Source: Bacteroidota bacterium (GTDB lineage Bacteria > Bacteroidota > Bacteroidia > UKL13-3). Taken from it: a stretch of 64,000 nt of DNA. The translations under genes were made by a program, and so were the position numbers. The notes under the pieces are model-generated. The model made no database searches. It had not been told where the DNA came from and saw nothing but the letters and a program-made list of their open reading frames with translations. Of the stretch, positions 1 to 64,000 are shown in pieces. Location: contig JAIYAT010000010.1 of the NCBI GenBank assembly GCA_027488905.1, forward strand, positions 21,061-85,060, written 5' to 3'. The first letter of the stretch is position 1. Every line of letters begins with the position of its first letter.

Positions 1-178
1 AAAGCCTCCATCATCCTTACGAACTATGTACCAACTGCCTGTAGATTTTACTACCTGTCCATGAATCATGTTGCAATATATTAAAACTACTTTCACAAAA
101 ATTATATATTTTGCAACGGTTTGCATGCTATTCAAGCAATGGGTAATATTATTTTTTGAATATTCTAGTTTTTTCATA

Positions 179-604
179 ATGATGAAGGCATATACAAAAA
201 TGGTTGGCGATTTATTTCATTATGGACATGTAAATTTGTTTAAGCAAGTTAAAAGCTTTGCAGATTACTTAGTGGTTCAAGTAGTTGAAGATGCTAGGGT
301 ACAAGCCTATAAAAGAAAACCTATCCTAACACAACAAGAAAGAATTCTGGTTATTGAAGCTTGCAAGTTTGTAGATGAAGTTACTGCTTTTGGGCCCAAG
401 GAAATTTCTTTAGCATTTATGAAGGCGAATGGATTTGATTATTATGCCTACTCCTTTAGTTCAGAAAAGGAGCGAATAGTTAAACGAGCCGACTGTATAG
501 GTTTGCCTGAAAAGATGATTTTGGAACTGCCTTATACTTTTGGGATTTCAACCACTGAAATCATACAAAGGGTGTTGGATTATCATCGTGAAAAATTATC
601 CTAA
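179..604 (+). CDS. Cytidylyltransferase-like nucleotidyltransferase (HxGH family; TagD/ECT-like). ORF track starts at 68; first ATG with a plausible N-terminus is at 179
   Basis: HxGH motif (DLFHYGHVNLF) near N-terminus and overall similarity to glycerol-3-phosphate/phosphoalcohol cytidylyltransferases; size ~140 aa. Confidence 0.6.
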   Translation: MMKAYTKMVGDLFHYGHVNLFKQVKSFADYLVVQVVEDARVQAYKRKPILTQQERILVIEACKFVDEVTAFGPKEISLAFMKANGFDYYAYSFSSEKERIVKRADCIGLPEKMILELPYTFGISTTEIIQRVLDYHREKLS

Positions 605-623
605 CTTAAAGGCAAATCTTTAA

Positions 624-1286
624 ATGACTGAGATAAACTTTAAAGCAATTCTAAATAATTACAGAAAGCTACTTAATTGTTCTGATATAAAACAGTTTTT
701 GGGTAACAAAGGTGAGTTATGTTTAGCTACTGAAAAAATTCCAACTCAAGTTATTGAACAATTATATCATGAAGGCCATTTGTTTTTTGCAGAGAAATTT
801 GGGAATGAGTTACATGATAAGCGTCTTAATTTAGAACATTTGTCTGCTATACGTTTTAATTATTTTGGGGCTATTCAGACCAATAAGCTTAAAAAAGTCT
901 TGAATACCTGTGAGGTAATAGAAAGCATTTCAAATGAGCGTCATGCGAATAAGATAGCGGAGTTATTGGTTGGTTTGAACCAATACCCTCGTTGTTATGT
1001 GCAAGTGAATACAGGTAGAGAGCCTCAAAAGAATGGTGTTTTGCCAGAAAATGCGATGGCTTTAATCCAGTATTGTAAAGATTTGAAATTGCCTTTAGAC
1101 GGTTTGATGTGCATTCCACCGCGCGCAAAAGAGGCTAAAGAAGATTATCACTTCCTTCGAAAATTAGCTGACGATTATCGTTTGGAGCATTGTCAAATGG
1201 GTTTTTCCCATGATTATCAAATAGCAATTAATGCAGGCGCAACAGCCATTCGTATTGGTAGTTTAGTTTTTGGGAAACGGGCATGA
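624..1286 (+). CDS. yggS: YggS-family pyridoxal-phosphate homeostasis protein (alanine racemase N-terminal fold)
   Basis: C-terminal GMSHDYQIAINAGATAIRIGSLVFGKR and LMCIPP motifs typical of YggS/PROSC; ~220 aa. Confidence 0.75.
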   Translation: MTEINFKAILNNYRKLLNCSDIKQFLGNKGELCLATEKIPTQVIEQLYHEGHLFFAEKFGNELHDKRLNLEHLSAIRFNYFGAIQTNKLKKVLNTCEVIESISNERHANKIAELLVGLNQYPRCYVQVNTGREPQKNGVLPENAMALIQYCKDLKLPLDGLMCIPPRAKEAKEDYHFLRKLADDYRLEHCQMGFSHDYQIAINAGATAIRIGSLVFGKRA

Positions 1287-2236
1287 ATTATTTAAAAATA
1301 GCATATGGAATTCTCTTGAATGGTTTATCTTTTTTGCTTTCCATTTTTTTGTTATTTCGTTTCCCTATAAAATGGTTTGTATACATCTTGCCTAGTGCTA
1401 AAGAACCATCACTTGCAGCAAGGTTTCGATTTGCCTTGTTTATAAAAACTTGTGCGGCCTTTTCAAAACTTAATCAGAATTCTATATTAATAGAACTTTT
1501 ACTAGTTGCCATTAATGATTTTCCGCGTTGGCGCACTATTCATAAGTTTGGTGCAACCCAAAATAAAAAGCCAAAGTTTTTGCTTGACCCAAGCCTAAAG
1601 CTAAAGGTATTTAACGAGGCCTATACCATTTTTGAAGAGATTGGTTCAAGGCCATTTATTTGCTTTGGTTTACTTTTGGGCCATGTGCGCGAAAATGGCT
1701 TTATGAAACATGACCTAGACCTTGATTTTGGGTTTTTTTATGAAGCTGGTTTGGTCGAGAAATGCAAAGTGGCTATGGATAAGGCCAATTATAAAATTGA
1801 GATTTTTGAACCCTCACCTTGGCCTTGTAGAATTGTTGCTCTGCATAAACCAAGTGGAATCAGGTTAGACTTAGTGTTTTTTAAGCAAGAGCAGGATGTG
1901 TTTTTAACTTATACAAGGTATAAAAATCATTTGTTGATTAGGAAAAGAAAACCTTTTGAATTAGTAGAAACCAATTTCGCCAATAGATCAGTTTTAATGC
2001 CTAATTCTCCTGAACTTTTTTTGGTAGAAAACTACGGCAATTGGAAAGAAAAATCAGAGTACCACCATTGGATAGTTACTTCTCCATTAACAGATTTTTC
2101 TGAGCCTATTTTACAACCTTTATTGTTGAGCGCTATTTTTAATAACCTTTATTATCATCAATTTAAAAGCGCTAGGCAGCTTATAGATAGATGGAATAGC
2201 GCTAGGCCAAACGATAAGTTGGATTTTAGTGTTTAA
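1283..2236 (+). CDS. LicD-family phosphotransferase with N-terminal membrane segment
   Basis: LicD nucleotidyltransferase-fold motif FICFGLLLGHVRENGFMKHDLDLDFGF (GxLLGxxRxxGfipWDdDiD pattern); hydrophobic N-terminus; start overlaps yggS stop (ATGA). Confidence 0.55.
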   Translation: MNYLKIAYGILLNGLSFLLSIFLLFRFPIKWFVYILPSAKEPSLAARFRFALFIKTCAAFSKLNQNSILIELLLVAINDFPRWRTIHKFGATQNKKPKFLLDPSLKLKVFNEAYTIFEEIGSRPFICFGLLLGHVRENGFMKHDLDLDFGFFYEAGLVEKCKVAMDKANYKIEIFEPSPWPCRIVALHKPSGIRLDLVFFKQEQDVFLTYTRYKNHLLIRKRKPFELVETNFANRSVLMPNSPELFLVENYGNWKEKSEYHHWIVTSPLTDFSEPILQPLLLSAIFNNLYYHQFKSARQLIDRWNSARPNDKLDFSV

Positions 2237-2243
2237 TTTGTAA

Positions 2244-3938
2244 ATGGAATTTCGTGCCCAACTTAAAGAGGTAGCCAATGATTTTACTTTTTTCTTTAGC
2301 CGATTAGGCAAGAGTTACCTTTTACTTTTTATGTTCACGTTAATGAGTGGCCTAGCAGATGGCTTAGGAATCGCAGTACTCATACCACTCTTTAAATTTA
2401 TCTTAGAGGGCAATGGCTTTTTGCAAATTTACCCTACTACTTGGTCATGGTTGCCAGCCCAGCTTGCAAGTAAGTTTTCGGTTGAGGGTATCTCACTAAG
2501 AATGGATACTTTGTTAGGATTGGTTTTTGCATTGTTTGCCATAAAGGGCTTGTTCAATTTTAAGGGAACAAAGTATTTGCTAAACATACGGCATCGCTTT
2601 ATGAGTGGTTTGCGTGGCGAATTAATCAAGCATGTTTGCAGATTACCTTATGCAAGTTTTGTGGGTATGCAAGCCGGTAAAATAGAAAGTTTAATGAACA
2701 TGGAAGCCTCCAGAGCCACCATGGCTTTTAGAACGTTTAATGAAGCACTAAATTATTTTGTATTAGCTATTTTATATATCGTCTTAGCCACTTTTTCAGA
2801 TTATAGAATTTCAATTTTCTTGGTTGTTTCAGGTTTGTTGACTGTATTGGTGTATCGGCATTTGTTTAGGTTAACAAAGCGGTTTTCTTTAGACATTTCA
2901 ACATCCAATCATGGTTTGGCCTTTAAGCTAAATGCTTTGTTGCAACACTTTAAATACCTTAAGGCCAGTGGCCGCTTGTTTCAGTTCGAAAGGGAAGTGC
3001 TAAAGGCAGGCTCGCTTATAGAAAAAAAAGAACAATTATTGGGCAAGTATGCGGCTATTTCTGGTGCTATAAAAGAGCCACTAATTATATTAATTGTTTC
3101 TGCCTTGTTGCTTACAAACTTTCACTATTTTAAAGGAAATGGAAGTTTTGCCTTTTTTAGTTTACTTATGTTTCATAGGGCTTTTACTCATTTGTTGCAG
3201 TTTCAATCGCAATGGAACATTTACTTAAATTTTGCAGGTTCAATTCATCAAATAAGAATGTTTAATGAGGCAGCAAAGGAAGAGGTGTTTCCAGAAACTT
3301 CTAAGCAGTTTCGGTTTGAGAATCGACTTGAAATTAATAATCTTAGTTTAAAATTAAAGCAACATGAGGTATTCAATGCCTTTCAGTTAAGGATTGAAAA
3401 AGGAAGCTTTGTGCTTATCAAAGGTGCTAGTGGCAAAGGCAAAACTACCTTGTTAAATTTACTGGCGCGTTTATATTCACCTGATTCAGGAACCATCATG
3501 CTTGATGGCATCAACATCACTTCATTTGACATCGATAGTTATCGCCAAAAGGTAGCTTATATTACACAAGAAAATGTGGTTTTTGAAGATACCTTATTTA
3601 ACAATATTAGTTTTTGGGATGAGCCAAATCTAGAAAATATTCAACGCTATACACAAGCAATAGAGCAAGCCGGATTAACAGAATTAATGGCCTTGGGGGA
3701 AGTTAAATTTAAAAAGGAATCTGTGAGTGTTGGGCAGGCGCAGCGCATTGCCATTGCTAGAGAATTATATAAAGATGCCGAAATTCTTTTAATGGATGAA
3801 ATCACATCTTCACTTGATGATGCCAATGAGCAAATTATTTTAGAAACACTTGCGCAATTAAAAGGCGCTAAAACCATTATTATGGTGTCACACAAGGATA
3901 GTGTTTTGCCATTGGCAGATGTTGTTATTGAGATTTAG
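2244..3938 (+). CDS. ABC exporter, fused permease/ATP-binding protein (MsbA-like)
   Basis: Walker A GASGKGKTTLLN, ABC signature LSVGQAQRIAIAR, Walker B ILLMDEITSSLD; multiple N-terminal TM helices. Confidence 0.85.
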   Translation: MEFRAQLKEVANDFTFFFSRLGKSYLLLFMFTLMSGLADGLGIAVLIPLFKFILEGNGFLQIYPTTWSWLPAQLASKFSVEGISLRMDTLLGLVFALFAIKGLFNFKGTKYLLNIRHRFMSGLRGELIKHVCRLPYASFVGMQAGKIESLMNMEASRATMAFRTFNEALNYFVLAILYIVLATFSDYRISIFLVVSGLLTVLVYRHLFRLTKRFSLDISTSNHGLAFKLNALLQHFKYLKASGRLFQFEREVLKAGSLIEKKEQLLGKYAAISGAIKEPLIILIVSALLLTNFHYFKGNGSFAFFSLLMFHRAFTHLLQFQSQWNIYLNFAGSIHQIRMFNEAAKEEVFPETSKQFRFENRLEINNLSLKLKQHEVFNAFQLRIEKGSFVLIKGASGKGKTTLLNLLARLYSPDSGTIMLDGINITSFDIDSYRQKVAYITQENVVFEDTLFNNISFWDEPNLENIQRYTQAIEQAGLTELMALGEVKFKKESVSVGQAQRIAIARELYKDAEILLMDEITSSLDDANEQIILETLAQLKGAKTIIMVSHKDSVLPLADVVIEI

Positions 3939-3969
3939 GTTTGAACCAAAACAGTAGATTTGAAATAGT

Positions 3970-4350
3970 TTAAATTGCTAGTTCTATCCATTTTGGTATA
4001 AATATTATTAGACCTATTGCAACAGCAATAATTGCGCTTAGCAAAACTGCAGCGGCAGATAAATCTTTTACTTTTTTTATCTTATCGTTCCATTGTGGGG
4101 AAACAAAATCGCATAGATTTTCAATGGCCGAATTAAATATCTCTGCTGAAAATACTAAGCCAATCGAAAATAAAATTGCCATCCATTCATTTATGTTTAA
4201 GCCGAAATAAATAGAAAGCATCAATACTATAATCCCTATTGCTGCATGTATTCTGGCATTGTGTTCTTCTTTAAATAATATTTTGAACCCATTGAATGCA
4301 TAAGTAAAGCTCTTAAGTCTTTTGGCAATGGAAAAGTTTTGTGATTTCAT
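3970..4350 (-). CDS. dgkA: Diacylglycerol kinase (prokaryotic DgkA family)
   Basis: ~126 aa three-TM protein with DgkA-like N-terminus (FNGFKILFKEEHNARIHA) and SAEIFNSAIE motif. Confidence 0.65.
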   Translation of the reverse strand: MKSQNFSIAKRLKSFTYAFNGFKILFKEEHNARIHAAIGIIVLMLSIYFGLNINEWMAILFSIGLVFSAEIFNSAIENLCDFVSPQWNDKIKKVKDLSAAAVLLSAIIAVAIGLIIFIPKWIELAI

Positions 4351-4420
4351 ATTTTTCTATACTGGATTGAACCAAAATTTCTATTCTGCAATTCAATTCC
4401 AAAGATACTATCTTGCAAGT

Positions 4421-4786
4421 ATGAAAATTCGTATCAAAGGAAATTCAGTTCGTTACCGTTTAAGCAAGTCTGAAGTTGCTAACTTTGGCGAAGTTGGCGC
4501 GTTAACAGAAACTACAGAAACATTAGGTGAAACCTTCTGTTACCAATTGCTTCGTGCGCCAGTTGAAACTTTAACAGTGCATTTTCATCAAAATACCTTG
4601 ACGTTTTCCGTACCGCTAGCCATCGCTCAAACGTGGGTTCAAACCGAAGAAATAGGATATAGCCACAAATTGCAATTGCCCAATGGAACTGAGGTTTACT
4701 TGCTTTTAGAAAAAGACTTTGTTTGCATCGACAATACCTTTGAAGATCAAAGTGATAATTATCCAAATCCCAATGCTGCCTGTTAA
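4421..4786 (+). CDS. Hypothetical protein (start taken at MKIRIKG inside ORF 4322..4786)
   Basis: ORF only; no recognisable motif. Confidence 0.35.
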   Translation: MKIRIKGNSVRYRLSKSEVANFGEVGALTETTETLGETFCYQLLRAPVETLTVHFHQNTLTFSVPLAIAQTWVQTEEIGYSHKLQLPNGTEVYLLLEKDFVCIDNTFEDQSDNYPNPNAAC

Positions 4787-4796
4787 TCACTAATTC

Positions 4797-7103
4797 ATGA
4801 AAGAAAAGGACTCACCTAACATCCATGCAGAAAACCCTGAAGCGTTACTAAATCTTAAATTGGTAGCGCCTAAAACGGCTGCAGCGGGTTTGCCAGCAGT
4901 AGCCATTGCCATGAAGCATGTGCTAAGTGAAATGGGTCCAATACGTGGAACTAAAGCCTTGCTAAAGCTCAACCAGAAAGACGGTTTTGATTGCCCTGGA
5001 TGCGCATGGCCAGATCCTGATGATGAGCGTTCAGGAATTGCCGAGTATTGCGAGAATGGGGCTAAAGCCATCGCCGAGGAAGCCACTAGCAAGCGCCTCG
5101 ATGAACATTTCTTTGCCCAGAATTCTGTTTACGACCTTTCTTTGCTTAATGATTATGAAATTGGGAAGAAGGGTAGGGTTGCTCAACCGATGTATTTGGC
5201 CGAAAATGCTACCCATTATCAAGCGGTAACTTGGGATTTTGCTTACCAAAAAATGGCTGCGCATTTGCAAAATTTGCAAACCCCAGACGAAGCTGTTTTT
5301 TATACTTCTGGTCGTACCAGCAATGAAGCAGCCTTTTTATATCAATTATTTGTTAGGGCATTTGGTACCAACAACTTGCCTGATTGCTCAAACATGTGTC
5401 ATGAAAGCAGTGGGGTGGCACTTAATGAAAGTTTAGGCATTGGCAAAGGCTCGGTAACCTTAGAAGATTTTTATGAAGCAGAGGTAATAATCATTTTGGG
5501 GCAAAACCCTGGCACCAATCATCCACGCATGCTCACAGCATTACAAAAAGCAAGCGAAAATGGCTGCACCATTATTTCTGTTAATCCATTGCCCGAAACA
5601 GGTTTGATAGCCTTTTCAAATCCGCAAACCATTAAAGGCGCATTGGGAATCAAAGCCAAACTTACCAATATCTTTTTGCAGGTTAAAATTAACAGCGACT
5701 TAGCCTTGGTTCAAGCCATAGAGAAGAGATTGCTGCTAGAAGAGGCATTGGCACCTGGAGCGGTTCTAGATGCCCAGTTTATTGCCGAACAAACCAATGG
5801 ATTTTCAGATTTTGAAAAGCATATTTCTGCACAATCAATTGAAGCTCTTTTAACACAATGTGGCATAAGTGAGGCACAATTAGAGGAAGTTATCAATGCA
5901 ATAAAGTTTAAGAAAAAAATAATTGCTTGCTGGGCAATGGGTTTAACCCAACATAAAAATGCAGTAGATACCATTAAAGAAGTGGTAAACTTATTGCTCA
6001 TGAAAGGCAGCATTGGCAAGCCAGGCGCAGGTACTTGCCCTGTGCGCGGACACAGCAATGTGCAAGGCGATAGAACCATGGGCATTTACGAAAAGCCTTC
6101 TGAAGCATTTTTACAGCGAATAGATAATCATTATCATTTTGCCACACCCAAACACCATGGTTATGATGTGGTAGACGCCATTCATGCTATGTACCAAAAG
6201 AAGGCAAAAGTATTTATAGCCATGGGCGGTAATTTTTTAAGCGCAACGCCAGACACTACTTATACTGCCGAAGCCCTACAAAATTGTAGCCTAACTGTGC
6301 AGGTTTCTACAAAGTTAAATCGCAGCCACCTCATTACTGGAAAAGAAGCTTTGATTTTGCCTACTTATGGTCGCAGTGATAAAGACATTGTTGAAGGTGT
6401 GGAGCAGTTTATAAGCTGCGAAAACTCTATGGGTGTTGTGCAAATGAGCAAAGGAAATCTTAATCCAATTAGCAATAACTTGCGCAGTGAATCTGTCATC
6501 GTTTGTGAGCTTGCTCAGGCTGTTTTAGGAGATAAATTTGGTATTCCTTGGCATAGATATAGCCAGAATTATGATGAGATAAGAGCAGCCATTGAGGCTT
6601 GCATCCCAGGGTTTGATAATTACAATGAGCGTGTGAGAAAACCGGGCGGATTTTATTTGCCCAATAGTGCAAGAGAAAATAAATACCCAACCTTAACAGG
6701 CAAGGCAAATTTTAATATCGGTAGGGTTGAACCAAACAACTTAGCGCCTTATGAATTGATGATGATGACGATTAGGAGTCATGACCAATTTAATACCACT
6801 ATTTATGGATTAGATGACCGCTATCGCGGGGTTTTAAACGAACGCAGGGTTATCTTTATGAATGAAGAAGATATTAAGGTTAGAGGGCTTAGCAAAGGGG
6901 ATAAGGTAGACTTGTTTAATTATTATGATGGCATAGAGCGAGTGGGGCGCAACTTTATTGTGGTGCCATTTTCTATCCCAAAACAATGCACGGCAACCTA
7001 TTTCCCAGAGGCAAATGTATTAGTGCCCATAGGCAGTGTAGCGGCAAAAAGTAATACGCCCACTAGCAAATATGTGGTAATAGAAGTTAAGCCTGCAGTT
7101 TAA
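4797..7103 (+). CDS. FdhF/YdeP-family molybdopterin oxidoreductase
   Basis: 768 aa; N-terminal Cys cluster (CPGCAWPDP) and overall similarity to YdeP-type formate-dehydrogenase-like oxidoreductases. Confidence 0.85.
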   Translation: MKEKDSPNIHAENPEALLNLKLVAPKTAAAGLPAVAIAMKHVLSEMGPIRGTKALLKLNQKDGFDCPGCAWPDPDDERSGIAEYCENGAKAIAEEATSKRLDEHFFAQNSVYDLSLLNDYEIGKKGRVAQPMYLAENATHYQAVTWDFAYQKMAAHLQNLQTPDEAVFYTSGRTSNEAAFLYQLFVRAFGTNNLPDCSNMCHESSGVALNESLGIGKGSVTLEDFYEAEVIIILGQNPGTNHPRMLTALQKASENGCTIISVNPLPETGLIAFSNPQTIKGALGIKAKLTNIFLQVKINSDLALVQAIEKRLLLEEALAPGAVLDAQFIAEQTNGFSDFEKHISAQSIEALLTQCGISEAQLEEVINAIKFKKKIIACWAMGLTQHKNAVDTIKEVVNLLLMKGSIGKPGAGTCPVRGHSNVQGDRTMGIYEKPSEAFLQRIDNHYHFATPKHHGYDVVDAIHAMYQKKAKVFIAMGGNFLSATPDTTYTAEALQNCSLTVQVSTKLNRSHLITGKEALILPTYGRSDKDIVEGVEQFISCENSMGVVQMSKGNLNPISNNLRSESVIVCELAQAVLGDKFGIPWHRYSQNYDEIRAAIEACIPGFDNYNERVRKPGGFYLPNSARENKYPTLTGKANFNIGRVEPNNLAPYELMMMTIRSHDQFNTTIYGLDDRYRGVLNERRVIFMNEEDIKVRGLSKGDKVDLFNYYDGIERVGRNFIVVPFSIPKQCTATYFPEANVLVPIGSVAAKSNTPTSKYVVIEVKPAV

Positions 7104-7998
7104 AACCTCTTAAAAATTCTTCAATACGCATTCTCTTTTTAGATTCTTGTTGCACTTCAAGTAGGCTAATCCAACCATTGCTGCAAGCTATATGCAGATA
7201 AGATTTCCCATCTGTATCAATGCTGCCAATTTTTTGTTGGTGTGTTTGAGCCGAAAAGTTTGCGCTAAATACTTTTACAGTTTTATCTTGAACATGAGTA
7301 AAGGCTGCAGGATAGGGGCTCATGCCTCTAATTAGGTTATATATGTTTTCACCTGTTTGCTCCCATTTAATTTCGCATTGTGATTTAAAGATTTTGGGTG
7401 CAATTTTAGTAGAATCATTTCCTTGAGGGGTGCCAATTGTTTTCCCTTCTTCAATTAGTTTTAAAGAAGCAACAATAGTTTTAGCGCCTAGTTCCATCAA
7501 AGTGTCATGCAATTCGCCTGCATTGGTAGTTGGTAGAATTGGCGTTTTCGCTTTAAGTAAAATATCTCCAGTATCAATTTCATGTTTCAAGAAAAAGGTA
7601 CAAACACCACTTTCTATTTCACCATTAATAATAGCCCAATTTATGGGCGCTGCTCCTCGGTAATCAGGCAACAAAGAGGCATGTAAATTAATGGTTCCCA
7701 ATTTTGGCATTTGCCAAACAATCTCGGGCAACATTCTAAAAGCAATAACCACTTGTAAATCTGCTTTGAGCGCCTGTAATTCTTCAATAAACGAAGGGTC
7801 TTTTAATCGAACAGGCTGTAAAACGGTTAAGCCTTTAGATACCGCAAATTGCTTTACGGGAGATTGTTGCAGTTGCATGCCTCTTCCAGCAGGTTTATCG
7901 GGTACAGTAACAACACCCACCACATTATAGCCCGCAGCCACAATAGCAGCCAAGCTTGCCACAGCAAAGTCTGGAGTTCCTAAAAAAACAATTCGCAT
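7087..7998 (-). CDS. fmt: Methionyl-tRNA formyltransferase
   Basis: MRIVFLGTPDFAV... N-terminal formyltransferase domain, 303 aa. Confidence 0.9.
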   Translation of the reverse strand: MRIVFLGTPDFAVASLAAIVAAGYNVVGVVTVPDKPAGRGMQLQQSPVKQFAVSKGLTVLQPVRLKDPSFIEELQALKADLQVVIAFRMLPEIVWQMPKLGTINLHASLLPDYRGAAPINWAIINGEIESGVCTFFLKHEIDTGDILLKAKTPILPTTNAGELHDTLMELGAKTIVASLKLIEEGKTIGTPQGNDSTKIAPKIFKSQCEIKWEQTGENIYNLIRGMSPYPAAFTHVQDKTVKVFSANFSAQTHQQKIGSIDTDGKSYLHIACSNGWISLLEVQQESKKRMRIEEFLRGFKLQA

Positions 7999-8000
7999 GT

Positions 8001-10148
8001 TTATACTCCCATTTCGCTTAATAGATAATCTGCTTTGGCTACTTTTTTAATTACCCAAAGCACATATCTAATATCCACTGCAACCGATCGACTATAAGCT
8101 TCGTTCCAAGCATAATCGTTGATGGTGGCAGTATAGGCACGGTCAAAATTCACACCCACTAAATTTCCATCTGCATCCATAACTGGCGAGCCGCTATTGC
8201 CACCTGTAGTATCTAAGTTATAAAGGAAGTTAATTGGCAAATCGTTTAGTTCTGGATGCATGTACGGACCTAAATCCTTTGCAGCATATAATTCTTTTAC
8301 AACTGCTAATAACTCATACTCTTTGCCATCTTCTTTTTCAATAACACCTCTCAAGGTAGTAAACGGAGCATTGTATTCGCCATCATTAGGGAAATAGCCT
8401 CTTATGTAGCCATAAGTAAATCGTAAGGTAGCATTGGCATCTGGAATAAACTGTTTTTGTTTAAAGGCGCTTTTTGCATCAGCATATCTGCCAAGCAATG
8501 CATTTAAAGTGCCTTCGCGGGCTTTGTCAACTGCATCTGCATCATTAATTTCTTTGTTAAGTGGATTGGCAAAGGCTTTAAGTGGGTCTTTTAATGCAAA
8601 AATATCTCCACTGCTATCTGCTAATGCCTTGAGCATATACTCTTTTTGATTAAGTTTTGTTTTGCTAAACCAACTTTCAATTTCTTTTTGACGAGCGGCT
8701 TCTGTTGGAAATTTCTTTGCAAATTGTTGAATGGCTCTTACTTCATTTTTGCCTTCTAAGGCTAAGGCATCATTCATAAGTTTAAGTAAAGCATCTTTTT
8801 CAAATGCTGGGTCCATGCTACTTGCAATTCTGATGTACAAAGATTTTAAATTAGGAATTTGTTTTTTTAGAAAGGCAGCCTTTTCTGTTTTGTTTAAGGT
8901 TTTATACTGTGCTTCGTAATTATCTATAGCTGCTGCCATTTGTAGGGTTGGCGACACATTGTAAATAAAATCAAAAAACAAGTTTCTTGGTGCTTCATTG
9001 ATAATGGGATCATACAGCTTATTGATATTTTCTACCACATCACCAAATTGTGCTTTTAGGGCTTTGTTAGACTGAATGTATGCATTCATTTCTGCCTCTT
9101 CATCCTTCTTCTTTTGGGTTAAACCAACCCTTCTAAAACCTTGCAATTTACCTTTATAGTTTTTTGTGGTATTAGCCAATTGCTTAATTTTACCAGCATA
9201 TCTAATTTGTAAGGATTCGTTGTTTTTACTTAATTCTTCCATTTTTGCAATTTGCCAGTCAAACAAATCGCTCACATATTTAAGCATACGAGTTTCGTGG
9301 TACTCGTAGAATGCTGCAGGTTGGTTGCGGAAAGTTCTACCCGGATAACCCAATACAAACACAAAATCATTTTCTTTTACGCCAGCCACGTTAATTTTTA
9401 AGAATTTCTTGGGCTTATAGGGAACATTGTTGGGGCTATATTCTGCAGGTGAGCCATCAGGTGCCACATATGCCCTAAGGAAGGCAAAATCGCCACTATG
9501 ACGCGGCCAAACCCAGTTGTCTTTTTCACCGCCATATTCGCCAATACTGCGAGCTGGCACATAAACCAAACGCACATCTTTTAGCAGTTGATACCTAAAC
9601 AAAACATAGGTTTTACCTGTAAACATTTCAGAAACTTCACATTGCAAACCAGGATTGGCTTTGTTTTCGCGCTCTGTAATTATTTTGATATTAGTGGCAA
9701 TGATGCGCAAGCGTTCGAGCGGTTCAGATGTACTTTGTGTGCCCATTAAAACATCACTGCTCACATCTTCGTAGCTAGCGGTAATCTTGCAAACGAGTCC
9801 TTTAGCCTGCGCTTCACCATTTTTATCTTTTGCTAAGAAGCCTTTCCCTATAAAATTATTGTTGGTGTCAGAAATGGCAGCTACAAAACCAAAGGCACAA
9901 TGGTGGTTAGTAACAATAAGTCCATCATTAGAAACAAAAGAACCAGTGCAACCGCCTACGCGCACAATGGCATCTATCTGGCTAATTCCACTTGGGTTAT
10001 ACAAGGCAATGGGGTCCATGCGCAAACCCGCTTTTTTTAAATCGAGGTTTCTTAATTCAGACAAAGGAAACATGCCTTCATCTGCTTTATGGTTTGTAAA
10101 AAATAACCAAGCCACGCAGGCTGCGAAAGTAAGTAGGAGTCGCTTCAT
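8001..10148 (-). CDS. S46-family dipeptidyl-peptidase (DPP7/DPP11-like), secreted
   Basis: 715 aa, signal peptide, catalytic GGNSGSPV serine motif near C-terminus, S46 architecture. Confidence 0.85.
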   Translation of the reverse strand: MKRLLLTFAACVAWLFFTNHKADEGMFPLSELRNLDLKKAGLRMDPIALYNPSGISQIDAIVRVGGCTGSFVSNDGLIVTNHHCAFGFVAAISDTNNNFIGKGFLAKDKNGEAQAKGLVCKITASYEDVSSDVLMGTQSTSEPLERLRIIATNIKIITERENKANPGLQCEVSEMFTGKTYVLFRYQLLKDVRLVYVPARSIGEYGGEKDNWVWPRHSGDFAFLRAYVAPDGSPAEYSPNNVPYKPKKFLKINVAGVKENDFVFVLGYPGRTFRNQPAAFYEYHETRMLKYVSDLFDWQIAKMEELSKNNESLQIRYAGKIKQLANTTKNYKGKLQGFRRVGLTQKKKDEEAEMNAYIQSNKALKAQFGDVVENINKLYDPIINEAPRNLFFDFIYNVSPTLQMAAAIDNYEAQYKTLNKTEKAAFLKKQIPNLKSLYIRIASSMDPAFEKDALLKLMNDALALEGKNEVRAIQQFAKKFPTEAARQKEIESWFSKTKLNQKEYMLKALADSSGDIFALKDPLKAFANPLNKEINDADAVDKAREGTLNALLGRYADAKSAFKQKQFIPDANATLRFTYGYIRGYFPNDGEYNAPFTTLRGVIEKEDGKEYELLAVVKELYAAKDLGPYMHPELNDLPINFLYNLDTTGGNSGSPVMDADGNLVGVNFDRAYTATINDYAWNEAYSRSVAVDIRYVLWVIKKVAKADYLLSEMGV

Positions 10149-10219
10149 GGAGGCGAAGATAACAAGAATTAGGTATTTTGAAATTGCTTCCTTTAAAGGG
10201 ATTCAATTTAGCAATTCGG

Positions 10220-10957
10220 TTACTTAACTTTTTTGTAGGTTTTGAACCAAGATTTTACCTTCATGGTAAAAACGCCAAAAATAGCCTCCTTGATAATGCC
10301 TTTGCTAATTTTAGATTCTCCTTTGGTGCGATCTGTAAAGATGATTGGAACCTCTTCAATGTTGAAACCATGTTTCGAGGCAGTGAATTTCATTTCAATT
10401 TGAAAGGCATAGCCTCTAAATTTAATTTCATCCAAATTTATGTGCTGCAATACATTTCTGCGATACCCAACAAAGCCAGCAGTGGTGTCTCTAATGGTTA
10501 AACCTGTGATATACCTAACGTAGGCAGAGGCATAATAGCTCATCATCACACGCTCCATAGGCCAATTAACCACGTTTACTCCGGTTTTGTAACGAGAGCC
10601 AATAGCAACATCTGCACCCTCAAATAAACATTCAAATAAACGAGGTAGGTCATTAGGATTATGTGAAAAGTCGGCATCCATTTCAAATATAAATTCATAA
10701 TTGTTGCGCAGACACCATTTGAATCCATCTATGTAAGCAGTGCCTAAACCGTTTTTTTCTTTTCTCTCTAATAAATGGAGATTATGCCTAAACTCATGAG
10801 CAAGTAAGTTTTTAATAATATTTGCTGTGCCATCTGGTGAGTTATCATCAACTACAAGTACATCAAAACTTTGGTGCAAAGAAAAAACAGCACGAATAAT
10901 GTCTTCGATGTTTTCGCTTTCGTTATAAGTAGGAATTATGACAATCTTTTTTGACAA
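10220..10957 (-). CDS. GT2 glycosyltransferase, polyprenol-monophosphate mannose/glucose synthase-like
   Basis: IIPTYNESENI ... VVDDNSPDGT motifs of Dpm1/GtrB-like family-2 glycosyltransferases. Confidence 0.8.
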   Translation of the reverse strand: MSKKIVIIPTYNESENIEDIIRAVFSLHQSFDVLVVDDNSPDGTANIIKNLLAHEFRHNLHLLERKEKNGLGTAYIDGFKWCLRNNYEFIFEMDADFSHNPNDLPRLFECLFEGADVAIGSRYKTGVNVVNWPMERVMMSYYASAYVRYITGLTIRDTTAGFVGYRRNVLQHINLDEIKFRGYAFQIEMKFTASKHGFNIEEVPIIFTDRTKGESKISKGIIKEAIFGVFTMKVKSWFKTYKKVK

Positions 10958-11073
10958 GGAGGAAATGGTTTAATGATTATGGTTTTGGGCAAAAATAGGA
11001 GAATATGTGTTTATTTATGTTCATAAATTAATTTAAAAACTATTTTTGGAAAAACTACAATCTATCAAATCCT

Positions 11074-11580
11074 ATGAATAAGCAAACTAAGGCAGTTTTC
11101 CTCGACCGTGATGGTGTTATTAACTATGAAGTAGGTGATTATATTATGCGTTTGGAAGATTTTAAGATTTTGCCTCATGTTATCACAGGCCTTAAGAAAC
11201 TTCAAGAATTAGGATTTTTGCTTATTGTGGTTACCAATCAGGGAGGGATAGCAAAAGGCTTGTACACGCACCAAACCTTTCAAAGTATGCATGATTACTT
11301 GGATAAAGAACTCGAAAAACATCAAATTAAGATTACAGAAGTATATTATTGTCCACATCATCCTTTCTCCAGCGAATGTCTGTGTCGCAAACCAGGTTCT
11401 ATATTGGTTGAAAAGGCAATCGCCAAATATGGTATCGACCCTAGTTTGAGTTGGTTCATTGGCGACAAACAACGTGATATGGATGCTGGTGCCGCTGCAG
11501 GGGTAAAAGGAATATTAATTGAACCAAATGAGGATTGGACTAGCTATATCAATCAATTTAATACAAGTGCTAAACAGTAA
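11074..11580 (+). CDS. gmhB: HAD-IIIA phosphatase, D,D-heptose-1,7-bisphosphate phosphatase-like
   Basis: DRDGVIN HAD motif I and CPHHP...CLCRKP zinc-binding motif of GmhB/histidinol-phosphatase-like enzymes. Confidence 0.7.
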   Translation: MNKQTKAVFLDRDGVINYEVGDYIMRLEDFKILPHVITGLKKLQELGFLLIVVTNQGGIAKGLYTHQTFQSMHDYLDKELEKHQIKITEVYYCPHHPFSSECLCRKPGSILVEKAIAKYGIDPSLSWFIGDKQRDMDAGAAAGVKGILIEPNEDWTSYINQFNTSAKQ

Positions 11581-11585
11581 TTAAC

Positions 11586-12962
11586 ATGAGTAATAAGAAA
11601 TTAAATCTCCTCGATAGTTCCATGTTAGTCATGGGCTCCATGATTGGCTCTGGAATTTTTATCGTGTCTGCCGGAATGGGCAGAGACCTAGGAAACCCAG
11701 AAAACCTGCTTTTAGCATGGATTGTAACGGGTTTGCTAACTTTGTTTGCTGCCCTTAGCTATGCAGAACTTGGAGCAATGATGCCAAAAGCTGGTGGGCA
11801 ATATGTTTACCTTAAAGAGGCATATGGAAAGCTCTTTGGATTTTTGTACGGTTGGACACTTTTTACCGTAATTCAAACTGGTACCATTGCTGCCGTGGCC
11901 GTGGCTTTTGCTAGATTTACAGGAGTTTTGTTGCCCTGGTTTTCAGAGAAAAATATGTTAATTGGCAAAAGTAGTTTTGGGGTAAGCGCCGTGCAATTAT
12001 TAGGAATTGTGGTGGTTTGGCTACTCACTTTTAGCAACTTTAGGGCCGTAAAGGATAGCGCATTGGTTCAAAACATTTTTACCATTAGCAAAATTGCTGC
12101 CTTGGTTTTTGTAATTATTGCTGGCGTCTTTTTCATTTTTGCCCATCCAGAAGGAATTTATCAATTTAAGTGGGAACAGGTATGGAAAATTCCAACCACA
12201 GATGGCTTGATGCACAACCTAAGCTTTGGTGTGTTTGCTGCCGCTTTGGTGGGTTCCATATTTAGCAGTGATGCTTGGAATAACATTACTTTTACCAGCA
12301 GCGAGATTGAAAACCCTCAGAAGAATTTACCAAAAGCACTTTTAATTGGTACAGGTGGAGTTACCATTTTATACCTTTTTAGCAATTGGGTTTTTATCAA
12401 TGCCATTCCTTTCGAGAGCATTCAAAATGCGCCTTCTGATAGGGTTGGAACACTATTAATGAAAACTGTTTTTGGCAATATTGGCGAAATTTTAATGGCC
12501 TTGCTCATCATGGTTTCTACCTTTGGTTGTATAAATGGGTTAACCTTAAGTGGCTCCAGAGTTTATTATGCCATGTCTAAAGATGGCTTGTTTTTTAAGG
12601 CTGCCCAAAAACTCAACAAAAATGAAGCCCCTCAACAAGCTTTGATTTTTCAAGCTATTTGGACAAGCTTGCTCACCTTAAGCGGTTCCTATGGCGATTT
12701 ATTAGACTATGTGGTGTTCGCTGTTTTATTGTTTTATATTTTAACTGTATTTGCCTTATTCTTATTTAGGTTCAAAAAGCCAAATGAAGAAAGACCTTAT
12801 AAAGTTTGGGGCTATCCTTTTGTGCCAGCGATTTATATTTTATTGGCAAGTGCCATTTGTATTAGTTTGTTAATCTATAAACCTAATTATACTTATCCTG
12901 GTTTGGGAATTGTATTGTTAGGTGTGCCAGTTTATTATTTGTTTGCACGCAAAGGCTCATGA
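11586..12962 (+). CDS. APC-family amino acid permease
   Basis: 458 aa, ~12 predicted TM segments, N-terminal SxxxVMGSMIGSGIF motif. Confidence 0.85.
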   Translation: MSNKKLNLLDSSMLVMGSMIGSGIFIVSAGMGRDLGNPENLLLAWIVTGLLTLFAALSYAELGAMMPKAGGQYVYLKEAYGKLFGFLYGWTLFTVIQTGTIAAVAVAFARFTGVLLPWFSEKNMLIGKSSFGVSAVQLLGIVVVWLLTFSNFRAVKDSALVQNIFTISKIAALVFVIIAGVFFIFAHPEGIYQFKWEQVWKIPTTDGLMHNLSFGVFAAALVGSIFSSDAWNNITFTSSEIENPQKNLPKALLIGTGGVTILYLFSNWVFINAIPFESIQNAPSDRVGTLLMKTVFGNIGEILMALLIMVSTFGCINGLTLSGSRVYYAMSKDGLFFKAAQKLNKNEAPQQALIFQAIWTSLLTLSGSYGDLLDYVVFAVLLFYILTVFALFLFRFKKPNEERPYKVWGYPFVPAIYILLASAICISLLIYKPNYTYPGLGIVLLGVPVYYLFARKGS

Positions 12963-14047
12963 GAATTGGGCTGTTCACATTTTTCTTTTTTTTCGGTTTG
13001 AACCAAATCTTTTCGCAAACAAAACAAGTTGCATGGAGCATTGGCTTTCAACCGCAGCGGTCATTCGTTTATGCCCACACGCCTAAATTGATTCAATTTA
13101 AAGGCTCTGGCGGGTATGGGTTTCAACTGGATTTAAATAGATTGCGATTAGATTCTTTAGCCTTACAATTTGCTCATGTGCGTTTCAACAGTGGGTTTGG
13201 ATTTCAATACCTAAACTTTGAAAACGCTAGCCTAGGTTCAGCCTTTAACTTTTCCTATTTTTTAGAACCTATTTTGTGGGAAAATCAAACGCTGCAATTG
13301 CGCTTGCGTGCGGCTGGTGGCTTAAATTTAGCAAGCAAACCTTTCGATGAATTCAATAATCCTACAAATCCAGCTTATAGTTCTTTTGTCAATGGTTATT
13401 TGGGTTTGGGAATAAGTGCTTATGTTAAAATAAATGCTGCCACATGGCTTTTTGCAAATGGTACTTATAGCCATTTTTCTAACGGAAATACCTACAATCC
13501 AAATTATGGACTTAATTATCCGCATATTGGTTTGGGTGTAGATTATAAATTCAAAGAAACACAAAAGCCCATTGGTAAAACACTATTTCAAAAAGAGAAA
13601 TGGCGATTTGATATGGGCGTTTTTGGGACTAATAAATCGCTGCCGTATTTTAGAAAGATTCGATTTTGGGCATATGGCGCCTCGGTTCAAGCCAGCTATA
13701 GAACAGGTCCTATTAATGCATGGACTTTGGCCTTGGAAGGTTTTAGAGACCATAGCATGAGAATGGCCGTTGACAGCAACTCGTTAAATCCCAATAAGGA
13801 TGTAAGTATTAGTTTGGCTGGAGCAATGGTTGGACATGAATTTGTCTTCAACCGTTGTGTTTTTTCACAACAATTGGGGATGTATTTGTTTAATGAATTA
13901 CCCCCTGATTTAGTAGGAAAGTTTTACCACCGTTGGGGTTTTAATTATAAACTTAACAAACAGTTTATGGTTGGTTTGAACCTAAATGCCAATTTGCAGA
14001 AAGCTTTTTTATTTGATGCGAGGGTAATCTATAGTTTATATAAGTAA
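12959..14047 (+). CDS. Hypothetical outer-membrane beta-barrel protein (signal peptide; possibly lipid A deacylase-like)
   Basis: Signal peptide, alternating beta-strand-like pattern, aromatic C-terminus (YSLYK); family not confidently recognised. Confidence 0.4.
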   Translation: MRIGLFTFFFFFGLNQIFSQTKQVAWSIGFQPQRSFVYAHTPKLIQFKGSGGYGFQLDLNRLRLDSLALQFAHVRFNSGFGFQYLNFENASLGSAFNFSYFLEPILWENQTLQLRLRAAGGLNLASKPFDEFNNPTNPAYSSFVNGYLGLGISAYVKINAATWLFANGTYSHFSNGNTYNPNYGLNYPHIGLGVDYKFKETQKPIGKTLFQKEKWRFDMGVFGTNKSLPYFRKIRFWAYGASVQASYRTGPINAWTLALEGFRDHSMRMAVDSNSLNPNKDVSISLAGAMVGHEFVFNRCVFSQQLGMYLFNELPPDLVGKFYHRWGFNYKLNKQFMVGLNLNANLQKAFLFDARVIYSLYK

Positions 14048-14057
14048 AACAAAAAGG

Positions 14058-14639
14058 TTGTATCCTTGTGAAAATATGCAACTAGAAGAAAAGCAAAAAT
14101 TGGTTAAGCAATGGATAGAAGCTTATACTTCGAAACTCTTGCAATGGGCTAGAACAAAAAGTGGTGACGATGAATTAGCCAAGGACTTGGTTCAAGATAC
14201 TTTTATAGTTGCTTTTGAAAGTTATGAAAAGTTTAAAGGGCAAAGCACGGTGCTCACCTGGCTTTATGGCATCTTAAATAATAAACTTAAAGACCACTAT
14301 ACACGGTCAAAGAAAGTATTAATTCAACCTTTACTGGCGGAGAAATTTACTGAGGATATGTTTGAGGAAAATGGACATTGGAAAGCTGGTGCATTAGATA
14401 TTTCTTGGCATGAGAACACCGAGATTTTAGATAATCCAGCCTTTTTAAAAGTATTCAAACTTTGCCTATCAAATTTACCTCAACAGTGGCAAGATGCCTT
14501 GTTACAAAAATTTATCACTGGTACCGATGCAAAAGAAATTTGTCAGGATTTGGGTATTTCAATTACTAACTACTGGCAAATTATACACCGAGCAAAATTA
14601 ATGATGCGGGCTTGCCTTGGGAAAAATTGGAAAGAATAG
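14058..14639 (+). CDS. ECF-type RNA polymerase sigma-70 factor
   Basis: Region 2 (DLVQDTFIVAFESYEKF) and region 4 HTH near C-terminus. Confidence 0.8.
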   Translation: MYPCENMQLEEKQKLVKQWIEAYTSKLLQWARTKSGDDELAKDLVQDTFIVAFESYEKFKGQSTVLTWLYGILNNKLKDHYTRSKKVLIQPLLAEKFTEDMFEENGHWKAGALDISWHENTEILDNPAFLKVFKLCLSNLPQQWQDALLQKFITGTDAKEICQDLGISITNYWQIIHRAKLMMRACLGKNWKE

Positions 14640-14641
14640 AT

Positions 14642-14884
14642 ATGGGAATACATTTAAATTGTAAAGAAGCTACTTTATTGGTTGAAAAACGACAAGATGA
14701 AAGAATAGGAATGGTTTCTTCTTTAAAATTAAACTTCCATTTTTACATTTGTAAGGCATGCAGTGCTTATGATAAACAAAGCACAATTATTTCTCAATTA
14801 TTGAAACGTGGATTTGAATCAAATGCAAATTCCACTGACGACGAGGCGCTAAAAGCACAGATAAAATCTAAACTTGATTTATAG
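14642..14884 (+). CDS. Putative small zinc-finger anti-sigma factor
   Basis: Immediately downstream of ECF sigma; HLNCKEATLL...CKAC pattern resembling zf-HC2 anti-sigma N-termini; ORF track gives 14612 start, ATG at 14642 preferred. Confidence 0.4.
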   Translation: MGIHLNCKEATLLVEKRQDERIGMVSSLKLNFHFYICKACSAYDKQSTIISQLLKRGFESNANSTDDEALKAQIKSKLDL

Positions 14885-14979
14885 CAAACATTAGGTTGAA
14901 TTGCTATTAACTAGTGTTTTAGCTTTTTTTCGAAAAGTTTTTTTAAATCATTGTCAGGATAGCCAGAAAATAAGCACTC

Positions 14980-15468
14980 ATGTTAAAATACAATAACATG
15001 AAATATTTATTTTCTCTGATTACTTTAATTTGTTTATATGGGAGTCTAAAAGCTCAAACCACGCTGGCAGAGCGAAAAGCAATTTTTAACATCGATAAAT
15101 ATGGCGTTGCCATTCAGGGGTACGACCCTGTCAGCTATTTTGAAGGGAAAGCACAAAAGGGTTCTTCTTCTATTTACCATTTTCATAAAGGTATCAGATA
15201 TGAATTTGTTTCAGAAAAGCACAAGGAAACCTTTAAGGCAAGTCCAGATAAATATGAACCTCAATACGGCGGTTGGTGCGCTTATGCCATGGGTGCAAAT
15301 GGCGAGAAAGTAGAGATTGACCCAACAAAATTTAAAGTTTTAGACGGAAAGCTTTACCTGTTTTATTACAGCATTATCAATAATACCTTAAACAAATGGA
15401 ATTTAGACGAGGCCTCTTTGAAGGCTAAAGCAGATATCAATTGGAAAAAATTAAATCAAAGCAAATGA
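14980..15468 (+). CDS. YHS-domain protein, secreted
   Basis: Signal peptide; GYDPVSY motif characteristic of the YHS domain. Confidence 0.6.
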   Translation: MLKYNNMKYLFSLITLICLYGSLKAQTTLAERKAIFNIDKYGVAIQGYDPVSYFEGKAQKGSSSIYHFHKGIRYEFVSEKHKETFKASPDKYEPQYGGWCAYAMGANGEKVEIDPTKFKVLDGKLYLFYYSIINNTLNKWNLDEASLKAKADINWKKLNQSK

Positions 15469-16451
15469 AAAGAATAATTTTAATGGTTTTGGTTCTAGGA
15501 ACCATCCAAATGGCCAATGCGCAAGTAACAAGGAAAATTGTTGTAGAACATTTTACAAACACCTTTTGTAGCGTTTGTGCAAGCAGAAACCCTGGTTTTT
15601 TCACAAACTTGGAAACACAAAAAGATGTTTTGCAATTGTCAATACATCCAAGTTCACCTTATAGTCAGTGTTATTTTAACAAACAAAACAAGGCTGAAAA
15701 TGATGCAAGAACAAATTACCATGGGGTGTATGGCTCAACACCAAGATTGGTAATAAATGGCGTGGTTTTAAACTCCTCAACAAACTATAGCAGCTCGGCA
15801 ATTTTTGATGCCTATAAATCACAAACCAGTGATTTTTCAATTACTGTAAAAGGTAAATATGTTGGCGATTCTGTTGAAGTTGAAACAGTTGTAAAAGCTG
15901 TTGTGAACAATACGCTAGGAAACGCTAATTTATTTGTAGCCTTGGCCAATGCAAGGGTAAATTATGCTGCTGGAAATGGTGAACAATTGCACCATAATGT
16001 GTTTAGAAAAAGTATTTATAACACAGGTGGTTTAGCTATTACTTTGCCTGCTAAAGCTGGTGATTCGCTGGTGTTAATTTCTAAAGTTAAGAAGGAGGCT
16101 ATTTGGGGTACAAATGACTTATTTGCGCTAGCAATTTTAAACAACGCTGCAAACAAAAATCTCATCCAAGCTGAACAATCTGCTACCATTTCTTTGGCAA
16201 GCGGACTAGAAGTTATCAGTGCATCAAGTTTTAAGTTATTTCCAAATCCAGTGCAAGACTTTTTGCAGTTTGAACATGAACAATACCAATGGCAGCAGTA
16301 TAAAGTGTATACCATACAAGGAAGTTTGGTGTATTCGGGCAAATTAGATTCACAAGTTGGCCTTACAGTTTCTGGTTTGAACCAAGGGATTTACCTTCTT
16401 GAGTTATCAAATGAGCAATATATTTTTAAAGGAAAATTTATTAAACAATAA
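15465..16451 (+). CDS. T9SS C-terminal-sorting-domain protein (Omp28-related N-terminal region)
   Basis: Signal peptide; C-terminal ~80 aa match the type A sorting-domain pattern (KLFPNP...LLELSNEQYIFKGKFIK); ATG at 15465 overlaps upstream stop (ATGA). Confidence 0.65.
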   Translation: MKRIILMVLVLGTIQMANAQVTRKIVVEHFTNTFCSVCASRNPGFFTNLETQKDVLQLSIHPSSPYSQCYFNKQNKAENDARTNYHGVYGSTPRLVINGVVLNSSTNYSSSAIFDAYKSQTSDFSITVKGKYVGDSVEVETVVKAVVNNTLGNANLFVALANARVNYAAGNGEQLHHNVFRKSIYNTGGLAITLPAKAGDSLVLISKVKKEAIWGTNDLFALAILNNAANKNLIQAEQSATISLASGLEVISASSFKLFPNPVQDFLQFEHEQYQWQQYKVYTIQGSLVYSGKLDSQVGLTVSGLNQGIYLLELSNEQYIFKGKFIKQ

Positions 16452-16456
16452 TCACT

Positions 16457-16843
16457 ATGAAAAACAAAATAGATCTAGTAGTAAGAATAGCAGTAGCTTT
16501 AATTTTAGTACAAACTTTATACTTTAAGTTTAGTGGCGCTGCTGAGTCGGTATATATTTTTAGCACTTTGGGAATTGAGCCTGTAGGTAGAATTGGTTCA
16601 GGAATTGCAGAATTAATTGCAGCCGTTTTACTCCTTATCCCCAATTTGGTATGGTTGGGTGCAGGCCTCGCATTAGGTGTTATTTCTGGTGCCATCCTGA
16701 GTCACTTAACTGTTTTGGGAATAGTTATTATGGATGATGGCGGTACCTTGTTTATTCTTGCGCTTTTAGTTTTCTTTGGTTCTGCATTCCTGCTTTGGAA
16801 AAGGAAAAAGCAAATTCCAATTATTGAAAAATTTTTTAAATGA
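16457..16843 (+). CDS. DoxX-family membrane protein
   Basis: 128 aa, four TM helices, DoxX-like composition. Confidence 0.65.
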   Translation: MKNKIDLVVRIAVALILVQTLYFKFSGAAESVYIFSTLGIEPVGRIGSGIAELIAAVLLLIPNLVWLGAGLALGVISGAILSHLTVLGIVIMDDGGTLFILALLVFFGSAFLLWKRKKQIPIIEKFFK

Positions 16844-17574
16844 AAAGCATCAAATTAGTATTAATTTTTGGGTCAGCTATCTTGCCTTTTATGGCTTGCG
16901 GACAATATTTTACTAAAGGTAACCATGCAGACTTGAGCCTTTCAACTAATTTTTCTCAAAGTGCGATTGCAATTTCTACTTTCCATCTCCATCAATTGGG
17001 CAAAAGTAAAAAATTTAGATTGGGTTATGGTATTAGGTACACGGGTAACTTTGGTTCAAACAGTAATTTTATAACTGCGCCAGCTAAATTTACTTCTGGA
17101 AATACGGGTTTAGGTGTGATTTTCTCAGAAATTTTAGTTAATAATTTAGATACCCTTAGTTTTGCTAAACACCAAGTAAATAGCCTTAATTTAGCAGTGT
17201 ATTTAGGTCTTCAGGTTAGTAAGAAAATTGGTTTAGAGTTTAACATAGATGCTGTTGGGTTTTCTTTTGGTTCAAACCAAACTGCAGAGTACAATACTAG
17301 CAAACGTGCACAGTCTCCAAATAAAAATTCAAAGCAAGCAGCAAAAGTTACTGGTTTTAATGCTTTGCTTACAAGCGATAATGATTTAGGGAGTTTAAAT
17401 TCAGAATTACTCCTTCGTTACCAGATTTCAAATAAGTTGAAGCTTAAATTTGGTGCTACATTTGTTTTTACTGAATTTACAACTGATAATAAGCTGTTTC
17501 TGGATAATGATCGGTTCAGAAATAAGTCCTTACAACCCATGTTAGGATTGAGTTATTCATTTAATAATTATTAA
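16840..17574 (+). CDS. Hypothetical outer-membrane beta-barrel protein
   Basis: Signal peptide, beta-strand-rich, C-terminal aromatic (FNNY). Confidence 0.4.
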   Translation: MKSIKLVLIFGSAILPFMACGQYFTKGNHADLSLSTNFSQSAIAISTFHLHQLGKSKKFRLGYGIRYTGNFGSNSNFITAPAKFTSGNTGLGVIFSEILVNNLDTLSFAKHQVNSLNLAVYLGLQVSKKIGLEFNIDAVGFSFGSNQTAEYNTSKRAQSPNKNSKQAAKVTGFNALLTSDNDLGSLNSELLLRYQISNKLKLKFGATFVFTEFTTDNKLFLDNDRFRNKSLQPMLGLSYSFNNY

Positions 17575-17585
17575 GTAGCTTCTCC

Positions 17586-18695
17586 TTGCGCCATTGCCTA
17601 ATTACATACAGCTTAAAAAAAACACTTTTAGGATTTTTTATAATCTTGAATTTTACAGAATTATTAGCTAATGATGTTGATTCAACTTCCTCTAGGTTAA
17701 ACGCCTTCAAGATAATCCCATTGGTCTATTTTACCACCGAAACCAAAGTTATTGCAGAGTTGTTCAGCTACTTATCTTTTAAAATGGACAAACAAAGCAA
17801 TCTTTCTAATATTAGATTGTCGGCCAACTATACACAAGAAAAGCAATATTCTGTGCTATGCCCCTTTCAAATATTATTGGGGAAAAACAATTTTTTCATA
17901 AACGGAAAACTAGAATTCATACATTTTCCAGAATACTTTTATGGTATAGGAAATAACACCGTGGAAAGCAATAGATCTAAGTATTTATTCGACACTTTCC
18001 TCTTGCAAATTAAAGCGCTTAAACTTATTAAAAGGAAAAACTATTTCGGAATTAATTTAAGCAGGCAAGTCTTAAAAACAGCTTACAATGAAAATTTAGA
18101 ATTGTTCAAGGATTCGAAAAAAATCCATGGCATAGATGGTTTCAGTTACTTCAGTTTTGGCCCTTCATACATGTATGATTCAAGAGATGATTTAATAACA
18201 TCTCGAAAAGGTGTTTATTTTGAGGTCAATTTTACTTTGGCTAGAGGTATTAACACTAATCAAGGGTTGTTAAATTACACTAATTTCAATATTGATTTTA
18301 GAAAATTTGTTGATTTTAAAACAAAAGGTGTTTTGGCATTTCAAGGATTAACAGATCTTTCTTTTGGGAGCATACCATATAGGGCAATGCCCACTTTAGG
18401 AGGGCAAAAACTGTTACGTGGTTATTACTTTGGAAGATTTAGAGATAAACAACTCCTTCTATCAAACCTTGAGTATCGGTCACCACTATACAGAAGAATT
18501 GGTTTAGCGGCTTTTCTGGGAACAGGAAAAGTTGGCCCTAATCTTAAAGAGTTGGGAAGTAATCTATTTCATTTGTCTTTTGGTGCTGGACTTCGTTATC
18601 AAATTAGTAAAAAGGATAGGGCTACCATAAGGGCTGATTTTGCAAAAGGAAGAGACTCATACGGTATTTATTTATTTTTTGCAGAAGCCTTTTAA
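17586..18695 (+). CDS. Omp85/BamA-superfamily beta-barrel protein (no obvious POTRA)
   Basis: C-terminal bacterial-surface-antigen-like pattern (LLRGYYFGRF...LEYRSPLY...GTGKVG) and terminal F. Confidence 0.5.
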   Translation: MRHCLITYSLKKTLLGFFIILNFTELLANDVDSTSSRLNAFKIIPLVYFTTETKVIAELFSYLSFKMDKQSNLSNIRLSANYTQEKQYSVLCPFQILLGKNNFFINGKLEFIHFPEYFYGIGNNTVESNRSKYLFDTFLLQIKALKLIKRKNYFGINLSRQVLKTAYNENLELFKDSKKIHGIDGFSYFSFGPSYMYDSRDDLITSRKGVYFEVNFTLARGINTNQGLLNYTNFNIDFRKFVDFKTKGVLAFQGLTDLSFGSIPYRAMPTLGGQKLLRGYYFGRFRDKQLLLSNLEYRSPLYRRIGLAAFLGTGKVGPNLKELGSNLFHLSFGAGLRYQISKKDRATIRADFAKGRDSYGIYLFFAEAF

Positions 18696-18704
18696 AATTA
18701 TATC

Positions 18705-19241
18705 ATGAGCAAACAAAGAAATATTCTATTTATTATATTGTTAATTTCTTCAATAGGATTAAGTGGTCAAATACTAACTTCTATAGTTAAATCTGAGATC
18801 AAGTTTTCCATTCAGAATGCTGGCTTAACAGTAAATGGCAATTTAGGGCCAGCGTCTGGGTTGATTGTGTTAAATCCTGAAAAAATTGCAGCTTCCAACT
18901 TGGAGTTAAATGTTTCGGCTGCTAGCATTAATACTGGAATTTCAATGCGGGATACTCATCTCAAGAAAAAGGACTATTTTGATGTAGCTGCCTTTCCTAA
19001 TATTTTTTTGAAGTCTAAGTTTTTTGGAAAACAAGGAGATGTATTTAAAGGATATTTTTTACTTTCTTTGAAGGGTGTAACAAAAGATGTGACAATTCCA
19101 TTTACCTTATCAAAGGAAGGAGAATTAACAGTTGCTGAGGGTAGTTTTATGATAAATCGGTTAGATTATGGTGTTGGTTCAAAAAGTTTAGTTATGGGTA
19201 ATGAAGTAAGAATTTCAGTTAAAGTTTATTTAAATCTATGA
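18705..19241 (+). CDS. YceI-family periplasmic protein
   Basis: Signal peptide plus YceI-like lipid-binding barrel pattern (GNLGPASG...SMRDTHLKKKDYFD). Confidence 0.75.
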   Translation: MSKQRNILFIILLISSIGLSGQILTSIVKSEIKFSIQNAGLTVNGNLGPASGLIVLNPEKIAASNLELNVSAASINTGISMRDTHLKKKDYFDVAAFPNIFLKSKFFGKQGDVFKGYFLLSLKGVTKDVTIPFTLSKEGELTVAEGSFMINRLDYGVGSKSLVMGNEVRISVKVYLNL

Positions 19242-19771
19242 GTATAAAATTGCTTTGTAAAAGTTCAAACACTATCCTTAATCAACTTAACGATTTTGTA
19301 TCTCAGTTAGACAAGGAGGTTTATTGTAAAACGTTGCCACTATTAAGTGGAAATAGTCTTGGTAAACATATAAGGCATATCTTAGAATTGTATCAAGAAT
19401 TGTTTAATGGTTTACCAAAAGGTAAGATATCGTATGATGATCGGCAACGTGATATTTTAATAGAGCAGAACCCCAAAGTAGCGCTAGAATTAATTAGTGA
19501 ATTGCTTCAGAAAACGGGTGAGCTAAGCATTGAAATTGACTTAAATTTAGGGGTGGATTATGGTGATGAAGAAGTTATTGTTGGTTCAACCCTTAGCAGA
19601 GAACTAGCCTATAACATTGAACATGCCATACACCACATGGCTATCATCCAGATATGTGTTAAACATTCTTTTCCAGCTGTGCAACTTTCAGAAGATTTTG
19701 GGTTGGCATATTCTACTATTAAATATAACAAATCTAATGTGCACGCTAACCTATCTGCCACTAGCGAATAA
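19238..19771 (+). CDS. DinB/YfiT-like metal-dependent hydrolase superfamily protein
   Basis: Spaced His residues (HIRHILE ... EHAIHHMAIIQ) typical of DinB_2 four-helix-bundle proteins. Confidence 0.45.
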   Translation: MSIKLLCKSSNTILNQLNDFVSQLDKEVYCKTLPLLSGNSLGKHIRHILELYQELFNGLPKGKISYDDRQRDILIEQNPKVALELISELLQKTGELSIEIDLNLGVDYGDEEVIVGSTLSRELAYNIEHAIHHMAIIQICVKHSFPAVQLSEDFGLAYSTIKYNKSNVHANLSATSE

Positions 19772-20459
19772 TTCCTTTTTGCTTACTTCTAACCGCGATG
19801 AAAAACTGCATCGCAGTCTCGCATTGCCGCCAAAGGTTTATGAGCATAATGGAAGATTATTGTTATATCCGAAGGACCCACAAGGAAATGGCTCTTGGCT
19901 TGCAGTTTCGCCAAATGGAAGTGTTGCCTGTTTATTAAATGGTGGATTTGCACTGCATACTCCAACGCCTCCCTATAAAATGAGCAGAGGTTTGGTTTTG
20001 TTAAGTGTATTTGATTATCCCAACATTCCTGATTTTGTAACTCAATCTAATTTCGACAATATTGAGCCTTTTACCTTAATTGTTTTTGCAGACCACGTGT
20101 TGCATGAAATCAGGTGGACTGGCACTGACGTTCAACACCAAATTAAAGATAAATACCAAGCCCATATTTGGTCGTCTGTAACCTTATACACCCCTGAGAT
20201 TATTAAACAAAGAGAGCAGTTCTATTTAGAATACCTAAATACCTTAACACCTGAAAATGCGGCCGATAGAATGATGGAATTTCATCAATTTAAAGGAGAT
20301 GCTCGCTTTCCACATGGCATTAGACTTGAAAGAGATAATGGTACAAAAACTGTTAGCATTAGCCAGATTTTGATGGAAGAAGAAGCGCTTAGCTTTAATT
20401 ATTACGACATGTTGCAAGACAAACATTTTATGCAAAGCATGCCTACTGTTTCTTTATAA
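19737..20459 (+). CDS. NRDE-family (TANGO2-like) protein
   Basis: N-terminus MCTLTYLPLANNSFLLTSNRDE matches the MC(T)...NRDE signature; start overlaps upstream gene by 35 nt in another frame. Confidence 0.65.
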   Translation: MCTLTYLPLANNSFLLTSNRDEKLHRSLALPPKVYEHNGRLLLYPKDPQGNGSWLAVSPNGSVACLLNGGFALHTPTPPYKMSRGLVLLSVFDYPNIPDFVTQSNFDNIEPFTLIVFADHVLHEIRWTGTDVQHQIKDKYQAHIWSSVTLYTPEIIKQREQFYLEYLNTLTPENAADRMMEFHQFKGDARFPHGIRLERDNGTKTVSISQILMEEEALSFNYYDMLQDKHFMQSMPTVSL

Positions 20460-20470
20460 AGCTCATATAA

Positions 20471-21493
20471 ATGCCAAATGTTAAGCCTTCTTTTTTTAAG
20501 CGTTTTGCCTTTGAATATTGGCCTACTTGGTTATTATACTTTCCTGTATATGCGATTTTCCCTTATTGGTATTTGAGGTTCCGCTCATTTTCATTAATCA
20601 CCTTAGCAAACCCTGGCTTCTATTTAGGTGGCATTAAAAACGAAAACAAATACAATATTCTTAAGCATATTCCTGATCGGTTCAAACCGAAAACACTTGC
20701 CTTTTCTAGCCATGCAGCTTATGAAAGCATAGTAAAAGAGATGCAGGTTCAACAGTTAACTTTTCCTATCATCATTAAACCCCAGATAGGAGAAAGAGGC
20801 AATGGAGTAGAAAAACTAACAAATGAAACTGAGTTAAAGGTTTATTTAAAGGGAAATACCCTCGATTTTATGCTCCAAGAGTTCATTGATTGGCCAGAAG
20901 AATTTGGTGTACTTTGGTACCATATTCCTGATAAAGAATTTGGCATTAGTTCTTTGGTTCAGAAATCTTTTTTGACTTTGACAGGCGATGGCATACAGAC
21001 CGTTCAAGCACTGCTCCTTCAAGCAGAAAGAGCCCAAGATAGATTGCCTTATTTGCTAGAAAAACACCAAGCACATCTCAATAGTGTCCCTGCATTGGGA
21101 GAAAAGATTTTACTAGAACCCATTGGCAACCATTGTCGAGGTACTAAGTTTATCAATGCTAATGCAATAATCAATAACAAGCTTGTTGGCTCTATGGAAG
21201 AAATAGCTTCCCATGTACCTGGTTTTTATATTGGTAGGTTTGATGTTAAAGCAGCTAGTCTGGAGGATTTAATGGAAGGTAAAAACATCAAAATTATGGA
21301 GCTCAATGGCATCACCTCAGAACCTGGGCACATTTACCACCCCGGCCGAGGAGCTTTAAAGGGATGGAGAGATTTGTTTCATCATTGGCACTTGGTGTTT
21401 AAGATTGGAGCCGCAAATCGGGCAAAGGGATTGAAAACGCCTGGGACTTTTTATGTCTTAAGAAATTTGAATTCAAAAGAAACATTTCAATAA
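20471..21493 (+). CDS. Hypothetical ATP-grasp-like protein
   Basis: PIIIKPQIGERGNGVEKL resembles ATP-grasp phosphate-binding segment; otherwise unassigned. Confidence 0.4.
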   Translation: MPNVKPSFFKRFAFEYWPTWLLYFPVYAIFPYWYLRFRSFSLITLANPGFYLGGIKNENKYNILKHIPDRFKPKTLAFSSHAAYESIVKEMQVQQLTFPIIIKPQIGERGNGVEKLTNETELKVYLKGNTLDFMLQEFIDWPEEFGVLWYHIPDKEFGISSLVQKSFLTLTGDGIQTVQALLLQAERAQDRLPYLLEKHQAHLNSVPALGEKILLEPIGNHCRGTKFINANAIINNKLVGSMEEIASHVPGFYIGRFDVKAASLEDLMEGKNIKIMELNGITSEPGHIYHPGRGALKGWRDLFHHWHLVFKIGAANRAKGLKTPGTFYVLRNLNSKETFQ

Positions 21494-22119
21494 TGCTTGC
21501 CCTGATTTTTTTGCTTTTTGCAGTCATAAGTTTTATCGGTTCATTACAACCTGGTCCAGTAAACCTCGGGGTGGTTTATTATACTTTGCATCAAGAAAAA
21601 AGAAAGGCTGTTTTACTCGCCATTGGCGGCTCCTTGCCAGAAATTTTGTATGTAGTGTTGGCCGTCAAACTGGTTTCTTTTACGAGTGTCAAACAAGATT
21701 ATATTCGCATTATTTCAATACTAGCCTCATTTGTATTGATAGGTTTAGGCGCATACTTATGGTTTTATAAAGCCTCAAAAAGGGGTTCCCAAGATAAACC
21801 TCCAAAAGGCAGTTTTTGGAGTGGCTTGGCTTTGGGATTATTAAACCCGCAATTGCTAGTGTTTTGGGCCGGAATAATTTGGTACTTACAAAATACCTTC
21901 GAGGGTATTAATTTAATGGAAACAAAATATTTAATAGCCTCAGCAGTTGGTGCAGGTATTGGTGCATTTCTATTGCATGTTTTCTATATCGGTTTGATCC
22001 AAAAATATCAACAGTTTATTTTATTAAGATGGTTGCGAACACATCCTGAAAAAAGCATTGGTTTAATACTTTTCCTCTTGGGTTTATTTGGTATACTTCA
22101 TACCAGCTTCTATCCTTAA
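21493..22119 (+). CDS. LysE/RhtB-family amino-acid exporter
   Basis: 208 aa, six TM helices, N-terminal SLQPGPVN motif. Confidence 0.75.
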   Translation: MLALIFLLFAVISFIGSLQPGPVNLGVVYYTLHQEKRKAVLLAIGGSLPEILYVVLAVKLVSFTSVKQDYIRIISILASFVLIGLGAYLWFYKASKRGSQDKPPKGSFWSGLALGLLNPQLLVFWAGIIWYLQNTFEGINLMETKYLIASAVGAGIGAFLLHVFYIGLIQKYQQFILLRWLRTHPEKSIGLILFLLGLFGILHTSFYP

Positions 22120-22698
22120 ACTTAAGTTGTTTTCTTTGGGCGGAATTGGACAGGTATACGCTTCATTGTAGGCGCAATATGGATTGTATGCCAAATTAAA
22201 ATCAAGCCAAACTTCCTTGACATCGCTTTTTTCAAGGTCTAAATATCGCCCTGCACCATAGGTTTCTTTGCCTGTAGTTTCATCCGTAAAAGGCACAATT
22301 AAATAGTTTTCGTACCCGGGCTTTTTAATTTCTTGCTCTAATACCAATAATTCAAATGCTTTACCTTCGAGTTCAAATTTTAATTTGCCATATTGCTTGT
22401 AGGGCTTTGTTTTTTGATGCGAATGCGGCAACTCAAAGACAATGGCATTTTCTATTAAAGTTAACTGCGCCTTAACCTTATACTTCTCTTGAATAGGAAA
22501 GAATTTTAAACCTTTCCAAGTATAAAAACTCGTGCTGTCTAAAGGCGACTCAGCAGGGTCAAAAAACTGTTCATTTAAAGCTGCACGGTGATTAGCAATT
22601 TCTGCACGGTATTTTGGGTCTTCTTGGGGGCCGCAAGCGCTCAATATTAGCAATGCAGCTAATAAAATTGTAGTAAATTTATTGCTTAGCTTAAGCAT
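22084..22698 (-). CDS. DUF1684-domain lipoprotein
   Basis: Lipoprotein signal (LSAC) and DUF1684-like conserved core (GAGRYLD...YNPYCAYN). Confidence 0.65.
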   Translation of the reverse strand: MLKLSNKFTTILLAALLILSACGPQEDPKYRAEIANHRAALNEQFFDPAESPLDSTSFYTWKGLKFFPIQEKYKVKAQLTLIENAIVFELPHSHQKTKPYKQYGKLKFELEGKAFELLVLEQEIKKPGYENYLIVPFTDETTGKETYGAGRYLDLEKSDVKEVWLDFNLAYNPYCAYNEAYTCPIPPKENNLSLRIEAGMKYTK

Positions 22699-22702
22699 AA
22701 TT

Positions 22703-23599
22703 CTATTGAACCTTTACACTGGTAGAATGAATGATTTCTTTTTGAGTAACATCTTTATTTACAAATACCAAAACCTCTAAGTTTACAGGATTCCAAAGAC
22801 CTCTTTTATAACGATAGGTTTTAATAAATACCCTACCAGGAGTATATTCTGCTTTTAACAAATCTCCAAAGAAACTACTTGCCATGGCTCTTAATACATG
22901 GGTGTGTTTGTATTCTTTATCATAGATTGAACTCCCAAATTCGTCTCTACTTTCTTGCACATCTTTTATATCATTTTCTAAAATCGCTACTGATAAATAA
23001 TTTGAGTCGCTTACGGCACTAGTATAAGTTACCGTAACTCTTATCTCAACTTCTTCTCCAATGTTTTTTGCAGTTACCGCAAGGTTTAATGGTGTTGGTT
23101 TTGATAACTCTGCATTCGAATAAGCACTCCATTTTTGGTATTCAATATTTGGAGAAATCTCACCTTCAAATTTCATGCGATTTACATTTCCAATGGGTAA
23201 ACTGTTGTTAATGCCAACCATTTCAAATATGAGTGCTCCTGCTAAAGTTCTAAAATCATATTTACTGGTATATTTATCTCCTCTATTTTCATCAAAAGGC
23301 GAGGTTAATTGATTTAACTTATTTAATGGATGAAGCGTAATGATATTTACCCTGCCAGGGTTGTTGTTAGAAATAACTTTTGCTTCTGTCTGAGCTGCAG
23401 GGCAATTAGGGCATCTTACACCTGTTACTTCTTCAATTACAATTTGCCTTGGTTGCGGAGTTGGAATCTCAGTTGAAACATAAGTGGTGTCTTCCACAAC
23501 AGATTCAGGTTCAAAATTTATATAAGGCGGAATTTCTTCGCAGCTGCTTAAAAATGCAATGCTTACAACTAAACTAAATGCAAAAATTATCTTTTTCAT
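22703..23599 (-). CDS. Hypothetical lipoprotein (Omp28-related, CxxC)
   Basis: Lipobox SSC; CPNCP motif; no firm family call. Confidence 0.4.
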   Translation of the reverse strand: MKKIIFAFSLVVSIAFLSSCEEIPPYINFEPESVVEDTTYVSTEIPTPQPRQIVIEEVTGVRCPNCPAAQTEAKVISNNNPGRVNIITLHPLNKLNQLTSPFDENRGDKYTSKYDFRTLAGALIFEMVGINNSLPIGNVNRMKFEGEISPNIEYQKWSAYSNAELSKPTPLNLAVTAKNIGEEVEIRVTVTYTSAVSDSNYLSVAILENDIKDVQESRDEFGSSIYDKEYKHTHVLRAMASSFFGDLLKAEYTPGRVFIKTYRYKRGLWNPVNLEVLVFVNKDVTQKEIIHSTSVKVQ

Positions 23600-23603
23600 G
23601 TTC

Positions 23604-25283
23604 TTAGAAATTAGTGGTCATGGTTAATCTTACTCCCGAAAAGGCAGGCTCTACACGGCAAACACCTCCCGCACAATTTACCCCTTCTACTTGTTTAATA
23701 TACCCTCCAGTAAGGCGTGTGTTCTTTTTAGTATAAGCTCCAAATACATTCCAATAATGTATCAGTTCAAATTCATTGCCAGCTGCAGGTTTATTTCTTG
23801 CGCCTGGTTTAACATTCACCATATCTCCTGCACTAAACGAATAATGCGGTGCGATGTTCAGTTCTATCAAACCATTTACAAAACTTCCCAAATCGGCATC
23901 TGTTTTTAAATATTGTGCTTCTAATCTTAATGATTTTTTGCTGCTCAATTTATACGTGGCTTCTCCAAAAATAGTATTAGCAATTACATAAGGTACACCT
24001 GGTTTGGCCTCAAACAATTGTTGGTTATAGTTTATTAACTGATAACCTAATTGTGCTTTAAACTTCTTGGTAAATTTGTGTTGAATTTCAAAATAGTATT
24101 CACGGAAGTAGCGATTAGAGTCGGCTTCAAAGTTTACCGGACTCACCGTTGCTCCCTTAAAACTACCAATGGGTGTAGCCAAAGATGTATTAAAGTTAAA
24201 TTGAGTTTGGTGCTTCTTTAAAAATTTTGGCTTCCAAGTTAGGTCGAGTTGTAAACCTTCTTCTGCAAATTCTTGGGTAAAGGCATTGTAACGAGCCAAT
24301 AGTCTATACACATTTTGCCTAGTGATACTTGGCAAATACGCAATCATTCCTAAGTTTTGGTTTTCTAAAGGCGAGGTACGAAAAGAAAATTTATCAATGT
24401 ATCTATACTGTGCCGTTACCCCAAAACCTCTGGTAGAATAAGACAAATTGGTAAGTAGTACTTTACCCTCATGCAATTCCATTTGATTGTTAACTGGGTT
24501 AATAATGGCTTCTTGTGTTTTTCCTGCATATTCTGCATACCAGCTAAAATCCTTGTATCGCATGGTATTGTAAACATTATAAACAAATACATTGTACTTT
24601 GGGTAAAACCTTTGTTCTAAATCGTAATTGTTAATGGTACTTGCAATTACATTCATGGTGCCTTGGTCGATTGTTCTATTCACTAAACTGGCACCAGGTT
24701 CCATGCTAAAACTTTCACTAATGTCAAAATGATGATCGGCATTAATACCTTTAATTACCACGGGTCTTAGGTCGAACCTAAACTTTTGCAATCCTGTAAA
24801 GGCTTTTACTGTTGTATTTTCAGTGGGTGTATATTTTACATGTGCTCCTTGTATGGCAAAGTCTAAGCCTAGGTTTCTGTCTTCGTAAGACCTAAACACC
24901 ATCCCACTGGCAAATTGGTCATAAAAGTAACCCACAGTGATGGTGGCTTTTTCTAACTTTTTGCTAACACTCCAAAATCCTAAACCACTTTTGGTATAAG
25001 CTTCTTGTGGGTTGAGTAGGGGAGAGTTGTTAAACAAATCAAAACGAGCCGTAAAGGTGTAGCCATTTTTTTTATAGTTGAGCCAAAGCCAAGCATCAGT
25101 AGATGATAATTCCTTTTCATATTGTGTGGTGGTTGCCCCAATGGCGCTATCTCTCACATAAAACTGATTGGTAGTTTGAAAATTTCCTGAAAACTCGCCT
25201 TTTTCTTCTTTTTTTTCTTCTTGGGCTTTAGCGAGTCCTGCAAACAATAAGGCGAGTAAAGTGAGTGTGTATATTTTTTTCAT
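23604..25283 (-). CDS. Hypothetical outer-membrane beta-barrel protein (start at MKKIY)
   Basis: Signal peptide, long beta-rich sequence ending in C-terminal F; ORF track start 25331 trimmed to first M preceding the signal peptide. Confidence 0.5.
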   Translation of the reverse strand: MKKIYTLTLLALLFAGLAKAQEEKKEEKGEFSGNFQTTNQFYVRDSAIGATTTQYEKELSSTDAWLWLNYKKNGYTFTARFDLFNNSPLLNPQEAYTKSGLGFWSVSKKLEKATITVGYFYDQFASGMVFRSYEDRNLGLDFAIQGAHVKYTPTENTTVKAFTGLQKFRFDLRPVVIKGINADHHFDISESFSMEPGASLVNRTIDQGTMNVIASTINNYDLEQRFYPKYNVFVYNVYNTMRYKDFSWYAEYAGKTQEAIINPVNNQMELHEGKVLLTNLSYSTRGFGVTAQYRYIDKFSFRTSPLENQNLGMIAYLPSITRQNVYRLLARYNAFTQEFAEEGLQLDLTWKPKFLKKHQTQFNFNTSLATPIGSFKGATVSPVNFEADSNRYFREYYFEIQHKFTKKFKAQLGYQLINYNQQLFEAKPGVPYVIANTIFGEATYKLSSKKSLRLEAQYLKTDADLGSFVNGLIELNIAPHYSFSAGDMVNVKPGARNKPAAGNEFELIHYWNVFGAYTKKNTRLTGGYIKQVEGVNCAGGVCRVEPAFSGVRLTMTTNF

Positions 25284-25299
25284 ACTAGGTTCAAAACAA

Positions 25300-25806
25300 T
25301 TATTTTCCTTTAAATGGCACTTCAATGGCATCTCCCCAAAGTTGTTCTATGCCATAAAATTCTCTTTTTTCTTCTTGAAATACATGTGCAACCACATTAA
25401 AGTAGTCAACTAAAATCCATTCAAGGTTCTCATATCCTTCGCGGTGTAACGGATTTTCGTTTAATTTCTTTTTCACTTCATCCTCAACACTTTTGGCAAT
25501 AGCCTCTACTTTTTTATCATTATCTGCTGATGAAATCACAAAGAAATCTGCTGGGGCACTCGCAATTTTGCGCATATCCCAAATTCTTATATTTTCTGCC
25601 TTTTTCTCATACATACCTTGGGCCACTGTAATTGCCAAAAGTGTGGCTGGGTCCATAATGCTAACAATCTTAGGGTTCTTTTCAGCAACTGCTTTTTTAG
25701 CACTTACTTTTTTAGCAACTGCTTTCTTAGCGGTTACTTTTTTAGCTGCGGCCTTTTTTGGGGCAGCCTTTTTTGCGGATACTTTTTTCGCTGGTGTTTT
25801 TGCCAT
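25300..25806 (-). CDS. rsfS: Ribosome silencing factor RsfS with lysine/alanine-rich histone-H1-like N-terminal extension
   Basis: C-terminal Iojap/RsfS domain (...ILVDYFNVVAHVFQEEKREFYGIEQLW); N-terminal (A/V)KK(A/V) repeats encoded by tandem DNA repeats; start at MAKT. Confidence 0.75.
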   Translation of the reverse strand: MAKTPAKKVSAKKAAPKKAAAKKVTAKKAVAKKVSAKKAVAEKNPKIVSIMDPATLLAITVAQGMYEKKAENIRIWDMRKIASAPADFFVISSADNDKKVEAIAKSVEDEVKKKLNENPLHREGYENLEWILVDYFNVVAHVFQEEKREFYGIEQLWGDAIEVPFKGK

Positions 25807-25851
25807 CTCGAATCTACGGGTAAATTTGACGCAAAATAAGACTTTTTTTAA

Positions 25852-26607
25852 TTGGCACAGCAAATACCTCAAATTGGGCAATATTCCCTATTTTTAGAAG
25901 AAACAGATTCAACCAATTCTGCCCTCAAATTATGGCTCGAACGTGAGTCGCTGCCCGAAGGCGCAATGGTTTACACCCACTACCAAACTGCAGGGCGTGG
26001 GCAAGAAAATAGCCAATGGGAATCGCTACCCGGCCAAAATTTATTGCTGAGCATTTTGCTGTATCCGAGTTTCTTAAATATCGATGAACAAGTTTGGCTC
26101 AACCTATGTGCCTGCTTGGCAGTTCAAAAAACCGTAAAAGAACTCTCGGGTCAAACCACCTTTATCAAATGGCCCAATGATATTTTTGTAGATCACCACA
26201 AAATTGCTGGCATTCTCATCGAAAATGTGCTGCAGGGCACCAAAATTAAGTACAGTATTGTTGGGGTTGGTTTGAACCTAAACCAAATGCAGTTTAGCTT
26301 TCCGCAAGCCAGCTCTGTTAAAAATGTTTCTGGTTTGAACCAAGATTTGGCTGAAGCCCGCGCTGTTTTAGGCAAACATTTTACTGAAACTTATCGCATG
26401 CTCAAAGGAAAACAATGGAGCTATTTTTGGGATACTTATCATGCAAACCTTTACGCCAAAGGGCAACTGGCACTTTTTGAGGCCAATGGAAAACAATTTG
26501 AAGGAGAAGTGATGGGCATTGATAAAAAGGGAAGGTTACATATTTATACCAATGACGAAGTGCGGAGTTTCGCCAATAAAGAAGTAAAATTGATACATCT
26601 AATTTAG
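25852..26607 (+). CDS. birA: Biotin--[acetyl-CoA-carboxylase] ligase (group I, no HTH)
   Basis: YTHYQTAGRGQENSQWESLPGQNLLLSILL biotin-protein-ligase motif. Confidence 0.8.
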   Translation: MAQQIPQIGQYSLFLEETDSTNSALKLWLERESLPEGAMVYTHYQTAGRGQENSQWESLPGQNLLLSILLYPSFLNIDEQVWLNLCACLAVQKTVKELSGQTTFIKWPNDIFVDHHKIAGILIENVLQGTKIKYSIVGVGLNLNQMQFSFPQASSVKNVSGLNQDLAEARAVLGKHFTETYRMLKGKQWSYFWDTYHANLYAKGQLALFEANGKQFEGEVMGIDKKGRLHIYTNDEVRSFANKEVKLIHLI

Positions 26608-26615
26608 GTTCAAAA

Positions 26616-27341
26616 ATGCAATATCAACTTGTAATAGATGCTGGCAATACCCTCATGAAATTTGCCTATTTCAAAGGAGATTTGCTGCAAGAAGCTTTTA
26701 CTTGGGACAAATCTTCGGAAAGTGATTTACATTCATTTCTTTTTGAAAAAACCTTTGACAAGATTTTATTGAGCGATGTTTCGGGTCAAGCTTTAGCCAT
26801 CCTTAGTCCCTATTTTAAAAATGCCAAAATTCAAATCCTTGGTTCAAACCTTCATTTGCCTTTTAAAAATTTATACGCCACCCCACATACTTTAGGAGCC
26901 GACAGAATTGCTTTGGTGGCAGGTGCTTTGGCTAAATTCCCGGCAGAAAATTGCTTGGTAATTGATGCTGGCACTTGTGTTACCTATGATTTGCTCACCC
27001 AACATGGAGAATATTTAGGTGGAAATATAACACCGGGCTTATTGATGCGTTTAAAGGCCATGCATACATTTACAGGAAAACTCCCAGAACCTGAATTTAT
27101 TTTTCCAGAGGCAGTATTGGGTCAAAATACCAAAGAATGCTTAATCTCTGGTGCATACCATGGTTTAGTGGGAGAAATAGCGTGGTTGGTTCAACAATAT
27201 GCTGCCGATTTCTCTGGTTTAAAAGTTTTACTTACAGGCGGTGATGCTCATTTGTTGGCAAAGCGGCTTAAAACTAACATATTTGCAGAACCACAGCTTT
27301 TGCTGCATGGATTAAATAAAATAGCTAGTATCAATGATTAA
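26616..27341 (+). CDS. coaX: Type III pantothenate kinase
   Basis: N-terminal LVIDAGNT motif; 241 aa. Confidence 0.85.
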   Translation: MQYQLVIDAGNTLMKFAYFKGDLLQEAFTWDKSSESDLHSFLFEKTFDKILLSDVSGQALAILSPYFKNAKIQILGSNLHLPFKNLYATPHTLGADRIALVAGALAKFPAENCLVIDAGTCVTYDLLTQHGEYLGGNITPGLLMRLKAMHTFTGKLPEPEFIFPEAVLGQNTKECLISGAYHGLVGEIAWLVQQYAADFSGLKVLLTGGDAHLLAKRLKTNIFAEPQLLLHGLNKIASIND

Positions 27342-28644
27342 ATTTGCCAATAAGGCCTTGTTTTTTGCCATGCTCTATGCTTGTTCTTTTGGAGCACAGG
27401 CCCAGAATATTACTAAATCACCCTATTCTATTATTGGTTTAGGAGAGTTAGTTTATACGGGTAATGCGCAAACCTATTCTTTGGGTCAGGCCAACCAAGG
27501 CTATCGCTCACCCTTTTCAGTTAACTACCTCAACCCTGCTTCCTATTCAGCATTTTTAACTACCAATATAGAGGCAGGTGCAACCTACAGCTCTGCAGTA
27601 ATTAGCGGTGCCACCAATAGTTCTGAGGTTAGCAATAGCTGGATTTCTAATATTAATTTTGGTATTCCACTATCCACTAAACGCGGCATAGGCTTTAGTT
27701 TTGGCGCTGCACCTTATACCAGCGTGGGCTATAACATTAAATCTGATGTGATTATTCCTCAAGACCCACAAGATACTTTTTCTATTTTGGCTCAAAACAA
27801 TTTTATAGGTAGAGGCGGTTTAACTAAATTTTATTTGGGATATGGCATGAGGCTTCATCGAATGGTTTCGGTGGGAGTTAATGCCAATTACGTGTATGGC
27901 GAAGTTAATAATTCTACACAATTACTAATTCCTGCTAAATATAATATGTTTAACACCAACGAAGACAATTCTTATTTTGTTAAAGGGTGGTTAATGGAAT
28001 TTGGCACACAGGTGCATGATAGTTTTTCTGTCATGAAGAAAAATGATCGCATTGAGTATGATTGGATTGTTGGAGCAACAATTACCCCTCAAAGCAATTT
28101 TAGTGGAGAACAAACCTACCTTTTAAGAAATTTACCTATTGGTTCAGGTACAGGCATAAAAGATACAATATTTAAAGAGGAAGTGGCTTCGGGAAATGTG
28201 CTTTCTCCAATGGCTTGGAAATTTGGTGTTAGCTTTGCTCGTAAAGATAAATGGAGTGTGTTGGCAGATATTAAGGGTACTAATTGGAGCGATTTTGTAG
28301 CTTTAGGTAGGAAGGATTCTTTAAGAAATAGTTTATCTTATCATTTGGGCTTTTCTTACATTCCAGATTATAAAAACAAAAATATATTAGGTAGAATTGA
28401 GTACCGCATTGGAGGCAGATATGAAAGGAGCAATTTAGAAGTATTTGGCACTGGCGTAGATGTAAGGGCTTTTACACTTGGTATGGGCATCCCAATGGGG
28501 AGAACCCGTTCAAGGTTGAATTTAGGTGCTGAATGGATGCAAAGAGGAACCACAAGCAATGGTTTGATCCAAGAGGATTATTTTAAAGTTTTTATAGGAA
28601 TAACTTTTGCAGATAAATGGTTTTATCGTTATCGCTATGATTAG
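27334..28644 (+). CDS. Hypothetical outer-membrane protein (porin/FadL-like beta-barrel)
   Basis: Signal peptide, beta-rich, ends in aromatic residues; conserved position between coaX and lptC-like gene. Confidence 0.45.
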   Translation: MIKFANKALFFAMLYACSFGAQAQNITKSPYSIIGLGELVYTGNAQTYSLGQANQGYRSPFSVNYLNPASYSAFLTTNIEAGATYSSAVISGATNSSEVSNSWISNINFGIPLSTKRGIGFSFGAAPYTSVGYNIKSDVIIPQDPQDTFSILAQNNFIGRGGLTKFYLGYGMRLHRMVSVGVNANYVYGEVNNSTQLLIPAKYNMFNTNEDNSYFVKGWLMEFGTQVHDSFSVMKKNDRIEYDWIVGATITPQSNFSGEQTYLLRNLPIGSGTGIKDTIFKEEVASGNVLSPMAWKFGVSFARKDKWSVLADIKGTNWSDFVALGRKDSLRNSLSYHLGFSYIPDYKNKNILGRIEYRIGGRYERSNLEVFGTGVDVRAFTLGMGIPMGRTRSRLNLGAEWMQRGTTSNGLIQEDYFKVFIGITFADKWFYRYRYD

Positions 28645-29182
28645 AATTAAGCAACTTGTTCTGTTAATAACTGCGCTCTCTTTAATTGCTTGTGGTGGCA
28701 AAAAGATAGATAAAGTGAAAATTGCAGCAAGTGCAAAAGAACTACCCATTGAAGTGGGGAGTAATATTTCTATCAGTTATACAGACAGTGGCTACTTAAA
28801 AGCTAAGGTATTTGCGCCACTTTTGGAGCGCTACAGTTCTGATGCTAGAATGGAAACAGAGATGCGGCAAGGGATTACAGCTTACTTCTATGACAACAAT
28901 GGTAAGATTAGCTCATACATTAAAAGTAAGTATGCCATAAGAGATGAGAATGCAAGGGTTTTAACTGCCAGACAAGATGTTTTTGTGGTTAATAACAAAG
29001 GAGACACCTTGCGAACAGAGGAGTTGATTTGGGATGAGAAAGCAGACAGAATTTACTCAGAGCAATTTGTTAAAATCACTTCTCCAGAAAGAATTATTTT
29101 AGGAAGCGGATTAGAATCTAATACCGCATTTACAAAGTTTAGGGTATTAAACATCACTGGTATAATTAGTTTAAAGCAGTAA
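28637..29182 (+). CDS. lptC: LptC-like LPS-export periplasmic protein
   Basis: N-terminal membrane anchor followed by LptC-like beta-jellyroll sequence; genomic context downstream of coaX as in many Bacteroidetes. Confidence 0.5.
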   Translation: MIRIKQLVLLITALSLIACGGKKIDKVKIAASAKELPIEVGSNISISYTDSGYLKAKVFAPLLERYSSDARMETEMRQGITAYFYDNNGKISSYIKSKYAIRDENARVLTARQDVFVVNNKGDTLRTEELIWDEKADRIYSEQFVKITSPERIILGSGLESNTAFTKFRVLNITGIISLKQ

Positions 29183-29349
29183 TGGAAAAGTGGATTTTAA
29201 GAAACTGGCTTATCTTGGCCATAGCTTCTTTGGTGGTAGGTTTTTGGGTAGCCTTTATAGAAGACTTTGTTAAAGGAAAAGCCTATATGTTCTTTTTCTT
29301 GTTTTTGATATTTATGTTTACTTGGTTGAGAAAGAGCGGGAAGTTGTAA
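29182..29349 (+). CDS. Small hypothetical membrane protein (55 aa; not in ORF track)
   Basis: ATG at 29182 to TAA at 29347, two hydrophobic segments. Confidence 0.25.
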   Translation: MEKWILRNWLILAIASLVVGFWVAFIEDFVKGKAYMFFFLFLIFMFTWLRKSGKL

Positions 29350-29806
29350 GCAGTTTTTGATAATCATACTGCAAGTCTTCGTGTAGTTTACTAATTTCTT
29401 TATTTATCTTTTTGATTTGAGCATCATAAAGGTTTGAAAGGGCCAAACTGTGCTCAATTGCAATTGGCATACCTTGGAATTCTTCTATAAAATGTAGCAA
29501 TAACTCAATACTGGTTTGGGGCTTGCCAGAATACTTGATGTACTTATTAATGCTGCGTAGAATTTTGCGGATACTTTTTTTGGCATAGTAAACATTTGAA
29601 TAATTGATGGCATTAAAATCCAAAGAAATTTCATCCTTTATGTTTTTGATATAATTTTCTTCATCTGCTTCTTCAAATAATATGTAATGCAACAATTCTT
29701 TGTTTTCTTTTTTGAACTTCCCCAAGCGCAGCAGGGTATCCACCAATTGTGTTGGCGGGAGCGTTTGCAATTCTTTTTTAAGCTGTGCTAAGCTATTAGA
29801 TTTCAT
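29318..29806 (-). CDS. Hypothetical protein
   Basis: ORF only. Confidence 0.4.
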   Translation of the reverse strand: MKSNSLAQLKKELQTLPPTQLVDTLLRLGKFKKENKELLHYILFEEADEENYIKNIKDEISLDFNAINYSNVYYAKKSIRKILRSINKYIKYSGKPQTSIELLLHFIEEFQGMPIAIEHSLALSNLYDAQIKKINKEISKLHEDLQYDYQKLLTTSRSFSTK

Positions 29807-29982
29807 GGATAAATACTTTATGCGTTAAGCATGCTAATTGGGGAGCAATTTACACTAATTTGAAGAGGCTACTTGTTATTGAATGTTGGGAATCGGCCAT
29901 TGGGCTTGCTAATCATAATATTAATTTAATTAAAAGTTGGTTGAAAAATATATTTTTGAATTCAACGATAAAAATATTAAAA

Positions 29983-30777
29983 ATGAAGCAATTTGGAGTT
30001 TTACTCTATTTTTTCTGCTATTTAGTAAGCCCAATGATTGCCCAAAATCCTAACCTTAAAGTAGGGGAAATTGTAAAGGATTGGTGCAATGGTACCATAG
30101 CACATTTAAAGGAAGATGGCGCAGGATTGGTATATCAAAATGGTAGTGATGCCGATTTATTAACTAGAAATAAAGTGAAGCTTTTCCCATTTAATTCGCT
30201 CATGAAAGTTGGAGAAGCTTTGGACATTAAATTTGCTGGAAAGGACATTCTATACATCGCTACCTATGAAAATGCAGGTAAAATATTCTTATTATTCATT
30301 CAGAGTATAAAGGATAATGCATATTTAACAAGGATTGAATTAAACAGTGCTTATAAAGAAATTGCGCGAGCAGAAATACTACAAATCCCTAATTGGAAGT
30401 TTGACCCTAGAGCCATTGTGGTAAATTGGAATACTGAGAAATCAGCTTTGACCATTTCCTCTCATTCAGAATTAATTGCAATATCAAAGAATTTTGGCAA
30501 GGATGAAGATTGGATTAAGAGCCATCATGTTATTTTAGTAAATTCGAGTTTTACAAAAGCTAGCACATATGAATACAGTGCTTTGCATATTTTAGAGTTA
30601 AACCCAAATACTTATCAGTCAAAGGTGACAGAGATTGGATATAAAGATTCAAAAAATAGAATTACACAACCTGCAAAGCAAATTGGTTTGCCACTGGAAA
30701 AGATTGGTAAATTGGTATTTACAGGAAGCAAAGATTATAACTTTTCAGTAGGTTCATATAAAATTCAAATACCTTAA
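29983..30777 (+). CDS. Hypothetical secreted protein (start at MKQFGV signal peptide)
   Basis: Signal peptide at internal ATG 29983; no family recognised. Confidence 0.4.
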   Translation: MKQFGVLLYFFCYLVSPMIAQNPNLKVGEIVKDWCNGTIAHLKEDGAGLVYQNGSDADLLTRNKVKLFPFNSLMKVGEALDIKFAGKDILYIATYENAGKIFLLFIQSIKDNAYLTRIELNSAYKEIARAEILQIPNWKFDPRAIVVNWNTEKSALTISSHSELIAISKNFGKDEDWIKSHHVILVNSSFTKASTYEYSALHILELNPNTYQSKVTEIGYKDSKNRITQPAKQIGLPLEKIGKLVFTGSKDYNFSVGSYKIQIP

Positions 30778-30783
30778 CAATTC

Positions 30784-31488
30784 ATGAAAAAAGCACTATT
30801 TATCATTCTTTTTGTTTTGCCAAATATAGTTTTGAGCCAAAGCTTTATTTTTTGTCCAGAAATCCAAACCAAAGAAAAGGATGGATTTAAGGAAGTAGAA
30901 ATCTCTTTTGTATTTGAGGATGCAAGATTATACGATAAGAAAAAAAAGGAAAAATGCACTAAAGAGGAAATATTTGAAAAGTTTGTGGAATGTATTAAAC
31001 AAACCTACCCAAATATGAAGGTAAAAGTACTTGATAATAAGAAGTTTTATGAACCTCCAGCAAAAGGAGTTATTACAGTAAAAATAGAATTAACTAAATA
31101 TGATGCCACATTTAATACTGGAATGTATCGGTCAAATACTGTTTATAAAGTAAAGATGTTTGATTTAAGAAATAACAAAGAAAATATAATAGAGCAAGTT
31201 ATATCTGGGGAAGGCAAGCAATTTAATGCATTAGGGTTTACAAGCGCTAAAATAGCCTCTAATATAAGTTTTAGAGCAGCATTTGATAATTTTGAGGTTC
31301 TGTTTGATAAGTTTTCAAAAATGCTTAATGTTCAAATTGTTGAAGAAAACAAAGTTCAACCATCAATTGCTACACCAAAATCAAAGGCGGAGAGATTAAG
31401 GGAACTCAAGCAACTTTTGGAAGAAAAGATTCTTACGCAAGAGGAATTTGATCTTGAGAAGAAAAAAATCCTAGATGAAAAGGAATAG
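30784..31488 (+). CDS. Secreted protein with C-terminal SHOCT domain
   Basis: Signal peptide; C-terminal KAERLRELKQLLEEKILTQEEFDLEKKKIL matches SHOCT pattern. Confidence 0.5.
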   Translation: MKKALFIILFVLPNIVLSQSFIFCPEIQTKEKDGFKEVEISFVFEDARLYDKKKKEKCTKEEIFEKFVECIKQTYPNMKVKVLDNKKFYEPPAKGVITVKIELTKYDATFNTGMYRSNTVYKVKMFDLRNNKENIIEQVISGEGKQFNALGFTSAKIASNISFRAAFDNFEVLFDKFSKMLNVQIVEENKVQPSIATPKSKAERLRELKQLLEEKILTQEEFDLEKKKILDEKE

Positions 31489-31639
31489 GTTGTAGTACTT
31501 TTGGTTTAGTCATGCATTTAGATTTGTAAGCTAAGCAATTTAGTTGTGATTTGCTTTCAGATTTAGTTCTTTCTATAATTACAACATGAGAATCTGCTGA
31601 TGTTTTATGTTCATCACTTTAACTTTTCAATTTTTTGTA

Positions 31640-31947
31640 ATTCTTCTACATCCATTTTATCTTTTATTCTTTCATTAGAAATTTTTGATAATATTAAATG
31701 GTTTAGATGTAATACTGGAATTTTTAGACCATTTATTTCCCCTAATACTTTTTGTTGGTAAGCTTCTTCAAATGAAATCCCTGTTATTTTTGTTAAAAAA
31801 TCTACTCGTATTGGAACTTCTCCAAAACTAAAGGCCTATTAAACCCATGATAATTTACAGCATATCCACCGATAAGTAGATACTCGGCCTCAAAATCTTG
31901 AAGAATTTTTAACAATTCTATATGTGGCTCGTAGAAAATATTCATTA
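31640..31947 (-). pseudogene. Degraded minimal nucleotidyltransferase (MntA/DUF6036-like) with at least two frameshifts
   Basis: Minus-strand translation MNIFYEPHIELLKILQDFEAEYLLIGGYAVNYHGFNRP then stop; downstream frames continue with ...ISFEEAYQQKVLGEINGLKIPVLHLNHLIL. Confidence 0.35.
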
Positions 31948-32202
31948 GTGAATTGTGATATTTCTTCCAAAATCTTTCAATAATTCAGTAGCTATTCCAA
32001 AAGCATTTAAGTTTAATTGATGCAGGTATTTCCATCTTTCTACCGGCTTTAAACTTAAAGAATAACTTCTGTTTTCTGCTTCTAAAGACTCAAATGAAGT
32101 AATGCGCAAAGAATTAGGATTATAGCTTTCCTTTGGCTGATATAGGCCATCTGGCTCATTTGCCATTTCAATAGAATCCAAATCAGCTTGATTTTCTAAC
32201 AT
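31945..32202 (-). CDS. Hypothetical 85-aa protein, upstream partner of the degraded nucleotidyltransferase
   Basis: ORF whose stop overlaps downstream ATG (TAATG). Confidence 0.3.
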   Translation of the reverse strand: MLENQADLDSIEMANEPDGLYQPKESYNPNSLRITSFESLEAENRSYSLSLKPVERWKYLHQLNLNAFGIATELLKDFGRNITIH

Positions 32203-32515
32203 GCGATTTTGCTTTTTTACAATTTCCTAAAATGTCAACTCAAAGGTAAATATTTGAAGCTAAATCCCAATGATTTAAGTAAGGTAAAAAAGGTTTCATA
32301 TAAAAGTTTTAAAGCAGTTTCGGGTTGAACCAAGATGGAATGTAGGGCGTAAGATGTGTTTTTAAAAGCTCCATCGGAGCATCCTGTTTGTAGGAAATGA
32401 TTTGTGTTTAAACAAAGCTCCGTAGGAGCGTTCTGTTGTTGAATAAAATAGATGTGCGTTCCAGATTATTCCAATACCCTTATTGCCGCCAATCGTCTGT
32501 TAGGCACAGTACAGA

Positions 32516-32685
32516 CTATCCTGCAACAAATTTCTTGCGAGCGATTCTCGGCTTTCTTGTTATTTTACTTTCAGGTTTATTCTTCTTATTTCTTAAATAC
32601 TCGCTGATAGAAAACTCTTCCTCTTTTGTTAGTGGACTTAACCCTCCAATTACATCCACATCTAATAATTTTGTTTTAGCTTTCA
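32516..32685 (-). CDS. Small hypothetical cassette ORF (56 aa), followed by attC remnant
   Basis: ATG 32685 to stop 32516; GCCTAAC-agacg-attGGCGG motif immediately downstream on the minus strand (plus coordinates 32463-32509). Confidence 0.2.
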
Positions 32686-32691
32686 TTTTTA

Positions 32692-33215
32692 CTAATTTCT
32701 AAAATACTTATTCATTAATTTTAATGCTGAAATAGTTTCTATAATCATCAACCTGCCTCCAAAATGTTTTGCCCCTAATGTTTCCTCGTAGTGACTTATC
32801 AAAACTGTTTTGGATACAAATGATACATTTCCTTCATTTCCTCGTTGAAATGACAATTTGCATGCAAATGCTACTAAATTTCTTGCTACGCCGGCATACA
32901 TTTTATTCTTACCCTTATTAAATGGTGAATTCTCTACTAAATGCATGTATACATGGTCGCTTTTAACTTCTAAACTTATTAATCCTTGAACTATTCTTGG
33001 ATTGCCTTGTATGGTAAGTTTGTAAACTTCTCTTAAGGGATTTTTTTATTCTTCTTTCCAATCAAATAACCATTTTTCTCGTTTAGAAACTAACTTTAAT
33101 TCACTCTTTTCTAATATCAATACCTCCGTCGCGAAACTGTCTCCTGTTATTATATTCTCGATTGAATTAGTTAATTTATCTACCTCAAAGTCTAATCCGA
33201 TTCTTGACTCTTTTT
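32692..33215 (-). pseudogene. GNAT N-acetyltransferase, frameshifted in a T7/A7 homopolymer (~33043-33049)
   Basis: Downstream frame carries GNAT motif A (NKMYAGVARNLVAFACKLSFQRGNEGNVSF); upstream frame (VKKESRIGLDFEV...WLFDWKEE*) supplies the N-terminal half. Confidence 0.5.
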
Positions 33216-33280
33216 TCACTCCACTAATTTACAAAGTTTTAGCTAAAACTCCAACTTTACTGCAATTCTTATTGTATTGT

Positions 33281-33412
33281 GCCTAACGGTTTGAAGATTT
33301 GCGAATTGGCGGATTTGGAACTTCAACCTGTCGACTTGCAACAAAGGTAAGATTGGAAACGGAACGTACAAGTACCTCTTCAACCCGCCATTTTGCAAAT
33401 GTGCTGTTAGGC
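33281..33412. repeat. attC-like recombination site (family C)
   Basis: GCCTAAC at 33281-33287, GTTAGGC at 33406-33412, paired inner boxes TTTGCGAATTGGCGGATT / AACCCGCCATTTTGCAAA, asymmetric 10/6-nt internal loop. Confidence 0.6.
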
Positions 33413-33487
33413 ACAGTTTTTTGTCTTACTTCTTCAATTATTTTTCGTATTATTTATGTCTATTGAAGTTGAAATTAAGTAAAAAAG

Positions 33488-34261
33488 TCAACCTTTATAA
33501 TTCATCTTATTCCTTACGATGTCTATAAAGCCTTTAAATACTAACACAAAAGGATTATAACCAGCAAAACCTGAGGTCACTCCGTACTTCACCTTTTCTT
33601 TTTCAGATTCGTATGTACCAAAAATTTTATCCCAAATAATTAATGTTCCACCAAAGTTCTTGTCAATATAAATGTCGTTTGATCCGTGGTGTACTCGATG
33701 GTTGGATGGTGTGTCAATAATATTTTCTAAAAACCCCAACTTGCCTACCGCTTCGGTATGTAGGAAAAATTGATACAATAAATTAAAAGAATAGCATAGA
33801 ACTATAAAGTCAAGTGGCAGTCCCAAGAAAGCAAGTGGAATGTAAAACACAGGGCTTATCAAAGCACCCAACCAATTAAGTCTGTAAGAAACAGTGAGGT
33901 TATAAAATTGACTTGAATGATGTACCAAATGAAAAGCCCAAAAAAACTTTACCATATGAGAGCATCTGTGAAACCAATAGTAGCAAAAATCTACACCTAA
34001 AAAAGTAATTAAAAACATAAGTGTCGATTCTTCAAAGGTAAACAACCGAAACTGGTAAAAGAGACCAAAAATCCATAACTGATACCCTGCAAAAAGGAAT
34101 TTGGATAGTTGAAATCCTGCAAAAATACTAAGGTTGGCAAGGGTGTCTTTTACACCATAAGCCTTTTTATCTTTACGCCAACTCCAAATAATTTCGGCTG
34201 CAATTAAACCAAAAATAAAAAGGAGGGCGTACAACTTGTATTGTCCAAATTCAAATTCCAT
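33488..34261 (-). CDS. Sterol desaturase / fatty-acid hydroxylase superfamily membrane enzyme
   Basis: Histidine boxes HRCSH, HLVHH, HRVHHG. Confidence 0.75.
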   Translation of the reverse strand: MEFEFGQYKLYALLFIFGLIAAEIIWSWRKDKKAYGVKDTLANLSIFAGFQLSKFLFAGYQLWIFGLFYQFRLFTFEESTLMFLITFLGVDFCYYWFHRCSHMVKFFWAFHLVHHSSQFYNLTVSYRLNWLGALISPVFYIPLAFLGLPLDFIVLCYSFNLLYQFFLHTEAVGKLGFLENIIDTPSNHRVHHGSNDIYIDKNFGGTLIIWDKIFGTYESEKEKVKYGVTSGFAGYNPFVLVFKGFIDIVRNKMNYKG

Positions 34262-34290
34262 AAGATTACTTTGTTTAGATTATTTTTGCA

Positions 34291-34593
34291 TTAATTGGTT
34301 TTCGTCCAAACTATTTCTTTTTTCATCATTCCTTTTTTTACCACAAATCTGATTTTATTTCCTTCTAAATAGGCTTCACAATTTGCGGATGTGTTTTTCT
34401 TCGGATTGCTCAAAATACCTTGCCACTTGCCATCGGTAAATGTTAAATTATTGAGCACCAACACATCTTTTCCTTGTGGTTTTCCAATAAATGCTAAACC
34501 CGATTTGTTTATTTCAATTATGGCACCTTCGGCAGTTTTCCATTGACCCGTAAAATTGTCAGTAGATTTTTGTGCCATTGCAAATACAGTCAT
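34291..34593 (-). CDS. DUF2147-like small secreted protein (start uncertain)
   Basis: GQWKTAEGAIIEI... pattern; upstream in-frame hydrophobic stretch has no ATG; A16 tract immediately 5'. Confidence 0.4.
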   Translation of the reverse strand: MTVFAMAQKSTDNFTGQWKTAEGAIIEINKSGLAFIGKPQGKDVLVLNNLTFTDGKWQGILSNPKKNTSANCEAYLEGNKIRFVVKKGMMKKEIVWTKTN

Positions 34594-34618
34594 TAATAGA
34601 GCTATAAGAAGCGAAATA

Positions 34619-34634
34619 TTTTTTTTTTTTTTTT
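34619..34634. repeat. Homopolymeric T16 (A16 on coding strand) tract
   Basis: Read directly from sequence at 34619-34634, just upstream of the DUF2147-like ORF. Confidence 0.9.
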
Positions 34635-34714
34635 AAAAATTACATAAATTAATGATGCAAATTTATACTCCCAAAGAGGATAAACTCATTAACAAAAGAT
34701 AATAAAGGTTATGA

Positions 34715-35260
34715 TTAATATTTTTTCTTTGAAATACGTTGTCTAATCCTACTCAAAGAAACAGGTGTAATGCCTAACACATTAGCAATGTACTTGTCGG
34801 GTACACGGTTAATCATATTTGGGTAATCTTTAAGATATTGTTGGTATCTCTTTTCAGGGGAGAGAAAAACAAAGGAATCAATTCTTTGAAAAGCTTGTTT
34901 CAAAATTTGTCGACCAAAAATCCTGCTGTCCATTTTTTGAAAGTCTAAATTGTCAGAACTTAAATCTTGAAAAGTTTTTACATCTGTAAAGTACACTTTT
35001 GTTTTCTCCAAAGTTTCAAAGGTAAACTTGGAAGGTTCATCAAATAAAATGGTATGAACATTTCCAAATAGTTGCTTCTCGGCAAACAACTGAAAAGTAA
35101 TTTCCTCACCTTTGTCATTTATCAAAAAACTACGAACCAACCCTTTTCGGATATAGAAGACATTATTTGTTTTATCGCCTTCTTTTATTATACTCTCTCC
35201 TTTATCAAATGTTTTTGAGTTAAGATTTCGTAATAATTTAAAAAGGAATTTTATGTTCAT
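34715..35260 (-). CDS. Crp/Fnr-family transcriptional regulator (start at MNIKF)
   Basis: cNMP-binding-like N-domain and C-terminal HTH (YIANVLGITPVSLSRIRQRI). Confidence 0.65.
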   Translation of the reverse strand: MNIKFLFKLLRNLNSKTFDKGESIIKEGDKTNNVFYIRKGLVRSFLINDKGEEITFQLFAEKQLFGNVHTILFDEPSKFTFETLEKTKVYFTDVKTFQDLSSDNLDFQKMDSRIFGRQILKQAFQRIDSFVFLSPEKRYQQYLKDYPNMINRVPDKYIANVLGITPVSLSRIRQRISKKKY

Positions 35261-35289
35261 TCGTTTTTTTGTTTCTGCGGTAAAATTGT

Positions 35290-35422
35290 GCCTAACGTTT
35301 TGCGGCTTGGCGTAGTGGCGGATTTTTAGCACTAATGCTCATACGAAGAACTGCACTTGAACCTACCACAAAACTGTCATACGAGGCACAGAACTCGCCA
35401 TTACGCCAAACCGCTGTTAGCC
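35290..35422. repeat. attC-like recombination site (family C)
   Basis: GCCTAAC 35290-35296, GTTAGCC 35416-35422; stems TTGGCGTAGTGGCG / CGCCATTACGCCAA; 10/6 asymmetric loop. Confidence 0.6.
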
Positions 35423-35431
35423 ACAGTTATT

Positions 35432-36349
35432 CTAATTCAAATTTCGGAATTCTGTCGGACTTAATCCTACTTTTTTCCTAAACAAACTACTGAAGTAGTG
35501 TGAGTGTTCAAAGCCCAAGGAATAGGCAATTTCTTTTATAGAGTCATCACTACCTAGCAATCGGTCTTTGGCAATTTCCAGAAGGTGAAAGTGAATATGT
35601 TCTTGAGTGGTTTTTCCTGTTTCTTTACGAAGTAAATCACTTAAATAATTGGGGGAAAGATTAACTTGATCCGCACATTGTAATGCTGTCGGAAGCCCTT
35701 TTTCGGGAAGGTTAGCTGAATCAAAGTAGTTTTTTAAATAAGTATTGATAGTATCAATCACCGAATTATTTTCATTTGCTCTGGTAATAAATTGTCGGTC
35801 ATAAAAACGATTACAGTGATTCAATAAATATTCTATTGCGGATATCAATACGTTCTTGGTGTGCTTGTCGATGGGTCGATTGAGTTCAGTTTCTATTGTA
35901 TTGATGATTGACGAAAGGCACACTTTTTCATCTTCGGACAAATGCAATGCTTCGTTCGTGGTGTATTTAAAGAATGAGTATTCAGTAATTTTGTTAAACA
36001 GAGGAGTACCATAAATCAAATCGGGATGAAAGTATAGACCCCAATTATACCTACACTCTTCGAAAACAGGATTTTGAATGGTACTTACTTGTTCAGGTAA
36101 AGAAAAGAACAAGCTACCTTCCTGAAAATCTATTTGCTTTCTGCCATATTGCAAGCTTCCTGACTTCAGATGTTTTAATGTAATTACATAAAACGATGAA
36201 GCCACTTGTAAACCAGTGTGTTGAGATTCCTTCTGATGGTTATCTAATTTTGAAAAATCAATGACACTCACCAAAGGATGCTTCGGTGGGGGGATTTGAA
36301 ACATGTTATGCAACATGCTAATACTTTCGATCCTGATAATATCCTTCAT
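35432..36349 (-). CDS. AraC-family transcriptional regulator
   Basis: C-terminal double HTH (YLSDLLRKETGKT...IAYSLGFEHSHYFSSLFRKKVGLSPTEFR). Confidence 0.8.
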   Translation of the reverse strand: MKDIIRIESISMLHNMFQIPPPKHPLVSVIDFSKLDNHQKESQHTGLQVASSFYVITLKHLKSGSLQYGRKQIDFQEGSLFFSLPEQVSTIQNPVFEECRYNWGLYFHPDLIYGTPLFNKITEYSFFKYTTNEALHLSEDEKVCLSSIINTIETELNRPIDKHTKNVLISAIEYLLNHCNRFYDRQFITRANENNSVIDTINTYLKNYFDSANLPEKGLPTALQCADQVNLSPNYLSDLLRKETGKTTQEHIHFHLLEIAKDRLLGSDDSIKEIAYSLGFEHSHYFSSLFRKKVGLSPTEFRNLN

Positions 36350-36352
36350 TGT

Positions 36353-36838
36353 TTATAAGTTGGATAGTTTTTCAAAATAAGTGTCTATTGATTTTTTTGA
36401 AACGCTTTCAATAATCAGGTTTCCAACCGAAAATATGACCAATGAAAACAGTATTCCTTTTACCAATTCTTTATCAATAAAGAGATTTATAAGCAATGAA
36501 ACAATGATTAATATAACAAGCACAATTTGAATTTTAGGGTGGTTATTTACCACCTTTGCCATTCGTTCCTTTTCTTTTTGATGAAACGTTGCCGAACTTT
36601 CCTTGTATAACAAGGTTTGATTTTTTAGTAATTTTTCTTCTGTCATTTTATACCCAATGCCACTAACAGATGAGAATAATCCAAATATAATCAAACCAAT
36701 TTTCAATCCAATTAATACTGCATTCGACCCGGAAAAATGAATCAGGACAGCCAAAAGTAGCATTATAAAACCCAAAGCCAACATATAGTTGGCAATTGTT
36801 TTTTGGGCGTTAATGTATATTTCCAATTGTTCAAGCAT
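36353..36838 (-). CDS. Hypothetical membrane protein
   Basis: Four hydrophobic segments; no family. Confidence 0.4.
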   Translation of the reverse strand: MLEQLEIYINAQKTIANYMLALGFIMLLLAVLIHFSGSNAVLIGLKIGLIIFGLFSSVSGIGYKMTEEKLLKNQTLLYKESSATFHQKEKERMAKVVNNHPKIQIVLVILIIVSLLINLFIDKELVKGILFSLVIFSVGNLIIESVSKKSIDTYFEKLSNL

Positions 36839-36876
36839 AATTTATTTTTTTAATTTTCGAAGACTGCTGTCCATTC

Positions 36877-37707
36877 TTATTTTATGGATGCGCCCGGCAA
36901 AATTTGGTCTATCAAACCATAACCAAACCATCTTTTCATAAACTTACCCAATTTGCCATCAGCGTTAGGTGCGTATCTTCTTTTTGGAGAACCGCTCTTA
37001 GCTGCATGTAATACGGCTTTTGCAATCGTGTCAGACGAAGCTCCATTTTGGCAACCTTTACTCCAATTTTTCCTGAAATTTTTCATCTGCTCCTTATACG
37101 GTCCGGCATTGGGGTGTTTTTCACACTTATCCAAGTAGGGCAAACTGGCAGTGGGAATATCAGTATTGATGTAGCCCGGCTCGATGAGTGACACTTTAAT
37201 ACCAAATTCTTTGACTTCCATACGTAATCCATCCCCGACACCCTGCTGTGCATGCTTGGTAGCGGGATACCATGCCATACCGGGAGAGCCCATATGCCCC
37301 GCAACTGAGGAAGTAATGATGATTCTACCCGATTTTTGTTTTCTCATGTGGGGTAGCACAGCGGTAAATGCCCGGGCATTGCCTAACACATTGACATCAA
37401 ATTGGTATCTGACATCTTCAATGCTTTGCAACTCTACCGGACCCAAGAGGCAAAACCCGGCATTGGCGAAAAGCACATCGATTCTACCATCATCCTTGAT
37501 AATGGTATCAACTACCTTCTGAATGTCTTCATCCTTTGTTACATCACAAGGCATAACTACTGCTCCCAACACTTCTAAATCTTTCATTAAATGAGTTCTT
37601 CTTGCGGTGGCATATACCTTGAAACCGTTTGCTAATAACATCTTTGCAGATGCGTGACCAATACCGGTTGAAGCTCCAGTAATAAATGCGATTTTTTTAT
37701 TTTCCAT
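36877..37707 (-). CDS. SDR-family short-chain dehydrogenase/reductase
   Basis: TGASTGIG Rossmann motif, catalytic YxxxK (YPATKHA). Confidence 0.85.
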   Translation of the reverse strand: MENKKIAFITGASTGIGHASAKMLLANGFKVYATARRTHLMKDLEVLGAVVMPCDVTKDEDIQKVVDTIIKDDGRIDVLFANAGFCLLGPVELQSIEDVRYQFDVNVLGNARAFTAVLPHMRKQKSGRIIITSSVAGHMGSPGMAWYPATKHAQQGVGDGLRMEVKEFGIKVSLIEPGYINTDIPTASLPYLDKCEKHPNAGPYKEQMKNFRKNWSKGCQNGASSDTIAKAVLHAAKSGSPKRRYAPNADGKLGKFMKRWFGYGLIDQILPGASIK

Positions 37708-37850
37708 TATCTTATCTTTTTTGACGTTTAATAATGGTGCAAATTTAAAATGTCAACCTGTATTACAGATTACACAAATCTCGGATAAGCATTCATTTTT
37801 CTTAGATTGTCTAATAGAGTCTGGTTATTGCGGGTCGCTTTCATAATTGT

Positions 37851-38024
37851 GGCTAACGTTTCGGCGCTTGGCGCAGTAAGGGAATGGTTAGCACAAATTT
37901 TGCCAAGGCACTTTACTCCAAAAATAAACTTTTCTGCCTTTTCTTTTTCCTTTTATTCTAATGCCCTTATTTCGCCAAACGCATTTTATAAGCCGTTTTT
38001 CTTTTCCTTAAAACAGGTGTTAAT
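37851..38024. repeat. attC-like site (family A, long variant with conserved ~100-bp internal segment)
   Basis: Left GGCTAACGTTTCGGCGCTTGGCGCAGTAAGG; internal ccaaaaataaacttttctgcc...ttttattc...gcccttatt; right ...gccaaacgc...; four similar copies in the array. Confidence 0.45.
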
Positions 38025-38538
38025 CAATTTTTTTCAAGCTGTCATTTCCATAATAGTTTTTCTCCCACTCAGAAATATCAACTTTTTCAATTTCTTTTTG
38101 CCTTTTTTTTTCATAATCATTTGCATTAATAACCCCAAATAGAATCCAAAATGTCGTCCCGCCTAAAAGCAAAAAAAGTCGTTGATTAAATTTCTTTTGA
38201 TAGTTCTCCTTTTTAAGTTCACTTAATGAAAGACCAACTGTCCACTGTCTTGCTAGAATAAATGGAGCCATAAGAAAAATATAAATCATTTTTTCTATTG
38301 TATAGCTTTCGGTCTCGTTTTGTTCTAATTTTTTTTGATAAGCTAATTCTAATTTTTCAGCTTTCTTTTTCCATCTGTCTAAAGTCTTATCTTGGTCGTA
38401 TCGGGTAACTTTCCGTTTGTTTAGTTCGTCCTTTGCTTGGTCTATTGCGTCTTGTTGCCAATCATCAATTGTTCCATTTGCAATTGCAATTAGTTCTTCA
38501 GTGTCACGCCTTGAAATTGGTGGATTAAACTCTATCAC
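38020..38538 (-). CDS. Hypothetical membrane protein (cassette ORF)
   Basis: ORF with two central TM helices. Confidence 0.35.
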   Translation of the reverse strand: MIEFNPPISRRDTEELIAIANGTIDDWQQDAIDQAKDELNKRKVTRYDQDKTLDRWKKKAEKLELAYQKKLEQNETESYTIEKMIYIFLMAPFILARQWTVGLSLSELKKENYQKKFNQRLFLLLGGTTFWILFGVINANDYEKKRQKEIEKVDISEWEKNYYGNDSLKKID

Positions 38539-38570
38539 TATGGTATCTTTTAAAATAGCTTAAAACGTTT

Positions 38571-38692
38571 GCCAGCTACGAGAAGTTGGAGCCTGTCAGC
38601 ACAAATATAGTTGCCCAGAACCAATTTCAATTAACCACAAATGTGTCAGCGTAGCGCTGAACCGCCAATTTGTTGTTGGTGCTGTTTTAGGC
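38571..38692. repeat. attC-like site (family C2; left arm degenerate)
   Basis: Right arm aaccacaaatgtgtcagcgtagcgctgaaccgccaatttg...GTTTTAGGC nearly identical to the 43290 copy. Confidence 0.4.
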
Positions 38693-38725
38693 TGTTATTT
38701 TTCATGAAATCATTTGGTCATGTTA

Positions 38726-39238
38726 CTAAATATAATGTACCGATATTCCTTTTGCACTAGATAATTGTCTTAAAATTGTATAAAGTTTATTTTTCTCAAA
38801 ATCGTTGTGGAGATAGATATTCATTTGGTAAGTTTCATTTTTAGAATCGATTATTGAAATCACATTCTTTCTGCCGCTATTAAAAGCACCTAGAACTATT
38901 AGAGTGGAGTTGTTTTCACCAAAGCAACCATCAAAGTGAAAGATTATTTGTTTTGGTTTTATTGTTTTTTTTATATGTGTTAATGTTTCAATTTCAATTT
39001 CATCACTATAAAGATTAATCTGTCCAGTTTTATGTTTGTCCTGAAAAAAAAATCTTAAGAATTTAAGTAATATTATGATAACGAATGTAAATGGACCTAA
39101 AACATAAAAATATTTTTCAACCAAATTTAAATGAAATGATAATAAAATTAGTCCAATACTAAAAAAGCCGATACTAAAAGACCAAATGTTATACTTTATG
39201 TCCTTAGGATTTACGATGTCAAATGTTGCTTTATACAT
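38726..39238 (-). CDS. Hypothetical membrane protein (cassette ORF)
   Basis: ORF, N-terminal TM helices. Confidence 0.35.
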   Translation of the reverse strand: MYKATFDIVNPKDIKYNIWSFSIGFFSIGLILLSFHLNLVEKYFYVLGPFTFVIIILLKFLRFFFQDKHKTGQINLYSDEIEIETLTHIKKTIKPKQIIFHFDGCFGENNSTLIVLGAFNSGRKNVISIIDSKNETYQMNIYLHNDFEKNKLYTILRQLSSAKGISVHYI

Positions 39239-39242
39239 AATA

Positions 39243-39388
39243 GCCTATAACGTTTATACGCTTGGCGCAGTAAAGGAATCGTTGGCTCTTTTTCTCCTCA
39301 ATATGTTACTCCAAAAATAAACTTTTCTGCCGTTTCTTTTCCCTTAAAATCCTCAAGCCGTTATTGCATCCAAACGCGTGTTAGCGGC
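39243..39388. repeat. attC-like site (family A)
   Basis: GCCTATAACgtttatacgcTTGGCGCAGTAAAGG ... CCAAACGCGTGTTAGCGGC; arms pair with 10/6 loop. Confidence 0.5.
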
Positions 39389-39407
39389 TGCTCCTTTTGC
39401 TCAGTGG

Positions 39408-40079
39408 CTATAAGTACATTTTCAAATTTTCGTTTTCATCTGTCTGATACAATTCATTAAGTAATACTTTCATCTGGTCATTATTTTTGAAGTTGTTGCC
39501 TGTAAATTGTTTAATTCTATTTATTACTTCTTCTGAATCCCATGATGCAATATTACTAGCAAATCTTACTACCATCCCATTGCAGCGCATATCAATTGTT
39601 CCACCCTCGGTGACGTATTGAAGTTGTTGTTCTGTAACCCCCAAACCTGTAATGTCAACAGTTCCGTTATCTAAGGGGTGTTTTGTGTAATTATTTTGAC
39701 TGGCAATTTCTAAACTCGAGACTTCGGATATTGAGAATGATTTTGTCTTAATTGATCCAAATTGTTTGTTAATAATAGTAATCTGGTCTTTCGATATTTC
39801 AAGTGATTCCCTATTCAATACTTTCTTTAGATATTCTCTACCAGCAAGTACATATACCACGCATAATGCAATAATTATTATGGCAGCAATGGGAATGTCT
39901 GCAATTAACCTTATTGTAACACTAGTAAGAAATAGTGCGGTAGCGATTAATAATACTCCTTGGAAAATTAGACCAAACTTTATGATTGGACTTACTGATG
40001 GATAAATCTCTATTTTTAGTTTGTCTTTACTTTCAGTAAACTTTAGGGTTTCTTTCATTTTTGATTTAGTAGTGGGCAT
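39408..40079 (-). CDS. Hypothetical membrane protein (cassette ORF; start at MPTTK, ORF track gives 40139)
   Basis: ORF with two TM helices; trimmed so as not to run into the attC-like site. Confidence 0.35.
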   Translation of the reverse strand: MPTTKSKMKETLKFTESKDKLKIEIYPSVSPIIKFGLIFQGVLLIATALFLTSVTIRLIADIPIAAIIIIALCVVYVLAGREYLKKVLNRESLEISKDQITIINKQFGSIKTKSFSISEVSSLEIASQNNYTKHPLDNGTVDITGLGVTEQQLQYVTEGGTIDMRCNGMVVRFASNIASWDSEEVINRIKQFTGNNFKNNDQMKVLLNELYQTDENENLKMYL

Positions 40080-40111
40080 AAACAATGGTTGCACATGGAG
40101 TTGCAGATATC

Positions 40112-40233
40112 GTTTGACAGCTAATCGCAGATGGCCCAATTGCGGACCATTCTTCGTGATAGCAGCTTATCAAATATAGAAAAATTTCGCCTAAGAACAA
40201 CTAGGGCCATTTGTATTTAGGTGATGTTATGCC
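40112..40233. repeat. attC-like site (family B, left end truncated)
   Basis: ...AGCTAATCGCAGATGGCCCAATTGCGGACC ... GGGCCATTTGTATTTAGGTGATGTTATGCC; near-identical to copy at 41599. Confidence 0.4.
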
Positions 40234-40243
40234 TAGTTAATTT

Positions 40244-40915
40244 TTAAAGAATCATTGGTGCCATATTGAAATTTGTGTCTAATTTTTTATTTCCAATGGA
40301 GTCAAACATTTGGAATTTCCCGTTTAATAATGAACCGCCACCTACTTTATTATTATAATAAGGTTTCTTATACAATTTCCAGTTTTCTATAGTATTAATT
40401 TTCCCATTTTTAAAGTAACTTTTAAGGACACCTGATGGCAACCCCGTATTGTAATTATTCAACCGAATATATGTGCCCTCAAACCAAATATTTCCGTTCT
40501 CATATGGTACTTTTACATAGACACTATCCTCGTATATAATGATACCTTTCAGAGCAAATGCTTTAGTATAGTATGGATGAGTGTTGTTAAAATATTCTGG
40601 AATAACTGACCATTGTATCTTGCCATTTTTAAAAAGAGCTAATGAAACTAATTTGTTCTTTTGTGAGAAATGGAATATTTTGGAAATACTATCTAGCTCA
40701 TTGTCTTTATAAAATACTTCTCTGATTTCATTATTTAAAGAGTCATTTATTTTCCATAATCCTTGTTTTAATCCTTTTTCATCTATAAAGTTAATTTCAG
40801 TCTTTATTTTAATATTACTTATTGAATCGGCAATTGGAATTTGTTGATTTTTAGCGTCCTTTCCTTGGTTAAAACAAGAGGAAATGAATAATATTATTAT
40901 GTAATGAAATTTCAT
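40244..40915 (-). CDS. Lipoprotein with MORN-variant (YwqK-like) repeats
   Basis: Lipobox SSC; repeated ...KNGKI...G.W..Y..NG units. Confidence 0.45.
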   Translation of the reverse strand: MKFHYIIILFISSCFNQGKDAKNQQIPIADSISNIKIKTEINFIDEKGLKQGLWKINDSLNNEIREVFYKDNELDSISKIFHFSQKNKLVSLALFKNGKIQWSVIPEYFNNTHPYYTKAFALKGIIIYEDSVYVKVPYENGNIWFEGTYIRLNNYNTGLPSGVLKSYFKNGKINTIENWKLYKKPYYNNKVGGGSLLNGKFQMFDSIGNKKLDTNFNMAPMIL

Positions 40916-40924
40916 CTTATAAAT

Positions 40925-41080
40925 TGGGCATTACGCTGTTTGTGTTCTTGGCGCAGTAAGGGAATGGTTACCACAAATTCGCTCAAGCACTTTACCCCAA
41001 AAATAAACTTTTCTGCCGTTACTTTTTCCTTTTATTCCAATGCCCTTATTGTGTCAAACGTGTCTTATGTGCTGTTATTT
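40925..41080. repeat. attC-like site (family A)
   Basis: gggcattacgctgtttgtgttcTTGGCGCAGTAAGG ... internal conserved block ... gtcaaacgtgtcttatgtgctgtt. Confidence 0.45.
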
Positions 41081-41578
41081 TTGCATGATTACATTTCTTT
41101 CTAGCTCTTTAAATAATGTCCACATATTTGTGACTTTGTTATAAAAGAACTTAGTTACTCGAACGTCCATTAAGGCTTGAGTTTGAAACAAAAAGTCCGA
41201 ATAAATGTCTTCTCTCCATTGAACAATATCTCCACTAATTATGACTTCTATTGTGTCGGTTTTTAGTACTTTGCGATAAATATTGTAAATGTATCTGCCG
41301 CTGTCCGCATTGTCTCCTTGGCATATGGCTTGTCTTGGTGTCTGATGTGCAATGAACCTAAAATGGTTTTGCCCGACTTTTCCATTTAGTAAAGTGGAAT
41401 CCAAGTCTGTCCGCATAATAATATAGCCATACCTCTTTTGGTCTTGATGGATAGATGAGTCAGAAAAATATTTTCTAATTGTCATATTATAAAGTCTTGA
41501 CAAATCTTTTTCAGTAGGCTTTTGACCAAAAGAAATTGTTGCCAACAAGATTGCTAGAATTAACATAAATTTAGGCAT
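41075..41578 (-). CDS. Hypothetical secreted protein (cassette ORF)
   Basis: Signal peptide MPKFMLILAILLATISFG. Confidence 0.35.
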   Translation of the reverse strand: MPKFMLILAILLATISFGQKPTEKDLSRLYNMTIRKYFSDSSIHQDQKRYGYIIMRTDLDSTLLNGKVGQNHFRFIAHQTPRQAICQGDNADSGRYIYNIYRKVLKTDTIEVIISGDIVQWREDIYSDFLFQTQALMDVRVTKFFYNKVTNMWTLFKELERNVIMQK

Positions 41579-41598
41579 ATTTTGTCGTCATTATAATA

Positions 41599-41732
41599 GC
41601 CACTAACGTTTAATTGCTAACCGCAGATGGCCCAATTGCGGACCATTCTTCATGATAGCAGCTTATCAAATATAGAAAATTATTCATAGCGAACAACCGA
41701 AGGGCCATTTGCGGTTAGGTGTTGTTAGCGGC
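41599..41732. repeat. attC-like site (family B, complete)
   Basis: GCCACTAACgtttaattGCTAACCGCAGATGGCC ... GGCCATTTGCGGTTAGGtgttGTTAGCGGC, clear inverted arms. Confidence 0.5.
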
Positions 41733-41780
41733 TGTTTTTTCTTTATTCCGAAGGTGTGTTGTTGAATGCACACACATAGT

Positions 41781-42368
41781 TTATTCAATGTTTGATAAAT
41801 CTAAATAATCTCCGCTGTCATGCCCTATGGCTACAAATAATTTCTCATTGCTTGTCAAAAAGAGTTTCCTGTTGAGTTTCGTTCTGATAATTTCATCAAA
41901 TGTCAACGAACAATAAGCTAGCGGTAAAATCCAGTCGAGGAATTCATAATTGTCTTTGTCAGTTCTTGCTATGTCTTCAATTTGTTGTAGCAAAGTTGGC
42001 TGAGCATAACTATTCTCTGGAACATAAATTGGGTCTAAAGCCCAATCTAAATCATCCTTTTCATACTTGTCCGCACCTGCTAAATAAATTGTTGGAATTT
42101 CTTTTTCATTATCCTCAAATTTTATAATACCTATCCAAAGCGCAACAACACTGCTTGGAAGCGGCGAGATTGTTACAAGATTTTGAAGCCATTCAAGAAT
42201 ATCTGCTTGTTCTTTGTCAATATCTAAATTTCGCAAGGCAGTCCAGTAAGGTTTAGGATTTGTGCTTTCGTGATTGTCAATAAAACTATTCCAAGCATCT
42301 TTTGCAGTTAGTTTTGCAGCGAAAATCGATGTCAAGCTATCCCAAGATTTGTCATGTTGAAATTCCAT
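41781..42368 (-). CDS. Hypothetical cytoplasmic protein (cassette ORF)
   Basis: ORF only. Confidence 0.35.
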   Translation of the reverse strand: MEFQHDKSWDSLTSIFAAKLTAKDAWNSFIDNHESTNPKPYWTALRNLDIDKEQADILEWLQNLVTISPLPSSVVALWIGIIKFEDNEKEIPTIYLAGADKYEKDDLDWALDPIYVPENSYAQPTLLQQIEDIARTDKDNYEFLDWILPLAYCSLTFDEIIRTKLNRKLFLTSNEKLFVAIGHDSGDYLDLSNIE

Positions 42369-42418
42369 ATCAGTTTTTTTCTGCTATCAGTTTAATGTTT
42401 GCACGATGATCCTATAAT

Positions 42419-42565
42419 AGCCGCCAATGTTTGTGTTCTTGGCGCAGTAAGGGAATGATTAGCACAAATTTCGCTCTTGCGCTTTAAGCCAAAAATAAAC
42501 TTTTCTGCCTTTTCTTTTTCCTTTTATTCTTAAGCCCTTATTGCCGCCAAACGCGTGTCGGCAGT
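42419..42565. repeat. attC-like site (family A)
   Basis: tagccgccaatgtttgtgttcTTGGCGCAGTAAGG ... gccgccaaacgcgtgtcggcag. Confidence 0.45.
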
Positions 42566-42573
42566 AGTGCTTA

Positions 42574-42993
42574 TTAGTCGGGTTTATTATTTTCCCAATA
42601 TTCTTTTGGTGTTACAATTTTGGTCTTTTTATAGGTCGAAAATGTAAAGTCATTTGTATTTCCAGTAATAACAAAGTTGGCTATGCTTTCGTCAGCAAGT
42701 TCCAAAATTTTATTATCATCAACATCAGAAATCAAGTCAAGTTTTATTCTCGGATGAAATTTAGTTGCCCTACTTTCAATATCCACAAGAAGAGATTCTG
42801 CCCGTATAAAAAAGTCTTGAAATTTCGCAAACTTTGGTCGAGCTAACACCTCATAATACTCGGCCATTAATTCTTCAGAAATACATAGTTGGAACTTGTT
42901 CTCCAGAAAAAGGTCGTTAATAATCTGGTTTGGATAACTTTTTTGAATTAAAGCTGAAACAATAACATTCGTGTCAATTACGATTTTTTGCAT
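42574..42993 (-). CDS. vapC: PIN-domain toxin (VapC-like)
   Basis: N-terminal IVIDTNVIVSAL with acidic residues spaced as in PIN domains; 139 aa. Confidence 0.7.
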   Translation of the reverse strand: MQKIVIDTNVIVSALIQKSYPNQIINDLFLENKFQLCISEELMAEYYEVLARPKFAKFQDFFIRAESLLVDIESRATKFHPRIKLDLISDVDDNKILELADESIANFVITGNTNDFTFSTYKKTKIVTPKEYWENNKPD

Positions 42994-43225
42994 TATGTCT
43001 AACAGCTTTTACTTCATTTGTTATTTCGTCAATATCCATATTAGAAAGACCATATTTTTCAGCGAGCTGAATGCATTTGTTTAGATTTTGACGAGTCAAT
43101 TCTTTACTCACAAGGTCGATAAAGTCTGTAAAATTTAGGTTGTCGTTTTTAATGCCGAATTTACTATACTCAAGGTCGGATATTGAAATATTCAAGGTTC
43201 TCATTTTTTTTATATCTATATTCAA
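42974..43225 (-). CDS. Putative antitoxin partner of the PIN toxin
   Basis: 83-aa ORF overlapping the PIN gene start by 20 nt. Confidence 0.45.
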   Translation of the reverse strand: MNIDIKKMRTLNISISDLEYSKFGIKNDNLNFTDFIDLVSKELTRQNLNKCIQLAEKYGLSNMDIDEITNEVKAVRHNAKNRN

Positions 43226-43289
43226 AAATAAGAAAAAATATTTGGGTTTAAGAAGGTCTTATTTTTTTGCAAATTTAAATAGCATTACT

Positions 43290-43419
43290 GCCAACGTTTT
43301 CGGGCTTGGCGAAGGTGGCGATTTTCACCACAAATGTTGATGCGGAAAACCAAACTTTGATTAACCACAAATGTGTCTGCGGAGCACTGAACCGCCACTT
43401 TTGCCAAACCCGTGTTACC
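43290..43419. repeat. attC-like site (family C2)
   Basis: GCCAACgttttcgggcTTGGCGAAGGTGGCG ... CGCCACTTTTGCCAAacccgtGTTACCT; 10/6 loop. Confidence 0.5.
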
Positions 43420-43429
43420 TGCTGCCCTT

Positions 43430-44248
43430 TTAGTTTTCATTCGTTATAAGTGAAAATTTTCCGTTGTTTAGTAAGGTCTTGATGTTGTCTAAAATTTGGT
43501 TGGGTGCGTAATAGTTTGGATGACTTTGAAAAATAGCAGCGTCATTCATTATAGCTTCTATTTCTTGTTTTGTCTGCTCTACTTGTCCCTTGTCGGCAAA
43601 TTTAAGGGAATTGGGTTTGAACCAATCCACTTCAATACAATAGTTGATTTGCTTTGAACAACGACAAGGATTTTTGGGGTCATAAATACCACATTGTTTT
43701 GCCATAAAAGCCCTTATTTGTTGTCGTGCTAAGGAAAGTCTTTTTCTGAACGTTGTTGGTTCAATGTCAAGAATGTATGCCCCTTCATTACTGTCAAACT
43801 CCAAGATTTCTCCAACCAAATATGCCAAACGTAACGTTCTCGACACACAAATTAGCATACTAGTACTACAAGCAATTTTTACTTCTTCTTCCAATAAGTT
43901 TGCATCGGCTTTTTCGTAGGCTGGGTAAGTTGCACCAACTTTAAGATGGTACTCGCCTTCTTCAAAGGTGAGGTTTTCAATTTCGGTTCTTTTCATATTC
44001 AGCAAATAGTTAGTTGCTACCCTATACACCCAGGTGGTAAAGCTACTTTCACCTTTGAATTTGGAAAGGTTGGTCAACACCTTCAAAAGAATTTCTTGTG
44101 TAGCATCTTCCGCATCCATCGGATTCCAGAGGTAACGAACAGATAAATTGTATACATTTCGCTGAATGCACCTTATCAGTATTTCAATGGATTTTTTATC
44201 ACCATTCAGGCAATTCTCTATGAGTTCTATGTAGTTTATTTTTTCCAT
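43430..44248 (-). CDS. Sigma-70-family (ECF-like) sigma factor with ~90-aa Cys-containing C-terminal extension
   Basis: Region 2 (DAEDATQEILLKVLTNLSKFKGESSFTTWVYRVATNYLLN), region 4 HTH, then CGIYDPKNPCRCSKQINYC extension. Confidence 0.65.
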   Translation of the reverse strand: MEKINYIELIENCLNGDKKSIEILIRCIQRNVYNLSVRYLWNPMDAEDATQEILLKVLTNLSKFKGESSFTTWVYRVATNYLLNMKRTEIENLTFEEGEYHLKVGATYPAYEKADANLLEEEVKIACSTSMLICVSRTLRLAYLVGEILEFDSNEGAYILDIEPTTFRKRLSLARQQIRAFMAKQCGIYDPKNPCRCSKQINYCIEVDWFKPNSLKFADKGQVEQTKQEIEAIMNDAAIFQSHPNYYAPNQILDNIKTLLNNGKFSLITNEN

Positions 44249-44278
44249 TCTCCGAACCAGTACTTATTAAATACAAAA

Positions 44279-44629
44279 CTAAGTAGCATAATAGAATTTT
44301 TCTTTCACTATCAAACCATTTTCCCAATGTCTTACTGCTACTTCAGGATAAATAATTTTTTCGCTCTGCTCATTGGTATAATCAAAAAGGACTTCCTGAA
44401 TGCTCAGATTTTCACCATACGCCACGCTTAAAACTTTGAGTTTTAAGTCGGGAAATGCCTCTACAAAACCACCACACTGTTCACGATTGAAGTATTTGCC
44501 CACTCGTGGTTCGGTTTCGTTTTCCTGCATCGTTATATTTTCAGCATAGAAAAGCTCAAATGCTTCCATTGCTTTACCTTGCTCAATCATTGTGTTGAGC
44601 TGCTCATTGTTGTGTTTAAAATTACTCAT
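44279..44629 (-). CDS. NTF2/SnoaL-like small protein
   Basis: 116 aa, composition and C-terminal W..G.I.KE.FYY pattern typical of SnoaL-like folds. Confidence 0.4.
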   Translation of the reverse strand: MSNFKHNNEQLNTMIEQGKAMEAFELFYAENITMQENETEPRVGKYFNREQCGGFVEAFPDLKLKVLSVAYGENLSIQEVLFDYTNEQSEKIIYPEVAVRHWENGLIVKEKFYYAT

Positions 44630-44649
44630 TTTTTAAAATTTCGATGTGA

Positions 44650-45300
44650 TTAATTAAAAGTTTTTCGCAGAAATAAACCAGCATTCGGGTTGAATGTTGT
44701 TTCCAATTCATTGCTAACAGGGTTTCTAAATGTCGGTATTTGCGTGTCGCACCCAATGCCAAACTGAAATCCTTTATGCTCAAGTCCGAGCCTTATTTGC
44801 TGAAAACTGAAGTTGTGTTGCTGGAAATTAAAGTTAGTGCTAAAAGTGAGTTGAGAAAAGAATTTCAGTTTTTTAGTCAATTTAGGGTTATACACTAAAA
44901 GTCCAAACATTTCGTAGTTTGGTTTATTGGTCAATTCAATGGTCGGGAAAACATTAAGGTACAAGTCTCCTTTTTCATTGAAGTATTGCAAAGAAATTGC
45001 TGCAATTGGAACAAAGCCTTGATTTGTCATATACCCCCCCGTTGCAACACCAACGTATTGATTAAAATTAAACGTTGCAACAGAGTAAATAAATGGGTCA
45101 ACTGTTGACCTATCCTTGTAGTCAACAGTAAAATAAGTCAGGTTAAAAAAGCTGACGATACCAAGAGAGTCAATGGGTTTAGAAATAAGGATTTCGTGTT
45201 GAGCCTTTTTGTGTCCGCCAAAGACTTCGCCATAAATGATTTGTGCTTGCAAGGTCTGGCTTAGAAATGCCAAAATGAGAATTAAGAAAATTTGCTTCAT
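44650..45300 (-). CDS. Hypothetical outer-membrane beta-barrel protein (start at MKQIF; ORF track gives 45492)
   Basis: Signal peptide then beta-rich sequence ending in F. Confidence 0.4.
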   Translation of the reverse strand: MKQIFLILILAFLSQTLQAQIIYGEVFGGHKKAQHEILISKPIDSLGIVSFFNLTYFTVDYKDRSTVDPFIYSVATFNFNQYVGVATGGYMTNQGFVPIAAISLQYFNEKGDLYLNVFPTIELTNKPNYEMFGLLVYNPKLTKKLKFFSQLTFSTNFNFQQHNFSFQQIRLGLEHKGFQFGIGCDTQIPTFRNPVSNELETTFNPNAGLFLRKTFN

Positions 45301-45519
45301 ACTTGTCTGAATAAACTGTTTTGTCCATTTGACACAATTCAACCTACAAGTGTGAAGTGAAATTTGAAATTTTTTTGAGGTTTGTCGTTTAGGGTTGCAG
45401 GTAACTCTTTTACTTGCGAAGCAAAATACTAAATTAAGGTTAATTATTGTGAAATTGCCGATGGAAATTATCGTTTTATTGAAAGTTAGCAATTGATTAA
45501 TTTAGGTTCAGAAAGGCTC

Positions 45520-45756
45520 CTAACTCTCCAATACACCCGCACTCACACCCACACTCTTGCTCACACTCACACTCTTGCTTTTCACTCTTTCTCTTCCCTC
45601 TTTCTCTTCCCTCTTTTTCTTCCCTCTTGCTCCATACTGCTTATGTACCCCGCAATCAGTTTGGAGTGTGAGTCTTGAGCAAGAGTTTACGCACTTAATG
45701 AGAGTCTTCCAAAGCACTCTTTCTCCTCCCTCTTGCTCCATACTGCTTAGGTACCC
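45520..45756. repeat. Polypyrimidine (CT / CA-CT) low-complexity tract with ~45-bp internal direct repeat
   Basis: cactcacacccacactcttgctcacactcacactc... ctctttctcttccct units; ctcttgctccatactgctta(t/g)gtacccc occurs twice. Confidence 0.8.
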
Positions 45757-45758
45757 CC

Positions 45759-46022
45759 TTGGATTATCGTGATTACCCCCTTGGATTAACATGGACACCC
45801 GCTTGGATTAACATGGTTACCCCCTTGGATTAACATGGTTACCCCCTTGGATTAACATGGGTACCCGCTTGGATTAACATAGGTACCCGCTTGGATTAAC
45901 ATGGGTACCTGCTTGGATTAACATGGGTACCCCCTTGGATTAACATGGGTACCTGCTTGGATTAACATAGGTACCCGCTTGGAGCATCGTGGGTACCCCC
46001 TTGGTGTAACATATATAAGAAG
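45759..46022. repeat. 22-bp tandem direct repeat, ~12 copies (consensus TTGGATTAACATGGGTACCCSC), iteron-like
   Basis: Units begin at 45759, 45781, 45803 ... 46001 with exact 22-bp phasing; terminal copies degenerate. Confidence 0.9.
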
Positions 46023-46065
46023 GGGAAGCATAAAGTAGATTGTGTAAACTTGTGTAAGATTTGGT

Positions 46066-46100
46066 ACAAAAAAAGTCATCCCCGAAACTGGAGATGACTT
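46066..46100 (-). terminator. Rho-independent terminator for the 46126..46962 gene
   Basis: AAGTCATCCCC / GGAGATGACTT stem (one mismatch) with 6-nt loop, followed on the minus strand by a T7 run. Confidence 0.5.
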
Positions 46101-46125
46101 GCTAAGGGTTGATAACTAAGCTTAT

Positions 46126-46962
46126 TTATAAGCCGATTTTACTGAAAAATTTAAATGGTATTACCTGATGATGTTCTGAACTGGTTCTGCCAAATGTACC
46201 ACGGATATTTGCTTTCACTTGGCGGCCTAATATGATGATTCCGTTTTCTTCATTATAAAATAGTACATCGCGTTTGTGACGCGCATAGGTTAGGGTATTC
46301 TCTAAAGCATTTACCTCATCATTTATCTGCTCCAATTTTAACTGATAGGCTTTTAGGGCTGCTATCTCGAGTTCGCTTTGGTTGGGTTTATAATTGGGTA
46401 TCATTTCTAGAAACTCAATAAACTGCAAAAAGTCTTCTGCTCTTTTTTCTAAGGTAAGATAGGCTCCTATGTGTTTGCTTGGTTTAGACTCACCTGTTTC
46501 AGCGGGTGCCGATTGCTTTTTGTTATAGCCCTTAATTTGTTTAACCACCAAGTATAGGTCATGGTAAAGGCTTTTGTCTACCCCCTGCGATTGCAGCATG
46601 TCTAGTATCCTACTGAGCATCTGGTTTTGGTCCTTGAATAGGTTCAACCTACGCGTAGTGGCATTTAAATAATCCGTTTCTGCATCACTTACCTTTTTAA
46701 TGGCCATTCGACTCTGTGAAAGGAAGTCTTCCAGAGTGGCTAGGCTTAGGTTGGGGTTAGAAGGGTTGTAGGCGGTACCGAATTTCTTCACTACATCAAT
46801 CAAACCAGAGAAATTGTTCATTTTAGCTGTAAAGCTAGATAGATTGTGCTTGTTCATATTTTTATGTATTAATAATGACACTGCAAGTATTGACATAAAA
46901 GGCTGAACAGTAAAGGCTAAATAGTTTGATATTACGCAGATACAAGCTATGTTCTTGCGCAA
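46126..46962 (-). CDS. Hypothetical protein adjacent to the 22-bp repeat array (start uncertain)
   Basis: ORF only; no tyrosine-recombinase or Rep motifs recognised. Confidence 0.4.
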   Translation of the reverse strand: MRKNIACICVISNYLAFTVQPFMSILAVSLLIHKNMNKHNLSSFTAKMNNFSGLIDVVKKFGTAYNPSNPNLSLATLEDFLSQSRMAIKKVSDAETDYLNATTRRLNLFKDQNQMLSRILDMLQSQGVDKSLYHDLYLVVKQIKGYNKKQSAPAETGESKPSKHIGAYLTLEKRAEDFLQFIEFLEMIPNYKPNQSELEIAALKAYQLKLEQINDEVNALENTLTYARHKRDVLFYNEENGIIILGRQVKANIRGTFGRTSSEHHQVIPFKFFSKIGL

Positions 46963-47145
46963 ATTGCATATGCAAGGACAATATCCTAGGCAAACACCCT
47001 TTCATTTGCATATTTCGCAAATAAACCAGCACTTAATTTGCACTACACCCAAATGGAAAGTAATTTTTTTACACCAAATGCAATTTTATTTTGGGCAAAT
47101 TGGGGAGTTGAAGCAGACCATGGTCCATCGACAATGGTCCATGGT

Positions 47146-47685
47146 CTACTCCAACTCCCTTTTCTCAGCTGCCCTTTTTATTTCAAACAAACCTTCCTCA
47201 AAACCAGCCTCAGTTGATTTAATCTTGGAAGGGAGCATAAACCTAAAAATTGGGTTATAACCCACATCGCCAGAATCTACCCAAATTAGGTGCGTTTTAT
47301 TGGCCACAGGCTTAAAGTAAAAAGTAGCTTCGGAATGCATGGTGCCTTCATTGATGCTTAAATCATAATGAATCATTTCATTTTGTTGGCTCTTAGTTAT
47401 TTTAAACCTTCCAATCCCTACTAGGCCACCTCTAAAATACTGGGCCGCCCCTTGGCCGCTCTTCACTTTGCTATAAAAGCTAACCATAGAACTGTCTAGT
47501 TGGGTATTCCACGGACTCCAATCGGCCCAATTGCGAATGCTGTTCATGTAGGCATAAGTTTCATATACAGGCTTGTTAATAACCGTGCTGCGCTCTATAC
47601 GGTAGGTTTTAGGAAAAAGCAAGGAAACCAAAAACACCAATCCAACTAATCCTAAGATGGCCGCAAATATTCCAAATAATTTCAT
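47146..47685 (-). CDS. SRPBCC-superfamily (polyketide-cyclase-like) protein with N-terminal anchor
   Basis: N-terminal TM helix plus SRPBCC-like length and pattern. Confidence 0.5.
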   Translation of the reverse strand: MKLFGIFAAILGLVGLVFLVSLLFPKTYRIERSTVINKPVYETYAYMNSIRNWADWSPWNTQLDSSMVSFYSKVKSGQGAAQYFRGGLVGIGRFKITKSQQNEMIHYDLSINEGTMHSEATFYFKPVANKTHLIWVDSGDVGYNPIFRFMLPSKIKSTEAGFEEGLFEIKRAAEKRELE

Positions 47686-47845
47686 TTTGTATTAATTCTA
47701 ACTGGCGACGAAATTACATAAATCATTCAGATTTGAGTTCATCGCTTTTTTTAGTAGTTTCGTCTACAAATGTTTTGTAAACAGCCTCAGGCAGTTTAAC
47801 ATTGTATGGGTGATGGTACCTTTGACCTAAGATAATAATATAAAA

Positions 47846-48583
47846 ATGAAAAACGCAGGTAATATACATCCAGATCCACAACGCTCAAGAATTCTTGGAG
47901 GCATTATCCTTATCCTTATTGGGGTATTGTTTTTTGCAAGAAAATTAGGCATCGAGATGCCAGATTGGTTGTTTACTTGGCCCATGTTTTTAATTGGTTT
48001 AGGATTGTACATCAGTGCCAAGCATAATTTTAGAAATCCAGGTGGATACATTTTGATGCTGATAGGGGGCGTTTTCTTAAGCGAACGCTTTTATCCAGAA
48101 ATTCAAATTCATGAATTCTTTTGGCCTACTTTTCTAATTGTTATGGGAATCGTTTTGTTGTTTAAACCCAGAAGAAACAAAAATGCCGATTTTATGGCTT
48201 GGGATAGCAAAAACAATTGTATGGTGGCTACCGATTCTACAGACCAAACCATAGAAGTAAACAGTATCTTAGCAGGGGTAAAAAGAAACATCTTAACCAA
48301 AGATTTTAAAGGAGGAGAGGTTAATTGCATTATGGGTGGTGCAGAACTCAATTTTGCACATGCAGCCATTACGGGTACAGCAGTATTAGAAATGAACCAA
48401 GTTTTTGGTGGAGCCAAAATTATTGTTCCTGCCAATTGGGAAATTATCTCAGAAATTACAGTCGTTTTAGGTGGGGTAGAAGATAAAAGACAAGTTATCG
48501 GTAACTTCAACCAAGAACAAAAATCAGTGCTTATTCTTAAGGGAGTTTGCGTGTTTGGAGGAATTGATATCAGAAGTTATTAA
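47846..48583 (+). CDS. LiaF-like cell-envelope stress protein (membrane N-domain plus beta-rich C-domain)
   Basis: Four N-terminal TM segments, C-terminal LiaF-like repeat region (GGAELNFAHAAITG...FGGAKIIVPANW); sits upstream of a LytS/LytTR pair. Confidence 0.55.
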   Translation: MKNAGNIHPDPQRSRILGGIILILIGVLFFARKLGIEMPDWLFTWPMFLIGLGLYISAKHNFRNPGGYILMLIGGVFLSERFYPEIQIHEFFWPTFLIVMGIVLLFKPRRNKNADFMAWDSKNNCMVATDSTDQTIEVNSILAGVKRNILTKDFKGGEVNCIMGGAELNFAHAAITGTAVLEMNQVFGGAKIIVPANWEIISEITVVLGGVEDKRQVIGNFNQEQKSVLILKGVCVFGGIDIRSY

Positions 48584-48603
48584 TTATATAAACCAAGGCC
48601 TAT

Positions 48604-48969
48604 ATGAAGTTATTTCTAGCAAAAATCATCTATAAGATCGTAAAACCCTTTGAGGAAGGGTTTGAGCAATTTGATGAACAACTTTGTTTTGTAAATGCCC
48701 GCGATTTACATGAAGCCTTTTTTAAGGCCAGGATGTTAGGTGTTAAAAATGAAGATGAGGTAAAGCACGAAAGTGGTTCTTCCATCCTTTGGAAATTCAT
48801 TGATGTTCCCTTTCTCAAAGAAATTACCTCTTTCGAAGACGGCTTAGAGTTACATTCTGCAGTTCTAGAGAAAGAGGCCTCAGAGTTTTATGAAAAGTTT
48901 ATAAAGGCAAGGGCCTCAGAGTTGCAATCCTCAATAGAATTAGGCTTGCAACCTTTATTGTCGTCGTGA
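48604..48969 (+). CDS. Hypothetical protein
   Basis: ORF only. Confidence 0.35.
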   Translation: MKLFLAKIIYKIVKPFEEGFEQFDEQLCFVNARDLHEAFFKARMLGVKNEDEVKHESGSSILWKFIDVPFLKEITSFEDGLELHSAVLEKEASEFYEKFIKARASELQSSIELGLQPLLSS

Positions 48970-49997
48970 TACTTGAGATATCCTTAAAACGAGGCCTCAT
49001 TGGCTTTAGCAGCTTTTGGCTACTATGGCTATTTATCCATTTTTATGTATTAATGGATTTTGAAATTCCTATTGGCATTGCCTTTACAGATGCCTTGGTT
49101 TCGCAAAGTTTTTTTCTGCTCATTGCCAGCATTTTATTTCTTACCCTAAAATACTATCAACCTACAGAAGGTAATTTCTTTTACCTGCGCATTTGGTCCT
49201 TACTTTTAGCTACTGGTGCTACTGCAGGCAGCTATGAAATTTTAAAGTTTCGGTTTGAACCAAACACCCTTTACACCAAATTTTTATACGACTCTGTCAC
49301 CATTCGATTCTTGTTTCAAGTATTAATGGTAGGCATGGTTACTGTTTTACTTTGGTTAGTAAATTTTCATAGACAAGATAAAAGCCTAAACGAGCGAAAA
49401 CAAATGCTAGAAGATGCAGCCAAAGATGCAGAGTTATATAATTTACGCCAACAGCTACAACCTCATTTTTTGTTTAATAGCCTTAATTCAATAAGCGCAT
49501 TGGCAGGCTCCAAGCCTGAGTTAGCAAGGTCTATGATTCAACAACTCTCAGAATTTTTGAGGCATACCTTAAACAAAGACGATAAGCAATTGGTGAGCCT
49601 AAAAGAAGAGTTGCACCAACTCAATTTATATTTACAAATAGAAAAGGTAAGGTTTGGACATCGCCTACTTACCTCGGTTCAAACCGACCCAAACTGCGAA
49701 GGCCTTATGCTGCCTGTTTTGGTGTTGCAGCCTTTGGTAGAAAATGCCATTAAGTTTGGTTTATATGATACCTTATATGAAGTTTTAATTGCAGTGAAGG
49801 CTAGTTGCAACGAGGGCAAATTAGTAGTGGAAATAACTAATCCATTCGACCCTGCAAGTTCTAAGGCTGCTGCAGGTACGGGTTTTGGTTTAGCTTCCAT
49901 TCGCCGAAGATTATACCTTATTTATGCGCGTAATGATTTGGTTGAAACCTTTGCACAAGACAACCTATATGTCGCTAGAATTACCATTCCACAATGA
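48966..49997 (+). CDS. Sensor histidine kinase (LytS/2TM type)
   Basis: N-terminal TM helices; H-box LQPHFLFNSLNSI; HATPase region (VENAIKFG). Confidence 0.8.
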   Translation: MILEISLKRGLIGFSSFWLLWLFIHFYVLMDFEIPIGIAFTDALVSQSFFLLIASILFLTLKYYQPTEGNFFYLRIWSLLLATGATAGSYEILKFRFEPNTLYTKFLYDSVTIRFLFQVLMVGMVTVLLWLVNFHRQDKSLNERKQMLEDAAKDAELYNLRQQLQPHFLFNSLNSISALAGSKPELARSMIQQLSEFLRHTLNKDDKQLVSLKEELHQLNLYLQIEKVRFGHRLLTSVQTDPNCEGLMLPVLVLQPLVENAIKFGLYDTLYEVLIAVKASCNEGKLVVEITNPFDPASSKAAAGTGFGLASIRRRLYLIYARNDLVETFAQDNLYVARITIPQ

Positions 49998-50734
49998 TGA
50001 AAAAATATACCTGCTTAGTTATTGATGATGAACCCTTGGCCAGAATATTGGTATTGGAATACCTTCAAAGTTTTGAAAACATAGAAGTGCTTGCAGAGTG
50101 CAATGATGGTTTTGAAGGCATGAAGGCCATTGCTACCTTAAAGCCAGATTTCATTTTCTTAGACATTCAAATGCCAAAAATCAATGGCTTTGAGCTCTTA
50201 GAGTTACTCGAAGAACCTCCTGCGGTGATATTCACTACAGCATTTGATGATTATGCCATGAAGGCATTTGAAGCCAATGCAATCGATTACCTGCTCAAGC
50301 CATTTAGCAAAGATAGATTTGAAAAGGCTGTTACAAAAGTGCTGACGCAATTAGGTTCAAGCCAACAAAACACAGCCTTAACGGCGGTAACAGAAGACTA
50401 CCTAGAGAAGCAAGATACATTAACAAGGATAGTAGTAAAACACAACCATGTAGTAAGAATATTAGCCTTGCAAGAGCTGCTTTACTTAGAAGCCTATGGT
50501 GATTACATTAAATTACACACAGCAGAAGGTGTATTCCTTAAGAAGAAAACCATGAGTTTTTTTGAGACACACCTCAGCGAAAAAGAATTCATACGCGTGC
50601 ACCGCAGTTATATTATTCCAACGCAGGCAATTGTAAAAATAGACCCACCCGATTTTGTCATCTTAAAAGGTGGAAGTAAAATCCCTATTAGTAAAACTGG
50701 TTATGTTAAATTAAAGCAAGTCCTAGGTATGTAG
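49994..50734 (+). CDS. LytTR-family response regulator
   Basis: REC domain (LVIDDEP...DIQMP) plus C-terminal LytTR DNA-binding domain. Confidence 0.85.
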   Translation: MMKKYTCLVIDDEPLARILVLEYLQSFENIEVLAECNDGFEGMKAIATLKPDFIFLDIQMPKINGFELLELLEEPPAVIFTTAFDDYAMKAFEANAIDYLLKPFSKDRFEKAVTKVLTQLGSSQQNTALTAVTEDYLEKQDTLTRIVVKHNHVVRILALQELLYLEAYGDYIKLHTAEGVFLKKKTMSFFETHLSEKEFIRVHRSYIIPTQAIVKIDPPDFVILKGGSKIPISKTGYVKLKQVLGM

Positions 50735-53464
50735 TTAGATGTCAAAAGCCTTATCCATAATGGCTTGTTGTTCTTTCGCATGTACTTTGCTATAGCCAGT
50801 TGCAGGGGAAGCACTCGATTCTCTAGAAATTCTTTTTAGCTTTAAGTTTTGATCCCAACGCAATAAGTATAACCAAGCGCCCATGTTTTTAGGTTCTTCT
50901 TGTACCCAACAAATTTCTGCTTTAGCATATTTTGCATACAAATCTGCCAATTGGTTTTCTGGCATTGGATACAATTGTTCTAACCTTACAATAGCCACAT
51001 CTTTGCGTTGGTCTTTTTGTTGGCGCTCTAAAAGCTCATAGTATATTTTTCCAGTGCATAACAATACACGTTTTACCTTCTTGGTATCCACAAAGGTGTC
51101 GTCTATTAACTCTTGAAAATGTCCTTGGGTAAAATCTTCCAATTTACTCACACAACCCGGATGGCGCAACAAGCTCTTTGGAGACATCACTACCAAAGGC
51201 AAGCGAATGTCTTTGTGTTTTACTTGTCTTCTTAAGGCATGAAAATAATTAGCAGGCGTGGTGATGTTACAAACTTGCATGTTCCAATTGGCACACAGTT
51301 GTAAGAATCTTTCTAACCTAGCAGAAGAGTGTTCTGGTCCTTGACCTTCGTAACCATGCGGCAGCAATAATGTAAGTCCGCTAAAGGTTTTCCATTTAGT
51401 GGCAGCACTTGCTAGGTATTGGTCGATGATGATTTGCGCACCATTGGCAAAATCGCCAAACTGGGCTTCCCAAATGGTAAGGTCATTAGGTCTAATCATG
51501 CTAAAGCCATATTCAAAACCAAGCACAGCATATTCACTCAACAAAGAGTTATAGAACTTAACACCAGCATTGTTTAAGTCTCCAAGGTTATCAAAGATAT
51601 TGAAGCTTTTTTCTGAGTCTTCTTGTTTAATGATTGCATGTCTATGGCTAAAAGTACCACGCTCACAATCTTGACCAGTCATGCGCACATGATGTCCTTC
51701 ATGGGTAAGGGTTGCATAAGCCATTAGCTCGCCCATGGCCCAATCATAATTGTCGTTAGCAATCATGTTTTTGCGGTCTTTAAACAATTTTTCAATCTTG
51801 TTAAAGGCCTTGAACCCATCAGGAATATTGGTAAGAAGATTTGCAAGGTTTAGGAAGTTATCTTTAGCCACAGCAGTGCCATCAGATTTTAAGAAATCTT
51901 CTTGGTTAGCAGGTCTAAAGCCATCCCATAAGTTTTGCAAGAAATTTTTAGGTTTAGAAGGTTCAGCTCCTTTTGCGCTTTCTAGTTTCTCTTGTAATAA
52001 CTTCCTAAAAGAGCTTTCCATTTCCTTTGCTAGTTCGGCTTCTACACTCCCATTGGCCAGCAATTTTTGGTTGTAAAGTTCTCTTGGATTCGCATGCGTT
52101 GAAATGGCTTTGTACAAAACAGGTTGTGTAAACCTAGGTTCATCGCCTTCGTTATGGCCATATTTTCTATAGCCTAATAAATCTATGAATACATCGCTAT
52201 TAAACTCTTGGCGGTATTCCATGGCCAATTTAACGGTAAACACTACAGCTTCTACGTCATCTGCATTTACATGAAACACAGGGCATAAAGTAGTTTTGGC
52301 TACATCTGTGCAATAGGTAGAAGTTCTGGCATCGATGTAATTGGTGGTAAAACCAATTTGGTTATTGGCAACAATATGAATGCAGCCACCTACCGAGTAG
52401 GCTTTTAATCCGGCCATTTGTAATACTTCATACACAATGCCTTGGCCGGCAACAGAAGCATCTCCATGAATAAGAATTGGTGCAATTTTATCTTCATCAC
52501 TTTGGTGGGCAAATTCCATTTTAGCCCTAGTTATTCCTTTTACAACAGGATTAACGGTTTCTAAGTGTGAAGGATTAGGACTTAAACTCAAATGAACTTT
52601 TTTACCATTGCTGGTAGTAATATCCGATGTATACCCTAAGTGGTATTTCACATCGCCTTCAAAAATGCCTTCGTCTTCGGCGGCTTTTCCTTCAAATTCT
52701 TTAAAAATATCTTCATAGGTTTTACCTAGAATATTCGCCAAAACATTTAAACGACCACGATGCGCCATACCGAGCACAAATTCTTCAACGCCAAGGTCGG
52801 CACCATATTCTATCACAGAATCAAGTGCAGGAATTAAGGTTTCCAAACCTTCTAAGCTAAAACGTTTTTGGCCCACAAATTTTGTGTGCAAGAAGTTTTC
52901 AAAAACAGAAGCTTGATTGAGTTTAGAAAGCACATTTCTTTTTTGGTCGATAGAAAGTTGAGGAGTGTTGCGACTACTTTCCATTTTCTGTTTGAGCCAA
53001 GAGATTTTTTTAGGCTCACGCACATACATAAACTCTGCGCCAATGCTTTGGCAATAGGTTTGTTGTAGAAGCGCTATAATATCTTTAAGTTTGGCTGAAC
53101 CTAATCCTACTTCTGTTCCCGCATTAAAAGCCTTTTCTAAATCGGCTTGGTTCAAACCGAAATTTTCTATGGCCAAAGTTGGCTCATATTTTCTGCGCTC
53201 GCGCACTGGGTTTGTTTTGGTAAAAAGATGGCCTCTACTTCTGTATCCTTGAATAAGGTTAAGTACATTTATTTCTTTCAATACATCCTCAGAAACTGCA
53301 GTACCTTGTTTGCCATTGCTATATTTTTGGTTATACCCAAAATCAAAACCTTCGAAAAACTTCTTCCAACCAAAATCTACAGATTCTGGGTCATTCAGGT
53401 ATTGTTGATGTAAATTGTCAATGGCAGAAACGTCTGCATTTGAGAGGTAAGAGAATTGGTCCAT
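50735..53464 (-). CDS. sucA: 2-oxoglutarate dehydrogenase E1 component
   Basis: 909 aa; N-terminus MDQFSYLSNADVSAIDNLHQQYLNDPESVDFGWKKFFEGFDF characteristic of SucA; TPP-binding region. Confidence 0.9.
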   Translation of the reverse strand: MDQFSYLSNADVSAIDNLHQQYLNDPESVDFGWKKFFEGFDFGYNQKYSNGKQGTAVSEDVLKEINVLNLIQGYRSRGHLFTKTNPVRERRKYEPTLAIENFGLNQADLEKAFNAGTEVGLGSAKLKDIIALLQQTYCQSIGAEFMYVREPKKISWLKQKMESSRNTPQLSIDQKRNVLSKLNQASVFENFLHTKFVGQKRFSLEGLETLIPALDSVIEYGADLGVEEFVLGMAHRGRLNVLANILGKTYEDIFKEFEGKAAEDEGIFEGDVKYHLGYTSDITTSNGKKVHLSLSPNPSHLETVNPVVKGITRAKMEFAHQSDEDKIAPILIHGDASVAGQGIVYEVLQMAGLKAYSVGGCIHIVANNQIGFTTNYIDARTSTYCTDVAKTTLCPVFHVNADDVEAVVFTVKLAMEYRQEFNSDVFIDLLGYRKYGHNEGDEPRFTQPVLYKAISTHANPRELYNQKLLANGSVEAELAKEMESSFRKLLQEKLESAKGAEPSKPKNFLQNLWDGFRPANQEDFLKSDGTAVAKDNFLNLANLLTNIPDGFKAFNKIEKLFKDRKNMIANDNYDWAMGELMAYATLTHEGHHVRMTGQDCERGTFSHRHAIIKQEDSEKSFNIFDNLGDLNNAGVKFYNSLLSEYAVLGFEYGFSMIRPNDLTIWEAQFGDFANGAQIIIDQYLASAATKWKTFSGLTLLLPHGYEGQGPEHSSARLERFLQLCANWNMQVCNITTPANYFHALRRQVKHKDIRLPLVVMSPKSLLRHPGCVSKLEDFTQGHFQELIDDTFVDTKKVKRVLLCTGKIYYELLERQQKDQRKDVAIVRLEQLYPMPENQLADLYAKYAKAEICWVQEEPKNMGAWLYLLRWDQNLKLKRISRESSASPATGYSKVHAKEQQAIMDKAFDI

Positions 53465-53545
53465 ACTTTATGGTTTGGTAAACGAACCGCGAAGATAGAA
53501 AAATCATGCATTTAAAGCAGTTTCTCTAAGAAATTACAAAGAATG

Positions 53546-54868
53546 CTAATTTGCTGAAAGCCAATCTATCAAATCTTTTATGAAATAATCTGGAATGTTT
53601 CCAATCATAAAATATTCTGAATAAGTGGATTCTGCGCCACCCGAATAAAAGAGGTGGTTAAGTTTTGGGTAGTTTTTAATGGTTACGTTAGACTGTTTGC
53701 CTAATTCTTTTTTCCAGCCAGCAAGATTTTCCATATTTACTTGGTAATCTCTATCACCATGCATGATGAGTATGGGTATTTTTAGTTTTTTAGCCATTTC
53801 AACATGTGGGTATTTATTTAGCCAAATCCAATAGGTGGCTTGCACCTCATAAGGCATTTTATAATGCTCTGTTAGCGGGTTCAGTTTTTTATTCATGCTA
53901 TACAAAGCCTTTTCTTTTTGTTCTATAAATTCTTCTTTTTTGTCTGGTGTAACATAAGATAAATAATCATATTGGTCCATCATCATTTCCTGTGTGCGTT
54001 TGTAATTAGTGCCTAGCATTGCAATCCCTTTTACTTCTTTTCTTTCCTTGGCAACTAATGGTAAAAGCATTCCACCTTGCCCATGGCCTAATAAGTAAAT
54101 TCTACTAGGGTCAACCTCCGAAAAAGTGAGCAAGGTGTCTATTGCTTTGTAGAGGTCATCTAAATATTCTTCCCTGCAAGTGTAATTTTCATAGGCATTT
54201 TTTGCGGTAAGTAATATGTTTTGGTAATGGAGTGAGCGTTTGTCGTACCTAAAAGTACAATATCCATTGCTTGCCACGGCATTAGCTAAATCACGGTAAG
54301 GTTTATTTTCGCCATAGCTACCATCTCTGTCGGTTGGACCAGATTCTGGTAAAATAATTACCAATGGATGTTTGCCTGGGTTATTAGGTGCAGTAAAAAT
54401 ACTTGGTAACTCAAAGATGCCATTATTTATTTTAAAATGCCTTTCGGTATATTTTGACACATCTACATATTCCGGTGAGACATACACTTTATGTGCAGGA
54501 ATAAAACCAATCATAACAATTTTTCTATCCGGGTTAAACCCTAAGTTTAAGACATACGGAAGGGATTCAAAACTTAGTTTATAACTAATAAAATGAGAAC
54601 CTTGGTAATTGCCGTAAAATATAGGCCTAACACTTTCTAACTTACCATAGGTGCCTACAAGTTCGTTCCAATCTCCTTCAAAAGTTATGGCATTGTAGCT
54701 ATTCAAATAAATAGTATCTCTTGCATCACTAATTTTTTGAAACTGATTAGTTTTAAAATACTCAATAATGGTTTTGCCCAAAGAATCTGCCATTTCGAAG
54801 TCGCGCGATTGGGCAATGCTTAATTTGCTAAAAGCAACAAGAATTAGTAGCCATAAGAATTTTCTCAT
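53546..54868 (-). CDS. Secreted alpha/beta-hydrolase (S9/dienelactone-hydrolase-like)
   Basis: Signal peptide; nucleophile-elbow-like LLGHGQGG; C-terminal catalytic His context. Confidence 0.55.
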   Translation of the reverse strand: MRKFLWLLILVAFSKLSIAQSRDFEMADSLGKTIIEYFKTNQFQKISDARDTIYLNSYNAITFEGDWNELVGTYGKLESVRPIFYGNYQGSHFISYKLSFESLPYVLNLGFNPDRKIVMIGFIPAHKVYVSPEYVDVSKYTERHFKINNGIFELPSIFTAPNNPGKHPLVIILPESGPTDRDGSYGENKPYRDLANAVASNGYCTFRYDKRSLHYQNILLTAKNAYENYTCREEYLDDLYKAIDTLLTFSEVDPSRIYLLGHGQGGMLLPLVAKERKEVKGIAMLGTNYKRTQEMMMDQYDYLSYVTPDKKEEFIEQKEKALYSMNKKLNPLTEHYKMPYEVQATYWIWLNKYPHVEMAKKLKIPILIMHGDRDYQVNMENLAGWKKELGKQSNVTIKNYPKLNHLFYSGGAESTYSEYFMIGNIPDYFIKDLIDWLSAN

Positions 54869-54890
54869 GACACAAAGGTAGGGAGCTAGT

Positions 54891-55649
54891 TTATAAATTA
54901 TTATTTAATAATGCAGCTTCGCACACTTTTTGGTAAACCTTATTTTGATGCACTTCTTGCAATAATTCTTGGTGCTTAATGTTGTGAGTGTCTGAACCTA
55001 CCAAGTCAACTAAATTGTTGTTGACCAAATAAATTGCCGCATCTTGAACGGGTTTTGAATAATAGCCAAGGCAAGAAAGCATGTTCATTTGCAATAAAAT
55101 TCCTTGGTCTTTTAAATCATGAAACCTACTGCGGTCATCATTGTAATATAGATATCTTTCTGGATGAGCCAATACAGGTGTGAACCCTGCAATCTGCAAT
55201 TCAAATAAACATGAAGCTAGATTCCTTGGCTCATTCATAAAAGGTAATTCTACCAAAACATGTTTACCAGTTGGACCAAATGTTAGTAATTCGCCCTTTT
55301 CAATTTTCTTTTCAAAGCCGTCGTCAATCAAGTATTCTGCTGCGCAGTCTAATTCTAACTCAATATTATTTTCTTTGAGTCTTTTCCTGATTTCATCTCT
55401 GATTGGAAAGAGATTTTCCTTGCTGTTTTTGTAAAAATCACTCATGATATGCGGCGTGGTGATTACCTTACGCATACCGAGCTTTGCAAAACCTTCTAAT
55501 ATTTCTAGGCTTTGCTCTATGGTTTCACAGCCATCATCCACACCAAAAATGAGATGTGAGTGAAACTCTACTTGTATGGGATTAACAAAAGGTGCAGCAT
55601 TTCTATCTGCACCTTTTGTTCCGCTAAATAATTTGCTAAAAAATGACAA
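54891..55649 (-). CDS. cpsB: PHP-domain tyrosine-protein phosphatase (CpsB/YwqE-like)
   Basis: EFHSHLIFGVDDG metal-binding motif and PHP-like length. Confidence 0.65.
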   Translation of the reverse strand: MSFFSKLFSGTKGADRNAAPFVNPIQVEFHSHLIFGVDDGCETIEQSLEILEGFAKLGMRKVITTPHIMSDFYKNSKENLFPIRDEIRKRLKENNIELELDCAAEYLIDDGFEKKIEKGELLTFGPTGKHVLVELPFMNEPRNLASCLFELQIAGFTPVLAHPERYLYYNDDRSRFHDLKDQGILLQMNMLSCLGYYSKPVQDAAIYLVNNNLVDLVGSDTHNIKHQELLQEVHQNKVYQKVCEAALLNNNL

Positions 55650-55651
55650 GG

Positions 55652-56629
55652 TTATACGTTTTCTAAAAACTCTTTTAATGACGCGATATTTGGAACATTG
55701 AGTGAATCAACACGTCTATGATCTGCTACTAGTAGACTCAACCAGTCAAGTCTGTGAATGGTTTGATAAACAGAAGCAAAATTAAATTGCTCAACACCCA
55801 TTTCTATTACTTTATGGTTTTCAACTTCTAATAAGCCATTCAAGAATTCGAATCTTGAACCAACTCTTGGATTGCTGTTAGAATTTAAGAAAAAGAACAC
55901 GGTATCCAATGTGCCATAATAGCTTTCAATTACATTGTGATTATGTTCAGGAAGCACATGAGTAAAACATTCGTGCTTTGCATTTTCTTGCACCTGTTGC
56001 GCAAAACGAGTGGCAACTGCTTCAAATTGAGCATCACTTAACACAACATATTTTGAGTTTACTTTGCTTTTGATGGCTTCAAAAACTTCTTCTGCATCTT
56101 GTTGGTAAGGGTCGCAATTGTCGAATAAGCTTGAAACTTTTTTCATTTCTTCGCGTGCATCTCTTCCTATAAGTTCTGCAAAAATTAACACCAAGTAGCT
56201 CAAAGAGTAGCCTAAAGCCATTCTAGGTTGAACACCAGGTTCTATGAAGTAACTTTTTAAATTGTTCTCTTTAACTAGATTGCCCAATTTACCACCACTA
56301 GTCAAGACCAACATTTGGCTTCCTCTTTTCTTAACTTCGTCAAACATGGCCAAGGTTTCTTCTGTATTGCCGCTGTATGAGCCAAGAATTACCAATGTTT
56401 TTTCATTCACGTAGGCTGGTAAGGTATAATCAGCGATTACCTCAACAGGCAATGGAAATTCATCCATGAATAGGGTTTTAACAATGCGACCACCAATGCC
56501 GCTGCCACCTAAACCACCAATTAATATATTTGAAAACTGATTGGCTGCTAAGCCATGATTGCTAAAATTTTCTACAGCAAAGTTAATTTGATAACCAAAT
56601 TTCCTCAATGCTTCGTGTTGTGGATTCAT
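55652..56629 (-). CDS. SIS-domain sugar-phosphate isomerase (bifunctional PGI/PMI-like)
   Basis: SIS motifs (IGGLGGSGIGGR; ILGSYSGNTEETL; LTSGGKL). Confidence 0.5.
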   Translation of the reverse strand: MNPQHEALRKFGYQINFAVENFSNHGLAANQFSNILIGGLGGSGIGGRIVKTLFMDEFPLPVEVIADYTLPAYVNEKTLVILGSYSGNTEETLAMFDEVKKRGSQMLVLTSGGKLGNLVKENNLKSYFIEPGVQPRMALGYSLSYLVLIFAELIGRDAREEMKKVSSLFDNCDPYQQDAEEVFEAIKSKVNSKYVVLSDAQFEAVATRFAQQVQENAKHECFTHVLPEHNHNVIESYYGTLDTVFFFLNSNSNPRVGSRFEFLNGLLEVENHKVIEMGVEQFNFASVYQTIHRLDWLSLLVADHRRVDSLNVPNIASLKEFLENV

Positions 56630-56653
56630 ATTTGTATTTCCTAAGTTTAAAAA

Positions 56654-57520
56654 TTAATGATTATTTAACAATCCTAAAAGGTATTTGCCATAGCCACTTT
56701 TCAGGTATTTTTTGCCTTCTCTTTCCAATCCAGCTATGTCTAACCAACCCATGCGAAAGGCTACTTCTTCAATGCAACCAATCTTCCAACCTTGGCGGTC
56801 TTCAATAACTTGCACAAACTGCCCAGCTTGCATCAACGATTCAAAAGTACCCGTATCTAACCAAGCAGTACCTCTGCGCAAAACGCCTACTTTTAGTAAG
56901 CCTCTTTCAAGGTAATATTTATTTATATCGGTAATTTCTAACTCGCCACGAGGCGAAGGTTTAATGTTTTTTGCCACTTCCACCACCGAATTATCATAGA
57001 AATAAAGTCCTGGTACAGCGTAATTTGATTTAGGTTCAGTTGGTTTTTCCTCAATGCTTAAGGCTTTCATGTCTTTGTCAAATTCCACTACCCCATAGCG
57101 TTCTGGGTCGTTTACATGGTAGGCAAAAACCACCCCACCTTCAGGGTCATTATTGCTTTGTAGGAGCTCGCTCAAACCTGCGCTATAAAAAATATTATCG
57201 CCTAAAACCAATGCAACTTTATCGTCGCCAATAAACTTTTCGCCTATGATAAACGCCTGAGCCAAACCATCTGGCGAGGGTTGTACCGCATATTCAAACC
57301 TGCACCCAATTTGAGAGCCATCCCCTAAAAGTTTAACAAACCCATCTTGGTCGTGAGGGGTTGTAATAATTAAGATTTCTCTAATTCCAGCAAGCATCAA
57401 AGTGCTTAGCGGGTAGTAAATCATAGGTTTGTCATAAACAGGCATCAATTGCTTACTAACTGCAATTGTAAGTGGATGCAAGCGAGTTCCGCTGCCTCCT
57501 GCTAAAATTATTCCTTTCAT
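56654..57520 (-). CDS. rfbA: Glucose-1-phosphate thymidylyltransferase (start at MKGII; ORF track extends to 57619)
   Basis: [18 protein letters not shown]...; 288 aa from the internal ATG, matching RmlA length. Confidence 0.85.
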
Positions 57521-57860
57521 TATTGGGTCAACTGAGCGCGCAATATAGACGATATTCCTATTTTGGCAAAACGCTAGTTCGCTTTTGGTGGTTGGCTTTT
57601 GGCGATTTGCTTCTGGCAACTAGCATTTAGCTTCGGGCAGTTGGCTAGTGGCAAAAGAAACTGCTAGGGAATTTAGCTGCTCATACTGACCCGGAGGGGT
57701 CGCACATTGATTTGGGTGTGGGATTGTTGGTATGGAATAGTTTCAATTGACATTTAGTTCATCAATAAACTAAAATTGTTGATATTCCTTAATATCAGTT
57801 ACCCAGCAAAAAACTAAAAATATCCTTTTTTGCGTTATTCTACCACCAAACCTTATTCCC

Positions 57861-60800
57861 ATGAAACAGTTTAAAGTGCTTTTGTTAAGTCTCCTTTTTG
57901 GTAAAATCCTTTTCGCTCAGACTTCAATTTCGGTTCAACCCGCCATAAAAATTAAAGGAAAGGTTGTTTCTGATATTTTAGTGCCAGGCCACGAGTTTGT
58001 TTATTTGTTTACCAATTACGAGTTACACAATAAAGATTCTGCCCTCATACAATTTGATAGCACTTTTGAATTTTCCATTGCCAATTCTTCTATGCCATTG
58101 GCATTTTCTGTGTCCTATAAAAATAGCGTTTCTTGTGCACTTTTGCCTAAAATAGGGGAGATAAACCTGCAAGTTGTCAAACAAGAATACCCTGTGAAAG
58201 ATGATAAGAGGAAAGTGGTTTCTCAAAATGATTATCAATTTTATCACCTAGAAAACTTGGTAAAACTTCCCATGACTTTGGTAGAAAACAAGAGTTTTGC
58301 CTTACTCGATTCGGTTGATTTTAATAAGGATTTGCAGCATTTGCTAGATTCGGCCACCAATGTTTTGCGCATTTACCAAGATTCTTTGCATCCTTTGGTT
58401 TATAAAGAATTTGAACGTTGGCTAAATCTAAATTCGCAAATTGCATATCTGGATTTTGCCTTATTAAAAAGGCTTCATCAAAAAGAGAAAACCTTTGATA
58501 GGGTGTCTATAGATTATACCAAAGCAGCTAGGCGATTATTGTTAGACAGCAATCAATTGAGCTTTGCCAAATGGGCACGAATCATGCTAAATGTGAGGGT
58601 TCAAGCCTTAGAAGCGATAGACTTTCAAACGTCTCGGTTCAACCCATTTGAATACCAATGCGAACAAATTAACATGGAAGTTTTGCGCAAGGCTTCTCCA
58701 CAATCAGATGGTTTAAACTGTGACTATGGCTTGGTGGGTGCGGTAAGTTTTTATTTAATCCAAGAACAATATCAATCGGGTTGGCTCATACCACCTAGGT
58801 TCGAAAAATTGAGTTATTTCTCTAATAAGTATGCCATTGTGGTTTATAATGGTAGGGTAGGCGTGATAGATGCTTGCCAGAATTTTACGGTTCAGCCCAA
58901 TTACAGTGTATTAAAAGAGTTTAAGGTTTATAAAAACGACTCTTTACCGCCTTTGTACATTTTTAGAGGCGCTAAAAACTATGGATTATTAGACCATACG
59001 GGCAGGCAGTTGTTAGAAGAAAACTATGATTATCTTTTTCAGTTAGATGCCGCTAGATTGGCATATCGACCTATCAACGGCAATAAATTTGGGATGATGG
59101 ATACCAATGGAAAAATAATAATGACACCAAAGTATGATATATTTTACTCTGGTAACATGATGCCAGGATATTTTAAAGTATCTAACCAACATCCGTTTCT
59201 AAAAGTGAAAAGGCGTTTGGATGGTGAGCGTTTTTTTAAACCTGCCGAGTTAATTGGCTTAATAGATTCGCTAGGCAATGAAATTGTAAAGCCAGGCTGG
59301 AATGATTTTAATTATATGTATATGTCATACGGCTTAGCAGATGGCATAAATTGGATTGGGAAGAAGTATCATGTATTGAGTAGAACCCTTAGCACTAAGA
59401 AGTTTGGATACATTAGTAGCAATGGCTTTTTTATACTTAAACCTATTTATAAAAATATTTTTTCTGCCACCAAGAGTGGTCAATACGTAGTTGCAAAAAA
59501 GGCTAAGAAGTACTATATTTATTTTCATCATCAGCCTAGCAAAGCACCTATAAAAGTAGATTATTTTTCGAAACAGTTTCACGGAAACGCAACTTTTAGA
59601 ATGGATAATAAGTTTTACTTAATAGATAGTGCAGGCAATTTTGAAAAATATGGCTCATTTGATTCGTTTCGATTATCGTTTGAAATAGAGGGTGACAAGA
59701 GTGTAGTACTTTTGGTACGCTCAGGGAAATGGGGTTTGTTTTCTATGCAAAAAATGGATTGGGTGTTGGCTCCACAATGGGAGAGAATGAGTGCCAATTG
59801 GAAAGGCTTTTATGCAGAAAAAGAGGGTAAGATGGGATTTATAGATGCCAGGAGTTTAAAGCAACCTGCTGCTTATTATGATACCGTTTTTCAGCGTTCA
59901 ATGGGTTATTATGAAGCGCGATTAGGCAATCAAAAAATTATTTTAGACAGCAATGGTAACAAGATTTTTGAAAGTGATGCCGATGAAGTGTATCATTTGA
60001 ATACAGGCTATTTTGGAGACAGTAATTTTGTAGTAAAACGAGGCAAGCAATTATTTACCACAAATGGCATACAAGAAACGCCTTTGGTTTCGGATAGGGT
60101 AAGTTTGTATTATTTATTCAGTACAAGAAACAATCTTGGTACTTTGGTAAGCAAAAAGGGCTATATCCTTGGGTCCACCGATAGTAAAGACATAGGTAAC
60201 CGAGATTATGATTATGATGATGAAGTCCAGCAAAATCCAGATTTAGGAAATGGAAATTGGCTTATTTATAGCAATGGTTTTGAGATGGTGATTGATGAAG
60301 AAGCTAATGTTAAAATTCCCAATAATTATAGATCTATTGTGCCCTATATTTCTGTGTTTGGCAACTATCAACAAGTGGCAGATTTTAATGTAAATTTAGA
60401 AGATTCACTCAAGGAGAGAAGGTATCTGGTAAGAAGTAAAACCTATTATCAAGGCTTATACGATGCCCAGTTTAATTTGGTTTTAGATACCCTTTATTGG
60501 GACATTAACTTTAGGAAAAGTTTGGTAATGGCTAGCCTTAAAAAGGGATTGTATATTAAAGACTCAAATTTTAGGGACATTACATTTATTAAAGATGGAA
60601 GGGCCTCTACAGACCTTCAAGGTGATAGAGTTACGGTCATATTTGACAATAGCAAAAGGGGAGTTTATCAACTATCCAAAGGTCTTATTTTAAAACCTAA
60701 TTATGAGGAAATTATTATGGAGCCAAATGGGATAATACTAGCTGCTAAAAATTCTAATAACTATGATCAACCTTTGGTTCAAATATTTGATGCTAAGGGC

Positions 60801-61589
60801 AAGCGATTGTCTAGAAAACGTTATACTTTCGAAAGTCAGGGTTTAGGAATTACTACCTTAACATTAGACGATAACTTTAGCTATTTGATTGCATCCAATG
60901 GCAAGCAGATTTTAATGAGCCAAAAATATAATACTGTCAGCGCTCGCGTGCCCCAGTTTACAAGCTATCTTAGTCAAACCGACACCTTAAATTATTACCG
61001 ATTAATAGATATAGGTAGTATCTTAAATACAGTTAAATTTACCAAAATAGATGAAAGCGATTTTTCTGTAAAAGTAGTTAACGATAATAGACTTTCAGAC
61101 GCAAACAAAGATGTTATCAACCAAATACTCTACGAAACCAGAAATCTCAAGAACATGGATATCACCGTATTTGATACCTCTATTTCTAAAATACAAGTGC
61201 AAGTTGAAGCCACAGACAACTGGGGTCAAAACACCTATCTGCGTCATAAAACTTATTATTTTAGTGCCGACAGTATATATCGAATTAATGCTTTCGATCT
61301 CATTTTGGAAAGCACTCAAATTACTTTTGCCACCAATTTTGTAAGCGAGATTACCAAGGATAAAAATGTGAAATGGAATGCTTGCGTAAAACCCGAAAGG
61401 TTGTTTTCACACTTGCGATTTGATGTAGATTTTAATGCACAAGGAATGCGCTTTTTAACCTATAGTTTTGAAGACATCAATGGAAGTCCTTCTAAAAAAG
61501 AAGTTTTTTACACTTGGCAAGAACTAGCGCCTTACCTCAATAAAGACTATGTTCTCACAAAAAGATTTCTCGGTTTGAACCAAAAGTGA
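57861..61589 (+). CDS. Large secreted WG-repeat protein (1242 aa)
   Basis: Signal peptide; many ~35-aa units of the type K(W/Y)G(L/F)(I/M)D..G..(V/I)I.P.YD. Confidence 0.55.
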   Translation: MKQFKVLLLSLLFGKILFAQTSISVQPAIKIKGKVVSDILVPGHEFVYLFTNYELHNKDSALIQFDSTFEFSIANSSMPLAFSVSYKNSVSCALLPKIGEINLQVVKQEYPVKDDKRKVVSQNDYQFYHLENLVKLPMTLVENKSFALLDSVDFNKDLQHLLDSATNVLRIYQDSLHPLVYKEFERWLNLNSQIAYLDFALLKRLHQKEKTFDRVSIDYTKAARRLLLDSNQLSFAKWARIMLNVRVQALEAIDFQTSRFNPFEYQCEQINMEVLRKASPQSDGLNCDYGLVGAVSFYLIQEQYQSGWLIPPRFEKLSYFSNKYAIVVYNGRVGVIDACQNFTVQPNYSVLKEFKVYKNDSLPPLYIFRGAKNYGLLDHTGRQLLEENYDYLFQLDAARLAYRPINGNKFGMMDTNGKIIMTPKYDIFYSGNMMPGYFKVSNQHPFLKVKRRLDGERFFKPAELIGLIDSLGNEIVKPGWNDFNYMYMSYGLADGINWIGKKYHVLSRTLSTKKFGYISSNGFFILKPIYKNIFSATKSGQYVVAKKAKKYYIYFHHQPSKAPIKVDYFSKQFHGNATFRMDNKFYLIDSAGNFEKYGSFDSFRLSFEIEGDKSVVLLVRSGKWGLFSMQKMDWVLAPQWERMSANWKGFYAEKEGKMGFIDARSLKQPAAYYDTVFQRSMGYYEARLGNQKIILDSNGNKIFESDADEVYHLNTGYFGDSNFVVKRGKQLFTTNGIQETPLVSDRVSLYYLFSTRNNLGTLVSKKGYILGSTDSKDIGNRDYDYDDEVQQNPDLGNGNWLIYSNGFEMVIDEEANVKIPNNYRSIVPYISVFGNYQQVADFNVNLEDSLKERRYLVRSKTYYQGLYDAQFNLVLDTLYWDINFRKSLVMASLKKGLYIKDSNFRDITFIKDGRASTDLQGDRVTVIFDNSKRGVYQLSKGLILKPNYEEIIMEPNGIILAAKNSNNYDQPLVQIFDAKGKRLSRKRYTFESQGLGITTLTLDDNFSYLIASNGKQILMSQKYNTVSARVPQFTSYLSQTDTLNYYRLIDIGSILNTVKFTKIDESDFSVKVVNDNRLSDANKDVINQILYETRNLKNMDITVFDTSISKIQVQVEATDNWGQNTYLRHKTYYFSADSIYRINAFDLILESTQITFATNFVSEITKDKNVKWNACVKPERLFSHLRFDVDFNAQGMRFLTYSFEDINGSPSKKEVFYTWQELAPYLNKDYVLTKRFLGLNQK

Positions 61590-61641
61590 TTGCTAAGTTT
61601 TGCTGAATCCTTAGATTTGAACTTATCCAACTTAATGGCCA

Positions 61642-64000
61642 ATGAAAACTTTTAAACTTATAGTTCTTATTTTCTTATGCTCTTTTCAATTATTTGCACA
61701 AGAATCAATCATCAAAGGCAAAATAGCAGCTTCTGGCATTATTGCTGGGAGAGGTAAGGTTATTTTATCTATTACACATAATGGTAATACCACTTATGAT
61801 TCTTGCTTATTTGGTCTCGACAGCAGCTATATTTTTAAAGCCAAATTAAAAGGATTTTCATTAATAGAAATGCGTTATGAGCCTGGTGCTCATTACCTCG
61901 ACAGTTATTTACTCCTTCCTGGTGAAAGCCTCAACCTTCATGAAAATACCACTGAGGCGGAAAGTGAATTTGCTGCAAAAGTCTTGTCTAGGGGCAACAA
62001 CCTATTTAATGCCCTAGAAGCTTTTGAAGAATTTGATAACGCCTATAATTATGGCTTATTAGACTCAATTGCTTTCAATGAAAAATTACTTGCTGCAAAA
62101 GAAATTGCTATTGAAGCCATAAAAAATGGGCAAGACACTTTGCCGCCCAACTTGTTGCAGCTTGCCTTAAATTCCATTGAATTAAAGTCGGCAGAAATCT
62201 ATTTGAACTATGCTTATTTAGGTCGGTTTCAACAAAAAACTAAAACTTTAAATGCCGTTTCACCCTGGTTTATTGAACCCATTAAGCAGGTCTCCAAATT
62301 AGATGCTTTCCCCAATACCGAATTCCATGAAATCAAAACGAAGATAAATGATAGGCTTGCCGAATTGGTTAAGGTAAACTTTGAAACAGAAAAGTTAAGT
62401 CCGGCTTACAAAATATTAAATCATTCTTTTGGGATGGAGGTTGCCTTGGTCATGCACCAAGTATTTCCAAAGTCGGATGGACCTAATTGCAACTATGGCT
62501 ATGCGGCTGCGGCACAAGGTATTTTCATTCATAATGATTTTTATGAGGAAGGAAGTTCTGCCCCAGAAGGATGGCTAATTTCTCCTCAATTCGAACGTGC
62601 ATTTGAATTTAAAAAAGATGGTTATGCCATTGTGTTAGATGGTATGCATTATAAACTCATCAATGTCTTGGGTCAAACCGTGCTACAAAACGGCTTTGAG
62701 GATTTAATTTACTATGATTCTGGAATCTACATTGCCAGAAAATATGATAAGTACGGACTGATTTATGCCGATGGTAAAGCAATCATAGACTATCAATACC
62801 AAGCTTTAAATCCACTTGGCAATGATTTGTTCGCGTTCAGGTTTACGGGCAGTCCGTTTATGGGCATGATAGACATCAAAGGAAATGAAATTGTTAAACC
62901 AAAATATGGCTATATCAAACCTTTCGATGGCAGAGAATATGCAATAACTGTTGTGTTTGATGATAAGAAATGGACACCCAATCGTATCAATGGCAATAAA
63001 TTGAAAATGCCAGGGGAGAAGTTTGGGGTCATCGATAGAAATGGCAAAGAAATAATGCAACCAGGTTGGTATAGCATTGTGCCGCAATCACATAGTCAAG
63101 TCCAAAACTTTCCTTTGGTTGTATACAAGCGCACGTATAACAGCTTGTTTCGCAAATTTAGGATTGCAAACGACTTTCAAATGTTGGCTCAAACCGGAAC
63201 CCTATATGCTTGGAACAAGCGTTACCCATCCCTAAATCTGCCTGGTAAACAGTATTACTTTGCTTCTAATTTAAGCGAATCTGTTTTGCGTAAAACAGAT
63301 GGTTCTGTACAAAGCAAACCTTTTCGCTTAGATTATAACGGACTCAGCTCAATTGGTGATGATTACTTTATTGTGAGAATCCAAGATAAGTATGACCTTT
63401 TGCTAAAAGATGCATCAGGTGCTTTGCAAATAGATACCTTTCAAAGTATTGAACAAATTGAAAACAACTATGATTATGAATACAATGAAAATAACGCTAA
63501 CAACTCTTTGTTTAGGCTAATAAAAGACAATTGTCAAGGAATCATTAATTCAAATGGTAAAGTTGTATTGCCAAGCATTTATGATGATATTGAAAGTTTT
63601 GACTCATTGCTAGTGGTGAGTTTTAAGGATAAGTTTGCTGTTTTTGATACAACAGGTAAGCAGCTAACACCATTTGCTTATGATAAAGTGTATATATATT
63701 CTGATGTGCTAGGATTACTAGCCTTTGAAAAAGAGGGAAGCACTCAAATTTGTGATAGAAGCTTTAAGGTAATTTTTGAAGCGCCAGCTAAGGACATTTG
63801 GCTGGATGGAGCTTCATCGCTTGAAATTTGCAATTGGAGCTATTTAAAAGATGGCTTGCTTTGGCAATACAATAGACAAGAACATGTATTGCCTTTCAAG
63901 GATACATTGCATTATAGGTATTTAACCATGGGAGGAAGCTTAAGCACCCATATCGTAAATAAAAACGGTAGGTGGTTAGGAACTAGGGAATTTGAAGAAA
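61642..64000 (+). CDS. Large secreted WG-repeat protein, paralogue of the upstream gene (runs off window end)
   Basis: ATG 61642 with signal peptide MKTFKLIVLIFLCSFQLFAQE; open to the window end; shares the ...SDG(P/L)NC(N/D)YG...GWLI(S/P)P(Q/R)FE... block with the upstream gene. Confidence 0.5.
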   Translation, partial: MKTFKLIVLIFLCSFQLFAQESIIKGKIAASGIIAGRGKVILSITHNGNTTYDSCLFGLDSSYIFKAKLKGFSLIEMRYEPGAHYLDSYLLLPGESLNLHENTTEAESEFAAKVLSRGNNLFNALEAFEEFDNAYNYGLLDSIAFNEKLLAAKEIAIEAIKNGQDTLPPNLLQLALNSIELKSAEIYLNYAYLGRFQQKTKTLNAVSPWFIEPIKQVSKLDAFPNTEFHEIKTKINDRLAELVKVNFETEKLSPAYKILNHSFGMEVALVMHQVFPKSDGPNCNYGYAAAAQGIFIHNDFYEEGSSAPEGWLISPQFERAFEFKKDGYAIVLDGMHYKLINVLGQTVLQNGFEDLIYYDSGIYIARKYDKYGLIYADGKAIIDYQYQALNPLGNDLFAFRFTGSPFMGMIDIKGNEIVKPKYGYIKPFDGREYAITVVFDDKKWTPNRINGNKLKMPGEKFGVIDRNGKEIMQPGWYSIVPQSHSQVQNFPLVVYKRTYNSLFRKFRIANDFQMLAQTGTLYAWNKRYPSLNLPGKQYYFASNLSESVLRKTDGSVQSKPFRLDYNGLSSIGDDYFIVRIQDKYDLLLKDASGALQIDTFQSIEQIENNYDYEYNENNANNSLFRLIKDNCQGIINSNGKVVLPSIYDDIESFDSLLVVSFKDKFAVFDTTGKQLTPFAYDKVYIYSDVLGLLAFEKEGSTQICDRSFKVIFEAPAKDIWLDGASSLEICNWSYLKDGLLWQYNRQEHVLPFKDTLHYRYLTMGGSLSTHIVNKNGRWLGTREFEE

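Follow-up and report, generated by a model that had tools for sequence, protein, structure and literature searches.

We report that tttcGGTTTGAACCAA, a word of 10-16 bases, occurs at about 100 times its chance frequency across the core genes of one Bacteroidota lineage, and we tentatively propose, giving the idea somewhat less than an even chance, that it is a Bacteroidota analogue of the DNA-uptake-enhancing sequences (DUS/USS). To our knowledge, uptake sequences have so far been found only in two proteobacterial families and none is known in Bacteroidota; if the proposal is correct, a self-DNA recognition signal of the uptake type would exist in a phylum outside those two families. The analysis covers about 81 kb of one genome, namely the window (the whole stretch of DNA analysed, 64 kb) and 17 kb of flank, together with metagenome fragments.

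Sequence and abundance of the motif

In the window, GGTTTGAACC is present 16 times as an exact match (10 plus-strand and 6 minus-strand copies; Table 1), compared with 0.08-0.48 expected under Markov models of orders 0-4 and 2.5 under order 6, and dinucleotide-preserving shuffles of the window gave a mean of 0.15 copies and a maximum of 1. Four more exact copies lie in 9.4 kb of the flank beyond the window, and the density in the core genome of the lineage is about 0.25-0.5 copies per kb. The over-representation noticed in a first-pass annotation of the window, which had advised a comparison with Markov expectation, is real, and no order from 0 to 6 explains the count in the window. That annotation listed 15 copies, having overlooked the one at 972; 14 of its 15 coordinates are exact and the remaining one, 49666, should read 49676. 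The variants it mentioned exist as well, its positions for them being slightly off (GGGTTGAACC lies at 6724 and 32322, GGTTGAACC at 6725 and 32323, and GGTTTTGAACC at 10238). Its description of the motif as a 10-mer was too short, as the 10-mer sits in the middle of an asymmetric consensus of 12-16 bp, tttY-GGTTTGAACC-AA. Within this consensus, the 8-mer TGAACCAA forms a near-invariant core (32 copies in the window versus about 2.5 expected under order 0), the 9-mer TTGAACCAA outnumbers the 10-mer with 27 copies in the window, and position 12, the second base 3' of the 10-mer, is A in all 16 exact copies. Information content around GAACC is confined to about -8 to +6, and conservation of the flanks ends about 4 bp out. 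In this respect the sampled DNA resembles genomes with DUS/USS, in which a motif of about 9-12 bp lies far above Markov expectation, with hundreds to thousands of copies per genome or roughly 1 per kb.

The motif is a near-palindrome (GGTT-TG-AACC) with 8 of 10 positions self-complementary and quasi-symmetric flanks (TTT...AAA), made asymmetric by an extra C on one side. The central dinucleotide is TG/CA in 16/16 copies, the palindromic centres CG, TA, GC and AT being found in 0-1 copies, and the hairpin is weak (-0.6 to -2.3 kcal/mol). It should be noted that the near-palindromic shape would also suit a dimeric DNA-binding or modifying enzyme.

Table 1. Exact and variant sites of the motif in the window, with the inserted island for context (codes beginning with L denote relatives).
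Feature	Position	Strand	Context
Exact 12-mer GGTTTGAACCAA	972..983	+	YggS-like gene, frame 0, GLNQ; overlooked in first-pass annotation
Exact 12-mer	3938..3949	+	Overlaps stop codon of ABC-transporter gene, extends into spacer
One-mismatch variant GGATTGAACCAA	4364..4375	+	GLNQ
Exact 10-mer (12-mer = GGTTTGAACCCA)	4634..4645	-	Antisense to gene
Variant GGCTTGAACCAA	5706..5717	-	
Variant GGGTTGAACCAA	6724..6735	+	
Variant GTTTTGAACCAA	10239..10250	+	
Variant GTTTTGAACCAA	12063..12074	-	
Exact 12-mer, tttttc flank	12995..13006	+	FGLNQ
Exact 10-mer, 12-mer end CCTA	13973..13984	+	GLNL
Exact 12-mer	16374..16385	+	T9SS-tail protein gene, SGLNQ
Variant TGTTTGAACCAA	17051..17062	-	
Exact 12-mer	17267..17278	-	Antisense to gene
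Variant GGGTTGAACCAA	19581..19592	-	Outside greedy gene set, within alternative ORF 19238-19771; coding status uncertain
Exact 10-mer, 12-mer end CCGA	20677..20688	-	
Variant GGTTTGATCCAA	21991..22002	+	
Exact 10-mer	26269..26280	+	Biotin/lipoate ligase-family gene, GLNL
Exact 12-mer	26332..26343	+	SGLNQ; 63 bp after copy at 26269
Exact 12-mer	26839..26850	-	Antisense, pantothenate kinase gene
Variant GGTTTGATCCAA	28561..28572	+	BamG gene
Variant GGGTTGAACCAA	32322..32333	+	Intergenic, within island
Exact 12-mer	43614..43625	+	Sole exact island copy; antisense in sigma70_r2 (sigma-factor-like) gene
Exact 12-mer	49252..49263	+	Histidine kinase gene, frame 1 (RFEP); kept in L004, L051
Exact 10-mer	49674..49685	-	Kept in L004, L051
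Decayed copy GGTTTCAACCAA	49938..49949	-	Orthologous site: perfect TTTCGGTTTGAACCAA in L012, L014; GGTCTGAACCAA in L005
Exact 12-mer	53147..53158	-	SucA, FGLNQ; in L051, L003; mutated in L004; absent from more distant relatives without indel
Exact 12-mer	61572..61583	+	4 codons before stop of 1242-aa gene, LGLNQK
Variant GGTTTGACCCAA	62668..62679	-	
Variant GGTTTGAGCCAA	63184..63195	-	
Inserted accessory island (context, not motif)	29900..47150	.	Absent from relatives; attC-like cassette array inside; motif-poor

Placement in genes and orientation

Near-consensus sites lie within genes in 26 of 29 cases, 13 in sense and 13 in antisense, and the genes are unrelated rather than members of one repeated family. 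The other three were not assigned wholly to a gene, a proportion close to that predicted by 8.5% non-coding DNA, and one of them, at 19581, is covered by an alternative ORF call. Shuffling of synonymous codons (300 runs) left a mean of 1.15 copies and a maximum of 5, versus 15 observed, and 8 of 15 GLN tripeptides are encoded by GGTTTGAAC, where about 3% would be expected. As a coding-strand word in frame 0, the 10-mer reads GLNQ six times (the five claimed in the first-pass annotation plus the overlooked one at 972) and in two cases GLNL, with the codons always GGT TTG AAC. The peptide GLNQ occurs 7 times versus 0.32 expected (about 20-fold), and no site uses the one reading frame in which the motif would introduce a TGA stop. 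Hence the motif is kept by selection on the DNA itself, equally on both strands and within unrelated genes, as the annotation had argued, and its presence in coding sequence distorts the peptide content of the proteome.

Orientation is random (+-++-++-+-+-+... along the window), with 88 of 174 adjacent pairs in copy-rich contigs oriented alike; this lack of replication or transcription polarity is also a property of DUS/USS. In the window and flank, spacing did not differ significantly towards greater evenness than random, which counts against the uptake reading proposed below, and no close inverted pairs were seen among the window sites.

Lineage distribution, dialects and turnover

The word is present in related genomes, and its enrichment is limited to one lineage. 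Specifically, the enrichment of TGAACCAA follows SucA identity, being 10-12-fold at >=81%, 6-fold at 80%, 3-4-fold at 76-79%, 1.7-fold at 70-75% and 0.6-fold at <=69%, so that it falls to background below about 70%. The metagenome set consisted of 120 stretches among the 16-mer matches listed; among these matches, 55 contigs of 32-40% GC, 248 kb in total, held 21 copies beyond the seed matches, and the other GC classes held none in 354 kb. Copy-rich contigs encode Bacteroidota housekeeping genes (for example GldE, T9SS tail protein, GlnS and RNase G). The lineage comprises uncultured freshwater Bacteroidota known from MAGs and metagenomes.

Sublineages have the dialects GGTTTGAACC, GGTCTGAACC and GGCTGAACC, with the 5' halves GGTT, GGTC and GGC, and a single orthologous site can carry different dialects in different relatives. 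The motif drifts into dialects between sublineages, like DUS/USS, whose dialects track phylogeny. Orthologous sites differ by substitutions, and no indels accompany their gain or loss; copies arise in place by point mutation. All four alignable exact sites are kept in L051, where only 17% of background 10-mers are kept, and the 8-mer is conserved at 2.3-2.8 times the background level where identity is 65-85%; the sites thus persist longer than neighbouring sequence.

Depletion in an inserted island

The island at 29.9-47.15 kb (17 kb) holds an attC-like cassette array and is absent from relatives. The window plus 17 kb flank has 20 exact copies, of which one is in the island (P=0.053), and 42 TGAACCAA cores, of which three are (P=0.013). 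The motif is therefore rare in recently inserted DNA, a moderate depletion that comes from one island (P=0.013-0.05). In agreement with the near-absence from the cassette array claimed earlier, the single exact copy in the island (43614) lies just outside the attC-bounded cassettes. The broader idea of a host-genome signature that is scarce in acquired DNA holds, the motif being enriched in the flanks and at unlinked metagenome loci of one lineage and depleted in the island.

A hypothetical role in DNA uptake

Among the functions suggested in the first-pass annotation, the dialects and the point-mutation turnover speak most for an uptake sequence; an architectural site stays a candidate, and polar repair or segregation signals are disfavoured by the random orientation. 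In the mechanism we put forward, a putative surface DNA receptor of the natural-transformation machinery would prefer motif-bearing fragments, so that conspecific DNA would be preferentially imported and recombined. Biased uptake and recombination would spread new copies in the core genome, and foreign islands would stay motif-poor. By definition, a DUS/USS raises the uptake or transformation, by competent cells, of a fragment that bears it, and genomes with such sequences encode ComEC, DprA, ComF and a sequence-specific surface receptor. In Neisseria, this receptor is a ComP-type minor pilin; the lineage that carries the motif is not known to have a type IV pilus, a receptor of this kind or a competence phenotype. 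Bacteroidota can be naturally transformed via an outer-membrane machinery that works independently of a pilus (PMC8459023), and the receptor might be one of the pilus-independent uptake proteins of the outer membrane described for Riemerella. Genes for ComEC, DprA, ComF or a sequence-specific surface receptor were not found within the approximately 81 kb examined.

The likeness to DUS/USS includes the core length (about 10-12 bp), the graded flank preferences, the occurrence in both orientations at about 0.25-0.5 copies per kb, the frame bias, stop avoidance and distorted peptide content within genes, and the lineage-specific dialects, point-mutation origin, turnover at orthologous sites and scarcity in recently acquired DNA. 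Known DUS/USS show codon-frame bias, stop avoidance and a preference for permissive regions (10.1101/2025.10.24.684340), and the match in these three respects supports the uptake reading. Origin by substitution, use of permissive frames and scarcity in acquired DNA, the last resting on one island, are shared with DUS/USS. The dialects of relatives, GGTCTGAACC and GGCTGAACC, also share CTGAA with GCCGTCTGAA, which is a resemblance only. The motif differs from DUS/USS in its phylum, in its near-palindromic form and in the lack of intergenic or terminator enrichment and of inverted pairs. About half of the known DUS/USS copies lie in terminators, often as inverted pairs (10.1101/2025.10.24.684340), a habit that is typical but not defining and that the motif, with 3 of 29 sites not wholly genic, does not share.

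Alternative explanations

The absence of terminator association, contrary to DUS/USS, would suit a quasi-palindrome kept abundant by a sequence-specific methyltransferase, repair or another intracellular process with no role in uptake, an explanation that we consider unlikely. Its model is HIP1 (GCGATCGC), whose abundance in cyanobacteria has been proposed to reflect a methyltransferase, repair or intracellular maintenance. HIP1 is likewise a hyper-abundant short genic word found lineage-wide, with DNA-level maintenance, palindromic character and a debated function, and the self-complementarity and quasi-symmetric flanks described above fit this model. However, the HIP1 palindrome is perfect and has known methyltransferases that recognise it, whereas the motif has a strictly non-palindromic TG centre and asymmetric flanks with a one-sided extra C, and we know of no link to a methyltransferase. 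Deamination of a methylated CpG palindrome to TG would predict the CG form, which is absent, and no methyltransferase or Vsr-like gene is found among the domain-annotated genes of the window, in which many ORFs have no Pfam hit. Genic abundance, lineage specificity and orientation neutrality are shared with HIP1 as it has been described (10.64898/2026.06.24.733823).

Rather less probable still is a binding site, selected chromosome-wide, for an abundant chromosomal protein of the nucleoid-associated, architectural or condensin type. The high density, neutral orientation, above-background conservation and rarity in foreign DNA agree with such a site, and the quasi-palindrome suits a dimer, but the sites of known nucleoid proteins are degenerate, AT-rich and mostly intergenic, and the known specific chromosome-organising sites parS, NBS, SBS and matS number tens per genome versus about 1000 implied for the motif. 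Moreover, no protein of this type is known to have a 12-bp site imposed on coding sequence so strongly that the proteome is distorted, and core architectural proteins would not usually change dialect so fast between close lineages.

It is very improbable that the motif is a polar chromosome signal of the type of Chi (RecBCD/AddAB) or KOPS (FtsK). Like Chi and KOPS/AIMS, the motif is an over-represented, host-specific oligomer of the core genome that is poor in foreign DNA, but those signals are 5-8 bp long, few-fold enriched and strongly strand-polar, whereas the motif spans 12-16 bp, is enriched about 100-fold and is randomly oriented in all copy-rich contigs, a profile unlike that of Chi or KOPS. 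Composition, a repeated gene family, a protein motif or a mobile mini-repeat (REP/MITE) has next to no credibility as the source of the motif in spite of the frequent frame-0 GLNQ/GLNL reading, since the host genes are unrelated, half of the sites are antisense, the codon choice is fixed, the signal is lost on synonymous shuffling and Markov models up to order 6 fall short of the count. The motif is likewise not a REP or MITE, because it has no stable hairpin and no conserved flanks past about 4 bp; about 90% of its sites are coding, and orthologous sites differ by substitution.

Abundance and Anatomy of the Motif

An exact search of the window gives 16 copies of the 10-mer GGTTTGAACC, 10 on the forward strand and six on the reverse, against window-derived Markov expectations of 0.08, 0.14, 0.28, 0.26, and 0.48 for orders 0–4 and of 2.5 at order 6, which is still below the observed number. 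The mean in 100 dinucleotide-preserving shuffles is 0.15 and the maximum 1. The over-representation reported in the first-pass annotation is borne out, and 14 of the 15 coordinates listed there are exact, but the copy placed at 49666 lies at 49676 and one at 972 had been overlooked; its one-off variants are present at slightly offset positions. By full-text search the motif is new to the literature: the matches to GGTTTGAACC and its core were incidental ones to primers or miRNAs, and none described the word.

Alignment of the 16 copies places A at +12 in all of them and at +11 in 11, with an upstream T-rich run that terminates in C or T, and the consensus is tttY-GGTTTGAACC-AA rather than a symmetric 10-mer. 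In a k-mer ranking of the window the hardest core lies in the 3' part (TTGAACCAA, n=27; TGAACCAA, n=32), while GGTTTGAACCAA occurs 11 times, with 18 more sites that mismatch it at one position. Within the 10-mer, the tolerated substitutions fall mainly at positions 2, 3, and 8, and T5, G6, A7, C9, and C10 are all but invariant. The centre is strictly TG, and the forms with a palindromic centre, GGTTCGAACC and GGTTTAAACC, have no copy in the window. Information content is limited to about –8 to +6 around GAACC and the best hairpin at the motif is –0.6 to –2.3 kcal/mol, which, with the strict TG centre, points to a short asymmetric recognition word of the protein type. The narrow information content and weak folding exclude a structured element or a dispersed repeat with conserved flanks, and the hairpin or terminator idea was dropped on the same folding energies. 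The window gave no match to Rfam or in a tRNA scan, and GGTTCAAACC resembles a tRNA T-arm only superficially, as the flanks are unpaired. Another candidate for a dispersed word, ATGTTAATCCAAG, proved to be a local tandem repeat.

Constraint at the DNA Level

A simple ORF map, by which 91% of the window is coding, places 26 of the 29 sites that match the 12-mer with at most one mismatch wholly inside genes; of the other three, one runs across a stop codon and two lie outside the gene set. By domain and protein annotation the genes concerned are unrelated to each other, encoding a YggS-like protein, an ABC exporter, a molybdopterin oxidoreductase, a glycosyltransferase, a T9SS-tail protein, a biotin/lipoate ligase-family protein, pantothenate kinase, BamG, a histidine kinase, SucA, and a 1242-aa repeat protein, so that a single repeated gene family is not the source of the copies. 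Thirteen sites are sense and 13 antisense, and they occupy five of the six reading frames, reading GLNQ/L (11 sites), LVQT (seven), GSN (three), WFKP (three), and xFEP (two); none of the 26 uses the sixth, which would make a TGA stop.

When synonymous codons were shuffled within each gene, preserving proteins and codon usage, 300 trials gave a mean of 1.15 copies and a maximum of 5, compared with 15 in the coding sequences. Moreover, eight of the 15 Gly-Leu-Asn tripeptides are written as GGTTTGAAC, versus ~3% by codon usage, and the tetrapeptide GLNQ occurs seven times versus 0.32 expected. The constraint therefore works on the DNA, as the first-pass annotation had argued, and is strong enough to alter protein sequence. 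Uptake sequences are reported to have the same effect (PMC2817400; 10.1101/2025.10.24.684340). In a comparison that asked whether sites fall in weakly conserved protein segments, the median percentile was 0.30 over six sites, the only ones with distant homologues.

Lineage Range, Dialects, and Turnover

Genes of the window are of Bacteroidota type, BamG, Dpp7, and a T9SS tail protein among them, and exact protein look-ups matched the region in metagenome assemblies only. The SucA scan of species-level genomes returned 80 loci, all from MAGs or uncultured freshwater Bacteroidota, the closest at 99%, 92%, and 88% identity and the complete genome UKL13-3 at ~79%. Among these relatives, where the first-pass annotation had proposed to look for the word, the exact 10-mer is present in the nearest and essentially absent farther out. 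Enrichment of TGAACCAA against an order-0 expectation is 10-fold at SucA identities of 88% or more, 12-fold at 81–87%, 6-fold at 80%, 3–4-fold at 76–79%, 1.7-fold at 70–75%, and 0.6-fold at 69% or less, the median ratio for composition-matched control words being about 0.6–1.1.

Enrichment also extends beyond the window within its own contig and in metagenomes. The adjoining 9.4 kb on the left holds four further exact copies; the 7.6 kb on the right holds no exact copy and five cores, three of these as GGGTTGAACCAA. A metagenome scan for TTTCGGTTTGAACCAA found at least 120 stretches, and among the matches listed the 55 with 32–40% GC carry 21 extra non-seed 10-mers and 80 extra cores in 248 kb, versus no extra 10-mer in 354 kb for the 65 of other GC. 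Genes for GldE, a T9SS-tail protein, GlnS, and RNase G are found on the copy-rich contigs, which therefore represent unlinked Bacteroidota housekeeping loci. Among the matches listed in a viral contig scan for TTYGGTTTGAACCAA, the only multi-copy stretch is a tandem pair in a giant-virus MAG.

The motif varies among sublineages in its 5' half, the TGAACCAA part being constant in all: the window shares the dialect ttcGGTTTGAACCAA with the related genome loci L051, L003, and L012, while L005 and L018 have ttcGGTCTGAACCAA and L068, L006, L007, and L011 have tttGGCTGAACCAA. At one orthologous site in the histidine kinase gene, TTTCGGTTTGAACCAA is perfect in L012 and L014, is GGTCTGAACCAA in L005, with the same flanks in L018, and has decayed to GGTTTCAACCAA in the window (49938). 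At 53147, in SucA, the window, L051, and L003 have a perfect site, which is mutated in L004 and replaced by unrelated sequence of equal length in L012 and L005. Such same-length differences indicate gain and loss by substitution rather than insertion. Of the exact copies, the four that can be aligned are all preserved in L051, in which just 17% of aligned 10-mers are identical (P about 8e-4), and the 8-mer core is kept 2.3–2.8 times as often as background 8-mers at 65–85% identity across all pairs of relatives, these pairs being phylogenetically non-independent. Judged from these alignments, the sites outlast the sequence around them.

Depletion in a Putative Inserted Island

Five relatives join ~29.3 kb directly to ~47.15 kb of the window, which identifies 29.9–47.15 kb as an insertion. 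Its GC is below that of the rest, and in other assemblies its genes are found only on 2–5 kb contigs, as expected of a hypervariable region; the 17-kb segment has the look of an inserted, hypervariable island. Within it, small ORFs on the minus strand alternate with imperfect inverted repeats that resemble attC (TGTGCCTAAC...GTTAGGCACA), and no integrase domain was found in the larger flanking ORFs scanned, so that these ORFs and repeats may form a Bacteroidota cassette array that lacks an integrase. The island makes up 21% of the 81 kb examined and holds one of 20 exact copies (P=0.053) and three of 42 cores (P=0.013), and its composition by itself predicts just 2–15% fewer copies. The rarity of the word in acquired DNA, as first described for the cassette array, is thus upheld for this single island.

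Coordinates of features in the window
Position	Strand	Feature	Remarks
19581		Motif site	Outside the gene set, yet within an alternative ORF call
26269-26343		Two same-orientation copies, 63 bp apart	Within one biotin/lipoate ligase-family gene; comparable direct pair 57 bp apart on metagenome contig L244 (5993 and 6050)
29900-47150		Putative hypervariable inserted island	
~32400-43440		attC-like repeats, about 130-140 bp	E.g. 33276-33417, 35285-35427, 37846-37987, 43284-43436; ends match integron attC core sites
45572-45651		13-bp CT-rich tandem repeat	Beside the 22-bp repeat, at island edge
45704-46055	minus	22-bp tandem repeat	ATGTTAATCCAAG, nine exact units, at least 11 with degenerate ones
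48966-50734		LytS-type histidine kinase and LytTR response regulator	Adjoin a LiaF-like membrane protein and a DUF4288 gene; three motif sites in the kinase gene, one with a dialect switch across relatives
57861-61589; 61642-64000		Tandem paralogous genes, ~1240 aa	Second continues to 17519 in L327, the contig extending the window rightward; faint WG_beta_rep matches only; first has a blastn match in L051 and none in the 92%-ANI relative L004

A Possible Uptake-Sequence Function

We propose, with somewhat less than even confidence, that the likeliest mechanism is a biased uptake by competent cells of DNA that bears the motif, with subsequent recombination. This is the mechanism known to generate the genomic footprint of the DNA uptake sequences (DUS/USS), which the motif shares. 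Like these, it has an asymmetric core of 10–12 bp with graded flanks, a density of about 0.25–0.5 copies per kb without polarity, a placement inside genes unrelated to each other, where frames are biased and stops avoided, gain and loss by point mutation with above-background retention and lineage dialects, and a scarcity in foreign DNA. It differs in being a near-palindrome without intergenic or terminator enrichment, inverted pairs, or detectable even spacing (CV 0.84, P=0.17); among DUS/USS, roughly one copy in two is in a terminator (10.1101/2025.10.24.684340). On balance the motif is best filed provisionally as uptake-sequence-like and would be related to a known kind of signal.

The other readings fare less well. 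A word linked to a methyltransferase or repair system, in the manner of the cyanobacterial HIP1, would fit the intragenic abundance and palindromic character, but the strictly asymmetric centre and the absent CpG form make it unlikely. An origin of GGTTTGAACC by deamination of a methylated palindrome GGTTCGAACC was likewise rejected, as the CG form has no copies and the dialects of relatives retain TG. A site for an abundant chromosomal protein is somewhat less probable again; the density, specificity, and dialect drift would be unprecedented. Adjacent core copies are co-oriented in 88 of the 174 pairs pooled from the window and all copy-rich related contigs, and this random orientation contradicts the polar signals Chi and KOPS, which we consider very improbable, and argues against other replication-oriented signals and against an RNA-level function. 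A gene family, protein motif, MITE, or composition, the least credible source, is refuted by the unrelated genes, shuffles, Markov counts, unconserved flanks, and substitution turnover.

In the proposed uptake mechanism, competent cells would favour motif-bearing DNA at the uptake step, with recombination following. Natural transformation is known in Bacteroidota, where it relies on a pilus-independent outer-membrane machinery with components found widely across the phylum (PMC8459023). This makes a receptor class conceivable, and the candidate receptor might belong to this machinery rather than being a type IV pilin. Literature searches found no uptake-enhancing sequences beyond Pasteurellaceae and Neisseriaceae. 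Both families with sequence-biased uptake are proteobacterial and host-associated. We tentatively suggest, at a confidence a shade lower than for biased uptake itself, that this could be the first uptake-sequence system outside Proteobacteria, in which one abundant, uncultured lineage of freshwater Bacteroidota would tag its core genome with tttcGGTTTGAACCAA and sister dialects and prefer conspecific DNA via a sequence-specific surface receptor. If so, self-preferring transformation would have arisen independently in another phylum, in free-living freshwater Bacteroidota, and frequent natural transformation would be implied in an abundant, uncultured lake lineage. Co-variation of dialect and receptor across MAGs would then offer a handle on a new kind of sequence-specific DNA receptor, and the motif would be a practical marker for core versus acquired DNA and for genome binning. 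Were it no uptake signal, it would still represent an unexplained genome-wide constraint that reshapes proteins, comparable to the long-standing puzzle of HIP1. It should be noted that the sister dialects GGTCTGAACCAA and GGCTGAACCAA (L005, L018, L068, L006, L007, and L011) share CTGAA with the Neisseria DUS GCCGTCTGAA, and one of them the longer GTCTGAA; the CTGAA overlap is probably a coincidence.

What the first reader, a model, noticed from the sequence alone, without database searches (positions are those of the whole stretch)
31640..45500. Integron-type gene-cassette array in a Bacteroidetes chromosome
Between lptC and shoct-like genes on the left and sucA and two-component genes on the right lie ~14 kb of minus-strand ORFs or small ORF groups. 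Each is followed by a 120-175 bp imperfect inverted repeat whose outer ends match integron attC core sites, RYYYAAC at the 5' end and GTTRRRY at the 3' end. Examples are GCCTAAC at 33281 with GTTAGGC at 33406, and GCCTAAC at 35290 with GTTAGCC at 35416. Eleven such sites were located. Sequence varies between sites but the fold is conserved, which is the hallmark of attC sites. The cargo matches what chromosomal integrons carry: a PIN toxin with antitoxin, a GNAT acetyltransferase, regulators, an SDR, and small secreted or membrane proteins with no family. To my knowledge integrons are described mainly in Proteobacteria, so a multi-cassette array in this phylum with three attC families would be notable.
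Basis: partly seen in the sequence, partly recalled or inferred. Interest (0 to 1): 0.85.

Follow-up and report, generated by a model that had tools for sequence, protein, structure and literature searches.

The report
Integrase-less gene-cassette array, non-canonical sites
This stretch of a Bacteroidota chromosome is a real integron-style array of eleven gene cassettes separated by hairpin recombination sites, but the sites are not classical attC sites, no integrase lies nearby, and related DNA points to an unusual mobile recombinase as the likely driver.

Summary
Ten complete hairpin sites of 134-149 nt and one truncated site lie at 32.47-43.42 kb, all intergenic, all on the ORF strand, and nowhere else in the 64 kb.

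They behave like integron cassette sites:
- TAAC/GTTA cores are nearly invariant, and the stems covary (27 of 30 pairs).
- The outer part of each site's 5' core pairs with the start of its own cassette (5.06 of 6 nt), not with the adjacent 3' core (2.56 of 6; random 2.35).
- A nearly identical cassette in two metagenome contigs has different downstream neighbours, and the identity ends exactly at ...AAAAC GTTA.
- A conserved non-coding head ends at G|TT, like an attI junction.

It is not a canonical integron. No tyrosine recombinase is encoded in the window. A proxy attC covariance model that finds held-out class 1 attCs finds none of about 50 sites. The unpaired spacer sits on the opposite arm.

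In related contigs, sites of the same families directly abut a unit with cassette anatomy. That unit carries an IntI-like tyrosine recombinase lacking the IntI insertion, plus an IS91-type transposase. This is the best candidate recombinase, by inference only.

Verdict: a new variant of the integron kind. The window's copy is sedentary and partly eroded.

The parts
45406..45700 (-). Conserved non-coding head of the array. On the coding strand it reads as a GA-rich stretch followed by a 115-nt AT-rich stretch.
   Evidence: It is 71-95% identical to L022 17-440, which comes from a different MAG and sits directly upstream of that locus's first cassette. Homology stops at the G|TT junction.
45397..45412 (-). 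attI-like junction. The coding strand reads ...AAAAGAG|TTACCTGCAACC. The G is at 45405 and the first cassette starts at 45404.
   Evidence: In alignment A1 the window and L022 are identical up to GTTA and then diverge. The cassette start GTTACCTGC pairs with the 5' core (R'') of site s11. With this partner, R-box pairing rises from 5 to 9 of 10 and dG falls from -20.4 to -29.4 kcal/mol.
43295..45404 (-). Cassette 1. It holds three genes: a secreted protein of unknown family (44650-45300), a SnoaL-like protein (44279-44629) and an ECF sigma factor (43430-44248). Its site is s11 (43286-43423).
   Evidence: Pfam and NCBIfam. R2 scores the site at 102 bits.
42428..43294 (-). Cassette 2. It holds an antitoxin-like ORF (42974-43225) and a PIN toxin (42574-42993). 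Its site is s10 (42419-42566).
   Evidence: PIN_3 scores 1.5e-20 and VapB scores a weak 0.005. R2 scores the site at 113 bits. The outer part of R'' matches the start of its own cassette 6 of 6, against 3 of 6 for the adjacent 3' core (R').
41607..42427 (-). Cassette 3. It holds a 195-aa ORF (41781-42368). Its site is s9 (41598-41733).
   Evidence: No Pfam family. R2 scores the site at 96.6 bits. The fold z-score is -3.46.
40934..41606 (-). Cassette 4. It holds a 167-aa protein with an N-terminal hydrophobic stretch, so probably secreted (41075-41578). Its site is s8 (40925-41073), which is eroded.
   Evidence: R2 scores the site at 90 bits. The fold z-score is +1.47.
40111..40933 (-). Cassette 5. 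It holds a 223-aa MORN-repeat-like protein (40244-40915). Its site is s7 (40102-40235), whose 3' core is degenerate (GATATC).
   Evidence: 86.4 bits.
39251..40110 (-). Cassette 6. It holds a membrane protein (39408 to about 40079). Its site is s6 (39242-39389).
   Evidence: 108.6 bits.
38566..39250 (-). Cassette 7. It holds a 170-aa membrane protein (38726-39238). Its site is s5 (38557-38693), which has one decayed arm.
   Evidence: 87 bits. The mispaired arm is visible in the fold.
37857..38565 (-). Cassette 8. It holds a 172-aa ORF (38020-38538). Its site is s4 (37848-37994).
   Evidence: 108.7 bits. The outer part of R'' matches the start of its own cassette 5 of 6, against 1 of 6 for the adjacent R'.
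35296..37856 (-). Cassette 9. It holds three genes: a short-chain dehydrogenase (36877-37707), a membrane protein (36353-36838) and an AraC-type regulator (35432-36349). Its site is s3 (35287-35425).
   Evidence: Pfam. R2 scores the site at 95.9 bits. The fold z-score is -3.29.
33287..35295 (-). Cassette 10. It holds three genes: a cNMP-binding regulator (34715 to about 35260), a 100-aa ORF (34291-34593) and a fatty-acid hydroxylase family protein (33488-34261). Its site is s2 (33278-33415).
   Evidence: Pfam. R2 scores the site at 79.4 bits. The fold z-score is -3.59.
32466..33286 (-). Cassette 11, which is decayed. It holds a frameshifted gene (33046-33219 plus 32692-32946). Its site is the truncated s1: R'' and about 45 nt of a family A 5' arm (about 32466-32509), with the 3' arm and R' missing. 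This is the distal end of the array.
   Evidence: tblastx matches the intact 174-aa ORF at L021 5968-6492 with 56% identity. The s1 stub matches family A only over 20-30 nt. It gives no R2 hit.
45704..46055 (.). 22-bp tandem repeat of 12-16 units, lying upstream of the head. On the coding strand each unit contains the core-like sequence GTTAATC. Whether it belongs to the system is uncertain.
   Evidence: The same repeat precedes the head in L022. It also occurs in the related strain L059, where no array follows within 870 nt.

Best explanation
Window 32.47-45.40 kb is an integron-type array of eleven gene cassettes on the minus strand. Each cassette reads, on the coding strand, 5'-TTRRRY...ORF(s)...R''(nnnnnnTAAC)-long imperfect hairpin-AAAAC-G-3'. 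The cassettes were added or removed one at a time by site-specific recombination at the G|TT of the 3' core. As a result, each site in the array is a chimera: its 3' outer half belongs to the next cassette. The array starts at an attI-like junction at the end of a conserved non-coding head, which probably also supplies transcription. Shown here: the sites, their covariation, the cassette boundaries, the head junction, and related arrays in other Bacteroidota. No recombinase is encoded in the window, so this copy is sedentary. It shows decay: eroded stems, a frameshifted gene and a truncated last site. Inferred: the recombinase is not a classical IntI but a simple Xer/IntI-like tyrosine recombinase lacking the IntI-specific insertion. 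In related contigs this enzyme travels with an IS91-type HUH transposase on a unit that itself has cassette anatomy and sits, inverted, inside sites of these same families. It would act in trans. Confidence is about 0.85 for the array and cassette mechanism and about 0.5 for the recombinase assignment. The figure given is for the whole statement.
For: Sites:
- There are 10 full sites and 1 truncated site, all within the array.
- Model R2, built from 14 sites, finds 54 sites in the window and 12 related loci. They are always co-oriented with the ORFs, with 4-9 per locus, and none in class 1 integron loci.
- Covariation: 76.9% of cells are paired, against 61.4% in shuffles and 31-38% when the partner is slid. 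27 of 30 pairs change on both sides. The covariation score is 0.389 against 0.149, reached by 0 of 500 shuffles. TAAC/GTTA are near-invariant.

Cassette rule:
- Across 36 sites, the outer part of R'' is complementary to the start of its own cassette at 5.06 of 6 positions. Against the adjacent R' the figure is 2.56 of 6, and random pairs give 2.35. 30 of 36 sites are better with their own cassette start (Wilcoxon p = 1e-6).
- Within the window the matched total is 79 of 100, against 48.7 +/- 5.8 in permutations.
- Reconstituted sites fold at a summed -201 kcal/mol, against -178 in the array.

Mobility:
- L036 and L038 share a nearly identical cassette with different downstream neighbours. The identity ends at ...AAAAC GTTA|.

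Head:
- The window and L022 are identical up to G|TTA and then diverge. L021 has an analogous junction that matches the R'' of its first site 9 of 10.

Recombinase lead:
- One identical integrase (P0012) occurs in at least 10 contexts, always divergent from co-oriented genes that are separated by R2 sites.
- The conserved block ends at ...CGTTC(A/G)AC on one side. On the other side it begins right after a variable nnnTAAC. Read in its own orientation, the unit is G|TTGAACG-int-tnp-CGTTCAAC-short hairpin-G|TT.
- The site bodies next to it in L052, L058 and L027 belong to the same family as the window's s11.
- It is 31% identical to IntI1 (E = 1e-34), with the catalytic R, K, H-x-x-R, H and Y aligned and about 34 residues of the IntI insertion absent.
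- The literature places IS91-associated tyrosine recombinases as the closest homologues of IntI that lack that insertion (10.1101/542381).
Against: - No recombinase lies in the window.
- There is no sign of current shuffling. Exact-protein look-ups give the same gene order in all sampled contigs.
- The proxy canonical attC model finds none of the sites.
- Only 3 of 10 window sites fold better than shuffles.
- The link to the IS91-associated recombinase rests on adjacency and anatomy in other contigs, not on this genome.
- That unit could simply be an insertion sequence that targets these sites.
- Promoter activity of the head is not tested.
Confidence: 0.65

Rival explanations
1. It is an ordinary cluster of attC sites lacking an integrase (CALIN). 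The array was built by a classical integron integrase, with the IntI insertion, that is encoded elsewhere in the genome or has been lost. The sites are just a divergent lineage of true attC sites that IntegronFinder's own model would accept.
For: The cassette anatomy, the G|TT crossover and the RYYYAAC/GTTRRRY cores are exactly those of integrons. CALINs are common and attC sites are homogeneous within a host lineage (PMC4889954). IntI genes without cassettes (In0) were reported in Bacteroidetes (PMC9024848). My attC model is only a 7-sequence proxy.
Against: None of about 50 sites is found by a model that does recover held-out arr-3 and estX attCs. The extra unpaired bases are on the R' arm rather than the R''/L'' arm, where IntI's insertion reads extrahelical bases. 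None of four array heads (window, L018, L021, L022) shows an integrase in the sequence held upstream, and L022's contig is cut within the tandem repeat. The only tyrosine recombinase found touching these sites lacks the insertion.
Confidence: 0.25
2. The hairpins are substrates of the IS91-type HUH (Y2) transposase, not of a tyrosine recombinase. Genes followed by hairpins would be picked up and strung together by rolling-circle or single-strand transposition that ends or starts at hairpin-adjacent GTTC/AAC sequences.
For: HUH transposases recognise single-stranded hairpins. The int-tnp unit ends in GTTC, which I recall as the classical IS91 target tetranucleotide (own knowledge). The transposase always accompanies the recombinase.
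Against: The rule that a cassette's 5' start is complementary to its own R'', and the exchange exactly at a GTT/AAC triplet on both sides, are the signature of reciprocal site-specific recombination. One-ended rolling-circle capture does not predict them. Arrays such as the window's contain neither gene.
Confidence: 0.08
3. The repeats are passive intergenic elements, such as REP or MITE-like palindromes or long transcription terminators, that spread in a variable island. There are no mobile cassettes.
For: They lie after stop codons and could terminate transcription. Several are thermodynamically unremarkable. The gene order is fixed in the sampled population.
Against: They are absent from the other 50 kb of the window. 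They are always in co-oriented arrays in other genomes. The chimeric-core rule holds with p = 1e-6. A nearly identical cassette occurs in two contexts. A defined head junction exists.
Confidence: 0.03

Closest known systems
Sedentary chromosomal integrons and CALINs (clusters of attC sites lacking an integrase; IntegronFinder terminology)
   Same: It is an array of co-oriented, mostly single-gene cassettes, many of unknown function, with a toxin-antitoxin pair among them. Each cassette ends in a structured imperfect palindrome with RYYYAAC/GTTRRRY cores. The crossover is at G|TT, so the cores in the array are chimeric. The sites fall into a few homogeneous families. The first junction is attI-like.
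   Different: There is no intI next to the head. The sites are not recognised by a proxy canonical attC model. The L stem is about 20 bp instead of 7-8 bp. The unpaired spacer is 4-5 nt longer on the R' arm (..AAAAC GTTA) instead of extrahelical bases on the R''/L'' arm. The host phylum is Bacteroidota.
IS91-family elements carrying a tyrosine recombinase (the 'integron-like' subgroup of simple tyrosine recombinases, Smyshlyaev et al.)
   Same: The recombinase found abutting these sites is followed by a Zn_Tnp_IS91/Y2_Tnp transposase. It is IntI-like and lacks the IntI insertion, as described for that subgroup.
   Different: I found no description of these elements having cassette anatomy, sitting inside attC-like sites, or being associated with cassette arrays. 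The window itself contains no such element.
attC-targeting mobile elements (IS1111-attC insertion sequences and group IIC-attC introns; own knowledge)
   Same: The int-tnp unit inserts precisely at the core of the hairpin sites. A group II intron in L024 starts with GTGTG immediately after ...GCGCCAAAAC of a family A site.
   Different: By my recollection, classical IIC-attC introns lie antisense to the cassettes, at the other end of attC. Here the intron is in the sense orientation at the R' end. The int-tnp unit encodes an IntI-like recombinase rather than a DEDD transposase.
Archaeal integrons with XerA-like integrases (Ghaly et al. 2022, PMC9668308; listed, not read here)
   Same: It is an integron-type system outside Proteobacteria. 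The recombinase found here scores best against an NCBIfam model named 'XerA / integron integrase' (NF040815, 183 bits, below cut-off).
   Different: By my recollection, not checked here, those were detected with the standard attC model and with integrases adjacent to the arrays. Neither applies to this array.

Membership tests
Integron (canonical) | An integron integrase gene (a tyrosine recombinase with the IntI-specific insertion) adjacent to the array. | tested here: not met
   There is no Phage_integrase domain among 40 window ORFs scanned: 24 in or beside the array and 16 more of the other window ORFs of at least 150 aa. The remaining large ORFs were not scanned. The recombinase found next to related sites scores 172 bits against TIGR02249, whose cut-off is 265, and lacks about 34 residues of the insertion.
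Integron (canonical) | attC sites recognised by an attC covariance model with the R''-UCS-L''-VTS-L'-UCS-R' geometry (UCS: unpaired central spacer; VTS: variable terminal structure). | tested here: not met
   IntegronFinder's model was not available. Proxy model R1, built from 7 class 1 attCs, finds held-out arr-3 and estX attCs at 21-22 bits. It finds no site in the window or in 9 related loci. This is a proxy, so the result weakens membership but does not exclude it.
Integron (canonical) | Cassette anatomy: ORF followed by its site, RYYYAAC...GTTRRRY cores, and crossover at G|TT. | tested here: met
   The chimeric-core rule holds at 5.06 against 2.56 of 6 (p = 1e-6). The shared cassette ends at ...AAAAC GTTA|.
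Integron (canonical) | An attI site: a conserved platform sequence that ends at the first G|TT. | tested here: met
   The window and L022 heads are identical up to GTTA. L021 has an analogous junction. Unlike attI, no integrase gene follows.
Integron (canonical) | Extrahelical bases on the R''/L'' arm that direct bottom-strand recombination. | tested here: inconclusive
   Family A has one bulged base on the L'' arm, and all families keep an A.C (top strand) / G.T (bottom strand) position. However, the main asymmetry, 4-5 extra nt, lies on the R' arm. Strand choice cannot be read from sequence.
CALIN (cluster of attC sites lacking an integrase) | At least two attC sites within a few kb of each other and no integrase nearby. 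| tested here: met
   There are ten sites with spacings of 0.7-2.6 kb and no integrase in 64 kb. This is conditional on accepting the sites as attC-type.
MITE / REP-like dispersed repeats | Copies scattered through the genome without a fixed relation to gene ends. | tested here: not met
   There is no copy outside the array in the window. In 12 other loci the copies are always in co-oriented arrays after ORFs. The whole genome was not available.
Xer/dif-module arrays (pdif modules; own knowledge) | Modules bounded by 28-bp XerC-6-XerD sites in alternating orientation. | tested here: not met
   The sites are 134-149-nt hairpins, all in one orientation.

The most novel reading that the evidence does not exclude
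Bacteroidota possess their own integron-like system. Its cassette arrays have long, non-canonical attC-type hairpins that standard attC models miss. Its recombinase is a sister of IntI without the IntI insertion. That recombinase is itself carried, together with an IS91-type HUH transposase, on a self-mobile cassette that inserts into the sites. Integrase-less arrays such as this one would be its sedentary products.
Probability: 0.45. Interest if true: 0.88.

Novelty: new variant of a known kind. Interest (0 to 1): 0.74.

Why it matters
Integrons are regarded as essentially proteobacterial, and they are catalogued with one attC model and one integrase signature. This array suggests that a large, environmentally dominant phylum stockpiles genes in cassette arrays that those tools may not see. 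It may do so with a recombinase from the branch nearest to IntI that lacks the domain thought essential for reading folded attC sites.

That would widen the known reach of cassette-based gene capture. The cargo seen next to the candidate recombinase includes beta-lactamase-fold and erythromycin-esterase genes. It would also give a natural comparison for how hairpin-site recognition evolved, and would assign a function to the unexplained tyrosine recombinases of IS91-family elements.

Tried and rejected
- **Rfam.** There were no hits at gathering thresholds. One chance hit appeared at E = 8.
- **The 243-aa ORF upstream of the head (46126-46857) as a novel recombinase.** It has no Pfam, NCBIfam or PDB relative and only 10 homologues. 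In other genomes it occurs without any site nearby (L033, L062). I rejected it as part of the system.
- **The L019 integrase.** I first took it as the array's integrase. I then rejected it as 'just an IS91 passenger' because the int-tnp pair recurs in unrelated contexts. I re-instated it as the candidate when model R2, run with filters off, showed a site abutting it in every context, and the unit boundaries turned out to be site cores.
- **Metagenome scan for the conserved head 22-mer.** It gave no hits.
- **Exact-protein look-up of a cassette protein, to catch shuffling in the population.** Only the same gene order was found.
- **Supplementary attC alignment of the IntegronFinder paper.** It is not held.
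- **Thermodynamic stability as evidence of the fold.** It is significant for only 3 of 10 sites.
- **An inverted repeat bracketing the tandem repeat as evidence of an invertible head.** It is 10 nt with one mismatch, which is not above chance.
- **Strain comparison for an 'empty site'.** The closest strain (L059) loses synteny right after the repeat and motif, so no clean empty site could be shown.

Full report
**Observation**

The region contains structured repeats exactly as described. GCCTAAC lies at 33281 and 35290, and GTTAGGC at 33406 and GTTAGCC at 35416. Reading the intergenic DNA, repeat finding and BLAST of each candidate against the window give ten complete sites, in + coordinates:
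- s2 33278-33415
- s3 35287-35425
- s4 37848-37994
- s5 38557-38693
- s6 39242-39389
- s7 40102-40235
- s8 40925-41073
- s9 41598-41733
- s10 42419-42566
- s11 43286-43423

There is also one truncated site, s1 (about 32466-32509). The sites form three families: A = s4, s6, s8, s10 and the s1 stub; B = s2, s3, s5, s11; C = s7, s9. All ORFs between them are on the minus strand. No copy lies elsewhere in the 64 kb.

Pfam confirms the following cargo:
- a PIN toxin (1.5e-20), with a weak antitoxin match;
- a short-chain dehydrogenase;
- AraC-type, cNMP-binding and ECF-sigma regulators;
- a SnoaL-like protein;
- a fatty-acid hydroxylase.

Most other products have no family. No tyrosine recombinase is encoded in the array, in its flanks, or among the other large ORFs I scanned. 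Rfam gives nothing.

**Structure of the sites**

Both strands fold into the same long imperfect hairpin. The layers, from outside to inside, are:
- an outer R box, nnnnnnTAAC pairing with GTTAnnnnnn;
- an asymmetric internal loop;
- an L stem of about 20 bp;
- a variable terminal part.

On the coding strand the site reads R''-(1-6 nt)-L''...L'-(5-10 nt ending AAAC)-R'. The R' side therefore carries 4-5 more unpaired bases than the R'' side.

I built covariance model R2 from 14 sites (alignment A5). It finds 54 sites in the window and 12 related loci, always on the ORF strand, and none in class 1 integron loci. On the resulting alignment:
- 76.9% of cells are paired, against 61.4% in shuffles and 31-38% when partners are slid;
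- 27 of 30 pairs change on both sides;
- the covariation score is 0.389 against 0.149, reached by 0 of 500 shuffles;
- the four inner R-box pairs (TAAC/GTTA) are almost invariant;
- one position is a conserved A.C on the top strand, which is G.T on the bottom strand.

That alignment was fitted to the model, which favours the structure. The slid controls and the many double changes between families B and C argue that the pairing is real. Energy alone is weak evidence. Only s2, s3 and s9 beat dinucleotide shuffles (z = -3.3 to -3.6), and the family A copies in the window do not. Several window copies look eroded.

**Are these cassettes?**

Three independent tests say yes.

1. The integron rule. 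If recombination crosses over at G|TT of R', the outer half of each R' in an array belongs to the next cassette. A site's R'' should then pair with the start of its own cassette, not with the R' next to it.
   - In the window, the outer 10 nt match the 'own cassette' partner at 79 of 100 positions, against 48.7 +/- 5.8 for permuted partners.
   - Over 36 sites in all loci, the outer 6 nt match at 5.06 against 2.56 for the adjacent R', with random pairs at 2.35. 30 of 36 are better (Wilcoxon p = 1e-6).
   - Sites reconstituted as they would be in a circular cassette fold at a summed -201 kcal/mol, against -178 in the array.
2. A shared cassette. Two metagenome contigs (L036, L038) share a nearly identical cassette, a 118-aa ORF plus a family A site, with different downstream neighbours. 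L036 ends about 30 nt upstream of the shared start, so the upstream neighbour is unknown. The identity ends exactly at ...GCGCCAAAAC GTTA|. The site therefore lies 3' of its ORF and the boundary is in R', as in integrons.
3. The head. The window (45406-45700) and L022, from another MAG, share a conserved non-coding leader that stops at ...AAAAGAG|TTACCTGC in the window and ...AAGAGAG|TTAGCGGC in L022. The window's first-cassette start pairs with the R'' of s11: 9 of 10 R-box positions pair, against 5 of 10 with the adjacent R'. L021 has an analogous junction.

The array is thus eleven cassettes running from 45404 down to about 32466. Three of them hold three genes each. The last one has a frameshifted gene (homologue in L021) and a truncated site.

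**Related arrays**

A 21-mer from the family A loop found arrays in at least four other freshwater-type Bacteroidota MAGs and in a few JGI contigs. These arrays carry the same three site families but different genes, mostly without any Pfam family, plus Fic/Doc and PIN toxins. Within the population that matches the window at 100% identity, the cassette order is fixed, and contigs merely break at the repeats.

**Not a canonical integron**

IntegronFinder's model is not available here, and its alignment is not held. I therefore extracted real attC sites from class 1 integrons in plasmids. An IntI1 tblastn search gave the loci, searches gave the regions, and I built proxy model R1 from seven of the sites.

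R1 recovers held-out arr-3 and estX attCs (21-22 bits, E = 0.002-0.005). It finds none of the window's sites and none in nine related loci.

Canonical sites read R''(7)-spacer(5)-L''(8, one extrahelical base)-loop-L'(7)-spacer(5-6)-R'(7). The sites here have a much longer L stem, and their extra unpaired bases are on the R' arm.

Integrons are already reported in Bacteroidota, but rarely (PMC9024848; PMC8618304).

**The recombinase lead**

In L019, a tyrosine recombinase lies divergent from a cassette and is followed by an IS91-type Y2 transposase. Its family is very large and 72-97% identical, mostly on contigs of about 2.4 kb, and the gene pair recurs in unrelated contexts. I first dismissed it as an insertion sequence.

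Running R2 with filters off then showed a strong site abutting the integrase in those contexts too (70-73 bits). One identical integrase (P0012) occurs in at least ten contexts, always divergent from co-oriented genes separated by R2 sites. Those genes include PhzF, an S9 peptidase, a beta-lactamase-fold protein, an erythromycin esterase and others. In L049 an array continues on both sides of the unit.

Alignments define the unit's boundaries.
- The conserved block upstream of int ends at ...GGTTTCGTTC(A/G)AC, after which every context has a different site body.
- Beyond the transposase, the block is bounded by a variable nnnTAAC followed by a conserved short hairpin and GTTGAACG.
- Read in its own orientation, the unit is G|TTGAACG-int-tnp-CGTTCAAC-GG-11-bp stem-TAGCT-G|TT.

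That is a cassette obeying the same rule, with start and R'' complementary at 11 of 13 positions. It is inserted upside-down into sites of the same families as the window's. The site bodies next to it in L052, L058 and L027 are of the s11 family.

P0012 is 31% identical to IntI1 (E = 1e-34). The catalytic residues are aligned, but about 34 residues of the IntI-specific insertion are missing. It scores below cut-off for TIGR02249 and for the XerA/IntI model. A published classification places IS91-associated tyrosine recombinases as the closest homologues of IntI that lack that insertion (10.1101/542381). I found no paper linking them to cassette arrays. This step is inference from adjacency and anatomy. 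The unit is not in the window.

**Verdict**

The interpretation as an integron-type cassette array is supported in architecture and in inferred mechanism. The array fails the tests for canonical membership: no integrase nearby, no match to the proxy attC model, and a reversed spacer geometry. I file it as a new variant of the integron kind. The window's copy is an integrase-less, partly decayed array with its own attI-like head. The main open point is which enzyme acts on it.

Noticed in passing
window 45704-46055 (also L022 1-91 and L059 about 6790-6950): A 22-bp tandem repeat of 12-16 units (GGTACCCCCTTGGATTAACATG) lies upstream of the array head. On the array strand each unit contains the core-like sequence GTTAATC. 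L018 has a different, 66-nt tandem repeat at the same relative place, containing GTTGAAC/GTTGAAA. These could be accessory recombinase-binding repeats like DR1/DR2 of attI1. This is untested.
   Followed up: partly
window 46036-46048; L018 2799; L021 4678: The 13-mer TAGATTGTGTAAA occurs exactly three times in about 317 kb of held sequence, each time at an array head. [quoted passage not shown] The related strain L059 diverges from the window right after that half copy.
   Followed up: partly
window 32365-32447: Two copies of a 26-nt hairpin motif (AAAGCTCC-NNN-GGAGC...) lie just beyond the truncated last site. Metagenome contigs identical to the window stop at 32436, inside the second copy. 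It is probably a repeat found elsewhere in the genome.
   Followed up: no
window 46897 and 31570-31577: All Logan contigs that match the flanks at 100% identity end at these two points. That is wider than the array itself. The cause, whether strain variation or repeats, is unknown.
   Followed up: partly
window 31590-32202, minus strand: An 85-aa ORF and a 47-aa ORF overlap by one base, and a further open stretch follows. By eye the translation looks like one frameshifted gene between the array end and the conserved left flank. It has no Pfam family.
   Followed up: no
L024 2530-4495 (minus strand): A group II intron with reverse transcriptase and maturase domains (RVT_1 2e-40, GIIM) begins with GTGTG immediately after ...GCGCCAAAAC of a family A site. 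It replaces the R' core and lies in the same orientation as the cassettes.
   Followed up: partly
L049-L058, L019, L026, L027: A unit of about 2.4 kb encodes an IntI-like tyrosine recombinase and an IS91-type Y2 transposase. It has cassette anatomy and sits inverted inside the hairpin sites. An identical copy occurs next to varied genes, including a beta-lactamase-fold protein and an erythromycin esterase.
   Followed up: yes
L018 about 2290-2420 (minus strand): A Fic/Doc toxin gene is cut off in frame exactly where a site's R'' (GAGGCATAAC) begins. An intact homologue is at L037 3910-4296. This looks like a site-mediated deletion.
   Followed up: no
window 46126-46857 and L033 10730-12258: A 243-aa protein of no known family is followed, in another MAG (L033), by 1.5 kb of unrelated low-complexity and tandem-repeat DNA. 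In the window it is followed by the 22-bp repeat. In L062 a 118-aa ORF follows within about 150 nt. No hairpin sites are present in L033 or L062.
   Followed up: partly
window about 31000-32000: Cumulative GC skew peaks at the left edge of the array. This coincides with the switch from plus-strand to minus-strand genes. Whether it reflects replication direction, which matters for which strand of the sites is single-stranded, cannot be told from 64 kb.
   Followed up: no

What the first reader, a model, noticed from the sequence alone, without database searches (positions are those of the whole stretch)
33281..35422. attC-like sites share a conserved asymmetric fold: 7-bp R boxes, 10-nt versus 6-nt internal loop, GGCGG/CCGCC inner stem
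Aligning the left arm with the reverse complement of the right arm gives the same geometry in four sites. At 33281-33412 the left arm is GCCTAAC-ggtttgaaga-TTTGCGAATTGGCGGATT and the right-arm reverse complement is GCCTAAC-agcaca-TTTGCAAAATGGCGGGTT. The sites at 35290-35422 and 43290-43419, and the family A site at 39243-39388, show the same layout. In each, a 7-bp outer box pairs, an asymmetric loop has 10 nt on the left and 6 nt on the right, and a 14-18 bp inner stem built around TTGGCG...GGCG follows. The nucleotide sequences otherwise differ. Conserved structure with divergent sequence argues for a recombination site recognised as folded single-stranded DNA. The unpaired bases could be the strand-selection determinants.
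Basis: seen in the sequence. Interest (0 to 1): 0.7.

Follow-up and report, generated by a model that had tools for sequence, protein, structure and literature searches.

The report
Non-canonical integron-like sites in Bacteroidota
The repeats are real recombination-type hairpin sites separating mobile gene cassettes, but they belong to a Bacteroidota-wide family whose shape and partner enzyme differ from classical integrons, which have been reported as nearly absent from this phylum.

Summary
Ten sites (33.3-43.4 kb, all on the + strand), plus one truncated remnant, share R-box ends (YTAAC...GTTAR). They have 10 nt versus 6 nt between the R box and a ~15-bp inner stem. The "10:6 loop" is really a 5:1 loop (GTTTT versus T), then a covarying 4-bp GC helix, then a C·A mismatch.

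A model built from the window finds about 170 such sites in about 130 loci, almost all Bacteroidota, and always co-oriented within a locus. The inner stem is 96.7% paired, and 18 of 19 pairs show compensatory changes.

Cassette logic is integron-like. The 8 nt after each site's GTT are the inverted repeat of the 8 nt before the next site's AAC. This places the crossover in the R box beside the 5-nt loop.

The sites fail the defining attC feature. There are no extrahelical bases on the R''-L'' arm, and the extra bases sit on the R'-L' arm. The span is fixed at 124 nt. The centre holds four phased CACNWA repeats, and cores are 90-100% identical across orders.

In related genomes the neighbouring recombinase is IntI-like but lacks the IntI insertion and has a HARP-like N-terminus. 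The window has no recombinase.

Verdict: a new variant of a known kind, and interesting.

The parts
32476..32509 (+). s0: truncated site remnant. Only the right arm and R box survive (CCCTTATTGCCGCCAATCGTCTGTTAGGCACAG). It marks the distal end of the array.
   Evidence: The right arm matches the family A sites (s9). Its GTTAGGCACA flank is the inverted repeat of the left flank of s1.
33276..33418 (+). s1: complete site (AAC to GTT 33285-33408, 124 nt). The R boxes GCCTAAC/GTTAGGC pair 7/7. The loop is GGTTT and the 4-bp helix is weak here.
   Evidence: (63.4 bits, E 1.6e-14).
35285..35428 (+). s2: complete site. R' box 35290-35296 GCCTAAC; 5-nt loop 35297-35301 GTTTT; 4-bp helix 35302-35305/35411-35414; C·A mismatch 35306/35410; 15-bp inner stem 35307-35321/35395-35409 with G·T at 35315/35401; centre 35322-35394; single T 35415; R'' box 35416-35422 GTTAGCC.
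   Evidence: 73.5 bits, E 2.9e-17.
37846..37997 (+). s3: family A site with a degenerate right R box (TTTATAAGCC).
   Evidence: 56.9 bits.
38555..38696 (+). s4: site with inner-stem sequence CTACGAG.../...GTTGTTGG.
   Evidence: 55.7 bits.
39238..39393 (+). s5: family A site, degenerate. The model matches it only partially.
   Evidence: 16.2 bits, E 0.098 for 39248-39308.
40100..40238 (+). s6: family B site (CTAATCGCAGATGGCCC.../...GGGCCATTTGTATTTAG) with a degenerate left R box (GATATC).
   Evidence: 49.9 bits.
40926..41076 (+). s7: family A site with degenerate R boxes.
   Evidence: 46.1 bits.
41596..41736 (+). s8: family B site with an inner stem that is 94% complementary over 17 nt.
   Evidence: 65.3 bits, E 4.9e-15.
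42417..42569 (+). s9: family A site.
   Evidence: 56.5 bits.
43284..43426 (+). s10: complete site (AAC to GTT 43293-43416, 124 nt). Its core is 95-99% identical to sites in about 18 other Bacteroidota genomes.
   Evidence: (62.1 bits).
45395..45405 (-). Candidate attI-like remnant. It reads GTTACCTGCAA on the gene-sense strand and would be the start of the first cassette. No recombinase gene lies upstream of it.
   Evidence: It is 9/11 complementary to the right flank of s10. It resembles the GTTAGC(R)GCAA motif found 90-310 nt downstream of the recombinase stop in 13 related loci. This assignment is inferred.
33488..45492 (-). Cassette genes, all on the - strand, each block ending just upstream of a site. 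They include FA hydroxylase, a cNMP-binding regulator, AraC, SDR, a PIN toxin with a small partner (42574-43225), a sigma-70-like protein, a SnoaL-like protein, and many ORFs with no Pfam hit.

Best explanation
The window holds a recombinase-less cassette array (about 32.5-45.4 kb) of a Bacteroidota-type, integron-like gene-capture system.

Each cassette lies on the - strand. It starts with TTAGNC..., carries one to three genes, and ends with a site of about 140 nt.

The strand antisense to the genes is the + strand here, equivalent to the integron 'bottom' strand. It folds into a long hairpin with these parts, in order:
- a short R box (YTAAC/GTTAR)
- a 5:1 asymmetric loop (G-T-T-T-T opposite T) directly 3' of the AAC
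- a 4-bp GC helix
- a C·A mismatch
- a ~15-bp stem with fixed G·T wobbles
- a ~65-nt centre with four phased CACNWA direct repeats.

Exchange happens in the R box next to the 5-nt loop (AA|C on the folded strand, G|TT on the gene strand). A cassette therefore carries the outer half of the upstream R box at its 5' end. That half is complementary to the cassette's own R''.

The enzyme, seen in related genomes but absent from this window, is an IntI/Xer-like tyrosine recombinase. It is co-oriented with the cassettes and followed by a GTTAGC-type attI. It lacks the IntI insertion that reads extrahelical bases and instead carries one to three N-terminal HARP-like modules.

Shown: the fold and its covariation, the cassette boundaries, the architecture, and the domain content.
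Inferred: that the DNA is recognised single-stranded, that the 5-nt loop, mismatches and central repeats set polarity, and that the HARP-like domain reads them.
For: Fold:
- 76.9% of cells are paired in the 10 window sites, against 37-45% in slid registers, and 0 of 500 shuffles reach this.
- In 121 related sites the inner helix is 96.7% paired, 18 of 19 pairs show compensatory changes, and the covariation score is 0.479 against at most 0.08 when slid.

Conserved irregularities in register:
- G after AAC in 121/121, loop T's in 99-119/121, a single T in 120/121, G·T in 121/121, and C·A in 80/96.
- These also hold in the 48 sites that lack my search pattern.
- The arm-length difference is 4 nt in 106 of 121 sites.

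Strand:
- The + type strand is more stable in 94 of 130 sites (mean difference -1.34 kcal/mol, Wilcoxon p 1.5e-8).
- It is also more stable in 4 of 5 divergent Algoriphagus sites.

Boundaries:
- Neighbour-flank complementarity is 5.34 of 8, against 2.84 for the own site and 2.65 for the wrong neighbour (p 5e-11 and 2e-8).
- 9-10 of 11 window junctions fit this rule.
- The junctions of the L012 tandem cassette duplication share only CGCACAAC.

Architecture:
- Every locus with two or more hits has them all on one strand.
- The recombinase lies within 4 kb in about 20 of 120 loci. In 10 of 11 usable cases its 3' end faces the array.
- A GTTAGC(R)GC motif lies 90-310 nt after the recombinase stop in 13 loci.
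- Isolate genomes of Algoriphagus yeomjeoni and Cecembia calidifontis show recombinase, then attI, then cassettes.

Enzyme:
- TIGR02249 scores 185-217 bits, below its cutoff of 265, and the match is split in two.
- About 40 residues of IntI1 (roughly 194-245) have no counterpart.
- Pfam HARP matches 8 of 20 N-termini, best E 4.8e-5.
- The PDB profile search hits the SMARCAL1 HARP domain 4o66 at E 0.012.

Cassette content is typical of chromosomal integrons, including a toxin-antitoxin pair and many unknowns.
Against: - There is no recombinase or remnant in the window, so activity here cannot be assumed.
- One duplicated 1757-nt segment in L104 is bounded by the other (right) R boxes.
- Homologous right flanks occur with different site cores. 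Exchange therefore does not occur only at the inferred crossover point, or gene conversion reshuffles the cores.
- Cores that are 90-100% identical across orders with unrelated flanks are unlike classical attC sites and could indicate a self-spreading element.
- The related loci were fished with a pattern containing AACGTTT, and the model was trained on window sites. Conservation of the loop sequence is therefore partly selected for.
- Divergent sites in the same kind of array have loops of other sequence and asymmetries of 1-4 nt.
- The HARP assignment rests on marginal scores (Foldseek E 0.05-0.08).
- Single-strand recognition is not demonstrated.
Confidence: 0.75

Rival explanations
1. This is an ordinary CALIN: standard attC sites of a classical integron whose canonical IntI lies elsewhere in the genome or was lost. 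On this view the unusual geometry is just lineage-specific variation.
For: - RYYYAAC/GTTRRRY-like ends, G after AAC, co-oriented promoterless cassettes and a toxin-antitoxin cassette.
- The cassette-boundary rule is identical to that of integrons.
- Length is within the published 57-142 nt range (PMC2727003).
Against: - Extrahelical bases are by definition on the R''-L'' arm (PMC2727003). They are absent here, and the extra bases are on the opposite arm.
- In about 13 related loci and two isolate genomes, the recombinase placed exactly where an intI would be lacks the IntI insertion and scores below the TIGR02249 cutoff.
- IntegronFinder surveys mention only In0 in Bacteroidetes, and later one complete integron in Salinibacter (PMC9024848).
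Confidence: 0.12
2. The repeats are MITE-like or REP-like mobile elements that spread on their own into intergenic DNA. On this view the nearby recombinase and the cassette look are incidental.
For: - Site cores are 90-100% identical across different orders while both flanks are unrelated.
- Sites are mosaic.
- The sites have long terminal inverted repeats.
- Assemblies break at the array edges.
Against: - All copies in a locus have the same orientation in about 40 multi-site loci.
- Every inter-site segment is bounded by 7-10-nt inverted repeats that vary from cassette to cassette. Independent insertions would not create this pattern.
- A conserved attI-like motif follows the recombinase gene.
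- Compensatory changes between families show selection on the fold.
Confidence: 0.07
3. The repeats are structured RNA elements transcribed with or against the cassette genes, such as terminators, processing sites or small RNAs with protein-binding repeats.
For: - Strong covariation, invariant G·U-compatible wobbles and four phased short motifs in the centre resemble protein-sponge RNAs.
Against: - There is no Rfam match at gathering threshold.
- The better-folding strand is antisense to the genes.
- There is no T-run after the hairpin on the gene strand.
- An RNA role does not explain the neighbour R-box rule, the tandem cassette duplication junctions, or the linkage to a tyrosine recombinase and attI motif.
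Confidence: 0.04

Closest known systems
Integron attC sites (59-base elements), as defined for IntI1/VchIntIA substrates (Bouvier et al. 2009, PMC2727003; MacDonald et al. 2006, cited from my own knowledge)
   Same: - Imperfect palindrome with RYYYAAC...GTTRRRY-type ends.
- G after AAC on the bottom strand.
- A conserved fold with covariation.
- An unpaired spacer between the R box and the next helix.
- One site at the 3' end of each co-oriented cassette.
- Crossover in R', so that a cassette's 5' end pairs with its own R''.
- The bottom strand is the better-folding one.
   Different: - There are no extrahelical bases on the R''-L'' arm.
- The 4 extra nucleotides lie on the R'-L' arm, directly beside the cleavage position, as a 5:1 spacer.
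- Mismatches are fixed: C·A and G·T.
- The AAC-to-GTT span is almost fixed at 124 nt (97 of 147 sites) rather than ranging over 57-142 nt.
- The terminal 'variable' structure is conserved and built from four phased CACNWA direct repeats.
- Whole cores are 90-100% identical across orders.
Integron integrases (IntI; TIGR02249, defined by the intI_Cterm insertion, Messier & Roy 2001 and Cury et al. 2016, PMC4889954)
   Same: - The recombinase next to related arrays has Phage_int_SAM_4 plus Phage_integrase domains.
- It is 28-32% identical to IntI1 over the full length.
- It scores higher on the IntI model than on the XerC/XerD models.
- It ends with the SPLD-type C-terminus.
- It is followed by a GTTAGC-type primary site.
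   Different: - It lacks the ~40-residue IntI-specific insertion, and its score is below the family cutoff.
- It has one to three extra N-terminal HARP-like modules.
- The gene is co-oriented with the cassettes and upstream of them, not divergent.
- None is present in this window.
CALIN (cluster of attC sites lacking an integron integrase; Cury et al. 2016)
   Same: An array of at least 10 co-oriented sites and cassettes, with no recombinase within the 64-kb window.
   Different: CALINs are defined by hits to the canonical attC model. These sites are a different structural class. According to the published surveys, such hits were not mentioned for Bacteroidetes.
Vibrio cholerae repeats (VCRs) of sedentary chromosomal integrons
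   Same: Long sites (over 120 nt), highly similar to each other, in a chromosomal array containing toxin-antitoxin cassettes.
   Different: VCR similarity is confined to one lineage, and VCRs have canonical extrahelical bases. Here several distinct site families coexist in one array, and each family is shared nearly unchanged by distant genera.

Membership tests
Integron attC site | Terminal inverse core and core boxes R'' (RYYYAAC) and R' (GTTRRRY) | tested here: met
   The consensus is YTAAC...GTTAR. AAC is present in 120/121 sites and GTT in 119-120/121. Some window sites have degenerate boxes (s3, s6, s7, s9).
Integron attC site | Imperfect palindrome whose fold, not its sequence, is conserved | tested here: inconclusive
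   The fold is strongly conserved and covaries. However, sequence is also conserved: cores are 90-100% identical across genomes within families.
Integron attC site | Extrahelical bases on the R''-L'' arm with no partner on the R'-L' arm | tested here: not met
   There is no conserved bulge in the 20-bp stem. The R'-L' arm is the longer one, by 4 nt in 106 of 121 sites. The definition is taken from PMC2727003.
Integron attC site | Unpaired central spacer between the R box and the L box | tested here: met
   A spacer is present but asymmetric: 5 nt opposite 1 nt.
Integron attC site | Crossover in R', so that each cassette's own R'' pairs with the R' half at the cassette's 5' end | tested here: met
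   Neighbour rule: 5.34 of 8 against 2.84 of 8 (own site) and 2.65 of 8 (wrong neighbour). Also supported by window junctions and L012 duplication junctions. One counter-example is L104.
Integron attC site | Detected by the IntegronFinder attC covariance model | not testable with these tools
   The model is not available here. There is only an indirect hint: surveys mention only In0 for Bacteroidetes (PMC9024848).
Integron attC site | Recombined as folded bottom-strand DNA by an integron integrase | not testable with these tools
   This needs a strand-specific delivery assay or binding assays. Indirect evidence is that the bottom-type strand is more stable in 94 of 130 sites.
Integron integrase (IntI), applied to the recombinase of related loci | Tyrosine recombinase domain plus the IntI-specific insertion near patch III | tested here: not met
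   PF00589 is present. TIGR02249 scores 185-217 bits, below its cutoff of 265, in two stretches. About 40 residues of IntI1 are unmatched.
Complete integron platform | intI, attI and a cassette array in one locus | tested here: not met
   The window has an array and a candidate attI remnant, but no recombinase by tblastn with IntI1 or with three Bacteroidota recombinases.
CALIN | At least two attC sites in close succession with no integrase nearby | tested here: inconclusive
   The architecture is met. The sites are not canonical attC, so membership depends on how the definition is read.
MITE / REP-type dispersed repeat | Copies in either orientation, inserted independently, with target-site duplication | tested here: not met
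   Orientation is uniform in all multi-site loci. Flanks are cassette-specific inverted repeats, not direct repeats.
Rfam RNA families | Match at gathering score | tested here: not met
   There were 0 matches in the 64-kb window.
HARP domain (PF07443), applied to the recombinase N-terminus | Sequence and fold similarity to the SMARCAL1 HARP substrate-recognition domain | tested here: inconclusive
   - 8 of 20 members hit PF07443, best E 4.8e-5. The gathering cutoff was not evaluated.
- The PDB profile search hits 4o66 at E 0.012.
- The AF2 model has pLDDT 85.
- Foldseek top hits are the XPB damage-recognition domain and HARP, but at E 0.05-0.5.

The most novel reading that the evidence does not exclude
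Bacteroidota, and some Ignavibacteria, may carry a second, previously unrecognised lineage of integron-like gene-capture platforms.
- The recombinase would be a HARP-domain-fused, IntI-related tyrosine recombinase without the IntI insertion.
- It would act on 124-nt folded sites that replace extrahelical bases with a 5:1 bulge on the opposite arm, fixed mismatches, and four phased protein-binding repeats in the loop.

This would explain why integron surveys report this phylum as almost integron-free.
Probability: 0.5. Interest if true: 0.85.

Novelty: new variant of a known kind. Interest (0 to 1): 0.75.

Why it matters
Integron biology rests on two linked hallmarks: the IntI-specific insertion, and the extrahelical bases of attC that it reads. 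Genome surveys use both as filters, and on that basis they report Bacteroidetes as nearly devoid of integrons (PMC9024848, PMC4889954).

The data here show cassette arrays with integron logic. They have one folded site per cassette, a crossover in R', an attI after the recombinase, and toxin-antitoxin and restriction-modification cassettes. Yet they have neither hallmark.

If confirmed, three things follow.
- Cassette capture through folded DNA would have evolved, or diversified, with a different strand-selection device.
- A major environmental and host-associated phylum would have a large unsurveyed cassette pool.
- The HARP-like domain and the phased central repeats would give directly testable hypotheses for how polarity is read without extrahelical bases.

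For this window specifically, the finding explains 13 kb of strain-variable DNA at which metagenome assemblies break.

Tried and rejected
- A strict RYYYAAC...GTTRRRY regex found only s1. A looser ungapped arm comparison found nothing. Both were too rigid for a 4-nt indel.
- Rfam at gathering threshold gave nothing.
- Pfam on ten ORFs flanking the array found no integrase.
- L013 versus L085 looked like a shared cassette, but L085 ends at the contig edge, so the left boundary was uninformative.
- Look-ups of flanking and cassette proteins to find strain variation returned only the same arrangement, or contigs that break at about 32.4 kb and 46.9 kb.
- The L104 duplication contradicts the simple crossover model and remains unexplained.
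- I first considered the + strand as the 'top' strand, because its 5' arm is the longer one as in canonical attC. I rejected this because of gene orientation, the neighbour R-box rule, attI polarity, and G after AAC.
- Foldseek of the N-terminal model gave only weak matches.
- Six literature searches found no description of Bacteroidota-type sites or of HARP-fused recombinases. The library is incomplete, so absence there is not proof of novelty.
Full report
**1. What is in the window**

Between about 32.5 and 45.4 kb all genes lie on the - strand. They are separated by long imperfect hairpin sites. I located ten complete or degenerate sites:
- s1 33281-33412
- s2 35290-35422
- s3 ~37851-37992
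- s4 ~38558-38693
- s5 39243-39388
- s6 ~40100-40235
- s7 ~40930-41074
- s8 ~41600-41735
- s9 ~42420-42565
- s10 43290-43419

There is also one truncated right arm, s0, at 32476-32509. The sites end in GCCTAAC...GTTAGGC-type boxes.

The cassette genes are typical of chromosomal cassette arrays. They include a fatty-acid hydroxylase, a cNMP-binding regulator, an AraC regulator, an SDR, a PIN toxin with a small partner, a sigma-70-like protein, a SnoaL-like protein, and many ORFs without any Pfam match.

**2. Check of the observation**

I aligned each left arm with the reverse complement of its right arm. This shows a constant 4-nt surplus on the left (+ strand 5') arm, directly after AAC.
- MAFFT plus RNAalifold recovers one common register for all ten sites. 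Fifteen of 21 predicted pairs are kept through double changes.
- A hand-drawn structure on the arms gives 76.9% paired cells, against 37-45% when the 3' partners are slid by 1-3 columns. None of 500 shuffles reaches the observed values.
- A covariance model of the arms (R1) finds exactly these ten sites in the 64 kb, all on the + strand.

They hold in 120 of 121 related sites.

However, the stretch is not an open loop. It has three parts:
- a 5-nt loop (consensus GTTTT) opposite a single T
- a 4-bp GC-rich helix that covaries freely (GC 89/CG 15; GC 59/CG 52; GC 48/CG 47/AU 20; GC 102)
- a C·A mismatch.

In s1 the short helix is weak, which is why it looked like a loop.

**3. The family outside the window**

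I scanned one genome per species for AACGTTTNNNNGCTTGGCGNAG. Nearly all are Bacteroidota (Chitinophagaceae, Saprospiraceae, Flavobacteriales, Cytophagales, Bacteroidales), with a few Ignavibacteria.

R1 finds 121 sites in the first 100 loci and 49 in a search of the other 20 loci plus nine recombinase-bearing loci already covered, so the two counts overlap. In every locus with several hits, all hits are on one strand.

On the 121-site alignment:
- The inner helix is 96.7% paired.
- 18 of 19 pairs have compensatory changes.
- The covariation score is 0.479, against at most 0.08 in slid registers.

The alignment is fitted to the model and the loci were selected by a left-arm pattern. I therefore repeated the column counts on the 48 sites that lack the pattern. 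The results still hold: G after AAC 48/48, single T 48/48, and G·T 48/48.

The stem has fixed irregularities:
- C·A at stem position 5 (80/96)
- G·T, G·A or G-C at position 11
- G·T at position 14 (89/96).

The strand shown folds better than its complement in 94 of 130 sites (mean difference -1.34 kcal/mol, p 1.5e-8).

**4. Cassette boundaries and crossover**

Within one site, the bases outside YTAAC/GTTAR pair at chance level (2.84 of 8). The 8 nt after the GTT of a site are instead the inverted repeat of the 8 nt before the AAC of the next site. The mean is 5.34 of 8, and 30 of 44 pairs score 6-7. The wrong neighbour scores 2.65.

In gene-sense orientation this means each cassette begins with TTAGNNNNN and ends with a site whose R'' is complementary to that beginning. 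Integron cassettes have exactly this property when the crossover is at G|TT of R'.

Further support:
- 9-10 of the 11 window junctions obey the rule, including s0/s1.
- In L012 a tandemly duplicated cassette has junctions that share only CGCACAAC.
- G follows AAC on the folded strand. This is also conserved in classical attC sites (PMC2727003).

One case does not fit. In L104 a duplicated 1757-nt segment is bounded by the other R boxes. In addition, homologous flanks occur with different site cores, which suggests gene conversion or exchange of the inner module.

**5. The enzyme in related genomes**

tblastn with IntI1 finds a recombinase in about 20 of the 120 loci, each of which spans only 8 kb. 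In 10 of 11 usable cases its 3' end faces the array, and it is co-oriented with the cassettes.

A GTTAGC(R)GC-type motif lies 90-310 nt after its stop codon in 13 loci. This motif is the counterpart of attI. The Algoriphagus yeomjeoni and Cecembia calidifontis genomes show recombinase, then attI, then cassettes. The Cecembia cassettes include restriction-modification genes.

Properties of the protein:
- It has Phage_int_SAM_4 and Phage_integrase domains.
- It scores 185-217 bits on TIGR02249 (cutoff 265), higher than on the XerC/XerD models, and the match is split in two.
- Aligned with IntI1 (31% identity), about 40 residues of IntI1, roughly 194-245, have no counterpart. This is the IntI-specific insertion.
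- NCBI names the family 'site-specific tyrosine recombinase/integron integrase'.

Its extra N-terminal ~75 residues are present in one to three copies. The evidence that they are HARP-like is:
- They match Pfam HARP in 8 of 20 members (best E 4.8e-5).
- They match the SMARCAL1 HARP domain in the PDB (E 0.012).
- An AlphaFold model (pLDDT 85) has as best fold matches the XPB damage-recognition domain bound to forked DNA, and HARP itself. These matches are weak (E 0.05-0.5).

From my own knowledge, HARP domains bind junctions between single- and double-stranded DNA. That fits a folded substrate, but the link is an inference.

**6. How this differs from classical attC**

By definition, extrahelical bases lie on the R''-L'' arm. 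They direct strand choice and are read by the IntI insertion (PMC2727003; PMC4889954).

Here there is no such bulge. The surplus of 4 nt lies on the R'-L' arm, next to the cleavage position.

Other differences:
- The AAC-to-GTT span is 124 nt in 97 of 147 sites.
- The centre is not variable. It carries CACNWA motifs at positions ~36, ~55, ~73 and ~92, all in one orientation.
- Whole cores are 90-100% identical between genomes of different orders while both flanks are unrelated.

More divergent sites in the same kind of array keep the polarity of the asymmetry (1-4 nt longer on the R' arm) and the G·T wobbles, but not the loop sequence. The exact 5:1 GTTTT loop is therefore a trait of the large family to which the window's sites belong, not a universal rule.

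**7. State of this array**

The window has no recombinase or remnant. A candidate attI remnant lies at 45395-45405 (GTTACCTGCAA on the gene strand) and pairs 9 of 11 with the flank of s10. Where the recombinase gene would be expected there is low-complexity DNA and a 22-nt x 12 tandem repeat.

Metagenome contigs of the same strain break at about 32.4 kb and 46.9 kb, which are the array edges. The array is thus the counterpart of a CALIN. Whether it is still mobilised in trans cannot be told from the window.

**8. Rivals**

- An ordinary CALIN of a classical integron is disfavoured by the failed attC and IntI features and by the survey literature.
- A MITE-like repeat is disfavoured by the uniform orientation and the cassette-specific inverted flanks. 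The near-identity of cores across orders remains odd.
- An RNA element is disfavoured by the absence of an Rfam match, by the antisense polarity, and by the recombination signatures.

**9. Novelty**

I found no description of these sites, or of HARP-fused IntI-like recombinases, in the searchable library.

One classification paper notes that the insertion is 'not fully conserved' in its integron-like subgroup, but it does not link such proteins to arrays (PMC8138268).

The library is incomplete, so I rate this as a new variant of a known kind, with moderate-to-high interest.

Noticed in passing
window 45542-46012: There is low-complexity CT-rich DNA here, with 18-nt and 13-nt periods. It is followed by a 22-nt x 12 tandem repeat (GGTACCCCCTTGGATTAACATG) at 45750-46012. 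This lies where the recombinase gene of the array would be expected.
   Followed up: partly
window 32366-32432: Two near-identical small hairpins (AAAGCTCCATCGGAGC and AAAGCTCCGTAGGAGC) sit where the left part of the truncated site s0 should be. This may be a REP-like insertion that destroyed the last site.
   Followed up: no
window 47103-47159: A 26-nt inverted repeat, 88% complementary, with a 5-nt spacer (GGGAGTTGAAGCAGACCATGGTCCAT / ATGGTCCATGGTCTACTCCAACTCCC). It overlaps the 3' end of the Polyketide_cyc2 gene (47146-47685, - strand).
   Followed up: no
window 34618-34634: A run of about 17 T inside the three-gene cassette between s1 and s2, in the gap between the 100-aa ORF and the cNMP-binding regulator.
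   Followed up: no
window 42574-43225: A PIN_3 toxin gene overlaps an 83-aa ORF. This is a toxin-antitoxin-like cassette, as is common in sedentary chromosomal integrons.
   Followed up: partly
window ~32436 and ~46897: Metagenome contigs carrying the exact flanking proteins all end at these two positions. The array between them is therefore strain-variable or unassemblable in short-read data.
   Followed up: partly
L104 1148-2905 and 3882-5637: A 1757-nt segment is duplicated at 95% identity. It is bounded on both sides by the right-hand (R'') boxes of sites, not by the R' boxes. This is the one clear exception to the crossover rule.
   Followed up: partly
L048 6225-6349 versus L110 137-261 (also L002/L012/L031): These are mosaic sites. 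The outer arms and the right flank are the same but the inner core belongs to a different family. This suggests gene conversion or module exchange between sites.
   Followed up: partly
L002, L012, L013, L085, L048, L078, L110: 100-250 nt to the right of the sites: A conserved element with the inverted repeat TTTGCAAGC...GCTTGCAAA recurs in the cassette body next to sites in several unrelated genomes. It could be a shared gene end or a second structured element.
   Followed up: no
L093 ~7301 onward and L087 ~1223 onward: Two other IntI1-similar recombinases are followed by a Cys-rich (CPKCQ) IS91-like transposase gene instead of an attI motif and cassettes. They are a different kind of element sharing the recombinase fold.
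   Followed up: no
L138 12625-19765 (Cecembia calidifontis): The cassettes of this array encode DNA methylases, an MvaI/BcnI-type restriction enzyme and Vsr. These are defence genes carried as cassettes.
   Followed up: no
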